In this document: in pieces, positions 1 through 64,000 of the stretch
How the letters are laid out: the number at the start of each line of letters is the position of its first letter
Position numbering within the stretch: position 1 is the first letter of the stretch
NCBI GenBank assembly: GCA_964466295.1
Contig: CAYXRC010000001.1
Location: 146,640 to 210,639 of the forward strand
Length of the DNA: 64,000 nucleotides
Reading direction: 5' to 3'
Origin: an uncultured Ruminococcus sp.
GTDB taxonomy: Bacteria; Bacillota; Clostridia; CAKSNL01; HGM11501
Position numbers and translations under genes: made by a program
Notes under the pieces: generated by a model
What the model saw: the letters and a program-made list of their open reading frames with translations, nothing else
Told to the model about the DNA's origin: nothing
Database searches by the model: none

Positions 1-331
1 AATAAAGCTTCGCCCGGGAAGCAGAGAAGATATTAAAAAAGAGATGGCGGATTATGCCGAAAGACGGCGGGAAAAGCAGCCCTTGGATATGCCCAGCGCC
101 GGAAGCGTTTTTAAAAGACCCGAAGGCTATTTTGCCGGGGCGCTGATTGAGGGGGCAAACCTTAAGGGCGTATCCTTTGGCGGAGCTAAGGTGTCGGAAA
201 AGCATGCGGGATTTATCGTAAATACAGGTTCTGCTACGGCAAGCGACGTACTTAAGCTAATCGGATTTATAAAAGATAAGGTATATGAAAAGTACAAGGT
301 AGAGCTTGAAACGGAGATAAAGTTTATTTAG
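1..331 (+). CDS. murB: UDP-N-acetylenolpyruvoylglucosamine reductase MurB, C-terminal part (5' end outside window)
   Basis: Reading frame is open from the window start. The C-terminal MurB motifs GSVFKRP..GYFAG..IE..LKG..GGAKVS.KHAGFIVN..ATA are present. Confidence 0.75.
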   Translation, partial: IKLRPGSREDIKKEMADYAERRREKQPLDMPSAGSVFKRPEGYFAGALIEGANLKGVSFGGAKVSEKHAGFIVNTGSATASDVLKLIGFIKDKVYEKYKVELETEIKFI

Positions 332-341
332 GAGGAAGAGA

Positions 342-1199
342 ATGCGGTTTGTAATTGTGACGGGAATGAGCGGAGCCGGAAGAACACAGGCTTCCCACTG
401 TATGGAGGATATGGGCTATTACTGTATAGATAACCTGCCTCCCGTGCTGATAGACAAGTTTGCCGATATTTGCCGACATTCTCAAGGGAAGCTTGAAAAG
501 GTGGCTCTTGTAATGGATCTGCGAGGCGGATATCTTTTCGAGCAGCTTACAGATGAGCTTGATAACTTAAGGAAAAACGGATACGAATACGAAATACTGT
601 TTTTGGACGCAGGGGACGAAACCTTAATAAAAAGGTACAAGGAAACCAGAAGAAAGCACCCTCTTGCGGCTGAGGGCTCTATCTTGGAGGGCATAAAAAG
701 AGAACGTGAAATATTAAGCGGAATTAGGGCATCTGCGGACTATATAATAGACACGTCGGGCATGACTATCGGAAATTTGAAAAGGAAAATAACCGAGCTT
801 TTTTCCTTCGGCGAGGATGCGGAGAATTTTAACATAGATGTTGAATCCTTCGGCTTTAAATTCGGAATGGCCCTTGACGCCGATCTTGTTTTTGATGTGA
901 GATTTCTGCCGAATCCCTTTTATGTACCTGAGCTTAAGCATAAAACCGGCATGGATAAGGATGTTGCCGATTACGTATTCTCCGAGGAGGTAACCCACGA
1001 GTTTGTGACTAAGCTTTACGATATGATGGATTTTTTGGTGCCCCAGTATACGGAAGAGGGGAAAAATAATCTCGTTGTCGCCATAGGCTGTACGGGAGGA
1101 AAGCACAGAAGCGTTGCCATTGCGGAAAGCCTGGCTTGCCATCTTAGAGAAAAAAACGGACATGTTACGATTTCCCACAGGGATATCGACAAAAAATAG
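342..1199 (+). CDS. rapZ: RNase adapter protein RapZ (YvcJ), P-loop ATPase
   Basis: N-terminal Walker A motif VIVTGMSGAGRT. Length 285 aa and position before whiA are typical for YvcJ/RapZ. Confidence 0.85.
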   Translation: MRFVIVTGMSGAGRTQASHCMEDMGYYCIDNLPPVLIDKFADICRHSQGKLEKVALVMDLRGGYLFEQLTDELDNLRKNGYEYEILFLDAGDETLIKRYKETRRKHPLAAEGSILEGIKREREILSGIRASADYIIDTSGMTIGNLKRKITELFSFGEDAENFNIDVESFGFKFGMALDADLVFDVRFLPNPFYVPELKHKTGMDKDVADYVFSEEVTHEFVTKLYDMMDFLVPQYTEEGKNNLVVAIGCTGGKHRSVAIAESLACHLREKNGHVTISHRDIDKK

Positions 1200-1219
1200 T
1201 CCCTTTTTGAGAGGTAAAA

Positions 1220-2125
1220 ATGTCGTTTTCGGATAATATAAAGAAGGAAATACTTAAGGCGGACTGCAGAAATTCAAGCTGCAGCCTTGCTTTTATATCG
1301 GGTATTGCCGCTTTTACCATGAGCATAAAAAACGAAGCGGTTTCGTTTCTGACAGACGGCGAGGAAACAGCAAAGAGATTGTCCTATATGCTTAAAAAAA
1401 CTCTTAGCCTAAATGACGGAACACTTAGCCGCGCTAAAGTGGGGCGAGGAGGAAAGTGCTTTCTTTTAAGCTACAAGAAGGACGAGTCTTTTAAAATCTT
1501 AAAGGCACTGTCAGAAGAGAACAGCCCGGATAAGGAGTCTTTTAAGGTGGATACGGAAAGGTTTTCAGACACTGAAAGCCTAAGACGGTTTGCTATGGGC
1601 GCATACCTCGGCGGAGGCTTTACTGCCCAGCCGGAAAAGATTTACCATCTTGAATTTGCTTCAAAAAGGCAAGAGGCATTAGACGAGCTCGGACAGGTGT
1701 TTACCCGGTTCGGAGAGGTTCAAAAGCGAGTCGTACGCAAAAGCTTTCATGTAATGTATTTTAAAAACTATGATAGTATAGAAAATATCTTAAATATTTT
1801 AGGCGCACATAAAAGCATGATGGCGCTTGCCAATATAAAAATAGAAAAAGAAGAAAAAAATCTTATAAACAGGCAGATTAATTTCGAGGTTGCCAATATG
1901 CAGAAAACCAACAACGCCGCAACCGAGGAAATAATGGAAATTGAAAATATCATGTATACCGTAGGACTTGACGCACTGCCCGAGCCCCTTCAGGAAATGG
2001 CGCTTTTGAGGCTTGCCAATCCGGAGGAAAGCTTATCCGGTCTGAGCCGTCTTTCGGGTTTGAGCCGCTCGGGAGTTAACCACAGACTAAAGAAACTGTC
2101 AGAGATTGCGAGGAATCTTGAATGA
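1220..2125 (+). CDS. whiA: sporulation/cell-division regulator WhiA
   Basis: 301 aa. C-terminal HTH (GLSRSGVNHRLKKL) follows a LAGLIDADG-like domain. The stop overlaps the dnaE start (ATGA). Confidence 0.8.
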   Translation: MSFSDNIKKEILKADCRNSSCSLAFISGIAAFTMSIKNEAVSFLTDGEETAKRLSYMLKKTLSLNDGTLSRAKVGRGGKCFLLSYKKDESFKILKALSEENSPDKESFKVDTERFSDTESLRRFAMGAYLGGGFTAQPEKIYHLEFASKRQEALDELGQVFTRFGEVQKRVVRKSFHVMYFKNYDSIENILNILGAHKSMMALANIKIEKEEKNLINRQINFEVANMQKTNNAATEEIMEIENIMYTVGLDALPEPLQEMALLRLANPEESLSGLSRLSGLSRSGVNHRLKKLSEIARNLE

Positions 2126-5100
2126 GCTTTGTACATCTTCATTTACATACCGAATACAGCCTGCTTGACGGAGAATGTAATATAGAAAGGCTCCTTGACA
2201 GAGCAAAGGAGCTTGGCATGAAGCATATCGCCGTCACCGACCACGGGGCAATGTACGGCGTTATTGACTTTTATCAGGCGGCTAAGGACAGGGGAATTCA
2301 CCCCGTTATAGGCTGCGAGCTTTATACCGCGCCCAGAAGCCGTTTCGACAAGGTAAGCGGTATTGACAATAAATACTCTCATCTTGTGCTTCTGGCAAAA
2401 AATCAGACGGGATATAAAAATCTTATGTATCTTTCCTCTGTCGGCTTTACCGAGGGCTTTTATTATAAGCCGAGAGTGGACATGGAGGTTTTAAGAAGCC
2501 ACGGCGAGGGAATTATCGCTCTTACGGCGTGCTTGAGAGGGGAGATTCCCACACTGCTTTTGGCAGGAGAAGAGGAAAAGGCCCGGGAGCGCTTAAATGA
2601 GTTTAAGGAAATTTTCGGCGTCGAGAATGTATATATCGAGCTTCAGGATCACGGTATTCCCGAGGAAAGGGAGGTAGTGTCAAAGCTAATCTCCCTTGCG
2701 AAAAAAACAGGTACAAAAATGGTGTGCACCAACGACGTGCACTATATAAATAAAAGCGACGCAAAATATCAGGACGTACTTTTATGCATACAGACCGGGC
2801 GCACGGTGGACGAAGAAAACCGAATGAAGATGTACTCCGATGAATTTTACTTAAAATCCGACTCGGAAATGAGAGAGCTTTTTTCGTATATAGAAGAGGC
2901 TGTGGATAACACCGAGCGTGTGGCAGAGCAGTGCTCTGTTGAGTTTGACTTTTCAAAATCGCACCTTCCGAAATTTAACGTTCCGGACGGGAAAACGTCG
3001 GAGCAGTATTTAAGGGAGCTTTGCGAGCAGGGGCTTTATGAGCATTACGGAGAAAATTGCGATAAAATATATAAGGAAAGGCTTGACTATGAGCTTTCGG
3101 TTATTACCTCCATGGGCTATACCGATTATTTTCTTATTGTATGGGATTTTATCCGATTTGCAAGAAGCGAAAATATTATGGTCGGTCCGGGACGAGGAAG
3201 CGCCGCAGGAAGTATAGTCGCCTATACCCTTTATATTACAAAGGTTGACCCGATAAAATACAATCTCCTTTTTGAACGGTTTCTAAATTCGGAAAGAATA
3301 AGCATGCCGGATATAGATATTGACTTTTGCTATGAGCGCAGAGGCGAGGTAATAGATTACGTTAACAGAAAGTACGGCAACGACCATGTGTGCCAGATAA
3401 TAGCCTTCGGAACAATGGCCGCCCGAGGCGCAGTAAGGGACGTGGGCAGGGCTCTCGGTATGGAATATGCCGAGGTGGACGCCGTCGCAAAGATGATTCC
3501 GATGGAGCTTAAAATGACTATCCGTAAGGCTCTTGATGAAAACGGCGGAAACAACAAGCTTAATATGGCGTATAATGCAGACGGCAAGGTTAAAAAGCTT
3601 TTGGACACTGCCATGGCGCTTGAAGGGACGCCCCGTCATACCTCAACTCATGCGGCTGGCGTGGTAATCACCGACGAGCCTGTGTACGAGAGAGTTCCGC
3701 TCCAGCTTAACGACGACGTTATAACCACACAGTTTGCCATGGGCAATTTGGAAAAGCTCGGCGTCTTAAAGATGGACTTTTTGGGCTTAAGAACTCTTAC
3801 GGTTATAAGGGACGCATTGGAAAATATCAAAAAGACAAAAAATATATGCCTCGATATAGACAAAATCGACTATAATCTTCCCGAGGTTTATTCCATGATA
3901 GCCGGGGGTGACACGGTGGGAGTGTTCCAGCTTGAAAGCCGGGGAATGACCTCCTTCATGAAGGAGCTTTGTCCCGAGGGGATGGAGGATATAATCGCAG
4001 GAATCGCCCTTTACCGTCCCGGTCCTATGGATTTTATTCCCAGATATATTAAAAATAAAAAGAACGAGGGAGCGGTTACCTATAAAACTGAGCTTTTAAG
4101 ACCTATTTTGTCCATGACCTACGGATGTATAGTGTATCAGGAGCAGGTTATGCAGATAGTGCAGGAGCTTGGCGGCTACAGCTTAGGACGTGCCGATCTT
4201 GTAAGGCGAGCTATGAGCAAAAAGAAAATGGACGTCATGGAAAAGGAACGCAGAAACTTTATATACGGCTCCGAGGAGGAAAACGTGCCGGGCGCTTTAA
4301 AAAGAGGCGTGGATGAAAAAGCGGCCAGCGAGGTTTTTGACGAAATGATTGACTTTGCCAAATATGCGTTTAACAAATCTCACGCTACCGTCTATGCGCT
4401 TGTCGCTTATCAGACGGCATATCTTAAGCATTTTTACCCGGTGGAATTCATGGCGGCAATGCTTACGAGCGAGCAGGGGAACAGCGACAAGGTGACGTTT
4501 TACATAAGCTACTGTACGGAAATGGGGATAAAGGTGCTTCCGCCCGACATAAATAAAAGCAGTGATGTTTTTGAGGTTGAGGACGGGGGTATAAGGTTTT
4601 CTCTTGCGGCGATAAAAAATGTCGGACGGGGAATTGTAAAAAGCTCTGTCATGGAAAGAACGGAGGGCGGAGATTTTAAATCTCTTACCGATTTTTGCGT
4701 AAGAATGAAAAGCCGGGATCTTAATAAAAGAACGCTTGAGGGTCTTATAAAGTGCGGCGCCTTCGATTTTACCGGTGGGAACAGGATGCAGCTGCTTGCG
4801 TCCTACGAGGGAATTTTAAGCGGTGCGTCGAAGGATCAAAAAAATAATCTTGAGGGGCAGATGGATCTTTTTGCAAGCTCGGGGGAGGATGACAGAGAGG
4901 ACGTATTTTTGGATATAGCCGACTGCCCGGCAAAATTAAGGCTTGCAATGGAAAAGGAGTCTGCCGGAGTTTATATTACAGGACATCCGTTAGCCGAATA
5001 TGCAGACATAATTAAGAAAATGCAAGCGGTTCCGGCAGGCGTATTAAAAGACTGTGCCGAGCGGTTTTCCGAAGGGAACACGGGTGAAATTCAAGTTGGC

Positions 5101-5562
5101 GACGGAAAAGAGGTACTTGTCTGCGGTATAATTACCGAAAAGAAAGAAAAAATGACAAAGTCAGGTCAGATGATGGCGTTCTTGACCTTAGAGGACATGA
5201 CCGGCAGTGTGAGGGCAATAGTATTTCCCAAAGTCCTAAAGGAATGTGAAAACTTTATTTCGGAGGACGGTGTAGTCGCTTTAAGAGGAAGAGTAAACTA
5301 TAAAGACGACGGCACGGCGGAAATTATGGCAGAAAAAATAAAGGAGCTTTCGGATTTTTCCTCTCGGCAGGTCGTTGCCGAGGTATCGGATCTTTCCGTT
5401 TTGGATAAAATAAATCCCATAATAAAAAAACATGGCGGCGACTGTGATTTTTGGATAAAAACGGGCGATAGAATCGTTAAAACAGTATATAAAGTGGACG
5501 GCGGCGATAAATTAAAAAGAAGTCTTGAAGAATTTGGCATAGTTTTTCTTAAAAAAGCTTGA
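2122..5562 (+). CDS. dnaE: DNA polymerase III alpha subunit DnaE
   Basis: 1146 aa. N-terminal PHP domain HLHLHTEYSLLDG, then polymerase core and a C-terminal OB fold. Confidence 0.95.
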   Translation: MSFVHLHLHTEYSLLDGECNIERLLDRAKELGMKHIAVTDHGAMYGVIDFYQAAKDRGIHPVIGCELYTAPRSRFDKVSGIDNKYSHLVLLAKNQTGYKNLMYLSSVGFTEGFYYKPRVDMEVLRSHGEGIIALTACLRGEIPTLLLAGEEEKARERLNEFKEIFGVENVYIELQDHGIPEEREVVSKLISLAKKTGTKMVCTNDVHYINKSDAKYQDVLLCIQTGRTVDEENRMKMYSDEFYLKSDSEMRELFSYIEEAVDNTERVAEQCSVEFDFSKSHLPKFNVPDGKTSEQYLRELCEQGLYEHYGENCDKIYKERLDYELSVITSMGYTDYFLIVWDFIRFARSENIMVGPGRGSAAGSIVAYTLYITKVDPIKYNLLFERFLNSERISMPDIDIDFCYERRGEVIDYVNRKYGNDHVCQIIAFGTMAARGAVRDVGRALGMEYAEVDAVAKMIPMELKMTIRKALDENGGNNKLNMAYNADGKVKKLLDTAMALEGTPRHTSTHAAGVVITDEPVYERVPLQLNDDVITTQFAMGNLEKLGVLKMDFLGLRTLTVIRDALENIKKTKNICLDIDKIDYNLPEVYSMIAGGDTVGVFQLESRGMTSFMKELCPEGMEDIIAGIALYRPGPMDFIPRYIKNKKNEGAVTYKTELLRPILSMTYGCIVYQEQVMQIVQELGGYSLGRADLVRRAMSKKKMDVMEKERRNFIYGSEEENVPGALKRGVDEKAASEVFDEMIDFAKYAFNKSHATVYALVAYQTAYLKHFYPVEFMAAMLTSEQGNSDKVTFYISYCTEMGIKVLPPDINKSSDVFEVEDGGIRFSLAAIKNVGRGIVKSSVMERTEGGDFKSLTDFCVRMKSRDLNKRTLEGLIKCGAFDFTGGNRMQLLASYEGILSGASKDQKNNLEGQMDLFASSGEDDREDVFLDIADCPAKLRLAMEKESAGVYITGHPLAEYADIIKKMQAVPAGVLKDCAERFSEGNTGEIQVGDGKEVLVCGIITEKKEKMTKSGQMMAFLTLEDMTGSVRAIVFPKVLKECENFISEDGVVALRGRVNYKDDGTAEIMAEKIKELSDFSSRQVVAEVSDLSVLDKINPIIKKHGGDCDFWIKTGDRIVKTVYKVDGGDKLKRSLEEFGIVFLKKA

Positions 5563-5640
5563 TTTTTTCAGAAGTTTATTGTATAATATAAAACTGCAAT
5601 AGTAGTTATACAGTAAATCTGTATTGCGGAGGTGTAAGCT

Positions 5641-5838
5641 ATGTGGACCGTAATTTATATGGCTCAAAGCCCGGAAGCTGCCGAAAACATAAGAAAGCTT
5701 CTCCAGGAGGCTAAAATATTGGTCAGAATAAGACCGGTAACCAAGGCGGCCGAGGGTGAGGCTAATGCTTTTGAAATTTTAATTCCTCAGACAGAAAAGG
5801 ACGAGGCGCATAAGGTTATAATAGGAAGCGGATATTAA
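5641..5838 (+). CDS. small hypothetical protein (65 aa)
   Basis: ORF has a GGAGG-like RBS and is followed by a hairpin terminator. No recognisable motif. Confidence 0.35.
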   Translation: MWTVIYMAQSPEAAENIRKLLQEAKILVRIRPVTKAAEGEANAFEILIPQTEKDEAHKVIIGSGY

Positions 5839-5842
5839 GATA

Positions 5843-5880
5843 CGGTGAAACAGCATTGCCTGTTTCACCGTTTATTTTTT
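5843..5880 (+). terminator. Rho-independent terminator (cggtgaaacag / ctgtttcaccg stem followed by a T-run)
   Basis: Perfect 11-bp inverted repeat followed by tttatttttt. Confidence 0.6.
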
Positions 5881-5907
5881 AACAATCTAAATAAAAGAGG
5901 TAAAAAT

Positions 5908-7662
5908 ATGAAGATAAGAAAGACAAAAATTATATGCACCATAGGACCTTCAACAGATAATCCGGCTGTTCTTGAAGAAATGATAAAAAGCGGTATGGAC
6001 GTGGCGAGATTCAACTTTTCCCACGGAAGCTACGAAGACCATAAAATGCGTATGGACGAGGTTAAGGCGGTAAGGAAAAAGCTTAACAGATTTATCCCCA
6101 TAATGCTTGACACCAAGGGTCCTGAAATAAGAATAGGAAAATTTAAAAACGGAACAGTCAGTATAAAGGAAGGGCAGAAATTTATCCTTACTACCGAAGA
6201 AATCGAGGGCGATGAAACGAAGGTGTCGGTCAGCTATAAAAACCTTCCGGCTGAGGTTAAAAAGGGCGGCACGATTTTAATTGACGACGGACTTTTAAAG
6301 CTTGAAGCGGTAGAGCTTTTGCCGGACTCGATAGTTTGTATTGCCGACAACGACGCAGAGCTCGGAAGCAGAAAGGGAGTCAATCTGCCCGATTCGACAA
6401 TTAAAATGCCTTACGTCAGCGAAAAGGATAAAAACGACCTTATTTTCGGCATAGAACAGGGAGTAGACTTTATTGCCGCATCCTTTGTGAGAAGCGCTTA
6501 CGATGTGTTTGAAATAAGGAAAATTCTTGAGGACAACGGCGGAAAGAATATAAAAATAATTGCCAAAATAGAAAACCGTGACGGCGTTAGAAATATGGAC
6601 GACATATTAAAGGCAAGCGACGGCATCATGGTAGCCAGGGGCGATATGGGCGTGGAAATCCCCATGGAGGAGCTTCCCAGCATACAGAAAACCCTTATAA
6701 GAAAATGCTTCCTTATGGGTAAAATTGCAATCACAGCAACTCAGATGCTTGAGTCCATGATTGAAAAGCCCCGTCCCACAAGAGCGGAAATATCAGACGT
6801 TGCCAACGCCGTATACGACGGAACAAGCGCTACAATGCTAAGCGGAGAAAGCGCTGTGGGTGCATATCCTATCGAGGCGGTACGGGCTATGGCGAGAATT
6901 GCGCTGAAAACCGAAAGCTCCATAGACTACGGAAAAATATTAAAGGATGCGGATACGTCAAGAAGCGTCACGGGAGCGGTAAGCCATGCGGCGTGCACTA
7001 TGGCAGAGGACATGCAGGCGTCGGCAATAGTTACCGTAACAAAAAGCGGCTATACCGCAAGGATGATTTCAAAATACAGACCCGAATGTCCGATAATAGC
7101 GGCAGCGACAGACGAAAGGGTTGCACGTCAGCTTTCCATGAGCTGGGGAGTTATACCCGTAAAGGCGGAAAGCAAGGAAACAAGCGACGAGCTTTTCGAC
7201 CACGCCTTAGAGCTTTCGAGGGATACCGGAATAGTTTCAAGCGGCGACGTGGTAGTAATCACAGGCGGCGTGCCCTTGGGAATAAGCGGCACTACAAACG
7301 TGGTTAAGGTTGAAATTGTGGGACATGTGCTCTGCCAGGGCAACGGAGTAAATCATGCTTCGGCAAGCGGAACGCTGTGCGTTGCCGAAACTGCCGAGGA
7401 GGCAAAGGCCGCATTTAAGGAGGGGGATATTTTAGTTACAAAAGAAACCTCCAACGAAATGATGGATATATTAAAAAAATGCAGAGGCATAATTACAGAA
7501 GCGGACGGAAGCGCCTCCCATGCGGCGATAGTGGGAATGACTTTAGATATACCTGTTGTAACGGGAGTGAAGAACGCATCGCATATCTTAAAGACGGGAA
7601 CGGTAGTTACGGTAGACGGATACAGAGGAATAGTTTACAACGGAATAACCAAGGTTATATGA
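5908..7662 (+). CDS. pyk: pyruvate kinase with C-terminal PEP-utilizer (phosphohistidine) domain
   Basis: MKIRKTKIICTIGPS and the MVARGDMGVEIP motif are present. An extra C-terminal domain (...GSASHAAIVGM...) resembles the B. subtilis-type Pyk. RBS aaaagagg lies upstream of the ATG at 5908. Confidence 0.95.
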   Translation: MKIRKTKIICTIGPSTDNPAVLEEMIKSGMDVARFNFSHGSYEDHKMRMDEVKAVRKKLNRFIPIMLDTKGPEIRIGKFKNGTVSIKEGQKFILTTEEIEGDETKVSVSYKNLPAEVKKGGTILIDDGLLKLEAVELLPDSIVCIADNDAELGSRKGVNLPDSTIKMPYVSEKDKNDLIFGIEQGVDFIAASFVRSAYDVFEIRKILEDNGGKNIKIIAKIENRDGVRNMDDILKASDGIMVARGDMGVEIPMEELPSIQKTLIRKCFLMGKIAITATQMLESMIEKPRPTRAEISDVANAVYDGTSATMLSGESAVGAYPIEAVRAMARIALKTESSIDYGKILKDADTSRSVTGAVSHAACTMAEDMQASAIVTVTKSGYTARMISKYRPECPIIAAATDERVARQLSMSWGVIPVKAESKETSDELFDHALELSRDTGIVSSGDVVVITGGVPLGISGTTNVVKVEIVGHVLCQGNGVNHASASGTLCVAETAEEAKAAFKEGDILVTKETSNEMMDILKKCRGIITEADGSASHAAIVGMTLDIPVVTGVKNASHILKTGTVVTVDGYRGIVYNGITKVI

Positions 7663-7770
7663 TCCTTTTTAATAATTTGTTAAAAATTCGGCAAATGTAT
7701 AAAAAATACTTGATAAATCGACGCTTTAGTGCTAAAATATAAGAGGATTTTTTTGAAAGGAGAAAAAAAG

Positions 7771-8463
7771 ATGAACTATTCACAGGAAGTTGAAAACATG
7801 TGCGTCGTTAAAAAGGACGCATGCCATAAGCCCGCTCCCATTCCTCAGGAAGGACAGTGGACTAAGGCAAAGGAAATAAAGGATATTAACGGTCTTACTC
7901 ACGGAATAGGCTGGTGCGCTCCTCAGCAGGGTATGTGCAAGCTTACGTTAAACGTTAAAGAGGGCGTTATCCAGGAAGCTTTAATCGAAACCTGCGGATG
8001 CTCCGGTATGACTCATTCTGCCGCTATGGCAGGCGAGATACTTCCCGGAAAAACAATTTTGGAGGCGCTTAATTCAGACCTTGTGTGCGACGCAATTAAC
8101 ACAGCTATGAGAGAGCTCTTCCTTCAGATTGTATACGGAAGAACACAGACCGCATTCTCCGAGGGCGGACTTCCCATCGGCGCCGGACTTGAGGACTTAG
8201 GAAAGGGTCTTCGCAGTCAGGTAGGAACAATTTTCAGCACAAAGGCAAAGGGCGTAAGATACTTAGAGCTTGCAGAAGGATATATAACTAAGGTTGCCTT
8301 AGACAAGGACGACTGCGTTATCGGATATAAGTTTGTTCACTTAGGCAAGATGATGGATATGATCAAAAAGGGCATGAGCGCCGACGAGGCTTTGACCAAG
8401 GCTTCCGGTCAGTACGGACGTTTTGACGACGCCGCTAAGGTCATAGATCCCAGAGAAGAATAA
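7771..8463 (+). CDS. IscU/NifU-like Fe-S scaffold domain protein
   Basis: The ETCGCSGMTHSAAMAGEILPGKTILEA segment resembles the IscU core (GCGSAIASSS...GKTLEEA) and carries three Cys. Confidence 0.55.
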   Translation: MNYSQEVENMCVVKKDACHKPAPIPQEGQWTKAKEIKDINGLTHGIGWCAPQQGMCKLTLNVKEGVIQEALIETCGCSGMTHSAAMAGEILPGKTILEALNSDLVCDAINTAMRELFLQIVYGRTQTAFSEGGLPIGAGLEDLGKGLRSQVGTIFSTKAKGVRYLELAEGYITKVALDKDDCVIGYKFVHLGKMMDMIKKGMSADEALTKASGQYGRFDDAAKVIDPREE

Positions 8464-8477
8464 GGAGGATACTTAAA

Positions 8478-9479
8478 ATGGCTTTATTTGAAGGTTACGA
8501 AAGAAGAATTAAACAGATTAACGAAGCTTTGAATAAGTATTCTATAGCTTCGATTGAAGAGGCAAAGGCTGTATGCGACGAAAAGGGAATAGACGTTGCG
8601 GCAATCGTTAAAGGAATTCAGCCCATATGCTTTGAAAACGCCTGCTGGGCCTACACCGTAGGTGCGGCTATCGCAATAAAGAAGGGCGTTAAAACTGCCG
8701 CTGATGCGGCGAGAGCAATAGGAGAGGGACTTCAGTCATTCTGTATTCCCGGCTCTGTTGCTGACGACAGAAAGGTTGGCTTAGGACACGGAAATCTGGG
8801 CGCAATGCTTCTTTCAGAAGAAACAAAGTGCTTTGCTTTCCTTGCCGGACACGAGTCCTTTGCGGCGGCAGAGGGTGCAATCGGTATTGCAAGATCCGCA
8901 AACAAGGTAAGAAAAGACCCCTTAAGAGTTATACTTAACGGTCTTGGTAAGGACGCCGCTCAGATAATCTCCAGAATCAACGGCTTTACCTTCGTTGAAA
9001 CTGAGTTCGATTATTACACAGGCGAGCTTAAGATAGTAAGCGAAAAGGCATATTCCGACGGTGAGAGAGCTAAGGTACGCTGCTACGGCGCCGACGATGT
9101 AAGAGAGGGCGTTGCAATCATGCATAAGGAGGGCGTAGACGTTTCTATCACAGGTAACTCTACCAACCCCACAAGATTCCAGCATCCCGTTGCCGGAACC
9201 TATAAAAAAGAGTGCAACGAGCTTGGCAAGAAGTATTTCTCCGTTGCCTCCGGCGGCGGTACGGGAAGAACGCTTCATCCCGATAACATGGCGGCAGGTC
9301 CCGCTTCCTACGGTATGACCGATACTATGGGAAGAATGCACTCCGACGCACAGTTTGCAGGCTCCTCCTCCGTTCCGGCTCACGTTGAAATGATGGGCTT
9401 GATCGGTATGGGTAATAACCCCATGGTAGGCGCTACCGTTGCTGTTGCTGTTGCTGTTGACCAGGCTATGAATAAATAA
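8478..9479 (+). CDS. GGGtGRT-family protein (uncharacterised clostridial family)
   Basis: Contains the signature ASGGGTGRTLHP. It is translationally adjacent to the IscU-like gene. Confidence 0.65.
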   Translation: MALFEGYERRIKQINEALNKYSIASIEEAKAVCDEKGIDVAAIVKGIQPICFENACWAYTVGAAIAIKKGVKTAADAARAIGEGLQSFCIPGSVADDRKVGLGHGNLGAMLLSEETKCFAFLAGHESFAAAEGAIGIARSANKVRKDPLRVILNGLGKDAAQIISRINGFTFVETEFDYYTGELKIVSEKAYSDGERAKVRCYGADDVREGVAIMHKEGVDVSITGNSTNPTRFQHPVAGTYKKECNELGKKYFSVASGGGTGRTLHPDNMAAGPASYGMTDTMGRMHSDAQFAGSSSVPAHVEMMGLIGMGNNPMVGATVAVAVAVDQAMNK

Positions 9480-9540
9480 GGAATTACAAGGGTTTTGGAA
9501 CTTTTGAAATTTTCTTGAATTTAAAAATGTAAAACTTTTT

Positions 9541-9593
9541 AGTTGGACACATCATTTTGGGATTTTTACCCATGATGTGTCCAACTTTTTTTG
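9541..9593 (+). terminator. Rho-independent terminator downstream of the GGGtGRT gene
   Basis: Inverted repeat agttggacacatcat/atgatgtgtccaact followed by tttttt. Confidence 0.6.
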
Positions 9594-9615
9594 TTAATTT
9601 GAAAGGGATTTTACT

Positions 9616-9891
9616 ATGAAGAAATTGCAAATGTCTGAAACCAGAACAATCACATTTGAACAAGGTTGTAATATGTACCTTGACAACTGCCGACAACGTA
9701 ATTTGCGTGAGGGAACTATTAACCATTATAAACAGAGTTATACTCAATTTTATAAATACTTCAATCCGTCTTTGAAGTCTGGAAAACTGAATGTTTCAGA
9801 ACTTGCCAGAGTGTGCGATTTGAGTCGTACAACCGTCTATAAATATGTTTCTCTTTTGGAAAAATATATAAAATTTAAGTCAGACAATTAA
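9616..9891 (+). pseudogene. tyrosine-integrase N-terminal (core-binding/SAM-like) fragment fused to an HTH; degraded integrase remnant
   Basis: ITFEQGCNMYLDNCRQRNLREGTINHYKQSYTQFYKYF resembles a phage-integrase N-terminal domain. No catalytic domain is present. The downstream part looks like a resolvase/excisionase HTH (SRTTVYKYV). Confidence 0.4.
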
Positions 9892-10022
9892 CATTGATAT
9901 TTTATAATAATTGGTGTTAATTGTCTGACTTTATTTTTGTACTTTAATTTTATATTTGTTGAGGCTAGTCTATTGCAATAACAAAAAGAATAGAACGGGT
10001 TTTGTATCCTATGCTTGAAGAG

Positions 10023-10652
10023 TTACTCTATAACTTCCGCATCGTAATAATGTATACCATTTTTATCTACACATTTTGCGATAAATTTAATTTTTTGACC
10101 GTATTCTAATGAATTAATGTCTACGTTATCAGAAAAAGAAATTAAACGAAAAACATTGCTGTCTCCAATTTTGATGTTATATGCTGGTGAAAAACTTTTG
10201 TTTATTCCCTTAAGTATTCCTGTTTCTTCAAATTTGTCTTGTACAAGATATGCTTTGGGCATTTGATAATGAGAATAATCAAATGTATATCCACCTATGT
10301 TGCTAGAAGTTTCAACTATTTCGTCTGTAGTTTCACCGACAACTGAAATATATTGACCTACTTCTAACATCACTATTTCATCCGTTGAAAGATAAACATC
10401 TATACCATAATTTCCGCCAGTACCTAATACCACATAGTTTTCTTCTATTGATTTTATTGCACCTTTTACAGTTATTATTTTGTTACAATAGGCTTGTTTT
10501 GCCTTTGCAAGATTTTCAATGGAAGCATTGTTAATTTCAGTTGCAGTAACATTTTCTGCTTGTGCAAGCATCTCTTCTTTTGATTTTTTACCACAAGCAC
10601 CAAGGCTTAAAATCATTGTAACAACTAATAATAAAGAAAATATTTTTTTCAT
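10023..10652 (-). CDS. lipoprotein, hypothetical
   Basis: Signal peptide plus lipobox MKKIFSLLLVVTMILSLGAC. RBS aaagga lies upstream of the ATG at 10652. Confidence 0.6.
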   Translation of the reverse strand: MKKIFSLLLVVTMILSLGACGKKSKEEMLAQAENVTATEINNASIENLAKAKQAYCNKIITVKGAIKSIEENYVVLGTGGNYGIDVYLSTDEIVMLEVGQYISVVGETTDEIVETSSNIGGYTFDYSHYQMPKAYLVQDKFEETGILKGINKSFSPAYNIKIGDSNVFRLISFSDNVDINSLEYGQKIKFIAKCVDKNGIHYYDAEVIE

Positions 10653-11045
10653 TTTTAAATTCCTTTCTGTATGTATTATTTTATATAATTTATAAGTTAT
10701 TGTTTTTCTCCTTTCTAAATTCTCACGTAATAAAAAATGCGTGGCAACAGAAATCTGCACCACGCACAAAAAACGAGGCTTGATTTCATGTCACCACAAC
10801 AATAATCTCAAAATATGAATATTATACAACCATACCATATTGAAGCCTGCGTTTTTTACAAAACACAAAAGGTTGTATAATACCTTAATGGTAACACAAA
10901 AAGAGATATTCGTAAAAATATCCAGATTTCTATTCTTGAAATTATCATTGTGGTAACTATATTATACCACTGTTGGATTTTTAAATCAATATGTCTTTTC
11001 AAAATTCGTCAAATGTGATATAATATTTTGCGTGAGGTGTGCGTT

Positions 11046-11516
11046 ATGGAAGATATACAATATAAGAAATTTTATAGAAAAGCCGACAAACATTTGAACG
11101 GTAAAATAGAGGCAAAACACGGCAAACGGAATAACCATAAAATGAAACCGTATTTTGTTTTGCAATATTTACTGAAAAACACAGACGAGAATCATCAAAA
11201 ATCGGCTTATGATATTATGGGGTATCTGGAAGAGAACGGAATTGTTGCGGAACGCCGCTCCGTCTACCGAGACATAGAGGAGATTAACAAGGCAAACTTG
11301 ATAATTCAAGAAGATTATACAGTTGATGAGGCGGAAGAGAAACTTTTCGAGGATGAGCATGACGAAGAAAAACTAATCGTCTATGACAAGAGCAAAAAAG
11401 GCTTTTATGTCAAACAACGGCATTTTGATATGAATGATATACATAAAACAAAGCCTTATTTAATCAAGGTTTCCGCATTACTGCACCACCCAATCAAGAC
11501 CAGGTCGTGGGCTTGA
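11046..11516 (+). CDS. HTH (DeoR/WYL-type HTH_11) regulator, apparently C-terminally truncated
   Basis: FVLQYLL...SAYDIMGYLEENGIVAERRSVYRDIEEIN matches an HTH_11 helix (YRDI). The ORF ends exactly where the duplicated GGGtGRT gene-end begins. Confidence 0.45.
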   Translation: MEDIQYKKFYRKADKHLNGKIEAKHGKRNNHKMKPYFVLQYLLKNTDENHQKSAYDIMGYLEENGIVAERRSVYRDIEEINKANLIIQEDYTVDEAEEKLFEDEHDEEKLIVYDKSKKGFYVKQRHFDMNDIHKTKPYLIKVSALLHHPIKTRSWA

Positions 11517-11518
11517 TA

Positions 11519-11606
11519 TGTGGAAATGATGGGCTTGATCGGTATGGGTAATAACCCAATGGTTGGCGCTACCGTTGCTGTTGCGGTTGACCAGGCATTA
11601 AGCTGA
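11519..11606 (+). repeat. ~88-bp imperfect duplicate of the 3' end of the GGGtGRT gene (compare 9388..9479): displaced gene end / att remnant
   Basis: tggaaatgatgggcttgatcggtatgggtaataaccc...gctaccgttgctgtt...gaccaggc occurs at both loci with a few substitutions and a 9-bp indel. Confidence 0.8.
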
Positions 11607-11732
11607 TTTAATAAAGAAGGCTCCGGTTTTTCGGAGTCTTCTTTTTTGACCTTTGTATTGACATAAAATTTAAATAGTGTATAATATTGTTTTAGAAAAA
11701 CGAAAACCTGCCGAAATGAAAGGATGTTATTT

Positions 11733-13505
11733 ATGAAGGGCAACATTACCGTTCATACAGAAAATATTTTTCCCGTAATAAAAAAGTGGCTCTATTCCGA
11801 TAAGGATATTTTTTTAAGAGAAATAGTCGCCAACGCCTGCGACGCCGTAACAAAGCTTAAAAAGGTCAAGGACACCGGCGCCGCCGTCCCTTTAGATGAG
11901 GGGTATGAGATTAAAATAATTGTGGATAAACCGAACGGCACCTTAACCGTGTCCGACAACGGAATCGGAATGACGGCGCACGAGATAGAAAAATACATAA
12001 CTCAGGTGGCTTTTTCCGGCGCTGAGGAGTTTTTGACCAAATACAAGGATAAATCTCCCGAAAATCAGATAATAGGGCATTTCGGGCTTGGATTTTTTTC
12101 CTCATTTATGGTGTCGGACAAGGTGGAAATTGAAACTCTGTCCTTTGCCGAGGGAGCCTCTGCCGCACATTGGAGCTGTGACGGAGGCATCGAGTATGAG
12201 CTCTCCGAAGGAGAAAGAAAGGAACGGGGCACGGATATAATTATGCATATTTCGGGGGAGGATAAGGAGTATCTTTCGATTTCACGCATAAGAGAAATAA
12301 TAGACAAATACTGCGCCTTTCTTCCTGTGCCAATATATTGTTATCAGGCAGGCGAGGATAAGGGCACTCCCGTAAACGAAACGCACCCTCTTTGGCTTAA
12401 AGCTCCGTCAGAGTGCACAGAGGACGAATATATAACCTTCTACAAAAATCTTTTCCGCAGAAACGACGAGCCTCTTTTCTGGATTCATTTAAATACCGAC
12501 TATCCCTTTAATCTAAAAGGCATTTTGTATTTTCCGAAAACCGAGGAAGGCTTGACCGTTTCCGCAGGCGGACCTGTCAAGCTGTATAACAATCAGGTTT
12601 TCGTTGCCGACAATATTAAGGAAATAATTCCCGAATTTCTTTTGATGCTAAAAGGCGTAATAGACTGCCCCGATATGCCTCTTAACGTTTCGAGAAGCTT
12701 TCTGCAAAACGACGGCACCGTTACAAGAATATCGAATCATATTGTAAAAAAAGTGGCGGACAAGCTTACCTTAATGTTTAAAAACGACAGAGAAAATTAC
12801 GAAAGGTACTGGGAGGATATATCCGGCTTTATTAAGTTCGGCTGTATGAGCGATCCGAGGTTTTATGAAAGCGTAAAGGATTGTCTTATTTATAAAACCA
12901 CCTTCGGAAAGTACGTTACAATAAAAGAGTATCTTGCCGACGGGAAAAAGGAGGTTTATTATGCCTCAAGCGGAGAATATCTTAAAAGCTATGTAAATAT
13001 TTTCAGCGACCAGGGTATAGTGGTGCTTATGATGCCGGGTCTTATAGATGCGGCGTTCGTTCAGTTTTTAGAGAGTAAATACGAGGGCGTAAGCTTTAAG
13101 AGCATAGATTCGGTCACTCCGGAAAGCCTTACAACCGACGAGGAGGGAGCGGATTCTGAAGCGGTCAAAAAAATATTTATAAAATATCTTCCGAAGGATA
13201 CTGAGATAGAAACTAAAAGCCTTAAAAATGAAGACGTTCCTGCGCTTATTATGATAGACGAATACGCACGCAGAATGAAAATGATTTCAGCCGCAATGGG
13301 GGGAGTTAATTTCCCTGATAAGAAGCGTCTTTTGATTAATTTAAGAAATCCCTTAGTAAGAAAATTAGAATCCCTGGATGAAGAGAGGGCAGAAACGGCG
13401 GTAAAACAAATTTACGACTTAGCGCGCCTTGAATATGAGCCCTTGTCAGCCGAAGATCTGGAAAAATTTATTAAGAGAAGCATAAAGCTTTTGAATTTGC
13501 TTTAA
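11733..13505 (+). CDS. htpG: molecular chaperone HtpG (Hsp90)
   Basis: GHKL ATPase motifs (IVANACDA, GxxGxG-like GHFGLGFFS). About 590 aa. The ATG at 11733 has a better RBS than the ORF-track ATG at 11724. Confidence 0.9.
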   Translation: MKGNITVHTENIFPVIKKWLYSDKDIFLREIVANACDAVTKLKKVKDTGAAVPLDEGYEIKIIVDKPNGTLTVSDNGIGMTAHEIEKYITQVAFSGAEEFLTKYKDKSPENQIIGHFGLGFFSSFMVSDKVEIETLSFAEGASAAHWSCDGGIEYELSEGERKERGTDIIMHISGEDKEYLSISRIREIIDKYCAFLPVPIYCYQAGEDKGTPVNETHPLWLKAPSECTEDEYITFYKNLFRRNDEPLFWIHLNTDYPFNLKGILYFPKTEEGLTVSAGGPVKLYNNQVFVADNIKEIIPEFLLMLKGVIDCPDMPLNVSRSFLQNDGTVTRISNHIVKKVADKLTLMFKNDRENYERYWEDISGFIKFGCMSDPRFYESVKDCLIYKTTFGKYVTIKEYLADGKKEVYYASSGEYLKSYVNIFSDQGIVVLMMPGLIDAAFVQFLESKYEGVSFKSIDSVTPESLTTDEEGADSEAVKKIFIKYLPKDTEIETKSLKNEDVPALIMIDEYARRMKMISAAMGGVNFPDKKRLLINLRNPLVRKLESLDEERAETAVKQIYDLARLEYEPLSAEDLEKFIKRSIKLLNLL

Positions 13506-13508
13506 AAA

Positions 13509-13544
13509 ATATCCGCCTCCATTTTTTGGAGGCGGATATTTTGC
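13509..13544. terminator. bidirectional hairpin terminator between htpG (+) and ispE (-)
   Basis: atatccgcctcca tttttt tggaggcggatat. Confidence 0.6.
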
Positions 13545-13547
13545 CTT

Positions 13548-14399
13548 TTATATAAGGCGCACTGAATATGCAGCCGTATTTTTTAAGTTGAGGCTTTCGG
13601 CGGCTTTATCTGCGTCCTTTTTAGATTCGTAAAGTCCGAAAAGGCATGAGCCGGAGCCGCTCATAGAGGCGCCCAGAGCACCGCTTTTTAATATACGGTC
13701 AAGATGATATGCGATTTGGGGCTTTAGACTTAATGCCGGAGGCAGGAATGCGTTGTAAAGCGTTTTGCCCAGAGCCGGAATATTTTTCTCACATAAAGCG
13801 GCTTGGATTTTTGAAAAATCCGGGGGCAAGTCTTTTTCACTTAAGTCATAAAGAGAGTACATCTCTTTTGTGTTTAATGAAAAATCAGGCTTTAATATAA
13901 CCGCAAAAGCACTTTGAAGAGGGGGAAGGAAGGTCATAACGTCGCCGATGCCCTCGCACAGCGCCGCACCCTTTTTAAGGCAGAAGGGAACGTCTGCGCC
14001 AAGTGATGAGGCTTTTACTAAAAGCTCGCTTTCGCTATAAGGCTTTCCGAAAAGGTAGTTAAGTCCCCATAATACTGCGGCGCCGTCGGTGCTGGAGCCG
14101 CCTAAGCCTCCTCCTACGGGAATACACTTTTTTATTTTTATTATGACTCCGGCTTTTTCGTTTATAGCCGAAAAAAATTCTTTGGCCGCTCTGTATGCGA
14201 TATTCCGCTCGTCCGTAGGCAAAAACGGCTTGTCGCATATAATTTTTATGCCGGGCTTTGAGGTAAGCATAATTTTTACGCTGTCCCTTAAGTCCACAGT
14301 GTGCATAAGCGTTTTTATATTGTGATAGCCGTCCGGACGCTTGCCGGTAATATCAAGGTAAAGATTTATTTTGGCGTTGGCAGATACCGTTATATCCAA
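13548..14399 (-). CDS. ispE: 4-diphosphocytidyl-2-C-methyl-D-erythritol kinase IspE
   Basis: GHMP kinase motifs (PVGGGLGGSSTDGAA). The N-terminus MDITVSANAKINLYLDITGKRPDGYH is typical IspE. Confidence 0.9.
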   Translation of the reverse strand: MDITVSANAKINLYLDITGKRPDGYHNIKTLMHTVDLRDSVKIMLTSKPGIKIICDKPFLPTDERNIAYRAAKEFFSAINEKAGVIIKIKKCIPVGGGLGGSSTDGAAVLWGLNYLFGKPYSESELLVKASSLGADVPFCLKKGAALCEGIGDVMTFLPPLQSAFAVILKPDFSLNTKEMYSLYDLSEKDLPPDFSKIQAALCEKNIPALGKTLYNAFLPPALSLKPQIAYHLDRILKSGALGASMSGSGSCLFGLYESKKDADKAAESLNLKNTAAYSVRLI

Positions 14400-14452
14400 A
14401 AAAACACCCCCATTACATTTAATGATAGCATAAAGGGGGTGCTTTTGTCAAT

Positions 14453-14736
14453 TCAAAGTATTATGCAAATAAGACCGCCGGAGCCTTCGTTTATAATGCG
14501 CTCCAAGGTAGTTCTTATTTTATCCCTTGCGTCGTCGGGCATTCTTGAAAGCTTGTTGTTAAGCTCCTCGTTTACAAGCTCGTGGAGAGATTTGCCGAAA
14601 AGATTGGACTCCCAAAGCTTCTGAGGGTCGGACTCAAACTCCTCTAAAAGATAGTGAACAAGCTCTTCCGATTCACGCTCGGTGCCGACTATTGGCGCCA
14701 CCTGGGTTTCAATATCCGCTCTCATCATATGTATTG
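14453..14736 (-). CDS. spoIVA: stage IV sporulation protein A, C-terminal segment (3' part of the split spoIVA gene)
   Basis: ...VAPIVGTERESEELVHYLLEEFESDPQKLWESNLFGKSL...RTTLERIINEGSGGLICIIL is collinear with the last ~90 residues of B. subtilis SpoIVA (...APIIGTEKQSEELVRYLMQDFEDDP...ERIINEGSGGLIAIIL). Confidence 0.85.
14727..14736. repeat. left copy of the 10-bp direct repeat atatgtattg (putative recombination core, attL side of the spoIVA intervening element)
   Basis: The identical 10-mer occurs at 49527..49536, exactly where homology to SpoIVA breaks in each gene fragment. Confidence 0.7.
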
Positions 14737-14860
14737 TCCGCTACAAACTGAGGTTCTTAATCGGTATTCATTGTATGATGTGTATTTTACCGTATTTTTC
14801 AACAAATTGCAAGGCTTTTCTTCATTCGATAAAATTGTGGCAATACACAGAATGATGGAA

Positions 14861-14912
14861 AGCAAAAAAATAAAGCGGTATAGAGAATGTGTAAATCAGC
14901 ATTCTCTATACC
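14861..14912 (-). terminator. Rho-independent terminator of the recombinase gene (minus strand)
   Basis: Inverted repeat ggtatagagaatg/cattctctatacc followed on the minus strand by a T-run. Confidence 0.55.
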
Positions 14913-14920
14913 ATTAATAA

Positions 14921-16636
14921 TTATTCCAAGCGATAACATAATTCATAATTGAAAGTCAAATCATATGTTTTCAACGACCTTGTATTACCACCTCTGGTTT
15001 GTACTATCTGTCCAGAACCAAAAGTTAAAATGTGAGAGTCCTCGGTAAAGTTCTGTGGAGTGTTAGGGAGAAGTTTCAAAAAGATTTTTAAGTCAATCTG
15101 ATTTTCTGCTTCACTTTTATATACCACAATCTTATCAATAAAACTGTCAACAACATTTTTGCCAAGTTCTTCTGTGAAATTAAGTTCATTTGCAATAGAT
15201 GAGCGAAGACCTTCAATAGATTCCTTTAAATCAAGGCTTTTTTGCTCCTCTTCGTCAAGTTCAGATAGTCTTGCTCTTAGGTCACTAATCTGAGCATTAA
15301 AACCATTATTTCTCTGCTCAAACTCTTCATTGGATAGTCTGCCATCCATAGCCAAATCAAGCAACTTGTCCTTCTTGTCAAGAAGCGTATTTATATCTGT
15401 TTGGATTTTGCACTTTGACTTAGCAATCGCCTTAGTGCTCCCACTTTCTTTGTAAAGCTCTATAAGTTCGTTTATAATAGTATTTTTTTCGCAGATAATC
15501 TGATTATAGACCTCTTTCATAACGGCATCAATCTCAGTTGTATATACAAGCGGATTTCTGCATTTGTTCCCATTGCCGTACTCCTTGCAAGTCCATAGCT
15601 CTTTATCACCCGATTTGTATTTGTATATAGTGTGATGATAACAAGTGCCATGCTCTCCACAGACAATCTTTCCCGAATATAAGTATTTGTTCTGATAACT
15701 TGTCTTATCGCTACTCGACATCTTTTCACTTCGCTCTTTTAGTTTGCGATTAGCCTTGTCCCAAAGCTCAGCAGATACAATTGGCGGGACTTTTTCGTGG
15801 TCTTTATACACAACCCATTCATCTTTCGGTACATACGCTATTTCATTACTTAAAAAATGGACCTTGTGTGTCTTGTTTCCGCAGTAGAACCCTTTATATT
15901 TAGGATTAACTAAAATTCCTTTAATAGTAGAAAAGGAAAACGGATTACCATTAGTGTTACGAAGACCGGATTCACTTAATATCTTAGCGATTGCCCTGAC
16001 TCCTAAATTCTCATTGGCATACAAATCAAAGATTTTTCTGACCATTTCAGCCTCTTCTTCAACAATAACCAGTTTGCCTTTTTCCTTTCTGTATCCCCAG
16101 ATGCTGTCATTACCAAGGACAGTACCTTTTTCAACAGATTGCCTGAAACCAAATTTCAATCTTTCTGATGTTTTTCGTGATTCTTCCTGCGCTAAGCTCG
16201 CCATAGTAGTAAGTCTGAAATCACAATCTTCATCAATGGTGTTAAGATTATCATTTTCAAACAGAACTGCAACGCCGTATGTTAAGAGTTCTCTTGTACA
16301 GCTTAAACTATCAAGAGTATTTCTTGCAAATCTTGAAACCTCTTTTGTACATATCATATCAAACTTGCCGCGCTTTGCATCTCGCATCATCTCAATAAAG
16401 CTGTCTCTTTTATCAATCTTTGTTCCAGTTAAGCCCTCATCCACATATCCCTTTACAAATGTCCAGTTCGGGTTTCTTGCTAAAAGGTTTTCAAAGTATG
16501 TTTTTTGCGCCTCAAGAGAATGTAATTGGTCGTACTTGTCCGTTGATACTCTGGCATAATATACAACCCGTAAATTATAGTCGGATATTCTTGTGTGTCG
16601 TGCCCTCATATCTTGTCGTATTTCGTAAATATTCAC
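14921..16636 (-). CDS. large serine recombinase (SpoIVCA/TnpX-like: resolvase domain, recombinase domain and zinc ribbon)
   Basis: N-terminal VVYYARVSTDKYDQLHSLEAQ resolvase catalytic region with the Ser nucleophile. The protein is 571 aa and has a Cys-rich segment (CGEHGTCYHH...WTCKEYGNGNKC). It lies ~190 bp from the element end. Confidence 0.9.
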   Translation of the reverse strand: MNIYEIRQDMRARHTRISDYNLRVVYYARVSTDKYDQLHSLEAQKTYFENLLARNPNWTFVKGYVDEGLTGTKIDKRDSFIEMMRDAKRGKFDMICTKEVSRFARNTLDSLSCTRELLTYGVAVLFENDNLNTIDEDCDFRLTTMASLAQEESRKTSERLKFGFRQSVEKGTVLGNDSIWGYRKEKGKLVIVEEEAEMVRKIFDLYANENLGVRAIAKILSESGLRNTNGNPFSFSTIKGILVNPKYKGFYCGNKTHKVHFLSNEIAYVPKDEWVVYKDHEKVPPIVSAELWDKANRKLKERSEKMSSSDKTSYQNKYLYSGKIVCGEHGTCYHHTIYKYKSGDKELWTCKEYGNGNKCRNPLVYTTEIDAVMKEVYNQIICEKNTIINELIELYKESGSTKAIAKSKCKIQTDINTLLDKKDKLLDLAMDGRLSNEEFEQRNNGFNAQISDLRARLSELDEEEQKSLDLKESIEGLRSSIANELNFTEELGKNVVDSFIDKIVVYKSEAENQIDLKIFLKLLPNTPQNFTEDSHILTFGSGQIVQTRGGNTRSLKTYDLTFNYELCYRLE

Positions 16637-16723
16637 TTTGCTTACCTCCTGTCTTATGTTAAAAATTTCTATCTATATGAAGGAAGTGTGCCGCAATAAA
16701 GCAGCACACTTCCGATTGCATTA

Positions 16724-16891
16724 TCAGCTTGCCTGCTTGAGCAAAAGTTCTTTTGCAGACCAGTACATATCCTCTGAAATTATATGCTTGTCAAATAACT
16801 TCTGGTTTATGAACATCTTTAATTCGTTGTTGAATTGTTCCCTGTTCTTCTTTAATGTATCGTTTGCTTTAACTGTTTTTGTCATAAGCAT
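16724..16891 (-). CDS. small (55 aa) helical protein immediately upstream of the recombinase; candidate recombination directionality factor
   Basis: Hand-translated ORF MLMTKTVKANDTLKKNREQFNNELKMFINQKLFDKHIISEDMYWSAKELLLKQAS. RBS aaggacggg precedes it and a hairpin follows. It is absent from the ORF track because it is shorter than 60 aa. Confidence 0.3.
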   Translation of the reverse strand: MLMTKTVKANDTLKKNREQFNNELKMFINQKLFDKHIISEDMYWSAKELLLKQAS

Positions 16892-16988
16892 CCCGTCCTT
16901 TCTAAATTAAATTTATTTGTAATTATGTATTTGTACATAAATATGTAATTACCTTGATGAATATGCTTGTACAAATCCATTTTTAAGA

Positions 16989-17435
16989 TTATTTATTTTT
17001 CTTATAGCGGATTCCTAATTTTGTTTTTTCGCTAATGATTTTTCTTTTTAGCCCATCAATATATTCAATTGCTACCTTAGCCTGTTCGTTGCTAAGTGTA
17101 GGCATTCCAAAAGCACATGTGCATTTTAAGTCATCTTCAATAAGCAGACCGCACATATCGCTTTCAACGATGTTATTTGTCTGCAAATCATTCATTGCCT
17201 TTGAATATACTAAAAAAGCGGTAAGCATTTGCAACTCATAGTCGCTGTATTTATCTTTAACGACTAACTTTTTTGTAGGATATATTTCCTTTGAAATACG
17301 GAAATTATCAAATTCGCTTATACCTGGAAACTCACCGACTGGCGAAATTGCAGTATATTTAACATTAATTACCGTTCCTGTACCTGTACTGTTTAAAACT
17401 ACCTCAAAATCTTTTACTTTTATATTTTTTATCAT
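16989..17435 (-). CDS. hypothetical protein (148 aa)
   Basis: ORF only. It is co-directional with the downstream methyltransferase cluster. Confidence 0.4.
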   Translation of the reverse strand: MIKNIKVKDFEVVLNSTGTGTVINVKYTAISPVGEFPGISEFDNFRISKEIYPTKKLVVKDKYSDYELQMLTAFLVYSKAMNDLQTNNIVESDMCGLLIEDDLKCTCAFGMPTLSNEQAKVAIEYIDGLKRKIISEKTKLGIRYKKNK

Positions 17436-17490
17436 TATATCTGTGTGAATGTGCGCTCAAATGGCACATTCTACTCCTTTCATTCTAAAT

Positions 17491-18186
17491 TTAATTTTGG
17501 CGGCATTTACAGCTGCCGCCAAACTGTTTAATTTGCTGTGGATATAAAGGTGGTCCGCGAAGGAAGGTACAAACTGAATCCGCAACTTCTTCTATTTCTG
17601 CATCATCTTCTTCTGCTGCAACATCTTCATGCATACGGCTGGGAATATAATGCTTCCCAGCGTTGTTATGGGCAAGATGACAATACATATTGTCTCTCGG
17701 CAAGAAGTTCCAGCAGAAATATGCTGTATTAAAACTGGAAGTCCTTCCATTGAAACTAACTTTTTTGTCCGGTGTCAGCTTCTGAATATGAATACCCTTT
17801 TGGCTGAGTTCCCAGAAATAGTTTCCTATTATCTGATACTGCTCACAAGTGCTGTTCATAAGTATTGCAAAGGGTTTATGTAGACTTACCAGCCTTTTGA
17901 ATACATCAAGTTTTAATGAAAAAGGCGGATTTGTTATGATGCAGTCGTAATGTTCATCCGGTTCATAGGTAAAAAAATCTTTTCCTTCCCAGATATGCGA
18001 ATGAATCACATTTATATCGTGCTCTCTTAAAGTGAGAACAAATTCGCTTGATTTGGTATCACAAGGACACCACACAGTGCTTCCTTTCGGAATATACTGA
18101 ACAATTGGCTCTACAAGGATTTTGGGAGTGTACATCTCATCATTGCCGGAGCTGTACATTCCTTTAAGATTATTATTCATGCACAA
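17491..18186 (-). CDS. orphan N6-adenine DNA methyltransferase (NPPF motif)
   Basis: CIITNPPFS motif IV. The protein is 231 aa and overlaps the next methyltransferase gene. Confidence 0.65.
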   Translation of the reverse strand: MCMNNNLKGMYSSGNDEMYTPKILVEPIVQYIPKGSTVWCPCDTKSSEFVLTLREHDINVIHSHIWEGKDFFTYEPDEHYDCIITNPPFSLKLDVFKRLVSLHKPFAILMNSTCEQYQIIGNYFWELSQKGIHIQKLTPDKKVSFNGRTSSFNTAYFCWNFLPRDNMYCHLAHNNAGKHYIPSRMHEDVAAEEDDAEIEEVADSVCTFLRGPPLYPQQIKQFGGSCKCRQN

Positions 18187-19427
18187 GCACCTCTTTCTTC
18201 AAAGGCGTTGGCTTTATCAATAACCTTTTTTATGGCGCGTTCAAATGCTCCGATTCCTGTAAAAGTTGAGAGCAAGCGCACTTTTTCAAACAGATATGGC
18301 ATACTAATAAACAATTCAACGATTATAGCATAGAGAACATCAACTACAATTGAGTTTCCAGCCTGTTTGTAAATCTGAGAATCGCTCACAACCGCAGAAG
18401 CAGCCTTATAATCTTCTTCTGTAAATCCGGTCATTCTTAATGCCTCAGAAGCGCTTAACTTCTTAATAAGATAACGCTCCTGATCGTCTATCTGTGTTTT
18501 TTGCAAAACTATTGTTGAATGATTACTCGCTGTTAATGTCGGTGTACATTTAATACCAACAACATTATCCTGAAATGCCGAAGGACATTCCATACGAAAG
18601 ATGTTTTTATCGCTATTTACAATAAGCTCTTTGTCGCGAATTATGTTTCTCTTTACAGAATTCATAATCTTATCATGAATAACAATTCTTTCGTCTGTCC
18701 CTTCAAAAAAAGGCTTAGGATCGTCGAGTATATCATTAAATGTTTTCCCGCCCTCAATTGGTTCGGGAAACTTAAAGCGAAGGTTGTCAAGGTCTTTCCT
18801 GATAGCGAGCACATATACACGCTCGCGATTTTGTGGTATGCCGTAGTTCTTGGCATTAAGCACCTTGTAATATACGTTATAACCGTATTCTTCAATCTCC
18901 GCGATAAACAAGTCAAATACTTCTTTAAAACGATTACTTGTAAGGTTTTTAACATTCTCATACAACGCCACTTTTGGTCTTGTGGCATATAGAATTTTTA
19001 GCCAGTGAACCAATAGTGAAGAACGAGTCTTTTCAAGATTTCTTGAACTACAATTCGGACAGCGGTCTCGTCTTGTATGATGCACTGTCAAAGGATTATA
19101 TTCAGCCCCACATGACAGACATTTGAACATACTGCCACGCTTGTTTCCGCTGATTGAGAAATCCTGACAGGGGCTTCCCCCTACGAGGAAGTTGATGTAT
19201 GGTAATGTTAATAGGTCTATTTTTGTAATATCCCACAGATTTTTTAGTGGGCTTATGCTATGTATCGCACAAAATGCCGCTGCTGCGAACTTATCTATTT
19301 CGCAAAAACGGACTAATTCATATAAAAATTTCATGTTTTTACCTCCTAAAATTAAATTAGAAGGTAAGGCCTTACCATCAAGAGGGTGATCAAATCCTCT
19401 TGCTCTGTATTTATATATAAAAATCAA
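18177..19427 (-). CDS. DNA cytosine-5 methyltransferase
   Basis: GGSPCQDFS (PCQ motif IV) and YENVKNL (ENV motif VI). Confidence 0.85.
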   Translation of the reverse strand: MIFIYKYRARGFDHPLDGKALPSNLILGGKNMKFLYELVRFCEIDKFAAAAFCAIHSISPLKNLWDITKIDLLTLPYINFLVGGSPCQDFSISGNKRGSMFKCLSCGAEYNPLTVHHTRRDRCPNCSSRNLEKTRSSLLVHWLKILYATRPKVALYENVKNLTSNRFKEVFDLFIAEIEEYGYNVYYKVLNAKNYGIPQNRERVYVLAIRKDLDNLRFKFPEPIEGGKTFNDILDDPKPFFEGTDERIVIHDKIMNSVKRNIIRDKELIVNSDKNIFRMECPSAFQDNVVGIKCTPTLTASNHSTIVLQKTQIDDQERYLIKKLSASEALRMTGFTEEDYKAASAVVSDSQIYKQAGNSIVVDVLYAIIVELFISMPYLFEKVRLLSTFTGIGAFERAIKKVIDKANAFEERGACA

Positions 19428-19516
19428 CCGAGGTAGCTAATCCCGATTGATTCATCATGATGGGTTAAAATACTGCTATTGAGAGGTTGTCCCATCGAAC
19501 TTCAATAACATCTTAC

Positions 19517-21088
19517 TTATGCAGCAACGACTTCAAGTTCATTATCGCTATCAATTTCAATGTCTTCAACATTTATAGTCGTACTTTCGAATGGTTCTTC
19601 GCCTTCAAATACAACAACTTCAGATTGTTCTTTCTGTTCGCGAAGACAAATAGCATCAATAACATCTGAACAACAAGCATATTTACCCTCGTCCGGTTCA
19701 TATGCGACAAAATGACGACCTTCCTTTGCACAGACATCAATAGCTGTACCATAACCGCCATAAACAAATACGGTATCACCAGGAAGAGAGGAATTAACAA
19801 TCAAGTGTCTCATAAATTCCGGAGACATCTTATCCTGATATAGAAGCGTCAAATCACGCTCATCCTCAAAATACTTAATCTTCGTATGACTATCGCCATA
19901 TATTTTAACTCCGCCCTTACGTAAGAAAAGCACAAATTGTGTTTTTTCGCCTTGATAAAGGGCAAGGATGTCAAATTTATAGTCCTGTTTTTTAAAATAC
20001 ATTAGCACCTCTGGAAACTGAATCATATCAAGCATTATATAAAGGTTAGGTTTTGGCTGTTTTGCGATAATTGCTTCCATAAAATCATAGTCGATATCAA
20101 GCCCTTGACCTGTAATATCAAAGTAGGACATCTTGATGCTGCCATTTTCCGTAGAGTTCAATAACTGAGCTTCATCTTGATACAAAGTATCCGCTGTATC
20201 TTCAAGAATTGTGGATGTTAAGTTGTAATCAGGACATTCAAGCAATGCAAGTTCGATTCTTCTGTTACTTACCTCGTAATACTTTTCCAACAATTCAAAT
20301 CCGATAAACTTTCTGTTAGACCTTATTGCCGCCTCAAAAGTTGTTCCGGAGCCTGCGAAAGGATCGCAGATAATTTGTCCCTCATCCGTAATTGCTTCAA
20401 TAAGTGCTTGTAATTGAGGAACAAACTTTGTTGTAGGATGATATAATTCATCATTTTTACTTACTTTCACTACCGGAGTAGTAAAGTGGTCAGTTTCGAG
20501 ATGAATTTCATCCGTAACCTCTTTTGCATAAGCCAATACAATGTACTCCATACTATTGACGACATATGTATTGGAACAGAATTTAGGACAGCAATTGCTT
20601 TTACTCCAGGTTAGAAGCTGAAACTCCATACCTTTTTCTGTGAAATATTCAATATACATTGGAATCTGTTCCTTATTACAATAGAAGATGCCCTTGAATC
20701 TGTCTTTGCCCATAACCCTTATGCATTCGTCTAAAATGCAAATGTCAAATCCATGACTTATAAATTTGATTTCAGACACATAGGCTGTATCTGTTGCTGC
20801 ACCGGCAGGTTTATCTGTTATCTTCTGGACATATGGTGGGTCAGAAATGATAGCACCATCTACGGAACCGTCTTTCATTCTTCTAAGACCGATTAAGCAA
20901 TCCATGTTATATACTCTGCCGGTCGCTATAACCTCCATCAAGTCCTGTGCTTCTCTCCAAAGTCTGTACGCCTCAATTACATTTAAATTTTTAGTTTCAT
21001 TTACATTTTTCATTTTAATCAATCCTTTCATATTTAATATAGTAAATTTGGTTTCATAAACAAAGGCTGCGGTTTTACCTTTCCGCAC
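19517..21088 (-). CDS. beta-class DNA methyltransferase (N4-C or N6-A), phage-type orphan
   Basis: DGAIISDPPY precedes CDPFAGSGTT, which is the beta-class motif order. The protein is 523 aa. Confidence 0.75.
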   Translation of the reverse strand: MRKGKTAAFVYETKFTILNMKGLIKMKNVNETKNLNVIEAYRLWREAQDLMEVIATGRVYNMDCLIGLRRMKDGSVDGAIISDPPYVQKITDKPAGAATDTAYVSEIKFISHGFDICILDECIRVMGKDRFKGIFYCNKEQIPMYIEYFTEKGMEFQLLTWSKSNCCPKFCSNTYVVNSMEYIVLAYAKEVTDEIHLETDHFTTPVVKVSKNDELYHPTTKFVPQLQALIEAITDEGQIICDPFAGSGTTFEAAIRSNRKFIGFELLEKYYEVSNRRIELALLECPDYNLTSTILEDTADTLYQDEAQLLNSTENGSIKMSYFDITGQGLDIDYDFMEAIIAKQPKPNLYIMLDMIQFPEVLMYFKKQDYKFDILALYQGEKTQFVLFLRKGGVKIYGDSHTKIKYFEDERDLTLLYQDKMSPEFMRHLIVNSSLPGDTVFVYGGYGTAIDVCAKEGRHFVAYEPDEGKYACCSDVIDAICLREQKEQSEVVVFEGEEPFESTTINVEDIEIDSDNELEVVAA

Positions 21089-21566
21089 ATAGGACTTTCA
21101 CCTTCCCGTGGTTCTCACCGGACTGCCCCCATTATGTGAGTTGTGGCTAGACAGAAGTATCATTATATTCAATATAAGGTCATCGCTCACAGTTGGTTTC
21201 TGTTTTACTGCTAAATCTTATCGCTCGCTTACATATATAATAAGGTTATGGCGGATTTGCAGTTTCGCTTTCTTATATCGTAAAGTACCTTTGCTTTTGT
21301 ATTCAATTGTCAAAGTTCAAATAGAATCTTGAGATGTTGTTGTTCTCTCAAGCTCTATAAACATTTTATCAAATTTAACATCTAAAATCAGTCCCGTTTG
21401 TTCTGTAAAAAATTATTTGTTAGAGCAAAATTAGAATTTTATAGAAAAGATAATAAAATATTAAACATTTCCAATTTTTTATTGAAAAATAATCTAAAAT
21501 GTGATATAATAGACCAAAATAAAGTACATAAAAAATGAAGTTTTTTTCAAAAAAGGGGTTGATTCC

Positions 21567-22979
21567 ATGCAGGCGAGATATTCTCCAACCATAAAACTAA
21601 GAAATATAGCAAAAGATGTTGAAAAACAACGTTTAAAGTGCGGTGTTCAATTCTTTTCAGAGCTGATGGGTCGCTCAAAATCATGGTGCTGTAATTTTTT
21701 TAATGCAGCTGCCGAGGTAAAAGGCGTTTATCCGGAAGATTTAAAAAGATTATTTACTATTGAATATAACTGTGTATTGTTTGAAAACAAAAAAGAACAG
21801 ATGGAAGATTTGTTAAAGAATGCTATAAATTCAAACATCTGTGCTACAGATGCATCTCTTGACAAGATTTTCAAAACCATAGAATTCAGAGATGAACACG
21901 GTTCATATCATAAACGTTATAGAGTTCCACAAGAAATTTTTAGTGGAGAAGAAATTCCAATTGCCGGAGATATATATGCTGGTACGAGCAAACGAGGCAC
22001 ATATATTTTTAAAGAAGAAGCGTTTATCCAGTATGATAAGTTGTTGTTTTCTGAGCTTAAAGAAAAATTTTCAACTGAAGAAATTGTAAGATTGCAAAGC
22101 AAGGAAATCAGCAATTATATTAAAATGGTTGATTTTGACGAAGACGGCAGAGCAATACCGCAATTTACTGATGATAACGAAGAGGTTGAGCGAGTTGAAA
22201 ATTATATCTCACAACGGATGAGTAGGATTCTTCATAAAGAGCCATTAAGCTGCTTATCGGATTATTGGTTGTTTGCAACTTATTACAAATATTGTAGAGT
22301 AACCATTCCTCCGACAATTCAGAATATATTAAGAAAATGGTATGGTACGGGCAAAGACAAAGAAATTAATCTGGATAATCTGTTTAACATTTTGCAGATG
22401 GAAAAAGATGAAATGAAAAAATATGATAGTGGTGAGATATATTTTTTGAATGACGTCGGAAAACCTATATCAAAAAATAATTTGCCTATTATGTATATGA
22501 AGTACGACTGGAAGAGTGATCGTGCTTTAAAGGAAAGAAAAATAGCGGATGCGAAAAAAAATAAGTTTAGTTTGATTGATCTATATATGCTTATCTATAA
22601 TAAAATGTTAAATAATGAATATACCAAACAGGAATCGTTTGTAAAAACCTGTTCGCGGCTTTTCTATAATGGTTTTGAAATTTTATTTGATAGATTAGAT
22701 ATTCTGTACTTACCAGAAGATAAATCTAACAGCATAGATAAAAAGTATATGAAATTTTTAGATGATTTTCGTAAATTATTTGCACAATATGAGGACTCAG
22801 AAAGCAATCCTGAACTTGCACTTTTTTATAAAAACTTTAATCCTAATCAATTTATGTTTTTGAGAACCATCGCCGTAGATTTTTCATTTATAGAAAAACT
22901 AAGTATGTATAATGTATTAGAGCTTAACGAACAGATATCGCAACTAGCCGATATGTATAAGAAAGAAAATCTTTTATAA
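21567..22979 (+). CDS. hypothetical protein (470 aa)
   Basis: Long ORF with AT-rich codon usage matching the element. No recognised motif. Confidence 0.45.
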   Translation: MQARYSPTIKLRNIAKDVEKQRLKCGVQFFSELMGRSKSWCCNFFNAAAEVKGVYPEDLKRLFTIEYNCVLFENKKEQMEDLLKNAINSNICATDASLDKIFKTIEFRDEHGSYHKRYRVPQEIFSGEEIPIAGDIYAGTSKRGTYIFKEEAFIQYDKLLFSELKEKFSTEEIVRLQSKEISNYIKMVDFDEDGRAIPQFTDDNEEVERVENYISQRMSRILHKEPLSCLSDYWLFATYYKYCRVTIPPTIQNILRKWYGTGKDKEINLDNLFNILQMEKDEMKKYDSGEIYFLNDVGKPISKNNLPIMYMKYDWKSDRALKERKIADAKKNKFSLIDLYMLIYNKMLNNEYTKQESFVKTCSRLFYNGFEILFDRLDILYLPEDKSNSIDKKYMKFLDDFRKLFAQYEDSESNPELALFYKNFNPNQFMFLRTIAVDFSFIEKLSMYNVLELNEQISQLADMYKKENLL

Positions 22980-23044
22980 AAAGGATTCCCCCTCTTTTCT
23001 GACAATATGAAAAATATCATATTGTTGAAAGGAGGGGCTTTTAC

Positions 23045-23392
23045 GTGGCAACAGAAGTGCAATTCTCTGTGATTTATGCCGGAGAAGAAACAAATGATAT
23101 CAACGAGTTTGATTTCTTTATCAGGATGATACCGAAGGAAGATGTGGGTTGTATAACCGTTACTGCAGTTCCGAGGTATTCTCTTGATGAGAAAAAAGTC
23201 AAGCATATAAATTTTGCTTTAACATCCGAAAAACAAATTGCCGCTTATGAGGTTATGGCTTTGTTAGCTGAACTCAAAGAGCTTGAGCATATAGTCCAGG
23301 ATGTTAATCTTTCAGCCAAAGACGCTGAATTAAGATTAAAAAACAGTATGCTTGAAAAGTTTAAGGGCTTCTATGAAGATAGAAGATGTTAA
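23045..23392 (+). CDS. hypothetical protein (115 aa, GTG start)
   Basis: ORF preceded by ggagggg. No motif. Confidence 0.35.
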   Translation: MATEVQFSVIYAGEETNDINEFDFFIRMIPKEDVGCITVTAVPRYSLDEKKVKHINFALTSEKQIAAYEVMALLAELKELEHIVQDVNLSAKDAELRLKNSMLEKFKGFYEDRRC

Positions 23393-23866
23393 AAAGTTAA
23401 AGGAGCTGAACCCTGACGGGTCAGCTCCAATTTTTATGCCGCGAATAGCGGGAGTATATTAAAATCTATAAAGTCAACAATTGGCTTAATATACATATAG
23501 TAGAAAAAATCCAAATTATTGACCGACTGTACTGTGAAATATATTGCCGTAGCAAATATCAGCAAATCGCCGATGAACCATAAGTCTTTTTTAATTTGCC
23601 TAAATGCGAACCTTATTTCTCCCATATAGCTCTCCTTTCATTTTTTCTTTATTATATCGCAAACATTTATAAAAGTCAGCGCTTTTCATACGATTCATCA
23701 TGTTGCTTTACGGTATGCTGAAATGACAATATAAAAAGCAAGTGAAAATCGCCATATTTTTGTTTCTTATAAGTTGATTTCTCTATTTTGCAGCGTTGCG
23801 AAATCAAGGACATCCTAAAGCAACGGATAACATGACAAATAATATAAATGAAAGGATGATGAACAA

Positions 23867-24466
23867 ATGACAACAAAAACTTTTGGATATTGCCGTGTAT
23901 CAAGTTCAGACCAATGCTTGGACAGACAATTAGCTCAGCTACGAGACTTCGGAATTGATGAAAGGGACATCTATGTAGATAAAAAATCCGGTAAGGATTT
24001 TGACCGTGAGCAATACCAATTAATGAAGGCTCAAATCAGGCAGATGGATACCTGCGTATTTACAAGCCTCGACAGAATGGGCAGAAGTTATCAGGACATC
24101 TTGGCGGAATGGTCTGATTTGCGTTCTAAGGGCTGCAACATCGTAGTTTTGGATATGCCGATTTTGGATACACGAAATACCGAAGGAGGTTTAACCGGAC
24201 AATTTATCTCGGATTTGTTTTTGCAAATACTTTCTTATGTTGCAGAAATAGAAAGACAAAATATTCGTGCAAGGCAACGGCAAGGAATTGAGCTTGCAAA
24301 AGCGGCTGGTAAATATAAAGGTAGAAAACAAATTCCAACTGATAATTTTCCGGAAGTCTATGAAAAAGTGAAGACAAAAGAAATCACTGCTCGCAAAGGA
24401 ATGGAAATGCTCGGAGTAAGAGCAAATACATGGTACAGGCGTGTAAAAGCATATGAGGGGCGATAA
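23867..24466 (+). CDS. small serine recombinase (resolvase/invertase family) with C-terminal HTH
   Basis: FGYCRVSSSDQCLDRQ catalytic region. The protein is 199 aa with a C-terminal HTH. Confidence 0.8.
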   Translation: MTTKTFGYCRVSSSDQCLDRQLAQLRDFGIDERDIYVDKKSGKDFDREQYQLMKAQIRQMDTCVFTSLDRMGRSYQDILAEWSDLRSKGCNIVVLDMPILDTRNTEGGLTGQFISDLFLQILSYVAEIERQNIRARQRQGIELAKAAGKYKGRKQIPTDNFPEVYEKVKTKEITARKGMEMLGVRANTWYRRVKAYEGR

Positions 24467-25010
24467 CTTCCCCTCATTTTTCATCATGATGATCCTCTGA
24501 TGATGTGAACCGGCAAAAAATTTTAAAAACAACATCTGAAACAAAATCCGGAAGAAAACCAGTTCTGATACTTATAGTATGCGGTAAATAACAATCGAAG
24601 ATCGTCTACCTGCACAGCGGTGGTACTATTAAAGTGCCATCACATTTTATTTTCCTGTCAAAAATCAAATTTGTTGATATTTCTGCATATTATACTGATT
24701 TACAATGGTTTTCTCAGTGTTTTGATTTTAAGACAAATTTATTCTATTTGATTCTCCTCCGTATATTTTATATCAATTATTTCAATATTTTTATACTATT
24801 ATAGGCGATTTTTTTATCGGGGTAAAAAGACCACACATTATAGATATACTACGGAGCATATTACCCCATAGGTGGTTTTAATAATTTGACGAATCACCAC
24901 ATCCGATGTATCATGCAAATACAATAGTAAAAAGACCCCCACATCAAAGATATATTTTTTATCTATAATAAGGGGGAACTTTTACCAAAAATAAATGAGA
25001 GGAGTTGAGA

Positions 25011-26747
25011 ATGGAATACAAAGAGTTATTCAAAAAGTTAGGCAATCCCAATCCTATATGCTTTGCTGATTACAAAATCAGAATATCAGTCGAGGACATA
25101 CCTGAATATAACAACAAATATGATATTACATTTGTTCCAAACATAGGCGGAACTACTGATGCTGATATAACAGAATTTAAAGCATTCTGGGTTGATATTG
25201 ATGCAGGCAAAGATGAAAATAATAATTACTTTTCAGGTAAAATAGTTAAAGAATTTAAGTCAAAGCAATGGGAGAAAATTTACGGGTTCGCTATACAGCC
25301 CAATATTATTACTGAAACCAGAAATGGATTTCATTTGATGTGGTTTTTGAAAGAGAAGATAAGTGTAGAGCTTTGGAGAAAAATCGAAACTGCATTAACC
25401 GAATATTTTGATGGAGACAAATCCGTTTGTTGTCCATCTAATCAGCTTAGAGTACCAGGAACTATGTGGAGAAAAGACCCTCAGCATCCATACCCTTGCA
25501 AAATCCTGAAACATAATGATAATTATACTTATATCGCATCATACTGTGATGTGCTAAATATTTCAGAATCTACAGTAACTGAAAAGAAGAACTTCAGATT
25601 CAGATACACAAAACCAACCACACCCAAAAGCAAGCCATTAGCGCCAATGGTGATAACAAACTATAAGCAAATGTTTGACTTTTTGACAAAAGGGGTTGAT
25701 ATGTTTTCATATTTGCAAGAGTTCTACGGTTTGGAGGGCAGTAATCCTCGTTCGTTTAAATGTCTTGTACATAATGATAAGCATCCGAGCGCGAGTATAT
25801 TTAAGGTTGATAGCGGAGTGGAGTTGTATTGCTGCAATGCCACAAGCTGTAATTTTAAAGGCAATATCATTCAGGTTGTTGCTATGTTAGAAGGATGTTC
25901 AAGGTCGGAAGCGATTACTAAAATTTGCAGAAATCTTAATATTGAATATACAGTAGATTCCAAATTGGAAGCACTGCTCAGAGATAATATAAATACAATA
26001 AAAGATGATATAAAAAATTCACATACAGAATTGCATAGCACCGTCTATCGCTACCTGCCGACACTAAGAGAACTGCACGAGATTGCAATAGACAATCTTG
26101 AGTATGCAAAAAATGAAAATAAGTTTTTATTCACAGCATCAATCCAGTATATTGCTCAGCAATTAGGAAGAAGAGACAAGAAGAACACAACGGCAGACAT
26201 CGGATTTTTGTGTTTGCTCAAGATGATTGAGAAGGTTGATTTAGACACGGATGCAGATGTACCGAAGGAGTATGAAAGATATATCAGAAAATTTCAGGGA
26301 GCGAAAGAGAATTATATAACAGTTTTTTCTATCCCATACTACTCACATACAGTATTAAATGAGTGTGAAGATGTTGCAAGGCAGATTAAAGCAAAAGGGC
26401 TCAGAAAGGCACATTTTTCTTATGAAACTGTCGCCAATGCCTTTGACAAAGAAACTGCAAATAGGGTATTTCCACAGATAAAAGGCAAATTAGTTAAATC
26501 AATAGATGATTTTTTGGTTCATGCTATGGAGTCCTTGCTTGAAAAAGACGGTTATTTTACTCTTAACACCATCAAGAGCTATTATGCAGATAATGGCGTA
26601 TTCTTCAAAGAAAAAACATATATAAGACAGTTGCCTGCAATAATACAGATGCTTAATCTTGAAAAGATAAAGGCATCAAAGAAAATCAAGGAACAGTACG
26701 GAATACTTTCAGCAGGCTTCCCTTATCTTTTTAGGAAAAAATCCTGA
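25011..26747 (+). CDS. primase-polymerase (Prim-Pol) domain protein with CHC2-type zinc finger; element replication initiator
   Basis: N-terminal NGFHLMWFL / RVPGT segments are Prim-Pol-like. A central Cys cluster is present (CLVHNDKHPSASI...YCCNATSCNFKG). Confidence 0.55.
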   Translation: MEYKELFKKLGNPNPICFADYKIRISVEDIPEYNNKYDITFVPNIGGTTDADITEFKAFWVDIDAGKDENNNYFSGKIVKEFKSKQWEKIYGFAIQPNIITETRNGFHLMWFLKEKISVELWRKIETALTEYFDGDKSVCCPSNQLRVPGTMWRKDPQHPYPCKILKHNDNYTYIASYCDVLNISESTVTEKKNFRFRYTKPTTPKSKPLAPMVITNYKQMFDFLTKGVDMFSYLQEFYGLEGSNPRSFKCLVHNDKHPSASIFKVDSGVELYCCNATSCNFKGNIIQVVAMLEGCSRSEAITKICRNLNIEYTVDSKLEALLRDNINTIKDDIKNSHTELHSTVYRYLPTLRELHEIAIDNLEYAKNENKFLFTASIQYIAQQLGRRDKKNTTADIGFLCLLKMIEKVDLDTDADVPKEYERYIRKFQGAKENYITVFSIPYYSHTVLNECEDVARQIKAKGLRKAHFSYETVANAFDKETANRVFPQIKGKLVKSIDDFLVHAMESLLEKDGYFTLNTIKSYYADNGVFFKEKTYIRQLPAIIQMLNLEKIKASKKIKEQYGILSAGFPYLFRKKS

Positions 26748-26904
26748 CATCTGACCAGGCCACATTCTGAATTATTTTATTATTTCACGAATTTTATGAG
26801 AAAATTATGATTTTACAGAATTTTTGTGAATAAAGGAGATTATAAAATTCCGTTCAAAATCATCATTATAAAATATTTTCACTAATGAAAGGATGTTGAT
26901 TTAT

Positions 26905-27291
26905 ATGATGACAGGAATGAATACTTACATAAGAAAATATGATATTTTCTATGTCTATTTGGGTTCAGAGAGGAACGGAAATGTGCAAAATGGAGGCTCA
27001 ACAGGGATTCGCCCCTGCATTGTTATAAATAACAAAGTTGCCTGTGCTGTAAGCCCCGTACTGTTGGTAGTTCCAATTACTTCAAGTGATGTCAAACACG
27101 CAAAAGAGCTTCCAACACATTTGGATTTGAGAGATACTTTAAAAAAGCATTCTGTTGCTATGTTTGAACAAATCCTGACTGTGAATCGGTATCAGTTAAG
27201 GAGCAAGATTGCAAATCTTTCTGAGGACTTAATTGAAGCTGCAGATGAAAAACTGAAAATATCACTTGGGCTAATTCCAGAGTATGCATGA
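26905..27291 (+). CDS. MazF/PemK-family toxin (mRNA interferase), apparently solo
   Basis: YDIFYVYLG...RPCIVINN...VVPITS is the PemK fold signature. No antitoxin ORF lies upstream. Confidence 0.6.
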   Translation: MMTGMNTYIRKYDIFYVYLGSERNGNVQNGGSTGIRPCIVINNKVACAVSPVLLVVPITSSDVKHAKELPTHLDLRDTLKKHSVAMFEQILTVNRYQLRSKIANLSEDLIEAADEKLKISLGLIPEYA

Positions 27292-27330
27292 AATCAAAAA
27301 ATAGAGCTCATTCGACTTTGAGCTCTATTT
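27291..27330 (+). terminator. Rho-independent terminator after the mazF-like gene
   Basis: aaaatagagctca ttcgacttt gagctctatttttc. Confidence 0.55.
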
Positions 27331-27827
27331 TTCTTTGTTGCGTGTTGCCACATCAAGATATTATACAAAAGACATTTTCTACGAAAGAAAGAGGGTCATT
27401 ATACTACAACTAATGCTATGCTTTTTTAACCACCACCTTTGACGAAATATATCTATATATTAACTGCTGATGCAGATTGTTTTCACTACCCGAAATGTCT
27501 TGTGTCGAGTGATTTATGAAACATCTATATTATTACTGATATAAATATAAACTCCTTTTTCTGATGATGAAAAAAGCAACGAAATTGGTAGCGGATTTGG
27601 TTGAAAAATCGAAATCCGACATCCGAACCTGCTCTGCGGTAATTTTTGCGACAAATAAAAAGCAGTCCGTTTCCAGACTGCTTAAATTTACGTTATGGCT
27701 TGATAGGAATATCAAATTTGAGGAATAAAGTTCTCGGTTAGTTATCAAATAGTATATTCCATACACTGCAATGCTCGAAAAATTACATAAAATAAAGCAC
27801 TATTCATTTTTTTATTGTCTCTTATAA

Positions 27828-29561
27828 TTATTTTGTAAGAATAACCTTTTGCATAGTGCCGTCCCAATCAACCTTAACGCCAAAGCAATCAGAAACAAAT
27901 CTTACAGGCACCAAGGTTCTTCCGTTTATTATCTTTGCCGGAACATCGAGAGTGATTGCCTCGCCGTTTTTATATGCTGTTGTATTGTTAATTGTAAGTG
28001 ACACGGTTATATCATCTTTTGTTGCGGTAACAGTCTGTGTATCGCCGTTCCACTCAACATCCGCACCGATTTTTTCAAATATAGCTCGGAGCGGAACAAG
28101 AGTTCTTCCGTTTTCGATTATCGGCTTTTGATCAAAGGCTATAAATTCACCATTATAAGAAACCGTTACATAGGGAACTTTCTTAAACCTTGCTGTCATT
28201 GCGGTGATTTTATATATGGTGGGATTTCCAAAAGATGTTGGTTCAAACTTAATTATTGTCATGATTCCATTATCCTTAAAATCAGCTACAACATAGCCTG
28301 AAGTAATCCAACTGATGCCGCGGCCATCTGACAAATAATATAAGACATTATTTACCTCATCGTATATGGCATTTGACTGTCCATAAAATGCAGAAGTTCG
28401 CTTGGTTACAAACCCCTGAATATTACGGGATGAGATAAACCATAAGTTATTATTGTCGCTCCAGTAAGCATATGCCTCTCCCAGCATATACATTTTTTGA
28501 TTAACCGCGCCCGATGTAAATCCAAAAAGATTATCCATTAAATAACCGGCATTTGCTCCTAATCTATCTGCATTTTCTTCATATTCATATATGATTTTAA
28601 CATCTTCAAAGTAATCATTAAAGTTGTCCTCATTGATTTCTATTGTAGTTGCATTATGCGGTATCATCAAAGCAGAATCTTTATAATCATATTCATACGG
28701 TTCAAATTTAATATTTCCTAAATCTGTAATATCACCGGATGCCTTAACCGTTAATCGCCTTTCTGACTCACCATATATGATTAATAAATCATATTCACCT
28801 TGTTTATATGTAAGCTCGAACATTCCGTTAAGATCGGTGGTGGCCTTAGCCAAAGGGTGGGTATTTCCAATACCATCTCTTTTATATAAAGAGATACTCG
28901 CAGTTTGAAGCGGCTTTTCTTCTCCGCAGTTCGTTGGTGAGTATCTGTTATAATAGGCAAGCTGTCCCTTTATAACAGACTTGGGAGAATTATCCTCTTG
29001 TTCCGAAGCCTGAGGCTTGTCCGCATCAGGTTTTGTATTGCTTTGCGTACTTGAAGGAGTCGTATCGGGAACCTCGGTTGTATTGACTGTATTGTTTTCA
29101 ACCGAAGTATTGTTTTCAACTGAAGCATTATCTTCGCTTACGGACGGTTTGATTTCGATGGAGTGAGAATAGGAATCCACTACATAATCACTGCTGAAAG
29201 CTGTGGCATTAACTAAAACATCTGTATCGAAATCCCTCTCAAAGCCGATTTTATACTTATATGTTCCATTGCCAAGCTCTTTAATTTTATTTACAAAAAT
29301 TTCAGTTTCAAACTTTCCGCTTGCATCAAAATATACTCCGAAATCGCCGCTAACCTTGTTTCCGTCTTTGTATAAATCAAGAAGATATTCAATTTCTTCT
29401 CCCTCAAATTCAGGAACATCAATGGTTATATACCCCGCATTTTCTGCACTCCAACCGAATTTAGTGGGAAGTGTTTGTGCCGCAAATGTAGCGGTTGTCA
29501 TTAGTCCCATAAGCATAGCAACTGTCAGTAATATGCTTATGATTTTGCTTGTCTTTTTCAT
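27828..29561 (-). CDS. secreted protein with C-terminal copper-amine-oxidase N-terminal-like (stalk) domain
   Basis: Signal peptide MKKTSKIISILLTVAMLMGLMTTATFA. The C-terminus GRTLVPLRAIFEKIGADVEWNGDTQTVTATKDDITVSLTINNTTAYKNGEAITLDVPAKIINGRTLVPVRFVSDCFGVKVDWDG is a Cu_amine_oxidN1-type repeat. Confidence 0.7.
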   Translation of the reverse strand: MKKTSKIISILLTVAMLMGLMTTATFAAQTLPTKFGWSAENAGYITIDVPEFEGEEIEYLLDLYKDGNKVSGDFGVYFDASGKFETEIFVNKIKELGNGTYKYKIGFERDFDTDVLVNATAFSSDYVVDSYSHSIEIKPSVSEDNASVENNTSVENNTVNTTEVPDTTPSSTQSNTKPDADKPQASEQEDNSPKSVIKGQLAYYNRYSPTNCGEEKPLQTASISLYKRDGIGNTHPLAKATTDLNGMFELTYKQGEYDLLIIYGESERRLTVKASGDITDLGNIKFEPYEYDYKDSALMIPHNATTIEINEDNFNDYFEDVKIIYEYEENADRLGANAGYLMDNLFGFTSGAVNQKMYMLGEAYAYWSDNNNLWFISSRNIQGFVTKRTSAFYGQSNAIYDEVNNVLYYLSDGRGISWITSGYVVADFKDNGIMTIIKFEPTSFGNPTIYKITAMTARFKKVPYVTVSYNGEFIAFDQKPIIENGRTLVPLRAIFEKIGADVEWNGDTQTVTATKDDITVSLTINNTTAYKNGEAITLDVPAKIINGRTLVPVRFVSDCFGVKVDWDGTMQKVILTK

Positions 29562-29582
29562 TATAATAAGCCCTTTCTATGT

Positions 29583-29981
29583 TTATTTTGTTGTTCTTCT
29601 TGCAATCGGAACTCCCTGTGAAATAAATGCTGTTTTCAACTTTGTTTTTACATCATTTGATACTAAATCACAATCATTCACAATCTCGAATCCTTGCGCT
29701 TGTCTTAATTGATTATTTCTGTGATGAACACCTTGCTTTGAATTAATCAGTTGTGCGAATTTTGTGTTTGTTTTTTCATACGCTGCCAAATAAGAAATAA
29801 CTGTTGCATCACTCGGATTATTAACCATAACAGAATATGCTTTCTTTTCCGCACTGAATGCTATCATTGTTTTTACCTCTTTATATGCAACAAAGATAAA
29901 AAGAACAGCAAAAGCCACCCAAATAGTCGGACCAATTACGTCCATAACATTAAAAATCATATTATTTGTTATCATAATCAT
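29583..29981 (-). CDS. small membrane-anchored hypothetical protein
   Basis: N-terminal TM helix (GPTIWVAFAVLFIFVAY). It lies between the two paralogous secreted-protein genes. Confidence 0.4.
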   Translation of the reverse strand: MIMITNNMIFNVMDVIGPTIWVAFAVLFIFVAYKEVKTMIAFSAEKKAYSVMVNNPSDATVISYLAAYEKTNTKFAQLINSKQGVHHRNNQLRQAQGFEIVNDCDLVSNDVKTKLKTAFISQGVPIARRTTK

Positions 29982-30004
29982 TTCTCTCCTTTAAATTCTT
30001 TAAT

Positions 30005-30320
30005 TTACTTTGTAAGTATAACCTTTTGCATAATGCCGTCCCAATCTACATTTACGCCAAAGCAGTCGGAAATAAATCTTACAGGAACAAGCGTTCTGCC
30101 ATTGATTATTTTTGCAGGAACATCAAGAGTGATTGCCTCACCGTTCTTGGTCGCCGTGGTGTTGTTGATTGTAAGCGATACTGTTATATCATCTTTTGTT
30201 GCGGTAACCGTCTGTGTATCACCATTCCAATTAACATCTGCACCTATTTTTTCAAATATAGCTCGGAGCGGAACAAGAGTTCTGCCTTCTTCGATTACGG
30301 GTATCTGGTCAAACTTGATT
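30005..30320. repeat. ~310-bp direct repeat (about 90% identity) with 27828..28140, encoding the shared C-terminal domain
   Basis: Reverse-frame translations of both loci give MPSQSTLTPKQSE.NLTGT.VLP.IIFAGTSRVIASPFL.AVVLLIVSDTVISSFVAVTVCVSPF. Confidence 0.75.
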
Positions 30321-30988
30321 TTTTCACCATTATAGAAAACAGTAGGAATGATACCCTTTTTCAGCTTTACAATATAGAATTTATCGTCCTTTTCCATTAT
30401 AGCATAACCATTATCACTGAAATCTGTGAAATCTGCCTCAAAGGTGTATTCCGATTTATCTGACATAACCTTTTTAAATGTTGTTGTAATGCTATCATAT
30501 TCGCCTGTGAAGTCATTCATTGCACCGTAAGAATCTCTTGCAAGACCAATATTATAGCCAAAGTCAAAGCCTTGTCCTCTTTCACCCCAGCATATTTCAT
30601 TATTATCTGCATCATTATAACTGAATCTCATTCCGTCATCACCGAGAACTTCTTTTAATCCGTCGTTATATGAAGCACCGCTGACAATTTCATCATATTT
30701 TTTATCAAATTCTTCACCCGATAAAAAGTCTGTCAGCTCGGTTATAACCTTTTCACCATTTTCGTTGTATGCTTCTTTCACAATTTTTGCCGCAGAATAA
30801 TCTTCATTCGGCAGAGTATTGTAGCTTTCCATACTGCGCGGTAAATAACCGTCCTCAAAAGTAATTTCCTTTTCGACCGTGAATAAGTCGTTGTTAAACG
30901 GGTCATGTGCAAATGCCACACTTGTCATTGCTCCTGTAAGCATAATCGCCGCAAGCAACGCGCTTAAAGTTTTGTTTGTTTTTCTCAT
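30005..30988 (-). CDS. secreted protein with the same C-terminal Cu-amine-oxidase N-like domain (paralog of 27828..29561)
   Basis: Signal peptide MRKTNKTLSALLAAIMLTGAMTSVAFA. The C-terminal ~100 aa are near-identical to the paralog. Confidence 0.7.
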   Translation of the reverse strand: MRKTNKTLSALLAAIMLTGAMTSVAFAHDPFNNDLFTVEKEITFEDGYLPRSMESYNTLPNEDYSAAKIVKEAYNENGEKVITELTDFLSGEEFDKKYDEIVSGASYNDGLKEVLGDDGMRFSYNDADNNEICWGERGQGFDFGYNIGLARDSYGAMNDFTGEYDSITTTFKKVMSDKSEYTFEADFTDFSDNGYAIMEKDDKFYIVKLKKGIIPTVFYNGEKIKFDQIPVIEEGRTLVPLRAIFEKIGADVNWNGDTQTVTATKDDITVSLTINNTTATKNGEAITLDVPAKIINGRTLVPVRFISDCFGVNVDWDGIMQKVILTK

Positions 30989-31051
30989 CGTTTAAGTCCT
31001 TTCATAAGTAAATTTTAATTTATTATATTAACTGCCGTTTGGCAGATAACA

Positions 31052-32395
31052 TCATTCCTCAATTGTTATGTCCTGAACAAACAGATTATTTTTTATTTCT
31101 GTGTTAAGCAAGATGTTAGGATGTTGCTCAATCAGTTTTTTCACAATCGAAAGTCCCTGACCTCTGTTTTTACCCTTTGATGAATACCCCTTACGCCAAA
31201 CCTTTGACATATCAATATCTCCGTCAAAGCTGTTGCAGAGTGTGATAGAAAATTGGTTCTCATTTTTCAGCATTATAAGCGAAATAATCTTTTCTTCGCT
31301 TTCAATCGCCGCATCATAAGCATTATCAAGCAGATTTCCTACAATTCTGCAAAGGTCAAGAATCATAACAGATTTAATATCAATTTCTTCAAAAATCGTT
31401 ATCTCAACTTTAATGCCATTGGAAATGGCTTCATTCAATTTAGCATTTACCAGACTTTTAAGAGGAAGGTTTTTTATCTGTTTGGTCGCCATATAAATAT
31501 TTTTTGATGCTCTTTCTAAATTTTCACTTTTTAGAATTTCATCTTCAAAATATTTTTCCAATTCATCAAAACGCTTTTCTATAACAAAATCCTGAATTGA
31601 TAAAATCATATTTTTGTAGTCATGCCTTGATTTCTGCATTTCGTCAAGCAGGTTTTCTATTGTCTCGGTATAATTTTTAAGAGTTTCAACCTCGTCCGTC
31701 TTTGTAGTCAAATCCATTTCGCTGCGAAGCAGACCCTGTAGCATTGCCATATTGAGTATCATAAGGAATGAGTACATCCCTACCACAAACATTGCTCCGG
31801 TGTATAGCTCGTAATTACCTGTTCTCATTGCTGATAACGGAACAAAACTGCAAAAAATTGTATCAATTATACTAACTGTCGCATATAGCACTCCGAACAT
31901 CTTAGGCGGTAATACAAAGATGCTCAGCTCCTTAATAGTGTTGATTGATTTCTCCGAGATGTTTTTTATGTTTCTGTATTTGTTGTAAAACCATATAATT
32001 ACAACCGTAGAAATGTTTATAAAAACCATTGCATACATCAGCGAAAAACAACCCTCAGTTGTTGCTGCAAAATGCTTTCTTGCAAATGCAAATGTTCCAG
32101 CTATGAACAACACTAAAAATACTCGGTGTAAAAACGCAGTAAGTAAAGAGATAGCAACAGATGTTGTTATATTTGCCTTAAAAATGAATTTATGTGTTAT
32201 TGCTAAAATTACTATAAATCCCAAAATAGATATAGGCTCAGGCAGAAGAAAATCTGCCGCCAAATCTATAATTCCGCTTAAAGCAATAAAGAGTGATGTT
32301 TTAATATTTTTTGATTTGGCATTTGCATTTGCTCCTATGCTCACCAAAAAGGCGGCTATCATTGCAAAAACAACACTAAACGATTTTACCAACAA
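31052..32395 (-). CDS. sensor histidine kinase, AgrC/ComD-like (multi-TM sensor plus GHKL ATPase)
   Basis: Six or seven N-terminal TM helices. The C-terminal GHKL region carries LCRIVGNLLDNAYDA (N box) and GKNRGQGLSIV (G box). Confidence 0.75.
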   Translation of the reverse strand: MLVKSFSVVFAMIAAFLVSIGANANAKSKNIKTSLFIALSGIIDLAADFLLPEPISILGFIVILAITHKFIFKANITTSVAISLLTAFLHRVFLVLFIAGTFAFARKHFAATTEGCFSLMYAMVFINISTVVIIWFYNKYRNIKNISEKSINTIKELSIFVLPPKMFGVLYATVSIIDTIFCSFVPLSAMRTGNYELYTGAMFVVGMYSFLMILNMAMLQGLLRSEMDLTTKTDEVETLKNYTETIENLLDEMQKSRHDYKNMILSIQDFVIEKRFDELEKYFEDEILKSENLERASKNIYMATKQIKNLPLKSLVNAKLNEAISNGIKVEITIFEEIDIKSVMILDLCRIVGNLLDNAYDAAIESEEKIISLIMLKNENQFSITLCNSFDGDIDMSKVWRKGYSSKGKNRGQGLSIVKKLIEQHPNILLNTEIKNNLFVQDITIEE

Positions 32396-33134
32396 ACGCC
32401 ATCAACTCCTTTGCCTTTCTTGATGAATAAGGACAGGTATTTCCTCCGGCAAGCTCCAAAATACTGTTTTTTCGGTCTCCCGATATTTTCTGAATTTTAT
32501 CAGCATTGACTATTATCGCTCGGTGGCATCTGAAAAATCTATCATCAAGCATATTTTGAATTTCTTTTAAAGGAATATGACTTTCTATCGTCCTTTTGTA
32601 AGTGTGAATGATTGTTTTTCTCCCGATACTATCTGTTTCTATGTAGATTATATCGTTTAAAATCACAGGAAAATAATCTAATCCCGATTTCACCATAATA
32701 TGTGTGTCCTCATTCTTAATTACTGCACTTTCTGTTACAATAGTTTCAAAACATTCCAAAAGTCGTGACTTGTAATTGGCACTTGCTTTATCTATAAAAT
32801 CAAGTATTTTGAGTTTATAAGAAAGTGCTTTCATTCCAAGCTCAGTATGTGAGGTTATGAAAACAATGTAGCCCAGATAATCATATTCCCTTATCTTCTG
32901 AGCAAGTGTTAAACCGTTTATACGGTCTTTAAGATCGATGTCCAATAAATATATATTCCGAGTTCCGTCTGTGTTTTTGGCAAATGTTATTGCTTTTTCA
33001 AAGTCACTCTGCAATTGATAACAGTCGATTTCAATTTCAGATTCAGCAAAATATTCAAAAACAACAGATGAGATTCTGTTTATTGCATTTTTAACATCTT
33101 CGCATATAATTACATTGAATTTCAATTTTCTCAC
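32376..33134 (-). CDS. LytTR-family response regulator (AgrA/ComE-like)
   Basis: Receiver domain followed by a C-terminal LytTR DNA-binding domain (...FFRCHRAIIVNADKI...). It overlaps the kinase gene by 20 bp. Confidence 0.8.
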   Translation of the reverse strand: MRKLKFNVIICEDVKNAINRISSVVFEYFAESEIEIDCYQLQSDFEKAITFAKNTDGTRNIYLLDIDLKDRINGLTLAQKIREYDYLGYIVFITSHTELGMKALSYKLKILDFIDKASANYKSRLLECFETIVTESAVIKNEDTHIMVKSGLDYFPVILNDIIYIETDSIGRKTIIHTYKRTIESHIPLKEIQNMLDDRFFRCHRAIIVNADKIQKISGDRKNSILELAGGNTCPYSSRKAKELMAFVGKIV

Positions 33135-34104
33135 CTCCCAAACTGCGATTGACTACATTATATAAACAATTTTTTTATTTTTAAATAGATTGTGCGTGAA
33201 TGATACAAATTGACGGGTGAATGCAACAAAAAATGATGTTTTTCTTCAAAAAACAAAAAGATGCTATCCTCATTATGTAAAAGAAGATAGCATCTTATGT
33301 TTTATGTATGCGAAGGGCAAATACCCTCCGCTATGCCACGGTCAAAGTGTTCTTGTCAAAGAATCGCCTACCGCAGTCATCTTATATATACTAACGAAAG
33401 AAAGGAGTGTCTACTAACGACACAATTACAAAAGAAAGATGTCAATTTCCTACTGACATCCTTATTATACCGTACACTTTTTCGTTTGTCAGCGCTTTTT
33501 CCGAAATTTTTTAAAATTTTTTCACAGAAAAAGACAACCCAGATTTACTGAATTGTCCCTTCTTAAAAGTTTAGCATTTCATCGTCATAGATTCTTACCC
33601 ATATCTTTTGTAAGAAGTTGTAAGAGAACCATAACTGCATATTTTTATATTATCATCATTAAAACTATCCGTCAATTTTTAAGATGTCAAAAGACAGCCG
33701 AATTCTGGCTGCCTCTTGGTATATTTATTCATTCTTAGATAGGAGTAGTTTAAGAGAGTGGCTTGAGCAATCTCAAACTATCGCATTAACAATATACATC
33801 GTATAGAATCTGTTGTCAAATTTAAAAATACGCTACCGAACCCGATAGCGTATTCCCGACTGCATATGTCAGTCGGTTGAAATATTTTTGAAAGTAAAAG
33901 TGATTACATTGATAGATTTATACAATTTGAAGAAGATTCCTTTTTGTAAATGCGTATTAAATAATTATAAGCATTTTGCACAATTTTGAATCAATATTTT
34001 CTGTGTGGATATTTCTACAAAAATATTGATTTCTCTATATTTTTCTGATACAATCTATAATGTAGTTTTATAAATTTATATTACTATTGAAGGAGATTAA
34101 TTTT

Positions 34105-34308
34105 ATGTCAGTTACTTACAAAAAGTTAAGACTTATGCTAGTTGAAAAAAATATGAAAAAGAAAGACTTGCAAGCACAGGCAGGTCTTACCCATCATGAG
34201 ATGTTGAAGCTAAGAAATGATATGAGTATTACTACTGATACAATTGGTAAGATATGCAAGGCTCTTGATTGTCAAGCAGATGATATTATGGAGTTTGTTG
34301 AAGAATAA
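34105..34308 (+). CDS. XRE-family HTH protein; putative controller (C) protein of the adjacent R-M system
   Basis: 67 aa, HTH_3 (KKKDLQAQAGLTHHEMLKLRN). It lies immediately upstream of and co-directional with a C5-methyltransferase. Confidence 0.6.
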   Translation: MSVTYKKLRLMLVEKNMKKKDLQAQAGLTHHEMLKLRNDMSITTDTIGKICKALDCQADDIMEFVEE

Positions 34309-34327
34309 TTGATTGGAGATAACATAT

Positions 34328-35386
34328 ATGTTTTTTAAATTAGGCGAATTGTTTTGCGGTCCAGGCGGTATTGCTTGCGGTGCAATGAAATCAAAGAGTT
34401 CTGATGGCAAATATGGTGTAACTCATGCATGGGCAAATGATTATGATGAAGATTCATGCGAAACATACAAAAAGAACATTTGCCCCGATTCACCAGAAAG
34501 CGTTTATTGTGGTGATGTAAAAAATTTGGATATAAAATCTTTGGCACCGATTGATGCATTTTGCTATGGATTTCCATGTAATAGCTTTTCCAATGTAGGA
34601 AAGCATCAAGGCTTTGAAAATGAAAAATTCGGACAGTTATATTGGTATGGCATTGAAGTCTTAAAACATCATAAACCACAGTGGTTTGTGGCAGAAAATG
34701 TATCCGGAATACGTTCTGCGGGGTCTGGTGATTTCAAAACCATTTTGAATGATATGCGTGAAGCTGGATACAAATTGAATATTAATCTTTATAAATCCGA
34801 ACAATATGGTATTCCCCAAACAAGACATAGGGTAATTATTGTTGGAATCAGAAATGATATACCGGTTGAATATAAAGTGCCTGATCCTGCTATGTATGTA
34901 GACTGTGATATAACTTCAGGCAAGGCTCTTGAAAAGATTCCAGAAAATGCACCCAATAATGAATCTAGAAAACTTTCAAAAGATGTAGTGCGAAGATTAT
35001 CACTTATTAAACCAGGAGAAAATGTATGGCAGGCGGAAGAACGCTTGGGAGATAAATTCCCAGATGAATTAAAAATACACACCAAAACAAAAATAAGTCA
35101 GATATATCGTAAACTCGACCCGAAAAAACCGGCTTACACAGTTACGGCAGCTGGTGGTGGTGGCACTTTTATGTATCATTGGACGGATCGTGAACTTACA
35201 AATCGTGAAAGAGCAAGGATTCAAACTTTTCCTGATGATTATGAATTTATAGGAAATTACAGTAGTGTAAGAAAACAAATTGGCATGGCTGTACCATGCA
35301 AATTATCCGAAGTGGTAATTACTGCAATTCTTAATTGTTTTGCGGGAATAGACTATCCTTCAATAAAACCGAATATGGAGGAATAA
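34328..35386 (+). CDS. DNA cytosine-5 methyltransferase (R-M methylase 1)
   Basis: FCGPGGIACG (motif I), GFPCNSFS (motif IV) and AENVSG (ENV). Confidence 0.9.
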   Translation: MFFKLGELFCGPGGIACGAMKSKSSDGKYGVTHAWANDYDEDSCETYKKNICPDSPESVYCGDVKNLDIKSLAPIDAFCYGFPCNSFSNVGKHQGFENEKFGQLYWYGIEVLKHHKPQWFVAENVSGIRSAGSGDFKTILNDMREAGYKLNINLYKSEQYGIPQTRHRVIIVGIRNDIPVEYKVPDPAMYVDCDITSGKALEKIPENAPNNESRKLSKDVVRRLSLIKPGENVWQAEERLGDKFPDELKIHTKTKISQIYRKLDPKKPAYTVTAAGGGGTFMYHWTDRELTNRERARIQTFPDDYEFIGNYSSVRKQIGMAVPCKLSEVVITAILNCFAGIDYPSIKPNMEE

Positions 35387-35389
35387 ATA

Positions 35390-36469
35390 ATGATTCAAAA
35401 AGTAGATACCATAACAGGATTGCCAACATTTATAGTTTCCGATTTTGATGAACCTGTTTTATATACACCCGCAAGAACCGAATTCGCTCGCCCTTGTTTT
35501 TCTTTAAAGATAATCACTGCCTTTACTGATTGTGAAAGAATTTCTACTCATATGATTAAACTTGCAGAAGGTATGAAAAACAATAGATTACTTAAAGGTT
35601 TATCGGTTGAGATAATTCTCGGAATGACAAAATCAAGCCTTTCACAGAAAAAGCATGAGGATATATGTCGTTTGGTCAGGTTTTTAAATGATGCAAAAGA
35701 TATGCCTAAAATATCTTGCAGATATATCTGTCAAGGACCGGAAGTTCATTCTAAAGTATATATTTGGTCAAGTCATGATGAGGTAACAAATGAACTTCCT
35801 TGTATAGCATTTTGTGGTTCACTAAACTATACAATGAATGCTTTCTATAAACGAAGAGAATCGGTGAGTATGTGTAATTCACTTGAAGCATACATGTACT
35901 ATAAAAATCTTCTACCTGATACAATAGATTGTTTTGACCCAGATGTTTCTGAAAAACTCAAAAATGTAATGAATAACACTTCGGATACATTTGTGGAACC
36001 AGATAATTCTGAAAAGGATTATCTTACATATGACGCAGAAACACCAGTTGATACTTTAACTGTTTCTCTTTTAAGAGCTGACGGCAGTGATACTGGATAT
36101 GGCTCGGGAATAAACTGGGGAATTCGCAAAAATGGTACAAAAAGAAATCAAAACCAGGCGTATATTCCTTACAATCGTAAAGATAAGAAAGCAGGTTTCT
36201 TCCCTGACAGAGAAAATCCGGATGACGAAAATTGTCCTATGTTCAAGGTTATTACAAAAGACTTTGGTTCTTTCCATATGCGAATGGCACAACAAGGAAA
36301 CAAAGCACTTCATAGCGTTGAAAGTAATGCAATTTTAGGCGAATGGATAAGAAAACGAATTAACGCTCCTTCAGGAGGTTATGTTACAAAACAAATGTTG
36401 GAATTATATGGCAAGACTGCCGTTACATTCCGCAAATACGAAGACGGTACATATTTATTAGATTTTTAG
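35390..36469 (+). CDS. putative PLD-family (HKD) type II restriction endonuclease (NgoFVII/BfiI-like)
   Basis: HSKVYIW...GSLNYT resembles an HxK...GSxN phospholipase-D nuclease motif. The gene lies between two C5-methyltransferase genes with 3-25 bp spacing. Confidence 0.4.
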   Translation: MIQKVDTITGLPTFIVSDFDEPVLYTPARTEFARPCFSLKIITAFTDCERISTHMIKLAEGMKNNRLLKGLSVEIILGMTKSSLSQKKHEDICRLVRFLNDAKDMPKISCRYICQGPEVHSKVYIWSSHDEVTNELPCIAFCGSLNYTMNAFYKRRESVSMCNSLEAYMYYKNLLPDTIDCFDPDVSEKLKNVMNNTSDTFVEPDNSEKDYLTYDAETPVDTLTVSLLRADGSDTGYGSGINWGIRKNGTKRNQNQAYIPYNRKDKKAGFFPDRENPDDENCPMFKVITKDFGSFHMRMAQQGNKALHSVESNAILGEWIRKRINAPSGGYVTKQMLELYGKTAVTFRKYEDGTYLLDF

Positions 36470-36493
36470 TATATACAAGGTTGGTGAGATGTT

Positions 36494-37435
36494 ATGCCTA
36501 ATATATGTAGCTTGTTTGCCGGTATAGGAGGCATTGACCTTGGTTTTATACAAGCAGGGTTTGATGTTGCATGGGCTAACGAAATGGATGATGCCGCTTG
36601 TAAAACATATAGACATAATTTTAAAGATACAAATCTGGTTCAAGATAATATTAAGAATATTTCTGCGGATAGTATTCCTGATTTTGATGTTTTGACAGCT
36701 GGATTTCCATGCCAACCATTTTCAATAGCAGGTCTCCAAAAGGGGTTTAAAGACAGAGATGGTAATTTGTTTTTTGAAATAACCCGTATTATTGATGCTA
36801 AAAGACCTAAAATCGTTTTCTTGGAGAATGTCCCGAATCTCATTGAACATGACAATGGAAAAACATTTTTGGTTATTTTCAATTCACTTGCCCAATTCGG
36901 TTATACAGTTTACTATCGTGTTTTGGCATCAAATGATTATGGAAATCTACCACAGATAAGAAAACGTATTTACATAGTGGCAGTAAGAGAAGATTTGACT
37001 GATAAAATATATAGGTATCCCGACCCAATAGAACTTACAAAGATGTCGAGTGACATTATCAAGCGGGATACAAAGCAACATGAGATTTATTATTATACGG
37101 AAGATAGAATGTATAAGTATTTACGATCGCACATGAATGATAAAATGGCAATATATCGTATTACTGATAATGAAGTACGATGGACGAAAAATAGAATGTG
37201 TCCAACACTGACAGCTAATATGGGGACTCGCAAAGATCGCGTCCACGTAGTATGGGATGATTTTGGAATTCGTAAATTAACACTCAGGGAATGTCTTGAT
37301 TTTCAAGGATTCCCTCAGGATTATTATTTTCCGAATACCATTACGATAGATGATGCATATAAGCAAATAGGAAACACTGTTTCTGTTCCTGTAATTAAAA
37401 GATTGGCAGAGACGATAAAAACATTAGTTGAATAA
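36494..37435 (+). CDS. DNA cytosine-5 methyltransferase (R-M methylase 2)
   Basis: FAGIGGIDLGF (motif I), GFPCQPFS (motif IV) and LENVPNL (motif VI). Confidence 0.9.
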   Translation: MPNICSLFAGIGGIDLGFIQAGFDVAWANEMDDAACKTYRHNFKDTNLVQDNIKNISADSIPDFDVLTAGFPCQPFSIAGLQKGFKDRDGNLFFEITRIIDAKRPKIVFLENVPNLIEHDNGKTFLVIFNSLAQFGYTVYYRVLASNDYGNLPQIRKRIYIVAVREDLTDKIYRYPDPIELTKMSSDIIKRDTKQHEIYYYTEDRMYKYLRSHMNDKMAIYRITDNEVRWTKNRMCPTLTANMGTRKDRVHVVWDDFGIRKLTLRECLDFQGFPQDYYFPNTITIDDAYKQIGNTVSVPVIKRLAETIKTLVE

Positions 37436-37492
37436 CGATAGTGAACTTGTGAGTATTATTTGATGGATAAATAAAAAATAAGAGGATTTAAT

Positions 37493-39484
37493 ATGTATTT
37501 AAAAGAATTTGTAATAAAAAATTTTAGAGTTTTTGGAGAAGACGGAATACATTTGATGTTTAATGGAGGAGTAAATGCCATTATTGGTGAGAATAATTCT
37601 GGTAAATCTGCTATAATTGATGCAATAAGAATAGCATATTCAACGATGAATTATAAAAAGGATATATTTTTTTCAAAATCAGATTTTCATATGAATGATA
37701 ATGGAAAAGTTGCTGATTTTTCACAATTCGATATATATTTAGATGATGTACCCAAAAGACTTATTGAAATCTGGAATCCTGAAAGTGAAGGGGCAACAGG
37801 TGGAGAATTTCATGTGCGCTTTGAAAAAGCTATTAACCCTAATGGAATTGAGAAGATTAAAGTTATATCTTGGGGATTCGGAAATGAAGGTAATCAATTA
37901 ACTTCAAATACATTTGAGGCAGTAGAACTTGTTTTTTTGGGAGCATTAAGAGATTCGGAAAATGAAATGAAACCTGCAAAAAATAGCAGACTAGCACAGT
38001 TGTTGAAGAATTTAGTTCCAGAAGAAAGCGGAAGAAATGAACTTGTTAATGTGTTAAGTGAAGCAAATAACGAATTATTAAAGAAAGAACAGCTTAAAAA
38101 AACTCGTGATACAATTAACCAAAACCTAACCCAGATTGAACAGGAGTTTTTAAACCAACAAATCGATATAGGGCTAGTTGAACCTCGTTTTGAGTCTATT
38201 GCATCATCCTTAAGAGCTTGGGTTAAACCTAAATGGGTTTTAATCGAAAAAGATGATGAACTTTATGACAAAGCACAACAATTTTCGCAAGACAATCCGA
38301 AAGCAAAAAAAGTTCATGATACAGAAACCGGTATCTTTTTTGAAAGTTCCATAATAAATGATGATTTAGATATAGATCAAGATATTATAGAAAGACTTAT
38401 TATGGTTTCTAATCGTTCTTTTGAGTTATATCAAAATGGATTGGGGTATAATAATTTACTCTTTATGTCAGCTGTGCTTGGAGATATGTCCATAAGAAAA
38501 GATGGTATTTTTCACAACTTACTTCTGATAGAAGAACCAGAGGCTCATTTGCATCCGCAATTGCAACAATTGGTACACAAATTCTTATCTGTAACGAATA
38601 AAAAAGATTCTCAGATACAAGTTATTTACACATCGCATTCTCCAACATTAGCATCAAAAGTTAAATTGACGAATGTAAATCTTATTTATGAATATAACCA
38701 CAAAAAATATTGTTTGCCCTTCTCTAGAACAAACCTTACCCAATCAGACATATTTTATATGCAAAAATATTTGGATGTTACAAAATCTCAAATGTTTTTT
38801 GCAAGAGGGATTGTGTTTGTAGAAGGAATCAGTGAGGCTATTTTACTACCTGAAGTTGCCAAATATATGCAACGACCTTTTGAAAAATATGCTGTTGAAC
38901 TCGTGAACGTAGATAGCGTAGCGTTTACTCCATTTGTAAATTTACTATCTTCTGATAGTGCAAAAACATGTTTTTCTAAAGTTGCTATTATTACAGATGA
39001 TGACAGATGTTCAAAAAAAGGTGCTGTTGATTATATTGACAAAAATCTCGATTATGATGATGTGTGCGAGGAGATATCTCAGAAAATAGTTAATGGAAAG
39101 CCATCAGAACGTTGCGAAGAATTAAAAAAAGAATGTATGAATATTGGGATGAACGTCTATGTTGCACCAAAAACATTAGAATTTGCATTATGCTGTACGG
39201 ATGATAATATTTGTTTTATGATTGAAGCAATAAAAACGGTTTATAAAGATTTAGGAAAAAATCTAGAAAATAAAATTAAAGACTTGAACGATATTAATCA
39301 AAAGGCAACATGTATATGGCTATTCATCAGAACAAGAGATAAGTGTAAAGGAGCAGTTGCACAATACATAAGTCAGGTAATTAAAGAACAGCGTATAAAA
39401 GAAGAAAATGGCGAAGAGCTTGATAAAAAATTTACTATACCAGACTATTTGAAAAATGCAATTTATAGTGTGACCGAAAAATAA
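37493..39484 (+). CDS. gajA: Gabija GajA-like OLD-family ATP-dependent endonuclease (ABC ATPase plus TOPRIM)
   Basis: N-terminal MYLKEFVIKNFRVF...IIGENNSGKSAIIDAIR (AAA_15/21 Walker A). H-loop EEPEAHLHPQ. C-terminal TOPRIM with FVEGISEAILL and IITDDD (DxD). Confidence 0.65.
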   Translation: MYLKEFVIKNFRVFGEDGIHLMFNGGVNAIIGENNSGKSAIIDAIRIAYSTMNYKKDIFFSKSDFHMNDNGKVADFSQFDIYLDDVPKRLIEIWNPESEGATGGEFHVRFEKAINPNGIEKIKVISWGFGNEGNQLTSNTFEAVELVFLGALRDSENEMKPAKNSRLAQLLKNLVPEESGRNELVNVLSEANNELLKKEQLKKTRDTINQNLTQIEQEFLNQQIDIGLVEPRFESIASSLRAWVKPKWVLIEKDDELYDKAQQFSQDNPKAKKVHDTETGIFFESSIINDDLDIDQDIIERLIMVSNRSFELYQNGLGYNNLLFMSAVLGDMSIRKDGIFHNLLLIEEPEAHLHPQLQQLVHKFLSVTNKKDSQIQVIYTSHSPTLASKVKLTNVNLIYEYNHKKYCLPFSRTNLTQSDIFYMQKYLDVTKSQMFFARGIVFVEGISEAILLPEVAKYMQRPFEKYAVELVNVDSVAFTPFVNLLSSDSAKTCFSKVAIITDDDRCSKKGAVDYIDKNLDYDDVCEEISQKIVNGKPSERCEELKKECMNIGMNVYVAPKTLEFALCCTDDNICFMIEAIKTVYKDLGKNLENKIKDLNDINQKATCIWLFIRTRDKCKGAVAQYISQVIKEQRIKEENGEELDKKFTIPDYLKNAIYSVTEK

Positions 39485-39485
39485 T

Positions 39486-41243
39486 ATGATAAATAAATTA
39501 ACCGATGAACAAGTTAAATTTCTACAGGCTGAAGGGAAAGTTGTAGTAAAAGCATGTCCTGGAAGTGGAAAAACTTTCTCTGTTGCGAATAAACTATTAT
39601 CTTATCTTCAAGATTGGCATAGTCCTCATCAAGGTATAGCCGTTCTTTCGTTTACCAATGTTGCTAGTGATGAAATTTTTAGAAAAGCAAATTCTATAAA
39701 TGGTAGCATCGCTGGGGTGGTTTATCCTCATTTTGTAGGAACTGTAGACAGTTTTATAAATGAATATATCGTTTTAAGATATGGTCATTTATATACTGCA
39801 AATAAGAACAGACCACAAATAGCATTAAAAGATATATGGAAATTTCCTTATAAGTACTGGCGAACCGAATGCCATAGAAACGGGTGCGTAGAGAATATTG
39901 AAAAATTTCATTATAGCATTGACGGAAAACTTTATAAAGAAAAAAATACTGTTGATTGTGAATTAGGTAGAGCGACAGCATTACCATGCGCTCAATACAA
40001 AAGAATTTTAGCAAAAAAAGACATCGTTTTCCAAAATGAAACAGCAACTTTTGCATATAAACTTATGAAAAAATTTCCGATAATTGTAAATGCTATTACA
40101 GAAAGATTTCCAATTATAATTATTGATGAGGTGCAAGATACATCTGTTGAGCAAATGGCTGTATTTGATTTGTTGAGCGCAAATGGTATAAAATCAATTT
40201 TTTTGGTAGGCGATCCCGATCAGGCAATATATGAATGGCGAAATGCAAATCCACAATGCTTTATTGATAAACTTAATAATGATAAATGGGATCATATTGA
40301 ATTAACTGGAAATTTCAGAAGCTCTCAAAACATTTGTAATGCTACATCATTATTTTCTGAAAGTTTAAGTGGGCATAAAAGTAATACAGCAATTGGGAAT
40401 TTTAAAGATGAGCCTGAAAAACCAATACTATTATTATATAATAATAAATGTACTGAAGAACAAGTAATTTCTTATTTTTTAGAAAAATGCAAGGCTATGA
40501 AAATCGAGATTTGTCCTGAAAATGTTGCTGTGTTAACGAGAGGTAGAATACATGGAGAAACTGACATATCAAATCTTTGGAAGAGTAATGAACTTGAAAG
40601 TTATGCACTATCAGCATATGAATGGAAAAAGGGCTCAAGAAAAGAGGCATATAAAGAAGCGTATCATGCCTCTTATTCAATGATATATAACGAACAAGCG
40701 GAACCTATAGATATGGAAAATAAGATACAGAGAGATATAGGAAAAGAAGTGTGGGAAAACTTTATAATAGATATTTTATCTGAATTCCCAGATGTTGAAT
40801 TAGGTATTGCAGAATGGGTAACACAATTTACAATAAAATATAAGGAAATATTAAAAGTCTTTGGATTGGAGATTTCAAAGCAGAAAAACATAGAGAATTG
40901 TTTTAAAATAAAAACTAGAGACACTAAAAATCCTACATTTAGAGAGATTCCGCTAAGAAAGTTTTTTGAAAAAAGAGTTGAAAGTTGCTATACAAGGTCA
41001 TCTATCCACGGAATAAAAGGAGAAACATATGACGCAACTTTATTGTATATCAAATCTCGCACAGGAAATACCATTACACCGAAGTTTTTAACTGAGGGTG
41101 CACTTTCTGATGAACAAATGCGTATTGCATATGTTGCAATGACACGTCCAAGGAGATTGCTCATGGTTGCGATGCCAGAAATTAAAGGCATAGACGAATA
41201 TCCACGGTTTCCGACGTCTTATTGGAATTATATTAGGTTATAG
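39486..41243 (+). CDS. gajB: Gabija GajB-like UvrD/PcrA-family helicase
   Basis: VVVKACPGSGKTFSV (Walker A), IIIDEVQDTS (motif II), LVGDPDQAIYEWRNA (motif III). It starts 1 nt after gajA. Confidence 0.65.
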   Translation: MINKLTDEQVKFLQAEGKVVVKACPGSGKTFSVANKLLSYLQDWHSPHQGIAVLSFTNVASDEIFRKANSINGSIAGVVYPHFVGTVDSFINEYIVLRYGHLYTANKNRPQIALKDIWKFPYKYWRTECHRNGCVENIEKFHYSIDGKLYKEKNTVDCELGRATALPCAQYKRILAKKDIVFQNETATFAYKLMKKFPIIVNAITERFPIIIIDEVQDTSVEQMAVFDLLSANGIKSIFLVGDPDQAIYEWRNANPQCFIDKLNNDKWDHIELTGNFRSSQNICNATSLFSESLSGHKSNTAIGNFKDEPEKPILLLYNNKCTEEQVISYFLEKCKAMKIEICPENVAVLTRGRIHGETDISNLWKSNELESYALSAYEWKKGSRKEAYKEAYHASYSMIYNEQAEPIDMENKIQRDIGKEVWENFIIDILSEFPDVELGIAEWVTQFTIKYKEILKVFGLEISKQKNIENCFKIKTRDTKNPTFREIPLRKFFEKRVESCYTRSSIHGIKGETYDATLLYIKSRTGNTITPKFLTEGALSDEQMRIAYVAMTRPRRLLMVAMPEIKGIDEYPRFPTSYWNYIRL

Positions 41244-41334
41244 AATCATAGTTTTATTTAAGAGCAATGGTTTTATATAATTTTTGTTTAAATATATGTT
41301 TATTGTAATGAATGAAGTAATAGGAGGAATAACC

Positions 41335-41685
41335 ATGATAAAATTTATTTGTTACCCCAAATGTACAACTTGTCAAAAAGCGAAGAGATGGCTTAATGAC
41401 AACAAAATTGAATATAATTTTCGTGATATAAAAGAAAATAATCCGAGTATTGAAGAATTAACAGCTTGGTACAAAATGAGTGGTTTGCCATTAAAGAAAT
41501 TCTTTAACACATCGGGACTTTTATACAAGTCGATGGAACTCAAAACAAAGATTCCAACAATGTCGGAAGACGAACAGTTAGAGCTTCTTGCAACAGATGG
41601 CATGCTTGTGAAACGACCTCTTATGATTGGTGATGGTTTTGTCTTAGTAGGATTTAAGGAAAGTGAATGGAGCGAGAAATTATAA
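41335..41685 (+). CDS. ArsC/Spx/YffB-family thioredoxin-fold protein
   Basis: MIKFICYPKCTTCQKAKRWL has a CxxC near the N-terminus. About 116 aa. RBS aggagga. Confidence 0.65.
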   Translation: MIKFICYPKCTTCQKAKRWLNDNKIEYNFRDIKENNPSIEELTAWYKMSGLPLKKFFNTSGLLYKSMELKTKIPTMSEDEQLELLATDGMLVKRPLMIGDGFVLVGFKESEWSEKL

Positions 41686-41700
41686 TTTAGAGGTGATTCT

Positions 41701-42723
41701 ATGCCATTACAAATCATAAGACAAGATATAACCAAAATGAAGGTCGATGCCATTGTTAACACAACCAACGAAGAAATGATTGGTTATAGTGGTGTTGATC
41801 TTGCTGTGCATGAAGGTGCAGGGGCGGAACTAGACAAAGAATGTGCTAAAATCGCACCTCTTGGACTTGGAACGGCAAAAATAACAAGTGGATATAATCT
41901 TGATGCGAAATATATTATACATACGTCAGGGCCTATTTGGCGTGGCGGATTAGTTGGTGAAAGCATAATTCTGAAATCTTGTTATTTAGAATCTTTGAAA
42001 CTCGCTGTTGAATATGGTTGTGCTTCGGTCGCTTTTCCTCTTATTTCGTCGGGCGTATATGGTTATCCCAAAGACCAGGTGCTTAAATTTGCTGTTCAGG
42101 TTATAACAGAATTCTTGTTTGAACATGAATTGATGGTTTATCTGTGCGTTTTTGACAGAACATCTTATGAATTCAGTCAAAAACTTTTTGCGGAAATAAA
42201 TGAATTTATTAATGATGAATATGTTGATAGCGACTGTGATGGAAGTATCGACGAAATTCAGACGATAAAAAATTTCTGTGTAATTGAAGACTGCATGGAA
42301 GCACCAAAGAAGTCTGCTCCAATTCCATCAGCCTATGGAAGTGCAAAAAATAAATCTTTGCATGAGTATATGAAATCAATGGACAAGTCTTTTGCTTATA
42401 AACTTTTTGACTTAATTGATGAGCGTGGTATGACAGATGTTGAATGTTATAAAAAGGCGAATGTTGACAAAAAGACTTTTTCAAAGATTAAGTGTAATCC
42501 TGATACATACAGACCGTCAAAGCAGACTGCAGTTGCGTTCGCAATAGCGTTGAAATTAAATCTTGACGAAACACAAGAACTCCTTGCATCTGCCGGATTA
42601 ACGTTATCAAGAAGCTTTACATTTGATAAAATCATCAGATACTTTATTCAAAAAGAGATTTATGATATTTTCGAAATAAACGAGGCACTTTTTGAATTTG
42701 ACCAAGTGCTTTTGGGCTGTTAA
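41701..42723 (+). CDS. macro-domain (ADP-ribose binding/hydrolase) protein fused to a C-terminal XRE-type HTH
   Basis: The N-terminal KVDAIVNTTNEEMIGYSGVDLAVHEGAG...HTSGPIW is a macro-domain signature. The C-terminal ...MTDVECYKKANVDKKTFSKIKC...TAVAFAIALKLNLDETQEL is HTH_3-like. Confidence 0.7.
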   Translation: MPLQIIRQDITKMKVDAIVNTTNEEMIGYSGVDLAVHEGAGAELDKECAKIAPLGLGTAKITSGYNLDAKYIIHTSGPIWRGGLVGESIILKSCYLESLKLAVEYGCASVAFPLISSGVYGYPKDQVLKFAVQVITEFLFEHELMVYLCVFDRTSYEFSQKLFAEINEFINDEYVDSDCDGSIDEIQTIKNFCVIEDCMEAPKKSAPIPSAYGSAKNKSLHEYMKSMDKSFAYKLFDLIDERGMTDVECYKKANVDKKTFSKIKCNPDTYRPSKQTAVAFAIALKLNLDETQELLASAGLTLSRSFTFDKIIRYFIQKEIYDIFEINEALFEFDQVLLGC

Positions 42724-42830
42724 TTTAAAAGTCCCCCGTCAAGCGACCAATTGAATATCAAAACAAAGTATAATGTGATTGTAAGGTTGAAAAACCTACG
42801 CAATCACATTATTTTTTGGAGGTATTTAAG

Positions 42831-43499
42831 ATGAGTGAAAAGATTAAAAACGGAATTACAGAATTGGTATTTATTTTGGACAGAAGTGGTTCAATGTCAG
42901 GGCTTGAAAGTGATACTATCGGCGGATTTAATGCAATGATTGAAAAACAGAAAAAGCAAGATGGTGAATGTTATGTATCTACCGTGTTGTTTGACAATGT
43001 ATCTGAGGTATTACACGACAGAGTCAAGCTCTCAGACATAAAACCTATGACTGACAGAGATTATACGGTCAGAGGCTGCACGGCGTTGATTGATGCTCTT
43101 GGTGGAGCAATTCATCACATTGGAAACATTCATAAGTATGCTCGCAATGAAGATGTTCCAGAACACACAGTATTTGTAATCACAACTGACGGGATGGAAA
43201 ATGCAAGTCGTAAATACAGCAGTGATAGAGTAAAAGCGATGATTGAGAGACAGAAAGAAAAATACGGATGGGAATTCTTGTTCATTGGTGCAAATATTGA
43301 TGCAGTAGAAACTGCTGCACAATATGGAATAAGCAAAGATAGAGCTGTGAATTATGTTCCCGACCCAACGGGTACGCACATCTTATATGAATCTGTGTCA
43401 GCGGTTGTTGGTAATGTTCGTGCAAATAAGTGCGTTGATAAGGATTGGAGCGAGGAACTCAACAAAGATTATATACGCAGAGTTAAGAATAGCAGATAA
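42831..43499 (+). CDS. von Willebrand factor A (vWA) domain protein
   Basis: ELVFILDRSGSMSG (MIDAS DxSxS) ... TDG. Confidence 0.7.
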   Translation: MSEKIKNGITELVFILDRSGSMSGLESDTIGGFNAMIEKQKKQDGECYVSTVLFDNVSEVLHDRVKLSDIKPMTDRDYTVRGCTALIDALGGAIHHIGNIHKYARNEDVPEHTVFVITTDGMENASRKYSSDRVKAMIERQKEKYGWEFLFIGANIDAVETAAQYGISKDRAVNYVPDPTGTHILYESVSAVVGNVRANKCVDKDWSEELNKDYIRRVKNSR

Positions 43500-43723
43500 T
43501 TGAGGATACACGAGCCATTTATTTGCCTTTTGTGGCCATCATCAGTCTTCGGAAGGTAATTTGACCTTGAATAAAATAAAATGCTATACGGCTCGCTTCA
43601 GGTGCATTTGGGACCGTTTTATAGTTGTGTATCGCTTCGCTATGTCGTAAATAAGCTAAATAACCGTATAAAACCAAAAAGGATCATGGATTAAATTGCT
43701 CCATGGTCCTTTGTTTAAGAGTG

Positions 43724-44761
43724 CTATTTTTCTATTAAATCATATCCGTTCATAATGAACTTTGTAATTTCGTTTGTTTTTACACGCATACCGACAGATT
43801 TAATTACATTCTTAATTAAATCTTCCGAAAGAGTAGGAATGTATTTTTTAAGACTTTCATCATTCTCCATCAATTCATTAAAGAGTTTTATGAGCAAGTC
43901 ATTTTTGCGTGTTATATTTTTCGGATAACCTCTTGATATAAGTGCCATATTGTTATCGAAATTCGGTGCTAAACCTAAAATTTCACCGGTATCGGCATCT
44001 CTTAAAACACCGAAGTTGAAGGTGTGTCTGTCAGGGTTTGCACAGATTGTATCTAAGAACAACATCTTTACATAGTCGCCAGCTGCATCCGGACAAATCA
44101 TTTTAAGCATTTCAACGGATTTGATGTAGTATTCATCATCGCCCAGGATGTTAAAAGCAGGTTCAAAATTTACAAGGGCATTATCGGTGAAATCTTTTGT
44201 TTTAATAACACCGTTGCCACGTTCATATTCTGCCATTTTGAAACCAAGTTCAACACCAAGTCTGTATATAAACAATTCAGAAAACATTTCATCATGGTTA
44301 GCCTTTTTATATAGCCACCACTGACCTTTTTTCAGTTTCCAACATTTTTCAAAACTACCGATAGTGGTAAGTTCGGGAGTTTTTGAAATTTTGCTGTTGG
44401 CAACCCTGTTAAAGCTGTCATAGTTTCCTGTAAGAGCGAGATTTGAGCAATAGTCATTATCGAATCTGACATCTGCATAAGTTAAATCTGCATTTATGGG
44501 TTTTATCCAATAATTGTCCGTAATTGTTGAGGCGTTGACCGACAATACGGTTGAAATATCATCTTTTGCTGTCATGCGAAGTGCCTTTTTGAGTAGCCGT
44601 GAGTTTGGTCTTTTACTATCTATTGCTCTGTTTTTTATCCACTTGAAAACATCATGCGAATATCGGAAATACAATGGCAATAAATCTTCGTTTATAATTT
44701 CAAGATTGTTGTCCTGCCACTTTACAACTGCAACATCTTTTGACATTATATAAAAATTCAT
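43724..44761 (-). CDS. divergent HipA-like / PI-kinase-fold kinase domain protein
   Basis: ICANPDRHTFNFGVL (catalytic-loop-like D.H..N) and LGLAPNFD (HipA LxPxYD-like). Confidence 0.35.
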   Translation of the reverse strand: MNFYIMSKDVAVVKWQDNNLEIINEDLLPLYFRYSHDVFKWIKNRAIDSKRPNSRLLKKALRMTAKDDISTVLSVNASTITDNYWIKPINADLTYADVRFDNDYCSNLALTGNYDSFNRVANSKISKTPELTTIGSFEKCWKLKKGQWWLYKKANHDEMFSELFIYRLGVELGFKMAEYERGNGVIKTKDFTDNALVNFEPAFNILGDDEYYIKSVEMLKMICPDAAGDYVKMLFLDTICANPDRHTFNFGVLRDADTGEILGLAPNFDNNMALISRGYPKNITRKNDLLIKLFNELMENDESLKKYIPTLSEDLIKNVIKSVGMRVKTNEITKFIMNGYDLIEK

Positions 44762-44925
44762 AGCAGTTCACCACCTTGTGTATGAGTTTGGATTTATTAT
44801 ATCGCATTTCTTTTGATATTTCAACGATTCTGAAAAAATATAATGAAATTTTCGTAAATAATGTTTATTATAATTGACAAAATCAAAATTTTAGTATATA
44901 ATAATAAACATTAGGAGGCGTTTTC

Positions 44926-45246
44926 ATGGCTAAAAAGACCGTTGATATATTACCTGCTACGCAGGACATACTAAGTAGCATGGGTGAGCAGATAAAACTT
45001 GCAAGACTCAGAAGAAATCTTTCTGTGGACCTTGTGGCTGAAAGAGCAGATATAAGTCGTGCAACCTTATGGAAAGTGGAAAAAGGCGATAAAACCGTTG
45101 CTATTGGAATATATGCCGCAGTGCTTCATGCATTGAATGGTATGGATAAAGATTTATTGCTTGTTGCAAAAGATGACACATTAGGAAGAACCATTCAGGA
45201 TTTGAATTTGACAGTACGCAAACGTGCGCCCCGAAAGGAGGACTAA
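44926..45246 (+). CDS. hipB: HipB-like XRE-family antitoxin
   Basis: HTH_3 (LARLRRNLSVDLVAERADISRATLWKVEKG). Its stop lies 1 nt before the hipA start. Confidence 0.6.
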   Translation: MAKKTVDILPATQDILSSMGEQIKLARLRRNLSVDLVAERADISRATLWKVEKGDKTVAIGIYAAVLHALNGMDKDLLLVAKDDTLGRTIQDLNLTVRKRAPRKED

Positions 45247-45247
45247 T

Positions 45248-46504
45248 ATGGCACTCAATCAAAAAACAATTTATGTTTATGAAAGCTTTAATTCGGATGA
45301 ATCAAATTTGATGGGCAGATTGTATGTCGGCGAAGGAAAAGGTTCTGATAACTTTTCTTTCGAGTTTGATGAAGCGTGGCTTGTTCAACACGATAGAAGT
45401 CACATAATAGACCCTGAGTTGCAGTTATATCCTGGCAGACAATACCCTGTGAATAAAAGTATTTTTGGAATATTTGCAGATTCATCCCCTGACCGTTGGG
45501 GACGTGTTTTGATGCAACGCCGTGAGAGAATTCATGCAGATAAAGAAGGTCGAAAACCAAGAAAATTAACTGATGGAGATTATCTGCTTGGTGTATATGA
45601 TGAGACACGAATGGGTGCAATCCGCTTTAAGGAAGACGAGAACGGACCGTTCTTGTCTGATGATAAAGAAACCGCAGCTCCCCCTTGGGCAACACTCAGA
45701 ACACTTGAAGAAGCATCAAGAAATTTTGAAAATGAAGAAAATCTGCTTAATGAAAAATGGTTGAATCAATTGTTGAAGCCAGGTTCTTCGCTTGGTGGTG
45801 CAAGACCAAAAGCAACAATTCAAGACACTAATGATGAACTTTGGATTGCAAAGTTCCCATCAAAGAATGATGAGTTCAATACAGGTGCTTGGGAAAAGGT
45901 TGCTCACGATTTGGCAAAGTTATGTTCTCTTAATGTTCCTGAATCAAAACTTGAAACTTTCTCTAAATTGGGTAGCACATTTATAGTAAAACGCTTTGAT
46001 CGTAATGGAGATAAACGAATACATTTTGCATCTGCTATGACGATGCTCGGCAAAACAGACGGTGCTTCATCGTCGGACGGTTCAAGCTATCTTGATATTG
46101 CCGGATTTATCAAAGCAAGCTGTGTATCACCTAAGAAAAGTTTAAAGGAACTTTGGATGCGTATTGTGTTCAGTATGGCTATTTCTAACACTGATGACCA
46201 TTTGAGAAACCACGGATTTATTTTAACAAAAAGTGGTTGGGAGCTTTCACCTTTATACGATGTTAACCCGACACCATACGGTGATGAATTGGCATTGAAT
46301 GTAAATACCGAGGATAATTCTATTTCAATTGACCTTGCAATAGAATCGGCACATCATTTTGGGCTGTCAGTTGATGAAGCGGCTGAACTTGCAAACAACA
46401 TAACAACAACAGTCAGAGACAATTGGGAAAAACTTGCAACAAAGTATGGTCTCAGCCGTGGTGCTATTGAATATATGAGACCTGCATTTAGTGCGTGTTA
46501 TTGA
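45248..46504 (+). CDS. hipA: HipA-family Ser/Thr kinase toxin
   Basis: GSSLGGARPKATI (P-loop-like), ISNTDDHLRNHGFIL (catalytic loop), LSPLYDVNP. RBS aaaggagg. Confidence 0.85.
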   Translation: MALNQKTIYVYESFNSDESNLMGRLYVGEGKGSDNFSFEFDEAWLVQHDRSHIIDPELQLYPGRQYPVNKSIFGIFADSSPDRWGRVLMQRRERIHADKEGRKPRKLTDGDYLLGVYDETRMGAIRFKEDENGPFLSDDKETAAPPWATLRTLEEASRNFENEENLLNEKWLNQLLKPGSSLGGARPKATIQDTNDELWIAKFPSKNDEFNTGAWEKVAHDLAKLCSLNVPESKLETFSKLGSTFIVKRFDRNGDKRIHFASAMTMLGKTDGASSSDGSSYLDIAGFIKASCVSPKKSLKELWMRIVFSMAISNTDDHLRNHGFILTKSGWELSPLYDVNPTPYGDELALNVNTEDNSISIDLAIESAHHFGLSVDEAAELANNITTTVRDNWEKLATKYGLSRGAIEYMRPAFSACY

Positions 46505-46523
46505 TTTTTAGGAGGTAGTTATT

Positions 46524-47096
46524 ATGCGAAAAAACTTTGGAGCGAAAGCGATTTTATATCCGATGCCGGTGTTGATTATCGGCACATATGACGAGGATGG
46601 GAAACCTAATGCGATGAATGCCGCTTGGGGTGGGATAAGTGAGGAAACACAGATTTCTATTTGTGTAGATGACGGACACAAGACTGCAAAGAATATGGTT
46701 AAAACAGGTGCATTCACAGTAAGCATAGCAGATGCGGAAAATGTTGTTGCCTGTGATTATGTGGGCATTGCTTCAGGGAATAAAGAGCCTGATAAAATAG
46801 AAAAAGCAGGTTGGCATGCTACAAAGAGTGAATTTGTAGATGCTCCCCTCTTTGATGAACTGCCTATGGCACTTGAATGTAAACTAATCAGCTATGACGA
46901 AGAAACTTGCAGACTTGTGGGCGAAATCGTAAATGTATGTGCTGATGAAAGAATTCTTGATGACAATGGTAAAATTGATTTGAATAAATTCAGTCCTATT
47001 ACCTACGATCCGGTACATCATACTTATCGTAAACTTGGTGATATTGTTGGTAAGGCATTTAGTGATGGGAAATTGCTTAAGAAATGTGTAAATTAA
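46524..47096 (+). CDS. flavin reductase-like (FMN-binding split-barrel) protein
   Basis: ILYPMPVLIIGTYDEDGKPNAMNAAWGG is typical of the Flavin_Reduct family. Confidence 0.7.
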   Translation: MRKNFGAKAILYPMPVLIIGTYDEDGKPNAMNAAWGGISEETQISICVDDGHKTAKNMVKTGAFTVSIADAENVVACDYVGIASGNKEPDKIEKAGWHATKSEFVDAPLFDELPMALECKLISYDEETCRLVGEIVNVCADERILDDNGKIDLNKFSPITYDPVHHTYRKLGDIVGKAFSDGKLLKKCVN

Positions 47097-47240
47097 CATA
47101 AAATTCGAGAATAATGATGAACATATAGTGTTTTAAAGTAAATAACATTCTTATATCCGAATATATATTTATTAAAATGGTAAAAACTATAAAAAATATA
47201 TTCGGGAGATGATACAATGTTTTATATTGGAGGTACAAAT

Positions 47241-48551
47241 ATGAAATTAACAAAAATTTCTGTAGACAATCTACATAACGTATTTGATTATACGGTAAAT
47301 TTTAATGAAGATATTACCTTTGTTTATGGTGAAAATGGTTGTGGAAAAACAACTTTATTAAATATTATTACATCAATAATATCGGGCGAAATATATCATT
47401 TATTTGAACTTGAATTCAAATCAATAGTTTTAGAATTCGTAGAGGAATTACAAGTTGATAAAATTATAATAAAGTATATTGATAATGTTATTCATATCAA
47501 CTTTGAAGAAGAAGAATATATATTAGAACGTATTTCGATAGATGAATCAAGAAGAGAAAGAATATTTGATTATTATTGTGATAAATATGAATTTCTTCGC
47601 AATATACAAAAAAGATTTGTGTCTGTGTATTTACCACTAAATAGAAAGAATAGTACCAATGAATTGAATTATAGGTATGATCGTTTTTACCGTAGAAGTT
47701 ATATTGAGGATAATAGTTTTTTTGTTGACAATCAGTATGATCGTTTTTTGGACGACGTGTTAGAAATTATCAGAAATAAGTATACTGAAATATCGGGAAG
47801 AATAAATAGAATTGATGAAAACTTCAAGACTAAAGTTATTAATTCTGTATTCAAACTGACAAAAAATAACGATGAAGATAAAGATGAAATCCTAAAATGG
47901 ATAACTAATCCCAAATATATAAGTAGTTTGGATAAAATAAAAGAAGATTATCTTTATGCGTGTGATAATTATTCTAATATTGGTTTAGATGATAAGTCAA
48001 AAATTGACACTTTTTTTGATTCGTTTAAAGAAGATTTGGAGAAATTTTCTAATAGTGAAGGCGAAAATCGTTCAATGTCATTAGATTTGGTTTTTAAATT
48101 TAAAGACCTATCTAAAATCAACAAAATTATAGAATTTGTTCAAGAACGAGAAGAGAATATTTCTAAAACAAAAGAACCGATAAATAAGTATCTTAACATA
48201 GTAAATAGTTTTATCAGTACGAAAGAAAATGGTAAAAAGATAAAAATTAATCCACGTGGTGAAATTTATCTTGAACAAAAAAAGAAGTCAATCAATGTTA
48301 AGAATTTGTCATCGGGTGAAAAGCAAATTATAACATTTTTCGCTTACATTATATTTTCACTATACGGAAAATCAGGTATTTTCGTTGCTGATGAACCTGA
48401 ATTATCATTGCATTTGAATTGGCAAAGAAAATTTGTTGAATCAATCACAACTGCGAACCCTAATTTGCAGATAATATTTGCAACTCATGCACCTGAAATA
48501 ATTGGCAGGTTTAGAAATAAGGCAGTAAAGTTAGAACCAAATGCAAGATAG
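47241..48551 (+). CDS. PARIS AriA-like ABC-type ATPase (AAA_15/AAA_21)
   Basis: Walker A FVYGENGCGKTTLLN near the N-terminus. C-terminal signature/Walker B LSSGEKQ...IFVADEPELSLH and H-loop FATHAPE. Confidence 0.5.
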   Translation: MKLTKISVDNLHNVFDYTVNFNEDITFVYGENGCGKTTLLNIITSIISGEIYHLFELEFKSIVLEFVEELQVDKIIIKYIDNVIHINFEEEEYILERISIDESRRERIFDYYCDKYEFLRNIQKRFVSVYLPLNRKNSTNELNYRYDRFYRRSYIEDNSFFVDNQYDRFLDDVLEIIRNKYTEISGRINRIDENFKTKVINSVFKLTKNNDEDKDEILKWITNPKYISSLDKIKEDYLYACDNYSNIGLDDKSKIDTFFDSFKEDLEKFSNSEGENRSMSLDLVFKFKDLSKINKIIEFVQEREENISKTKEPINKYLNIVNSFISTKENGKKIKINPRGEIYLEQKKKSINVKNLSSGEKQIITFFAYIIFSLYGKSGIFVADEPELSLHLNWQRKFVESITTANPNLQIIFATHAPEIIGRFRNKAVKLEPNAR

Positions 48552-48563
48552 GAGCAAATAACG

Positions 48564-49433
48564 ATGACCATAGTACAAGATGAAATACCCGCATTTGGCG
48601 GTGATGGAAATTTAGCAAAAAGTTTGCTTTGTAGTTCATCAAATGGAGTAAATTTCTTTGTTGAAGATACAAATAGAGAATTTGAATATGAAATCATATT
48701 TGAAAGACTTTTAGGGAAAGACATAAAAATAAATAGCGTTGTAGCTTGTGATGGTAAAGAAGGTGTTAAAAATAGTATAGCAGAATTTAGTACAGAAGAA
48801 TACCAAACAACAAACGGAATATGCATTTTTGTTGTAGATGGAGATTTTGACAATTTTTTTGAAACAAAACAGTCCTTAGACAATTTATTATATTTAAAAT
48901 ACTACAATATTGAATGTTACTTTATTGAGGAAGAATCCACAAAATATTATTTAAGAAAAAAACTTAAAAAAACTATGTCTGAAATTGATCCAATGATTGA
49001 TTTTGATAAATGGTATAATAATTTTGTGATAGATTTTAAAAAACTTTTTGCATTATATCTATTAGTAAAAGAAAATGCTCCTGATATCCCTAATGTGGGT
49101 ACGGGACCACATCGGTATTTAAATTCGGACGGACGTATTATAACTACTGAATACAATATGTATTACAACACCGTTAAGCATTTAGATACTGGAAATTCCT
49201 TAAATAATATGATTACTAGGATTGATGATTTTTGTAATAGTGATTATAAGAAAGTCATATGTGGCAAATACATGCTAGAAAGCTTACGAAGATACTTGGT
49301 TACAAAAACTAATGTGCAAATTGGCTATGATAAATTTAGAGAATGTTTGTTGGAAGTTTTTGATATTCAAAAGCTGAATTACATAAAAGAAGAGATATTT
49401 CACTATAGGAATAAGTTCTACTCGATAACTTGA
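48564..49433 (+). CDS. PARIS AriB-like DUF4435 / TOPRIM-OLD nuclease
   Basis: FFVEDTNREFEYEI (Toprim Glu) and FVVDGDFD (DxD). 289 aa. It lies 12 bp after the ATPase gene. Confidence 0.45.
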   Translation: MTIVQDEIPAFGGDGNLAKSLLCSSSNGVNFFVEDTNREFEYEIIFERLLGKDIKINSVVACDGKEGVKNSIAEFSTEEYQTTNGICIFVVDGDFDNFFETKQSLDNLLYLKYYNIECYFIEEESTKYYLRKKLKKTMSEIDPMIDFDKWYNNFVIDFKKLFALYLLVKENAPDIPNVGTGPHRYLNSDGRIITTEYNMYYNTVKHLDTGNSLNNMITRIDDFCNSDYKKVICGKYMLESLRRYLVTKTNVQIGYDKFRECLLEVFDIQKLNYIKEEIFHYRNKFYSIT

Positions 49434-49489
49434 TAGATGTACCACAAAAAGCACAGACCAAAACAGTCTGTGCTTTAACTTTGCCCATT

Positions 49490-50728
49490 TTATGCGGCTT
49501 CCAAAGACTTGGGTTTGTTACACATTATATGTATTGACGGAGCGCTGGCACGCAGGCGCACTCCGTAGCGTCCGCCCTGGCGTATTATTTCCGGCTCCTC
49601 AAGGCGAAGCTCGTCAATTCCGGGATTTACTATTCCGTAGCCGGTTTCCCGTACCTGATGAAGAGCGTATTTTATGCGGCTGTATTCCTTTTCCATGGCG
49701 GAGAGCTTTATCAAAAGCCGCATAAGCTTTTCCTCGCTGTCGACCTCAAAACCGGTGGTTTCCTTTATAATGGAGTAAAAAAGTCCGTCTGCAACAGTGA
49801 TACCGGCAGTAACCGAGCCTTTGCCAAGATCTACCTTTTCCACTGCGGCTCCGGATACATAATCCTCTTTTGCAAAAGCGTCCGTAAGATAATGTATCTG
49901 ACTTATGCGGTTGATTTTATAAACGGTTTCACGGATTTTTGAGTATACCTTGCTTTTAAGATAGTGGTCGGGAGAGAGCGCTTCAATCCAGCCGGGAATG
50001 TTTATGCCGATTTCAGTAACGGGGAACTCGTAAAGCACAGACTCTAAAACAGAGGCTATGTCCGACTCGTTAAGCTCGGCGCAGTTTATGCGCTTTACGG
50101 ACACGTCGTATTTCGACGAAATTTCCTCCGCCGCCGCTTTGGCAGCAGGTGATTCGGGCGCACTGGAATTTAAAAGCACGATAAACGGCTTTCCGATTGC
50201 CTTAAGCTCGTTTATGACTCTGCCCTCTGCGTCCCTGTAATCCTCCCTTGCTATATCCGTGATACTGCCGTCGGTGGTAATAACAAGACCTATGGTAGAG
50301 TGCTCGTTTATAACCTTTTTGGTGCCTGCCTCTGCCGCATCCTCAAAGGGCATGGCTTCGTCCGACCACGGAGTTTTGACCATTCTGGGAGCGTCGTCCT
50401 CAAACTGACCGATGGCACCGGGCACTATGTAGCCTACGCAGTCGATAAGTCTTACATTTAAAAAGGACTTGTTTTGGTCAAAAGAAATTTTTACGGCTTC
50501 ATTAGGTATAAACTTGGGCTCAGTAGTCATGATGGTACGTCCCGAGGCGCTTTGGGGCATTTCGTCCGCCGCACGTTCTCTTTTATAGGGATTGTCAATT
50601 TTGGGTAGCACGAAATACTCCATAAATTTTTTTATAAACGTAGACTTTCCCGTTCTTACGGGACCGACTACGCCGATGTAGATGTCGCCCTGTGTTCTTA
50701 AGGCAATATCCGAATAAATGTTATCCAT
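49490..50728 (-). CDS. spoIVA: stage IV sporulation protein A, N-terminal ~400-aa segment (5' part of the split spoIVA gene; present ORF ends in an element-encoded tail CNKPKSLEAA*)
   Basis: MDNIYSDIALRTQGDIYIGVVGPVRTGKSTFIKKFME is collinear with B. subtilis SpoIVA (MEKVDIFKDIAERTGGDIYLGVVGAVRTGKSTFIKKFME) through ...GVRLRASAPSIHIM and then diverges. Confidence 0.85.
   Translation of the reverse strand: MDNIYSDIALRTQGDIYIGVVGPVRTGKSTFIKKFMEYFVLPKIDNPYKRERAADEMPQSASGRTIMTTEPKFIPNEAVKISFDQNKSFLNVRLIDCVGYIVPGAIGQFEDDAPRMVKTPWSDEAMPFEDAAEAGTKKVINEHSTIGLVITTDGSITDIAREDYRDAEGRVINELKAIGKPFIVLLNSSAPESPAAKAAAEEISSKYDVSVKRINCAELNESDIASVLESVLYEFPVTEIGINIPGWIEALSPDHYLKSKVYSKIRETVYKINRISQIHYLTDAFAKEDYVSGAAVEKVDLGKGSVTAGITVADGLFYSIIKETTGFEVDSEEKLMRLLIKLSAMEKEYSRIKYALHQVRETGYGIVNPGIDELRLEEPEIIRQGGRYGVRLRASAPSIHIMCNKPKSLEAA
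49527..49536. repeat. right copy of the 10-bp direct repeat atatgtattg (attR side of the spoIVA intervening element)
   Basis: Identical to 14727..14736. It sits in the ...SIHIM codons of the spoIVA 5' segment. Confidence 0.7.
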
Positions 50729-50985
50729 AAAAATTCCTCCATCAAAGTGTAGTTTGTACATATGTATGAACGATTTTTAGAAAATATGATAATATTATAA
50801 AAAAGGAATATAGGTGTAAATAAGTTTTCGGTATTGTTAATTTATTATTGACAAATATTAAACAACATGCTATTATAACTGTATGTAAAAACGCTACATT
50901 AGTCCGCCGTAGACGGGCAGGTACTGGTTTAGTTAAGTAAGCTTATAAAGCTTATAAATTATTTATTTTAATGGAGGTTATAGGA

Positions 50986-52176
50986 ATGAAAAAGACAATT
51001 GCAGTGCTTCTGGCGTGTCTTATGGTATGCATGGCGTTTACGGCGTGCGGAGGAAATAAGACCGCCGGCGAAGCGACAGGAGGAAGCGACAAGACAATAT
51101 ATATTGGAGTATACGAGCCCCAGTCAGGCGACAACGGAGCTGGCGGAAAGCAGGAAATATTGGGTATGCAGTACGCAAATTCCCTTTATCCTACTGTTGA
51201 GGTCGGCGGAGAAACATATAATGTAGAGCTTGTTTATGCTGATAACGAGTCATCCACCGATAAGGCGGTATCTGCGGCGTCCACCTTGGTTTCAAAGGGC
51301 GTTTCGGTTGTTTTAGGCTCTTACGGCTCAAGCGTGGCAATTGCTGCCGGAGATACCTTTAAGGCGGCGAATATCCCGGCTATCGGCGTAACCTGCACAA
51401 ATCCCCAGGTAACCGAGGGCAACGACTGCTATTTCAGAATATGCTTCCTTGATCCTTTCCAGGGAACGGTGCTTGCAAACTATGCAAAGGAAGCCTTGAA
51501 TGTAAAGACGGCTTATTGCTTAGGTCAGCTCGGAAACGACTATGACCAGGGTCTTATAAATTACTTTAAGCAGGCGGCTGAAGGACTTGGCATAAAGGTT
51601 ATCACAGAGCAGTTCCCCGAGAACAACTCTGACTTTAACTCATATCTTACAAACGCAGTTAATCAGAATGCGGACGTAATATTTGCACCCTGCTCTTTAA
51701 GCTATGCTCAGCTTATCGTTGAACAGGCTGCGGCTAAGGGAGTTACCTGTCCCTTGCTTGCAAGCGATACATGGGATTCTAACGTAATCTTAGAGGCGGC
51801 AAAGGGTAAGAACCTTGAAATCAATGTTACGACTTTCTATGCAGAGGGCGGAAACGTAGAGTTCGAGGACGGTATAAAGGCATGGATAAACGCTGACTCA
51901 ACAAACCTTTCCAACAACGGCGGAAACGATACAATATCTGCGGTAACCGTAATGGGCTATGACGCTTATATGGTGGCGTTGGAAGCTATTAAGGCGGCAG
52001 GCTCAAAGGATTCCTCTGCTGTAAAGGACGTTCTTCCCGGCATCGTTTATACCGGCGTATCCGGCGAAATTAAGTTTGACGAAAACGGCGACGCCGTAAG
52101 AAGCGAAGCTTTCATTAAGAGAGCTAACACCGAAACGGCTTCATGGGATTTCGTTAAGATACAGGGAATAGAATAA
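50986..52176 (+). CDS. branched-chain amino acid ABC transporter substrate-binding lipoprotein (LivJ/K-like)
   Basis: Lipoprotein signal MKKTIAVLLACLMVCMAFTACGG and a periplasmic-binding-protein type I fold. Confidence 0.8.
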   Translation: MKKTIAVLLACLMVCMAFTACGGNKTAGEATGGSDKTIYIGVYEPQSGDNGAGGKQEILGMQYANSLYPTVEVGGETYNVELVYADNESSTDKAVSAASTLVSKGVSVVLGSYGSSVAIAAGDTFKAANIPAIGVTCTNPQVTEGNDCYFRICFLDPFQGTVLANYAKEALNVKTAYCLGQLGNDYDQGLINYFKQAAEGLGIKVITEQFPENNSDFNSYLTNAVNQNADVIFAPCSLSYAQLIVEQAAAKGVTCPLLASDTWDSNVILEAAKGKNLEINVTTFYAEGGNVEFEDGIKAWINADSTNLSNNGGNDTISAVTVMGYDAYMVALEAIKAAGSKDSSAVKDVLPGIVYTGVSGEIKFDENGDAVRSEAFIKRANTETASWDFVKIQGIE

Positions 52177-52317
52177 TTTATTTATCGGTTGTTTTTTCGT
52201 GGCGGGGGCAAATTTAAGGCTCCCGCCATAAGTACAAATAGGAACGTATAAATGCGTTCCGTGCATTTGTCCGTTCGGAACAGATTTATATGTTTTATTT
52301 TAAGGAGAGGATTTTTT

Positions 52318-53205
52318 ATGTCGGCATTTATAAGTGCAAATCTGCCTTATCTTTTAGCCGGTATTTCCGTAGGCGGTCAGTATGCTCTGATTGCGATAGG
52401 CTATACTATGGTTTACGGCATACTGAGGCTGATAAATTTCGCCCACGGCGACGTGTTTATGGTCGCCGGACTTATTATGGTGTATGCAACCGCTTCCATG
52501 CCCATGTATTTTTCCATACCGCTTGTGATTATCGCAACGGTGCTTTTGGGCATTTTAATTGAAAAAGCGGCGTATAAGCCCCTTAGAAGCGCACCGAGAA
52601 TGTCGGTTATGATTTCGGCTATCGGCGTGTCTTATCTTTTACAGAACTGCGCCCTTTATTTTACCGGAGGACTTCCGCAGGTATATCCGGCAATTCCTTT
52701 TCTTTCAATGCCCGTTAAGATTTACGGAACATCTGTTAAGATGGTAACCTTAATTACGCCTGTTCTGACCGTATTGCTTGTCATCGCACTGGTTATTTTA
52801 ATAAAGCATACGAAAATCGGAATGGCAATGCGTGCCGTTTCAAAGGATTTTGAAACAAGCCAGCTTATGGGAATTAAGATAAATTCGGTTATCAGCATGA
52901 CCTTTGTAATAGGCTGTTTTTTAGCCGCAGTAGGCTCGCTTTTATATTTTACAAACTATACCTCGGTAATACCCACCTCGGGAGCCATGCCGGGACTTAA
53001 GGCGTTTGTTGCCGCAGTATTCGGCGGTATCGGCTCTATTCCGGGAGCGGTAATCGGTGCTTTTATAATAGGAATTTGCGAAAATATTATAAAAGGACTG
53101 GGATGGACCACATTTTCCGACGCTTTTACGTTCGTGCTTTTAATAGTAATTCTTTTGGTAAAGCCCACCGGTATTTTCGGTGAAAAGGCAACGGATAAGG
53201 TATGA
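52318..53205 (+). CDS. livH: branched-chain amino acid ABC transporter permease LivH
   Basis: Polytopic membrane protein. ALIAIGYTMVYGILRLINFAHGD is the LivH signature. Confidence 0.85.
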   Translation: MSAFISANLPYLLAGISVGGQYALIAIGYTMVYGILRLINFAHGDVFMVAGLIMVYATASMPMYFSIPLVIIATVLLGILIEKAAYKPLRSAPRMSVMISAIGVSYLLQNCALYFTGGLPQVYPAIPFLSMPVKIYGTSVKMVTLITPVLTVLLVIALVILIKHTKIGMAMRAVSKDFETSQLMGIKINSVISMTFVIGCFLAAVGSLLYFTNYTSVIPTSGAMPGLKAFVAAVFGGIGSIPGAVIGAFIIGICENIIKGLGWTTFSDAFTFVLLIVILLVKPTGIFGEKATDKV

Positions 53206-53215
53206 GGTGACGGTT

Positions 53216-54385
53216 ATGAAGAAATTAAATACTTTGGAAAAAAAGAATCATACCGGAGGCTTTGTTGCCGCCCTGTTAATACTTTTGCTTTTCGTTTTCC
53301 TTTATATGGCGGATAACGTGCTTCCGTTAAATTCATTTACTCTTATGCTTATTCCTGTGCTTAAGAAGGCAGCGATATATTCGCTTTTATGCGTTTCATT
53401 AAATCTGTTAAACGGCTTTACGGGACTTTTTTCTTTAGGTCAGGCGGGATTTATGCTGATAGGAGCTTATACCTATGCCGCAATAATGATACCTGAGGGT
53501 CAGCACGATGCGGTATATCAGTATTTTGACGGCGGAATAATAAAGTTTTCGATTGCTGAGGAGCTTTCAAAGGTAATCGGACAGAACGCAGGAAGCTTTT
53601 TCGGCGCGGTAATAGCAATTATTATCGCAGGACTTGTGGTTGCGCTTTTTGCGGCTCTTATAGGCATACCGGTCTTAAGATTAAAGAGCGATTATCTTGC
53701 AATAGCGACTTTAGGCTTTGCCGAAATTATACGTGCGGTTTTCCAGTGGGATAAGCTGGGCAGGATAACCAACGGGTCAAACCTTTTAAGAAAATATACG
53801 AATTTCAACGATATGCAGATAAATATCGGCGATAAGGTTATAAAATTCGGAACGGCTTTTCCCTTCCTCATTGCCATTATATCCATAGGGATAATTCTCC
53901 TTTTGATAAATTCCTCCTACGGAAGAGCATATAAGGCAATCAGGGACGACGAGGTATCTGCCGAGGCTATGGGAATAAATCTGTTTCGCCATAAGATGCA
54001 GGCGTTTGTTATTTCAAGCTTTTTCGCCGGCGTCGGCGGCGCTCTTTTAGCTATGTTTCAGACCACAATTCAGGCGTCGGCGTTTAAGACCGCTATGACC
54101 TATGAAATACTTTTAATGGTCGTAATCGGCGGTATCGGCTCAATATCAGGAAGTTGTATTGCATCGTTTTTATACATCGCCTGCTCGGAATGGTGGTTAA
54201 GATTTTTAGACAGCGGATCGTTTTTCGGTATTTCTGTTCCGTTTTTCAGGGACGGCTTCAGAAAGGTAGTATTTTCGGTTATTATAATGGTAATTGTGCT
54301 CTTTTTCTCCAAGGGAATTATGGGCGATAAGGAGCTGTCGTTTAAGCGAAAGAAAAAACAGACTGCAGGGGGTGAGGATAAATGA
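53216..54385 (+). CDS. livM: branched-chain amino acid ABC transporter permease LivM
   Basis: Polytopic membrane protein with LSLGQAGFMLIGAYT. Confidence 0.8.
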   Translation: MKKLNTLEKKNHTGGFVAALLILLLFVFLYMADNVLPLNSFTLMLIPVLKKAAIYSLLCVSLNLLNGFTGLFSLGQAGFMLIGAYTYAAIMIPEGQHDAVYQYFDGGIIKFSIAEELSKVIGQNAGSFFGAVIAIIIAGLVVALFAALIGIPVLRLKSDYLAIATLGFAEIIRAVFQWDKLGRITNGSNLLRKYTNFNDMQINIGDKVIKFGTAFPFLIAIISIGIILLLINSSYGRAYKAIRDDEVSAEAMGINLFRHKMQAFVISSFFAGVGGALLAMFQTTIQASAFKTAMTYEILLMVVIGGIGSISGSCIASFLYIACSEWWLRFLDSGSFFGISVPFFRDGFRKVVFSVIIMVIVLFFSKGIMGDKELSFKRKKKQTAGGEDK

Positions 54386-55230
54386 GCGAAGCTATGCTTA
54401 ATGTTGAAAATGTGACCATGCAGTTCGGCGGTGTTGTCGCCGTAAACAATTTATCCCTTCATGTAAATAAGGGAGAGATAGTTGCCCTTATAGGACCTAA
54501 CGGAGCGGGAAAAACTACCGCCTTTAACTGTATTACCGGAGTTTACGAGCCCTCAAACGGAAAAATTGAATTTGAGGGGAAAGAGATGGTGCAAAATCAT
54601 CCTCGAGGCAAGATGAAGAAAATCTACCGAGGCGAAAACGGGGATAAGTATAAGCACAGCAAAACCTTAAATCCTACTCCCGACAAAATAACGAAGCTGG
54701 GAATCGCAAGAACCTTCCAGAATATAAGACTCTGGAAGAGCATGACGGTATTTGAAAATGTTCTGACGGCATATCACTTAAGAGCGCATCAGAACGTATT
54801 TTCCGCAACCTTCCGCTTAGCGAGAAAAGAAGAAGCGAGAATGAGAAGCCGGGCTGAGGCGCTATTAAAAGAGCAGAATCTTTGGCAGTATAAGGACGAA
54901 TTGGCAACAAGCCTTCCCTACGGACTGCAAAGAAGACTGGAGATTGCCCGGGCCATTGCCACCGATCCGAAGCTTTTATTGTTAGACGAGCCGGCGGCAG
55001 GAATGAATCCGCAGGAAACGATTGAGCTTTCAGAGTTTATTTCCCGGATCAGGGATAAATACGGTCTTACGGTTTTAATGATAGAGCATCACATGGATCT
55101 GGTAATGAATATTTCAGACAGGATTTATGTCCTGGATTTCGGCAGTCTTATTGCTGAGGGAACTCCTTTACAGGTTCAGAAAAATAAGCGTGTAATAGAC
55201 GCTTATCTGGGGGTCAGCGAAAATGAGTAA
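54382..55230 (+). CDS. livG: branched-chain amino acid ABC transporter ATP-binding protein LivG
   Basis: GPNGAGKTT (Walker A), LSYGLQRRLEIARA (signature-like), LLLDEPAAG (Walker B). Confidence 0.85.
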   Translation: MSEAMLNVENVTMQFGGVVAVNNLSLHVNKGEIVALIGPNGAGKTTAFNCITGVYEPSNGKIEFEGKEMVQNHPRGKMKKIYRGENGDKYKHSKTLNPTPDKITKLGIARTFQNIRLWKSMTVFENVLTAYHLRAHQNVFSATFRLARKEEARMRSRAEALLKEQNLWQYKDELATSLPYGLQRRLEIARAIATDPKLLLLDEPAAGMNPQETIELSEFISRIRDKYGLTVLMIEHHMDLVMNISDRIYVLDFGSLIAEGTPLQVQKNKRVIDAYLGVSENE

Positions 55231-55939
55231 TTCTTTTTTAAGGATAGAAAATCTTAAGGTCAATTACGGCGGAATAGAAGCCGTAAAGGGAATTGACATT
55301 GATGTTCCCAAGGGGAAAATAGTCACCCTTATCGGAGCTAACGGAGCCGGAAAAAGCTCTACCTTAAGGACAATATCGGGACTTATAAAGCCCAAAAGCG
55401 GCAAAATTATATTCGAGGGCGAGGATATTACGGCAAAGGATCCCACGAGTATAGTTACAAGGGGTATAACGCTTGTCCCTGAGGGAAGAAGGATATTTCC
55501 CGATCTTACGGTTAAGGAAAATCTTAAAATAGGAGCATATTTGAGAAAAGACGACATATCAAAGGATTTAAAGTGGGTATATGAGCTTTTCCCCAGACTT
55601 GCCGAGCGTGAATGGCAGGAGGGCGGCACGCTTTCCGGCGGCGAACAACAGATGCTTGCCGTGGGAAGAGCGCTGATGAGCAGACCGAAGCTTATAATGA
55701 TGGACGAACCCTCATTAGGACTTGCTCCTTTGGTTGTGCAGAGCATTTTTGAAATAATAAAAACAATAAACGAACAGGGTATAACGGTGCTTTTGATTGA
55801 GCAGAACGCCAATATGGCGCTTAAAACCGCAGACCTTGCTTATGTCCTTGAAACCGGCAGAATAACTAAGTCCGGCACGGGAGAGGAGCTTCTTTCAGAC
55901 GAGAGCATTAAGGAGGCATACCTGGGAAAAAGCAAATAA
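55223..55939 (+). CDS. livF: branched-chain amino acid ABC transporter ATP-binding protein LivF
   Basis: GANGAGKSST, LSGGEQQMLAVGRAL, IMMDEPSLGLAP. Confidence 0.85.
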   Translation: MSNSFLRIENLKVNYGGIEAVKGIDIDVPKGKIVTLIGANGAGKSSTLRTISGLIKPKSGKIIFEGEDITAKDPTSIVTRGITLVPEGRRIFPDLTVKENLKIGAYLRKDDISKDLKWVYELFPRLAEREWQEGGTLSGGEQQMLAVGRALMSRPKLIMMDEPSLGLAPLVVQSIFEIIKTINEQGITVLLIEQNANMALKTADLAYVLETGRITKSGTGEELLSDESIKEAYLGKSK

Positions 55940-55995
55940 TCCTTTGATTTTTAATTTTACACTTTTAGCATTTTTAGAAAGGAAGAAAGACTATA

Positions 55996-57390
55996 ATGAA
56001 AAGAGATTTTGTCAAAGACATTTATTCGTCGCCTGAAGCGTACAGTCAAAAGACGGTTATTTTGGGGGGCTGGATTAAAAATTTAAGGGACAGCAAGGAG
56101 TTTGGATTTATTGATTTAAATGACGGAAGCTGTTTTAAAAATATTCAGGTAATTATTGAAAGACAAAAGCTTGATAATTACGCAGAGATTGCCGCATTAA
56201 ATATCGGAGCGGCAATAGTGGTAAAGGGAACGGTCGCTCTTACTCCGGGAAGAAAACAGCCCTTTGAGGTTAAGGCAGACTCTGTTGAGATTGAAGGACT
56301 TTCGACGCCGGATTATCCCATACAGAATAAAAGACATTCTCCGGAATTTTTAAGAGAGCAGGCTTATCTGCGCCCAAGGACAAATCTTTTTTCGGCGGTT
56401 TTCAGGGTAAGAAGCGAGGCGGCTTATGCAATTCACTCGTTTTTCCATGAGAGAGGCTTTGTGTATGTGCATACACCCATTGTAACAGGCTCTGACTGCG
56501 AGGGAGCAGGGGAAATGTTCAGAATAACGACTATGGACATGGATAATCCTCCCAGAAAAGAGGACGGGTCAATAGACTGGTCTAAAGACTTTTTCGGGAA
56601 AAGCACAAATCTTACCGTGTCCGGTCAGCTTGAGGCGGAAACCTTCGCTATGGCATACGGAAAGGTTTATACCTTCGGTCCGACCTTCCGGGCTGAAAAT
56701 TCAAACACCGCACGCCATGCGGCAGAGTTCTGGATGATAGAGCCGGAAATCGCTTTTGCCGACCTTAACGATAACATGCAGCTTGCATGGGATATGATAC
56801 AGTATATTATAAAATACGTTATGGAAAACTGCGCCCAGGAGCTTGAGTTTTTCAATAGCTTTGTAGATAAGACCCTGCTTGAAAGACTTACCAATCTTGC
56901 AAACAGCAGCTACACAAAGGTTACCTATACCGAGGCGGTCGAGCTACTGAAAAAGAGCGGCGAGAAGTTTAATTATCCCGTGGAGTGGGGCTGCGATCTT
57001 CAGACCGAGCATGAAAGATACCTGACGGAAAAAATATTTAAAGGACCGGTTTTTGTTATTGACTATCCCAAGGAAATTAAGTCGTTTTATATGCGCCAAA
57101 ATGACGACGGAAAGACTGTTGCCGCCATGGATATGCTTGTGCCGGGCGTAGGCGAAATAATAGGCGGAAGCCAGAGAGAGGAAAGAATCGACGTGCTTCT
57201 TTCTCGTATGAAGGAGCTTAATCTTGCTGAAGAGGACTACTGGTGGTATGTTAATTTAAGACGCTACGGCGGAACAAGGCATTCGGGCTATGGGCTGGGA
57301 TTTGAAAGAATCATCATGTATTTAACCGGTGTTTCAAATATAAGAGATGTACTGCCGTATCCGAGAACTGTCGGAAACGCAGAGTATTAA
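55996..57390 (+). CDS. asnS: asparagine--tRNA ligase
   Basis: 464 aa class II aaRS: N-terminal OB anticodon-binding domain, motif 2 FRAE, motif 3 GLGFERI. Confidence 0.9.
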
Positions 57391-57468
57391 GATAAAATAC
57401 CGTCTGCCCTAAGCCGGCAGGCGGTATTTGAAGATTGAAAGAATTTTAACATTCGGAGGACATTTAAC

Positions 57469-58320
57469 GTGAAACTGGGTCTTGTGATTGAAGGCGGCGC
57501 AAGCCGTGCATACTTTTCAACCGGTGTTATGGATTTTTTGCTGGAGAAAAAAATTTACGCAGATTATGTGATTGGGGTAAGCGCCGGAATTGCCAACGGG
57601 GTATCCTATGTTTCCAGGCAGATTGGGCGAAATATTGATATAGGTGAAAATTACGTTCACGATAAGCGGTACATGGGTCTTAAATATCTGATGGACCCTA
57701 AAAACCGAAGCTTTTATAATCTTAAATTTGTATTTGGCGGCGGGGTTGAGGAGTTTGTGCCTTTTGACTATGACGCATATTACAGCTCCGGCGGAAAAAC
57801 CGTTGCGGTTGTAACAAATATAGAAACAGGCAAGCCGGAATATCTTGATATATCCCATTATAAGGGCGATTGGAAGCCTCTTATTGCAAGCTGTTCACTG
57901 CCGATTTTATTTAAGCCCGAGGATATAGACGGAAGACTTTATATGGACGGCGGAATTTCAGATCCCATTCCGATTGACCGGGCAATTGAGGAGGGCTGCG
58001 ACAGGATAATAGTTATTACCACAAGAGAGCGAAGCTACAAAAAAACCAAGGAAACCGGAGTGGGTGTTTCGTCCTTAGCTTATAGGCACTACCCTAAGTT
58101 TGTCGGACTTTTAAAGTCGAGAGTAGATACATACAATAAAGCGCACCAAAAGGCGCTGGAGTATGAAAAGCAGGGCAGAATATTTTTAATAGCGCCCGAG
58201 GATACAAAAGGCTGGGGCAGAACCGAATCGGACCCTTATAAGATACGGGCTATGCATAATACAGGGCACAGCACGGCGGAAAAATTATATGAAAGCCTTG
58301 AGAAATATTTAAATGAATAA
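57469..58320 (+). CDS. patatin-like phospholipase (GTG start)
   Basis: GGASRAYFSTGV (oxyanion GGxR) and GVSAGIANG (GxSxG). Confidence 0.8.
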   Translation: MKLGLVIEGGASRAYFSTGVMDFLLEKKIYADYVIGVSAGIANGVSYVSRQIGRNIDIGENYVHDKRYMGLKYLMDPKNRSFYNLKFVFGGGVEEFVPFDYDAYYSSGGKTVAVVTNIETGKPEYLDISHYKGDWKPLIASCSLPILFKPEDIDGRLYMDGGISDPIPIDRAIEEGCDRIIVITTRERSYKKTKETGVGVSSLAYRHYPKFVGLLKSRVDTYNKAHQKALEYEKQGRIFLIAPEDTKGWGRTESDPYKIRAMHNTGHSTAEKLYESLEKYLNE

Positions 58321-58454
58321 TAAAAAACCTATAAGGATTTCCTTATAGGTTTTTTTGCGTTTTGGTATATCGCCTGACTTTTTAGTATTACCCTTAATCG
58401 AAAAATATAGATAGTTATAAATATAATGCGTTGCTTTTATAAGATGAACTTATT

Positions 58455-58889
58455 TCAAACTCTCTCGATGGCAACCGCGTGGCATATTCCCGGTATACTT
58501 TCACCCTGCTTGGAGCGCTCGGCGCTCATTAAGGCTCCCGTTGCCGCAAAAAGCACACGCTTATATTTGCCTTTTTGCATTTGAGGAAGGATATATCCGC
58601 AAAGAATACTTGCGCTGCAGCCGCATCCGCTTCCGCCGGAGTGAACATCCTGTTTTTCACGGTCGTACATTTCCTTGCCGCAGTCAAAATGCCTTTTTTT
58701 AATGTCAATTCCGTTTTGCTGTAAAAGCTCGTCTGCAAGGTCGCTTCCCAAAAAGCCCAGGTCGCCGGAGATTATAAGGTCATAGTCCTCGGGTCGTGTA
58801 TTTGTGTTTTTTAAATGATTATATATGGTATCGGCAAAGGCAGGGGAAGATGTCAAGGGTACACCATAAATTTCTTTAATTTTGTGCAT
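58455..58889 (-). pseudogene. spoVAD: stage V sporulation protein AD, C-terminal ~140-aa fragment only (truncated or split gene)
   Basis: PAFADTIYNHLKNTNTRPEDYDLIISGDLGFLGS...HFDCGKEMYDREKQDVHSGGSGCGCSASILCGYILPQMQKGKYKRVLFAATGALMS...IPGICHAVAIER is collinear with B. subtilis SpoVAD residues ~200-335 (...ADDYDLILTGDLSGVG...AGGSGCACSAV...RVFVVATGALLS...IPTIAHGVVFER). An in-frame stop lies 8 codons upstream of the Met. No N-terminal half is present in the window. Confidence 0.7.
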
Positions 58890-59156
58890 TTTGTATAGTT
58901 TTTGCTCAAATTATATACACTTTGCACAAGTAGCAGTTTTTTACACTAAAAAATGAGGCCAAAAAGCTCATTTATATCCCATTTTCATCAATTATGGTGT
59001 ATCCTTAACATCTACCTGTCATTTTTTGTCTGAAAAGGTCTATTTTAGCAGGTTTTCAAAGTGATAATGAAAATTAGTGAAAAAATAGTGTAAAAATAGT
59101 GGAATTTTTCACTCACTTGTGGTATACTATTATTATCAAAACAAAGGACTGATTTT

Positions 59157-64000: not shown

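Follow-up and report, generated by a model that had tools for sequence, protein, structure and literature searches.

A large serine recombinase element splits spoIVA in an uncultured Ruminococcus and is probably excised from the mother-cell chromosome at sporulation

In the 64-kb stretch of DNA analysed here (the window), the sporulation gene spoIVA is interrupted between the codons for His400 and Met401 by a 34,800-bp element that encodes its own large serine recombinase (LSR), and precise joining of the two flanks restores the gene exactly. Hundreds of related bacteria have a spoIVA split of this type. Related elements occupy the same codon site in other hosts, share a single recombination module and carry a sigma-E-type promoter motif that is also found before spoIVA. 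We consider it probable that the LSR drove the insertion at this site, that sigma-E-driven excision in the mother cell restores the gene, and that the element stays in the spore.

Interruption and restoration of spoIVA

The two minus-strand spoIVA ORFs reported in a preliminary description of this DNA are present, at 49490..50728 (or from 50761) and 14453..14728. The 5′ segment (Met1-His400; 49527..50728, minus strand) is identified by a tblastn match covering residues 1-402 and by the profile matches of the joined protein. In the integrated state its ORF does not end with His400 but gains 12 codons from the element (IMCNKPKSLEAA) before it stops at 49490. The 3′ segment (14453..14728, minus strand) encodes Met401-Leu491 and the stop codon, and it matches the SpoIVA_C domain. 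The 10-bp direct repeat ATATGTATTG was found, as described, at 14727-14736 and 49527-49536, and the precise join of 14736 to 49537 gives an in-frame ORF of 491 aa reading ...ASAPSIHMMRADIETQVAPIVGTE.... The joined protein scores 716 bits against the NCBIfam equivalog profile TIGR02836 (stage IV sporulation protein A; cutoff 459.9), which it matches in one stretch from profile position 5 to 492 of 492, and the three SpoIVA domains of Pfam follow one another along it in the expected order. Taken singly, each fragment falls short of full length. The continuity expected of a rejoined SpoIVA is thus seen from end to end against an equivalog profile, which takes the place of the earlier residue-by-residue comparison with B. 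subtilis.

The predicted junction also exists in nature. Three conspecific contigs (L062-L064) carry an intact gene with exactly this junction; across 10.4 kb they are 98.6% identical to the in silico join at the nucleotide level and align without a gap at the junction, and their intact SpoIVA (P0241) is 100% identical to the joined protein. The split junction itself recurs identically in four independent assemblies of the host species. In every split allele examined, neither spoIVA fragment contains a stop or a frameshift, and the split fragments have a pN much lower than pS, at saturated synonymous sites from which dN/dS cannot place purifying selection before or after the insertion. The copy status of spoIVA was read within the 64-kb window.

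The element spans 14737..49536 (34,800 bp with one core copy counted) and is absent from the three empty-site contigs. Its GC content is 34.3%, against 42.7% and 40.6% in the flanks, which bears out the earlier impression of AT-rich intervening DNA. On the basis of the repeat and the join, attL (in gene orientation) is assigned to the core copy at the spoIVA-5′/element junction (49527..49536) and attR to the core copy at the element/spoIVA-3′ junction (14727..14736). The predicted crossover dinucleotide is CA, inside the His400 codon. In the window and in the related locus L008, the arms of the element carry the imperfect inverted repeat GTTTGY...RCAAAC, with a spacing of 24 nt and the centre ATAC|ATAT; the predicted attB is CGTCAATACATATGATGAGAG and the predicted attP is GGACAATACATATAATGTGTA. 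The truncated spoIVA ORF is followed, at the inner edge of the element, by a terminator-like hairpin (49448..49476, minus strand; AAAGCACAGAC...GTCTGTGCTTT, then a T-run) with an 11-nt perfect inverted repeat and a folding energy of -22.1 kcal/mol (z = -3.8). This hairpin has counterparts in L008 and L013 and is missing from the output of a simple terminator scan. A coding sequence interrupted and restored by a precise join, a short common core with imperfect inverted repeats in the att sites, and an LSR of its own near one end are all features by which sporulation gene-intervening elements are recognised.

Recombination module, promoter motif and cargo

The LSR gene (14921..16636, minus strand) encodes 571 aa and begins 184 bp inside the element end adjoining the 3′ fragment, close to the distance of about 190 bp given before. 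The protein has the composition of its class, namely a Resolvase catalytic domain with a nucleophilic serine (Ser31, within an ARVST motif that is invariant across relatives), a Recombinase domain and a zinc ribbon (Zn_ribbon_recom). It matches the phrog_95 integrase (E = 1e-113) and resembles the SPbeta integrase YokA/SprA (E = 3e-11); an exact protein look-up gave no match, perhaps through a differing start-codon call.

Directly upstream of the LSR gene is a small ORF of 55 aa, or 53 aa from the third codon (16724..16891, minus strand), a candidate recombination directionality factor (RDF). It is found upstream of every related LSR with 60-98% identity, and its homologues also precede LSRs that are only 41% identical. 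The LSR and this 53-55-aa ORF form the sole module common to all related elements. The small protein, probably the RDF of the element, has no match in Pfam, PHROG or PDB and no detectable similarity to any known RDF. Between the two coding regions is a conserved hairpin with a 13-bp stem (16682..16713, minus strand; -27.5 kcal/mol, z = -4.75), for which compensatory changes are seen in L004.

A pattern search places a sigma-E-type motif, GCATATT-N14-CATATTTA, before the small ORF-LSR pair (16938..16966, minus strand) and another, TCATATT-N14-CATACATA, before spoIVA (50761..50789, minus strand). Because the upstream ATG at 50761 falls within the -10 element, we take 50728 to be the true start of spoIVA. 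The pattern kmATAww-N14-CATA, drawn up after inspection of two sites, occurs 65-84 nt upstream of the small ORF in all 12 distinct elements and at a distance of 60-76 nt before spoIVA itself in 15 of the 19 hosts; its background frequency is 5.4e-5 per nt, and about 0.0016 matches are expected by chance per 30-nt window. The pattern agrees with the B. subtilis sigma-E consensus. It is kept in the elements and before spoIVA even where the neighbouring sequence is unalignable, and it is not present upstream of two distant small-ORF/LSR pairs located outside spoIVA. We infer that the motif acts as a working sigma-E promoter. The preliminary description had pointed to 16640-16720, directly upstream of the LSR, as the place to look for such a motif; a sigma-E-type motif does exist, but at 16938-16966, upstream of the small ORF. 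A sigma-E-like match at 16655-16680, directly before the LSR, was rejected as a working promoter, as its -10 element overlaps the ribosome-binding site, and the sigma-K pattern AC-N16-17-CATAnnnTA has no match near the LSR. The motif before spoIVA here and in those 15 hosts, together with the regulation of the C. difficile gene, which is a sigma-E target (PMC5025042), suggests that SpoIVA is expressed in the mother cell of this host.

Judged by its predicted genes, the element is a non-phage integrative defence island and not a prophage; it contains Gabija, a type II restriction-modification system, orphan methylases and toxin-antitoxin genes. Three DNA methyltransferase genes (N6-type, C5 and N6/N4) with no adjoining nuclease occupy 17491..21088 on the minus strand. 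On the plus strand (23867..27291) are genes for a small resolvase (23867-24466), a primase-like CHC2 protein (25005-26747) and a MazF toxin (26893-27291), followed on the minus strand (27828..33134) by those for two Cu_amine_oxidN1-domain proteins and a LytTR-type two-component system. The type II restriction-modification genes (34313..37435, plus strand) encode an NgoFVII-family nuclease between two C5 methylases. Next to them is a complete Gabija system (37493..41243, plus strand), in which GajA, with ATPase and TOPRIM domains (37493-39484, 595 bits), adjoins the UvrD-like helicase GajB (39486-41243, 597 bits). The region 41284..49433 encodes ArsC/Spx-like, Macro-domain, VWA, HipA-like, HTH plus HipA and flavin reductase proteins, and within it also an AriA/AbiL-like ATPase with a 289-aa partner. 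The phage-related genes that characterise a prophage-like skin element are lacking: searches with Pfam and PHROGs found no phage structural, lysis or packaging genes, domain and PHROG searches found no conjugation genes, and a megablast search of phage and plasmid records with 21 kb of the element returned nothing. In IMG/VR, a single-sequence scan with the LSR returned nothing, and an alignment-based scan returned relatives of at most 51% identity, none of them beside spoIVA.

The element family and the case for mother-cell excision

LSRs of 69-95% identity occupy the same spoIVA codon site (His400/Met401) in at least nine host contexts. The break falls at residues 398-402 in nine host contexts, whose SpoIVA proteins are 54-81% identical to that of the window, and split alleles make up 99 of the 120 closest SpoIVA C-fragment clusters. 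Samples with the split allele include SRR6824180, SRR36265358 and SRR35032016. A metagenome scan yielded eight loci, several of them too short to reach the att site. One and the same LSR protein, P0002, is shared by two distinct host contexts, which we count as support for a recent transfer. L026 and L002 contain tandem and nested element arrays, and the LSR of L026 has an in-frame stop. The cargo of the L051 element includes a sugar transporter. That the element belongs to a widespread spoIVA-targeting family in uncultured gut and rumen Clostridia is part of what seems to us the best explanation.

According to the proposed mechanism, the element would be integrated in vegetative cells and in the forespore, where the spoIVA product would be truncated and without its C-terminal domain, and the hairpin just inside the element would block read-through from the truncated gene. 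The small protein would act as the RDF and direct the LSR to recombine attL with attR at the CA dinucleotide, which would release a circle and make spoIVA whole again, in the terminal chromosome of the mother cell only; the element would be retained by the spore. We favour excision because the small ORF-LSR order matches the skin layout, attL-skr-spoIVCA-attR with a sigma-E promoter (PMC6957869), because the elements and spoIVA share their motif, and because the spoIVA fragments show no decay. Excision in the mother cell at sporulation is strongly suggested by these sequence features. We count against it that a drive of both LSR and RDF by sigma-E only is hard to square with the expression of the LSR alone for integration into a new host.

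A second sporulation gene in the window bears on this question. The forespore gene spoVAD is likewise interrupted at a recurrent site, in this case by another element, whose LSR belongs to a clade other than that of the spoIVA element, and no sporulation-type promoter was seen by eye upstream of this second LSR. Without repair of spoVAD, the host may not make viable spores. Such a double interruption fits plain insertional inactivation, in which a conserved stretch of spoIVA is simply a reliable landing site within a gene that growing cells can do without, and no developmental control exists; carriers would be asporogenous or sporulate only upon random loss of the element. A dead-end knock-out of a core sporulation gene would not be expected to spread as widely as this family has, and we regard inactivation as unlikely: although conserved coding sequences are common LSR targets (PMC10083194), conspecific empty-site strains show that the element is dispensable, and the stop in the L026 LSR implies that some copies may be immobile, the motif is shared with spoIVA in 12 of 12 elements even amid unalignable sequence, and the split fragments contain no stops or frameshifts across at least nine contexts and 99 fragment clusters.

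If mother-cell excision is combined with a repair of both genes, then in many uncultured gut Clostridia the first spore-coat step would depend on excision of a sigma-E-controlled mobile defence island, and spoVAD would need excision in the germline compartment; this extension is speculative and rather improbable. Repair of spoVAD, if true, would need a logic undescribed for intervening elements, for example forespore excision followed by re-integration at germination, or a circle carried in the spore.

Excision could also respond mainly to non-sporulation signals such as stress or transfer, with restoration of spoIVA as a by-product or as the outcome of one of two triggers. The region upstream of the small ORF yielded weak consensus matches only and no conserved site of sigma-70 or SOS type, and searches of the element turned up neither conjugation nor packaging genes. 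We regard this as unlikely, even though the presence of P0002 in two host contexts implies horizontal movement and some excision outside terminal mother cells, the arrays in L026 and L002 point the same way, and SPbeta, whose sprB promoter is stress-inducible, is under dual control (PMC4191935, PMC6957869). Finally, an assembly or binning artefact, by which a chimeric contig would place unrelated DNA between two spoIVA pieces, might be suspected in an uncultured source whose nearest relatives are all metagenome-assembled genomes (MAGs), but it is effectively refuted by identical junctions in many independent assemblies from different projects, with breaks at a defined core and conserved element arms.

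Relation to known intervening elements and implications for sporulation

The element was at first called skin-like. This holds for the split gene, the LSR at the element end next to the 3′ fragment and the small ORF-LSR order, but phage genes are absent, and the element is in this respect closer to the non-phage gin. Skin, in B. subtilis sigK (SpoIVCA with Skr), is likewise an LSR element that splits a mother-cell sporulation gene, and in it, too, a sigma-E-type promoter is followed by the small ORF and directly by the LSR, next to the 3′ part of the gene (PMC6957869). Different skin elements have no genes in common except the recombinase (Galperin et al.), a core-only conservation resembling that of the LSR and small ORF in the spoIVA family. 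However, the target of skin is a late sigma factor, whereas spoIVA encodes an early sigma-E-dependent structural ATPase, whose early action means that excision would be needed as soon as the mother-cell programme begins. Skin is also a defective prophage, unlike the spoIVA element, and its skr overlaps spoIVCA by 101 nt, whereas a conserved hairpin separates the small ORF from the LSR here.

Gin, in gerE of B. cereus ATCC 10987 (GirC with GirX), is likewise non-phage, with restriction-modification genes and a serine recombinase plus small accessory factor (PMC5595907). It has three LSR genes, in contrast to one LSR and a small resolvase in the spoIVA element, a late, sigma-K-dependent target and a much smaller defence cargo, and it occurs in few Bacillus strains, whereas the spoIVA family is found in many uncultured Clostridia. 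SPbeta in spsM (SprA with SprB) and skinCd of C. difficile (CD1231 with CD1234) also combine an LSR with a small RDF controlled by a sporulation sigma factor. There the LSR is constitutive and the RDF alone is sporulation-controlled, whereas both genes here appear to stand behind one sigma-E-type motif; SPbeta, moreover, is an active phage. The fdxN element of cyanobacteria (XisF) is likewise excised by a serine recombinase during development in a terminally differentiated cell, but in another phylum, developmental programme and target, and the LSR matches the XisF model weakly (91 bits; cutoff 375) and is not a member of that equivalog. Other split sporulation genes named in the accessible part of the literature are spoVFB (vfbin), spoVR (vrin), yabG (yin), cotJC and spoIIID. 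We found no report of spoIVA as the target of an intervening element in the searchable literature, and a spoIVA-targeting element of the skin/gin kind thus appears to be new.

The LSR, its predicted att sites and the candidate RDF make up a well-defined new recombination unit and a potential genome-engineering tool. Among coat-morphogenetic proteins, SpoIVA alone is conserved in all spore-formers (Galperin et al.), and its action falls at the outset of the mother-cell programme. The element family would add an early checkpoint to the sporulation genes controlled by rearrangement. Such rearrangements would then be common in uncultured gut Clostridia, beyond Bacillus and a few pathogens. A gene interrupted in this way can readily be taken for a pseudogene, so that lineages may have been wrongly classed as "non-sporulating" from their genomes. 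Given the variable cargo of these elements (defence systems, and a sugar transporter in L051), vertical passage through the spore could stably carry accessory genes.

Two spoIVA fragments and their joined form

In the window, spoIVA is found as two minus-strand ORFs, a 5′ ORF (49490..50728, with an alternative upstream ATG at 50761) and a 3′ ORF (14453..14728), and an identical 10-bp core repeat, ATATGTATTG, is present in two copies (14727-14736 and 49527-49536) at the ends of the intervening element. Joining 14736 to 49537 in silico yields a 491-aa protein that matches TIGR02836, the NCBIfam SpoIVA equivalog, in one stretch over positions 5-492 of the 492-position profile with 716 bits (cutoff, 459.9 bits), and that matches the Pfam domains SpoIVA_ATPase, SpoIVA_middle and SpoIVA_C in that order. 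Using the joined protein as a query, we have identified a natural protein, P0241, of 491 aa and 100% identity over its full length, which is present on three related contigs (L062-L064). The gene order on these contigs, with a branched-chain amino-acid ABC transporter, spoIVA, ispE and htpG, is the same as in the window. L062 shares 98.6% nucleotide identity with the joined window over 10.4 kb; the alignment runs through the join without a gap and both have the junction sequence CGTCAATACATATGATGAGAG, so conspecific strains with an unoccupied site exist. The preliminary description had claimed two parts of one gene, flanked by direct repeats and restored in frame by their union, and had suggested comparison with SpoIVA orthologs and an uninterrupted relative; both comparisons support it.

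Four further assemblies of this species also contain the exact 91-aa C fragment, each with an element at the same place; this look-up detects split alleles only and is silent on their frequency within the species. In GCA_964542085.1, a MAG that serves as a GTDB species representative, the spoIVA fragments are on separate contigs (L013 and L061), both of which end no more than about 240 bp from the element boundary, and automated annotation of this genome would call spoIVA truncated or missing. While the element is integrated, the 5′ ORF runs on for only 12 foreign codons before its stop, and the SpoIVA_C domain is missing from it. The truncated SpoIVA is probably inactive, because localization of SpoIVA in B. 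subtilis requires the C-terminal region.

A family of elements at one site

The element is 34,800 bp long with a GC content of 34.3%, compared with 42.7% and 40.6% in its flanks, so that the AT-richness noted at first is borne out. Near its left end, as originally described, is a 571-aa large serine recombinase (LSR; 14921..16636, minus strand) with all three LSR domains (Resolvase, Recombinase and zinc-ribbon). It matches phrog_95 "integrase" (E = 1e-113), and its closest solved structures are the catalytic domain of a conjugative-transposon recombinase and the SPbeta integrase YokA/SprA. Directly upstream on the same strand is a small ORF of 53-55 aa (16724-16891), a candidate recombination directionality factor (RDF), which immediately precedes every related LSR (60-98% identity) and has homologs even upstream of LSRs that are only 41% identical. 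No relative of the small ORF could be detected in Pfam, PHROGs or PDB, which is usual for RDFs of serine integrases; these share no common fold (PMC11795197). Between the two genes, a conserved hairpin with a 13-bp stem (16682-16713, minus strand) shows compensatory changes in the divergent element L004. It is not an obvious terminator because no T-run follows it, and it may set the ratio of the small-ORF protein to the LSR. Another hairpin, terminator-like and conserved in L008 and L013, is located just inside the far end of the element after the truncated spoIVA ORF, where it would block spoIVA transcription from entering the element.

In metagenomes and MAGs, the representatives of more than 100 clusters are 69-95% identical to the LSR. 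Wherever the flanking DNA sufficed, the LSR adjoins a SpoIVA_C fragment (recombinase proteins P0002, P0084, P0120 and P0079, and locus L029), and for P0023 the adjacency is seen on the N-terminal side. The break is always at residues 398-402. The hosts have different neighboring genes and SpoIVA proteins only 54-81% identical to that of the window, and nine distinct host contexts were counted; an identical LSR (P0002) occurs in two of them, L001 and L002, which indicates recent horizontal transfer. Of the best 120 clusters (90% identity) that match the 91-aa C fragment, 62 have a length of exactly 91 aa and a further 37 start in the translated element arm (...IKDLGLLPIIHM...), whereas pieces of intact genes cut off by contig ends account for only 21. 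None of the LSR relatives at ≤51% identity in IMG/VR viral contigs adjoins spoIVA.

The LSR and its upstream small ORF are the sole genes common to all elements in a protein-by-protein comparison, and the cargo otherwise differs widely. The window element carries a complete Gabija system (GajA, 595 bits; GajB, 597 bits), a type II restriction-modification system with an NgoFVII-family nuclease, three methyltransferases without a nuclease, an AriA/AbiL-like ATPase with a partner protein, HipA-type kinases with an HTH partner, MazF, a small resolvase, a primase-like protein, a LytTR two-component system, two Cu_amine_oxidN1-domain proteins, a flavin reductase, and ArsC/Spx-like, Macro-domain and VWA proteins. 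The L008 element (about 11.5 kb) carries HipA/Fic and AAA_14 genes, and the L051 element (about 11.8 kb) has genes for a sugar ABC transporter and for a two-component system. The latter relative (L051, 171-9582) also intervenes in spoIVA and has metabolic cargo in place of defense genes.

Intact relatives have ...GCGCTCCGTCGATACATATGATGCGCGCGGA... at the site (e.g., in L010), and both the LSR-proximal element end (...ATTAAGAACCTCAGTTTGTAGCGGACAATACAT) and the far end (ATATAATGTGTAACAAACCCAAGTCTTTGGAAGCCGCATAAAATGGGCA...) are conserved between elements. The joined element ends (attP), reconstructed for the window and L008, contain an imperfect inverted repeat, GTTTGY...RCAAAC, with its arms 24 nt apart and its center at ATAC|ATAT; from this symmetry, the non-palindromic dinucleotide CA in the His400 codon is predicted to be the crossover point. 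A second type of right arm, TTAAAKACTTGGGTTTGCTACYTATC, is found in L002, L004, L026 and L058. On the 395-kb contig L026, a natural attP-like junction (14430-14520) consists of an element right arm, ATACATATGATG and an element left arm, so that two elements are arranged in tandem; an in-frame stop near 8823 is present in the LSR (8001-9716) of the upstream copy. In L002, an extra 2.8-kb segment (12883-15686) separates the spoIVA 3′ fragment from the complete right end of an element. This segment encodes HTH, HipA and a 379-aa protein, ends in a second, different right arm, and is a nested element or a remnant that lacks an LSR of its own. The spoIVA site thus accumulates tandem or nested elements.

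Sigma-E-type promoter motifs and the probable control of excision

The sequence TCATATT-N14-CATACATA upstream of spoIVA in the window agrees with the sigma-E consensus of B. subtilis, kmATATT-N14-CATACAnT, and of 19 hosts, 15 have this sigma-E-type pattern ahead of spoIVA, at a distance of 60-76 nt. All 12 distinct elements, including L004, L051 and L052, whose surroundings cannot be aligned to the window, also have such a motif 65-84 nt ahead of the small ORF, always with a 14-nt spacer; the search upstream of the recombinase suggested earlier thus found its motif ahead of the small ORF that precedes the LSR. The motif has a background density of 5.4e-5 per nt, which corresponds to about 0.0016 per 30-nt window; exact probabilities are optimistic because the pattern was designed with two sites already seen, but conservation of the motif is not in doubt. 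It is absent upstream of two distant small-ORF/LSR pairs located outside spoIVA. The conserved block upstream of the small ORF (16920-16950, minus strand) also contains nested short palindromes, TACATAtttATGTAcaaaTACAT, resembling the att core ATACAT, which could be chance in AT-rich DNA or a site bound by the LSR or a regulator. In C. difficile, spoIVA is a sigma-E target (PMC5025042).

We consider it probable that the LSR and its small partner, driven by sigma-E, excise the element in the mother cell, which would restore spoIVA solely in the terminal cell. Since spoIVA is itself an early sigma-E gene, excision would begin at the same time as spoIVA expression and at an earlier point than in any characterized case. 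Plain inactivation of spoIVA, a gene dispensable in growth, is unlikely, and the split spoVAD in the same window adds weight to it. Stops and frameshifts are absent from all split fragments examined, and pN is 0.04-0.21 with synonymous sites saturated, also between two split alleles; so few non-synonymous differences are compatible with continued spoIVA function and cannot be timed relative to the insertions. Excision triggered chiefly by signals other than sigma-E is rather less likely still. The independent assemblies exclude an assembly artifact, to which we give practically no credence.

The spoVAD ORF (58455..58889, minus strand) encodes only the C-terminal third of SpoVAD (profile positions 202-329 of 329; residues 209-337 of an intact relative). 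Upstream are AT-rich DNA, a Fic gene, a second LSR with a DUF4368 domain (60304..61986, minus strand) and, just upstream of the latter, a 68-aa ORF (62098-62304, minus strand); in this region (58455-64000), the element extends past the window end. The same fragment is found in four other assemblies; the fragment in the IMG/VR contig L069 (LSR 45% identical) and at least nine representative clusters of 133-141 aa begin at the same position. The split is either a knock-out or requires a logic unlike that of mother-cell elements, because spoVAD is a forespore gene in B. subtilis and C. difficile. Elsewhere in the window, a 2.1-kb AT-rich insert (about 9454-11589, in the region 9384-11589; GC about 0.29) with ORFs at 9616-9891, 10023-10769 (minus strand) and 11028-11516 lies between two 70-nt direct repeats, which share 94% identity and are duplications of the 3′ end of the GGGtGRT-family gene. 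It is apparently missing from L062, which ends only about 40 bp past the junction, and is probably a small integrative element without a recognizable integrase.

Relation to known intervening elements

Reported targets of intervening elements are sigK, spoVFB, spoVR, spsM, gerE, yabG, cotJC and spoIIID; no report of spoIVA as a target was found in openly searchable full texts. The skin element has the arrangement attL-skr-spoIVCA-attR, with a sigma-E promoter upstream of the 64-aa RDF Skr (PMC6957869). The skin-like architecture originally proposed holds for the layout of promoter, small ORF, LSR and att sites, which mirrors that of skin, but not for phage content: Pfam and PHROGs revealed no phage genes for structure, packaging or lysis, and the element has no nucleotide match to phage and plasmid records. 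Because it is not "prophage-like" as skin is, it stands closest to the non-phage gin. In structure, it is a gene-intervening element, and what is notable in it is the early structural target, the defense-island cargo and the very wide occurrence in uncultured gut Clostridia.

Follow-up and report, generated by a model that had tools for sequence, protein, structure and literature searches.

Results

The window, which is the whole 64,000-nucleotide stretch of DNA analysed here, comes from an uncultured gut Clostridium in which a 34.8-kb insert interrupts the spore-coat gene spoIVA (Table 1). The preliminary description had placed an element within a spore gene, and this is borne out, the gene being spoIVA and the split falling at a 10-bp direct repeat that flanks the insert. 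The 5' part encodes the ATPase and middle domains and ends ...APSIHIM, with its stop just within the element. Both halves, 34.8 kb apart, are intact, and when joined in silico they give an unbroken frame of 502 codons with a single terminal stop, reading APSIHMMRADIE over the join. A conserved arm, TTAAGnACnTCnGTTTG, precedes the attL core and is common to 14 related loci, and the attP arms form near-palindromic inverted repeats, which fits the expectation for a serine integrase. A large serine recombinase, presumed to be the catalyst of integration and excision, is encoded approximately 190 bp from attL. No phage structural genes were found among the ORFs scanned with PHROGs and Pfam, and a search of IMG/VR returned no relative of the recombinase. 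Judged on its sequence, the insert is an integrative element based on a large serine recombinase, lying in frame in spoIVA and not phage-like, and it combines a split sporulation gene, a junction repeat with restoration of the frame and a serine recombinase by the junction, as intervening elements do.

Table 1. Features of the element and of the flanking spoIVA parts, numbered from the first letter of the window
Feature	Position	Strand	Support
spoIVA 3' part, 91 codons, MMRADIE...ICIIL	14453..14728	-	translation
attL, identical 10-bp core CAATACATAT, spoIVA-3' side	14727..14736	-	
Large serine recombinase	14921..16636	-	Resolvase, Recombinase, Zn_ribbon_recom domains
55-aa ORF, candidate directionality factor	16724..16891	-	conservation
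Three methyltransferase genes without nuclease partner	17491..21088	-	weak N6A-like; C5; N6/N4
N6A-like methylase, NPPF motif	17491-18186	-	weak
C5 methylase	18177-19427	-	firm
N6/N4 methylase	19517-21088	-	firm
pemK RNA motif, leader of N6/N4 methylase gene	21087..21166	-	Rfam RF02913, 71.5 bits
Small serine resolvase, backbone	23867..24466	+	
Primase-like protein, CHC2 zinc finger, backbone	25005..26747	+	
MazF/PemK toxin	26893..27291	+	
Non-defence cargo: two Cu_amine_oxidN1-domain surface proteins, AgrC-like kinase, LytTR regulator	27828..33134	-	
HTH protein heading R-M cassette	34087..34308 (likely start 34105)	+	HTH_26 4e-17
C5 cytosine methyltransferase M1	34313..35386	+	1e-72
PLD-family restriction endonuclease, NgoFVII family	35390..36469	+	RE_NgoFVII
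C5 cytosine methyltransferase M2	36494..37435	+	3e-87
GajA, ATPase + TOPRIM nuclease	37493..39484	+	PADLOC GajA 5.6e-179, full length
GajB, UvrD-like helicase	39486..41243	+	PADLOC GajB 1.5e-179
Spx/ArsC-family protein, anchor gene by variable slot	41284..41685	+	TIGR01617, 102 bits
MacroD/YmdB-type macro domain, helical C-terminal domain, backbone	41701..42723	+	9e-35
vWA-like protein, common in phages, backbone	42816..43499	+	phrog_7371 1.8e-55
Divergent HipA_C-like protein, PADLOC candidate PDC-M03A	43724..44761	-	
HipB-like HTH + HipA kinase toxin-antitoxin	44926..46504	+	HipA_C, HTH_31
Flavin reductase-like protein, second anchor gene	46524..47096	+	87% identical in L032
AriA-like ABC ATPase	47217..48551	+	top PADLOC AriA 2.1e-33; top PDB AriA 8ux9 3.5e-23
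Divergent AriB-like DUF4435/TOPRIM protein	48564..49433	+	
spoIVA 5' part, 423 aa	49490..50761	-	Pfam SpoIVA_ATPase 1e-114, SpoIVA_middle 1e-57; translation
attR core CAATACATAT, spoIVA-5' side	49527..49536	-	

Relatives of the recombinase, at 58-97% identity, occur in 19 MAG loci, and in 14 gut MAG loci such a relative is followed by the same attL and spoIVA 3' fragment, with cargo that differs, and the insertion site is common to many species. One codon position of spoIVA is targeted throughout, with strict conservation of this targeting. Two of the loci have spoIVA sequence on both sides, ~11.6-11.7 kb apart, the 5' part being covered from residue 14 in L014 and by its last 42 residues only, at the locus edge, in L017. 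Across 13 genomes the detached 91-codon fragment contains zero stops and has a pN of 0.15 against a pS of 0.86, which indicates that strong purifying selection acts on it. The recombinase is closer between genomes than spoIVA is (94% vs 78% in L001, for example), suggesting horizontal spread.

Just upstream of the recombinase gene, the 55-aa ORF is conserved with third-position variation over 15 aligned loci; a conserved block lies upstream of it and a hairpin downstream. Its product gave no detectable similarity in a family search; we infer that it is a candidate recombination directionality factor. The region upstream holds a weak sigma-70-like match (9/12), and its resemblance to mother-cell promoters and to a SpoIIID box is loose. 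Further along, two of the three orphan methyltransferases previously proposed are firm and the third is weak, and the solo MazF was recovered, with no obvious antitoxin ORF beside it. The primase-like protein may possibly serve replication of an excised circle.

The preliminary description had portrayed the region from 34.1 to 49.4 kb as defence modules lying back to back. Its gene coordinates match ours, with all frames intact and no frameshifts seen. Profile searches support the restriction-modification (R-M), Gabija and AriA assignments and no pseudogenes were found, the support for AriB being indirect only. What we find, however, is not a run of seven consecutive modules but a set of variable slots, lying between anchor genes and occupied by three defence cassettes.

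For the leftmost cassette, proposed as a C-protein, two C5 methyltransferases and a PLD nuclease at 34105-37435, Pfam confirms the methylases and the nuclease. The two methylases flank the RE_NgoFVII nuclease within one operon, a type II R-M cassette, and all three score above Pfam cut-offs; those for the nuclease are exceeded by both its PLD domain (81.6 bits) and its B3-like C-terminal domain (73.8 bits). This N-terminal PLD, C-terminal B3-like architecture is that of NgoFVII/NgoAVII/BfiI-type enzymes. Some members of the NgoFVII family (NgoAVII, CglI) need a separate ATPase (N) subunit, whereas no such subunit is present here. That there are two C5 methylases suggests a target site that is asymmetric or degenerate. 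The nuclease has no sequence-level match to any solved structure, and its 90%-identity cluster numbers 17 members. The HTH_26 protein heading the operon is a putative R-M controller that the PADLOC control-protein model does not match; in L032-L034 a 68-aa HTH sits ahead of the same R-M cassette, and there the four genes travel together.

The Gabija cassette follows directly and stands as proposed, with full-length PADLOC matches for both proteins at E values of approximately 1e-179. As in known systems, an ATPase-TOPRIM GajA adjoins a UvrD-like GajB, which starts 2 bp past the end of GajA. GajA matches over residues 1-662 and has AAA_15 and OLD-like TOPRIM domains, although at 663 aa it is longer than the PADLOC profile (588 positions). 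The solved Gabija structures are from B. cereus, and phmmer makes no link between them and the subfamily to which GajA here belongs, its PDB matches being OLD nucleases only. In L032, which has matching flanks, the interval 37444-41321 is missing and only 12 bp separate the R-M cassette from the Spx-like gene, so this 3.9-kb Gabija interval is a clean, discrete insertion.

Next to the attR end lies the pair proposed as PARIS-like, for which AriA is supported by PADLOC and PDB matches and AriB only through homologues and fold. Residues 308-441 of the ATPase align, in register, with those of the same number in AriA of the E. coli B185 system (PDB 8ux9), and PtuA and AbiLi models match the ATPase more weakly. 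Its partner is too divergent from known AriB for the Pfam and PADLOC models, neither of which matches it directly at E 0.01. Its homologues (E 1e-31 to 1e-43) do, however, carry DUF4435 (PF14491), 18 of the 20 aligned members of its family match PADLOC AriB, and the DUF4435/TOPRIM motifs FFVEDK and VDGDFD, present here, are invariant in that family. The sole significant PDB fold match of the predicted model is 8ux9_A from the PARIS complex (E 3.9e-5, probability 1.0, 15% identity, and a TM of 0.47, which is moderate), a chain that we take as AriB because chain B is AriA. The partner is probably a divergent AriB, an assignment supported only indirectly. GC content is 0.27 in the PARIS block, 0.315 in Gabija, 0.34-0.39 in the backbone and 0.44 in the host.

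The genes between the Gabija and PARIS slots had also been counted as defence cargo, a view that we do not retain. The HipB/HipA pair itself is secure, with HTH_31 at 2.8e-7 for HipB (44926-45246) and HipA_C at 6.7e-50 over the full profile for HipA (45224-46504), the genes overlapping or abutting. The proposed macro-HTH fusion holds for its macro half; Pfam detected no HTH in the other half, where the helix pattern alone suggests one. The vWA identification is weak (VWA_CoxE 1.6e-4, below cut-off), and the protein occurs in 217 phage records. Scored directly, the divergent HipA-like protein reaches 25.5 bits and falls short of the cut-off, 30.5, but HipA_C is the annotation of most of the homologues listed, from 2404 matches. 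This protein and HipA give weak PADLOC matches to PDC-M03A (2.6e-10 and 2.1e-10), and the Macro, vWA-like and Spx-like proteins were without a PADLOC match. A DarTG system was considered for the macro protein and rejected, there being no DarT partner and no PADLOC match there, and an Spx/ArsC-like gene upstream. In the compact relative L024, 5.2 kb (41322-46504) is preserved at 88.5% DNA identity along with a match to the directionality-factor region, and the Spx-like gene is conserved in L024 and L032. The Macro search gave at least 8000 candidates, of which the best 120 listed are 78-95% identical, and one complete gut phage likewise encodes the Macro and vWA-like pair. On this comparison the block formed by the Spx-like, Macro, vWA-like, HipA-like and HipBA genes is conserved backbone and not demonstrated defence cargo, and R-M, Gabija and PARIS occupy variable slots within the conserved backbone. 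A counter-defence role for the macro protein is possible.

Discussion

A typical genome contains few defence systems, and three within 15 kb are far denser. The three systems are themselves ordinary, and the claim that such cargo on an element of this kind is unusual was overstated, since defence genes on intervening elements are already known. The gerE-intervening element gin of Bacillus cereus ATCC 10987 is a non-phage island of ~29 kb with GC below that of its host, which interrupts a sporulation gene with a short direct repeat at the split, uses a serine recombinase and a small accessory factor and carries R-M (PMC5595907); in C. difficile, skin contains both a CRISPR array and a type I toxin-antitoxin (PMC5961336). 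The present element resembles gin in being non-phage, in its lower GC, in the direct-repeat split, in its serine recombinase and in its R-M cargo. It differs in its target, spoIVA and not gerE, in its uncultured gut Clostridia hosts, in having one large serine recombinase and a small resolvase where gin has three recombinases, in cargo that includes Gabija and PARIS, and in that its excision is putative. With the sigK-interrupting skin of B. subtilis and C. difficile it has in common a large serine recombinase encoded at one end, beside one gene fragment. Skin is prophage-derived, however, whereas phage structural genes were not detected here, and the gene interrupted is a morphogenetic ATPase. 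The searchable literature yielded no earlier description of spoIVA as an interrupted gene, and it does not seem to have been described as the target of such an element.

By analogy with these elements, we infer that the insert is excised in the mother cell. The reading that we consider probable is of a backbone element in spoIVA carrying protective defence cassettes and removed during sporulation. Its conserved backbone comprises the recombinase, the 55-aa factor, the nuclease-less methylases, the primase-like protein, MazF, the Spx-like, Macro, vWA-like and HipA-like proteins, HipBA and the flavin reductase, and its variable slots, in this copy, the four-gene type II R-M, Gabija and divergent PARIS. 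The cassettes would protect vegetative cells from phage by known mechanisms: unmethylated DNA would be cut by the R-M enzymes, Gabija would act as a nucleotide-sensing nuclease-helicase complex, and a triggered AriA ATPase would release the AriB TOPRIM nuclease. The recombinase, acting with the small protein, would remove the element from the mother cell during sporulation, allowing SpoIVA to be made (spoIVA of B. subtilis is sigmaE-dependent), and the forespore chromosome would retain it. The toxin-antitoxin and R-M genes would probably penalise its loss from growing cells.

A different reading is that this is an ordinary integrative or mobilisable island with spoIVA as its attachment site, its excision not being confined to the mother cell but stochastic or growth-phase dependent, as reported for the 'yin' element of yabG, or reversible. 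The upstream region of the small ORF, weakly sigma-70-like and lacking a clear sporulation promoter, would suit this, as would the interspecies movement suggested by the similarity of the recombinases and the heterogeneous excision of yin (PMC10747680). We nevertheless think it unlikely, given the strictly conserved targeting of a single codon position, the cargo that would penalise loss in dividing cells and the selection on the detached fragment in 13 carriers. SpoIVA is required for spore formation, which together with that selection means that excision has to be dependable in every setting where the gene is used. The same selection speaks against a dead end, in which spoIVA is a pseudogene and the element is fixed in a non-sporulating lineage, as do the intact halves with their clean 502-codon join and the conserved, intact recombinase and small ORF. 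A second spore gene, spoVAD, is truncated in the window where it adjoins another recombinase, and an exact search of JGI metagenomes for the empty site (a 28-mer attB) gave no match, but such an outcome still appears highly improbable. That the split gene is an assembly chimera is scarcely credible: the source is a metagenome-assembled contig, yet an independent Logan assembly (SRR6824180) has HipA, flavin reductase, AriA, AriB, the spoIVA 5' part and a binding-protein gene in order, and 14 other assemblies share the left junction.

It is also conceivable that the whole 15 kb is a single defence island, with the Macro, vWA-like, HipA-like and HipBA genes acting as further modules against phage, to the benefit of the host. 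Abortive infection is one process in which toxin-antitoxin kinases can take part, and the PDC-M03A matches of the HipA-like protein and HipA, though weak, point this way. Elsewhere, a HipA-like homologue lies last in an operon of methylase, protein kinase and helicase genes that is unrelated (L028), and the neighbours of Macro genes in L021-L023 are variable and defence-like, GmrSD and NERD-UvrD among them. We find this doubtful in view of the conservation of the block as a unit in the compact relative, the very many Macro homologues, the want of a DarT partner or of PADLOC matches for three of its proteins, and the occurrence of the Macro and vWA-like proteins in phages, which points to a mobile-element function (counter-defence or maintenance).

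More broadly, at least 14 gut MAG loci share this spoIVA junction. We advance tentatively the possibility of an undescribed and widespread family of serine-recombinase elements in uncultured gut Clostridia: developmentally excised carriers of interchangeable defence cassettes, directed at one codon position. If this is the case, spoIVA, which encodes a key morphogenetic ATPase, would be added to the few genes subject to regulated gene integrity, and through the R-M and toxin-antitoxin cargo loss of the element would kill dividing cells, the terminal mother cell being the only one left unharmed. This would be a natural system in which a defence repertoire is kept in the spore germline and removed from the mother-cell (soma) chromosome. 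Were excision confirmed, regulated gene integrity would be commoner in gut Clostridia than the cultured examples suggest. The element itself clearly exemplifies an arrangement in which defence cassettes can be exchanged between anchor genes. It makes available for testing an AriB family that is divergent and a GajA subfamily that is non-canonical, and its recombinase, 10-bp core and near-palindromic attP arms could form a ready-made site-specific integration unit. Other defence candidates occur elsewhere in the family, L014 having PDC-S01, PDC-S04 and PDC-M42B and L017 a mad3-like ATPase, and in L013 the recombinase is located at the opposite end of the element.

Results and discussion

The preliminary description placed its defence genes inside an element that interrupts a sporulation gene, and this setting proved to be real. 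GC content is host-like (~0.44) at both ends of the window, and a block of 0.27-0.39 spans ~14.7-49.5 kb. The spoIVA gene is split around this 34.8-kb insert: the N-terminal part, whose translation ends in APSIHIM before a stop, lies at the right edge and the C-terminus at the left, with a 10-bp core, CAATACATAT, common to both junctions. Joining the halves at the core in silico restores a single 502-codon frame with one terminal stop and, given also the large serine recombinase ~190 bp from the left junction, we therefore regard the intervening element as established. The element-side arms around the core are imperfect inverted repeats of one another, near-perfect in relatives, as would be expected for the attP (excised-circle site) of a serine integrase. 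The predicted attB (the empty, rejoined site) contains GCTCCGTCAATACATATGATGAGAGCGG and the predicted attP contains GTTTGTAGCGGACAATACATATAATGTGTAACAAACC; the right junction was also recovered in an independent assembly.

Features of the split spoIVA gene, the element and its flanks (window positions)
Feature	Position	Strand	Comment
HTH-like ORF	9616-9891		low-GC patch, left flank
Lipoprotein-like ORF	10023-10769	-	same patch
162-aa ORF			same patch
SpoIVA C-terminus	14453-14728	-	MMRADIETQV...GGLICIIL
Core, left and right	14727-14736; 49527-49536	-	direct repeat
Large serine recombinase	14921-16636	-	Resolvase, Recombinase, Zn_ribbon_recom domains
Conserved hairpin	16640-16720	-	between 55-aa ORF and recombinase
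55-aa ORF	16724-16891	-	just upstream of recombinase; ribosome-binding site; third-position variation in 15 aligned loci
Conserved block	16892-16960	-	upstream of 55-aa ORF
pemK RNA motif	21087-21166	-	Rfam RF02913, 71.5 bits
Non-defence cargo	27828-33738		two Cu_amine_oxidN1-domain surface proteins; AgrC-like histidine kinase; LytTR regulator
AriA-like ATPase	47217-48551		best PADLOC family AriA; best PDB match AriA of 8ux9
Putative AriB partner	48564-49433		DUF4435 homologues
SpoIVA N-terminal 423 residues	49490-50761	-	SpoIVA_ATPase 1e-114; SpoIVA_middle 1e-57
SpoVAD C-terminal 40%	58455-58889	-	PDB 3lma residues 205-333, E 1e-33
Fic-like protein	59157-60260		beside spoVAD fragment
Second large serine recombinase	60304-61986	-	weak DUF4368
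DUF6870 and DUF6076 proteins			same stretch, with the second recombinase

The best indirect evidence that the spoIVA halves are rejoined is the apparent selection on the detached 91-codon fragment. It contains no stops in 13 of 13 genomes, and its median non-synonymous difference among them is 0.15 against a synonymous value of 0.86, which is saturated; such a pattern would be difficult to explain if the gene were a pseudogene. We infer that the element is excised in the mother cell. A search of JGI metagenomes for the empty attB as an exact 28-mer found none.

Scanning species-representative genomes revealed 19 loci with relatives of the recombinase (58-97% identity), all in MAGs of gut or rumen Clostridia, and in 14 of them a 3′ fragment of spoIVA comes after the recombinase. 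Conservation of the arm TTAAGnACnTCnGTTTG and of the core extends across the 14 extracted junctions, one of which (L006) differs from the core at two positions. Two loci have spoIVA on both sides, ~11.6-11.7 kb apart (L014, in which coverage of the 5′ part starts at residue 14, and L017, where the locus edge leaves only its last 42 residues), so element size varies about three-fold. The recombinase is in some loci closer to that of the window than spoIVA is, at 94% compared with 78% for the host fragment in L001, which indicates horizontal spread. Members of the family carry different cargo. That of L014 includes the PADLOC candidate families PDC-S01 (two copies), PDC-S04 and PDC-M42B plus a HipA-like gene, and that of L017 a mad3/mad8-like ATPase; a pooled PADLOC scan of 87 ORFs from related loci gave redundant methylase families only. 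A prophage origin is unsupported, with no phage structural genes found by PHROGs among the scanned ORFs and no recombinase relative in IMG/VR.

Individual relatives showed further peculiarities. In L013 (4342-7531) the small ORF and the recombinase come directly after the spoIVA 5′ fragment, on the attR side and thus at the end opposite to that in the window and the other loci, and no 3′ fragment lies within 10 kb. L014 carries a 460-aa ORF (11780-13162, minus strand) between recombinase and attL, which may be an insertion sequence within the element. The closest recombinase relative (L015, 97% identity) has at 100-395 a homologue of window 33625-33924, just upstream of the restriction-modification (R-M) genes, directly beside the small-ORF promoter; all of the 17-33.6 kb segment may be missing from this copy.

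Only the recombinase and the 55-aa ORF are broadly common to the related loci. In C. difficile's skin element, the recombinase is constitutive and direction comes from a small sigmaE/SpoIIID-dependent protein (PMC5025042), and on this precedent we propose the 55-aa protein as a candidate directionality factor. A 90-aa ORF on the plus strand (16638-16910), apparently conserved by tblastn, proved to be the reverse strand of the genuine 55-aa ORF. Most related loci retain the block upstream of it, TCATAtTTATGTACAAATACATAATTAC, within which TGTACAAAT agrees by eye at 7/9 positions with the SpoIIID box KRTAACARK (a C. difficile consensus), as well as the hairpin AAGTGTGCTG...CAGCACACTT. Upstream of the ORF, the resemblance to a sigmaE or sigmaK promoter is too loose to support an assignment.

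Turning to the cargo, the reading frames of 34.1-49.4 kb are all intact and tightly packed, with no sign of pseudogenisation. The proposed C5-methyltransferase/PLD nuclease locus is an R-M cassette in the order HTH_26 protein, C5 methylase, nuclease and second C5 methylase; the nuclease combines an NgoFVII PLD domain with a B3-like DNA-binding domain, each scoring above its Pfam threshold, and the four genes occur as one unit in other metagenomic contexts. The nuclease had no sequence match among solved structures, and phmmer gave no link to BfiI or NgoAVII. Gabija was likewise correctly recognised, GajA and GajB having end-to-end PADLOC matches (~1e-179). By phmmer this GajA was linked to OLD nucleases only and to none of the solved Gabija chains; it is of a different subfamily.

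The PARIS-like pair held in its first gene, whose product aligns in register with AriA of 8ux9, the PARIS immune complex of E. coli B185, but its partner had no direct match in Pfam, PADLOC, NCBIfam or a PDB profile search, and its AriB identity was reached through transitive homology and fold search only. DUF4435 is present in its homologues (31-37% identity, E 1e-31 to 1e-43), 18 of 20 aligned family members match PADLOC AriB, and FFVEDK and VDGDFD, two acidic motifs of TOPRIM-like type, are invariant in the family. The AlphaFold model (pLDDT 87.6) had a single significant PDB match, 8ux9_A (E 3.9e-5, probability 1.0, TM 0.47), which we take to be AriB since chain B is AriA. On these combined sequence and model-based grounds, we accept the pair as a divergent PARIS.

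The intervening macro/vWA/HipA-like stretch had also been described as defence modules, and here we reach a different reading, for which the genomic contexts of the Macro homologues (at least 8000 candidates, the best 120 listed being 78-95% identical) were decisive. Two related loci, L024 and L025, share the gene order of the window (MazF, DUF2130, ArsC, Macro, a 222-aa protein, HipA-like on the minus strand, HTH, HipA). At the DNA level L024 shares 88.5% identity with window 41322-46504, and its start matches the small-ORF region next to the recombinase, so that it is the same backbone in compact form. Relative to it the window has 27.3-41.3 kb extra, where the surface proteins, the Agr-like two-component system and the R-M and Gabija genes lie. 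A complete gut phage also encodes Macro and vWA-like proteins (44% and 54% identity), at a distance of two genes from each other, and the vWA-like protein occurs in 217 phage records. PADLOC found no matches for the Macro, vWA-like and Spx-like proteins, and its only matches for the two HipA-type proteins were weak ones with PDC-M03A, a candidate family. Most ambiguous within the block is the HipA-like gene, since a homologue also ends an unrelated defence-like operon. We read the block as element backbone that would serve maintenance or perhaps counter-defence, rather than as established host defence. HipB/HipA is a standard toxin-antitoxin pair. Of the supposed macro-domain-HTH fusion, the Macro part is sound (MacroD/YmdB-like), but the C-terminal HTH is drawn from a helix pattern alone. 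DarTG was rejected as the identity of the Macro protein, there being no PADLOC match and no DarT among the neighbours, and plasmids gave no match to 41.3-49.5 kb.

The interval 37444-41321, which corresponds exactly to Gabija, is a clean 3.9-kb insertion, because in another locus (L032) the R-M cassette, 84.5% identical to window 34293-37443, is followed after 12 bases by the counterpart of window 41322-41688, the Spx/ArsC-like gene, and at a greater distance by the flavin reductase (87%). A related Macro gene occurs in another serine-recombinase element (L021-L023), with variable defence-like genes upstream (MZB-domain helicase, NERD-UvrD, GmrSD, SLFN-like helicase), which suggests a recurrent hotspot on that side of Macro; the ADP-ribosylglycohydrolase downstream may form with Macro an ADP-ribose-reversal module.

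Overall, the observation of a defence island carried as cargo is confirmed and its interpretation supported in part. The mosaic structure is well resolved, and each of the three defence systems belongs to a known family, as an ordinary or a divergent member. Precedents for defence cargo on such elements are the non-phage gin element in gerE, with an R-M system aboard (PMC5595907), and the C. difficile skin element, with a CRISPR array and a type I toxin-antitoxin (PMC5961336). A full-text literature search found no paper naming spoIVA as the interrupted gene, and spoIVA is absent from the searched portion of a systematic survey of gene-inactivating islands (PMC7192596); as a target, spoIVA seems new. 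It is the spoIVA-targeting element family and the anchor-and-slot architecture that are of interest, and not the defence genes as such.

Some features of the window stand apart from this argument. The pemK RNA motif lies in the leader of an N6/N4 methyltransferase gene and not upstream of the element's MazF/PemK gene. Two small ORFs at 33297-33738 might complete an agr-like quorum-sensing locus. A second spore gene, spoVAD, is truncated (58455-64000); GC falls to 0.36 immediately upstream of the fragment, and this stretch extends past the window end. Rightward extension for the other half gave no more than a 5.5-kb Logan contig. Because B. subtilis expresses spoVAD in the forespore, excision in the mother cell would not restore the gene; the truncation may come from a random transposon insertion or from some less usual event. 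The left host flank also has a low-GC patch (0.317, 9500-11700), which may be a remnant of another island.
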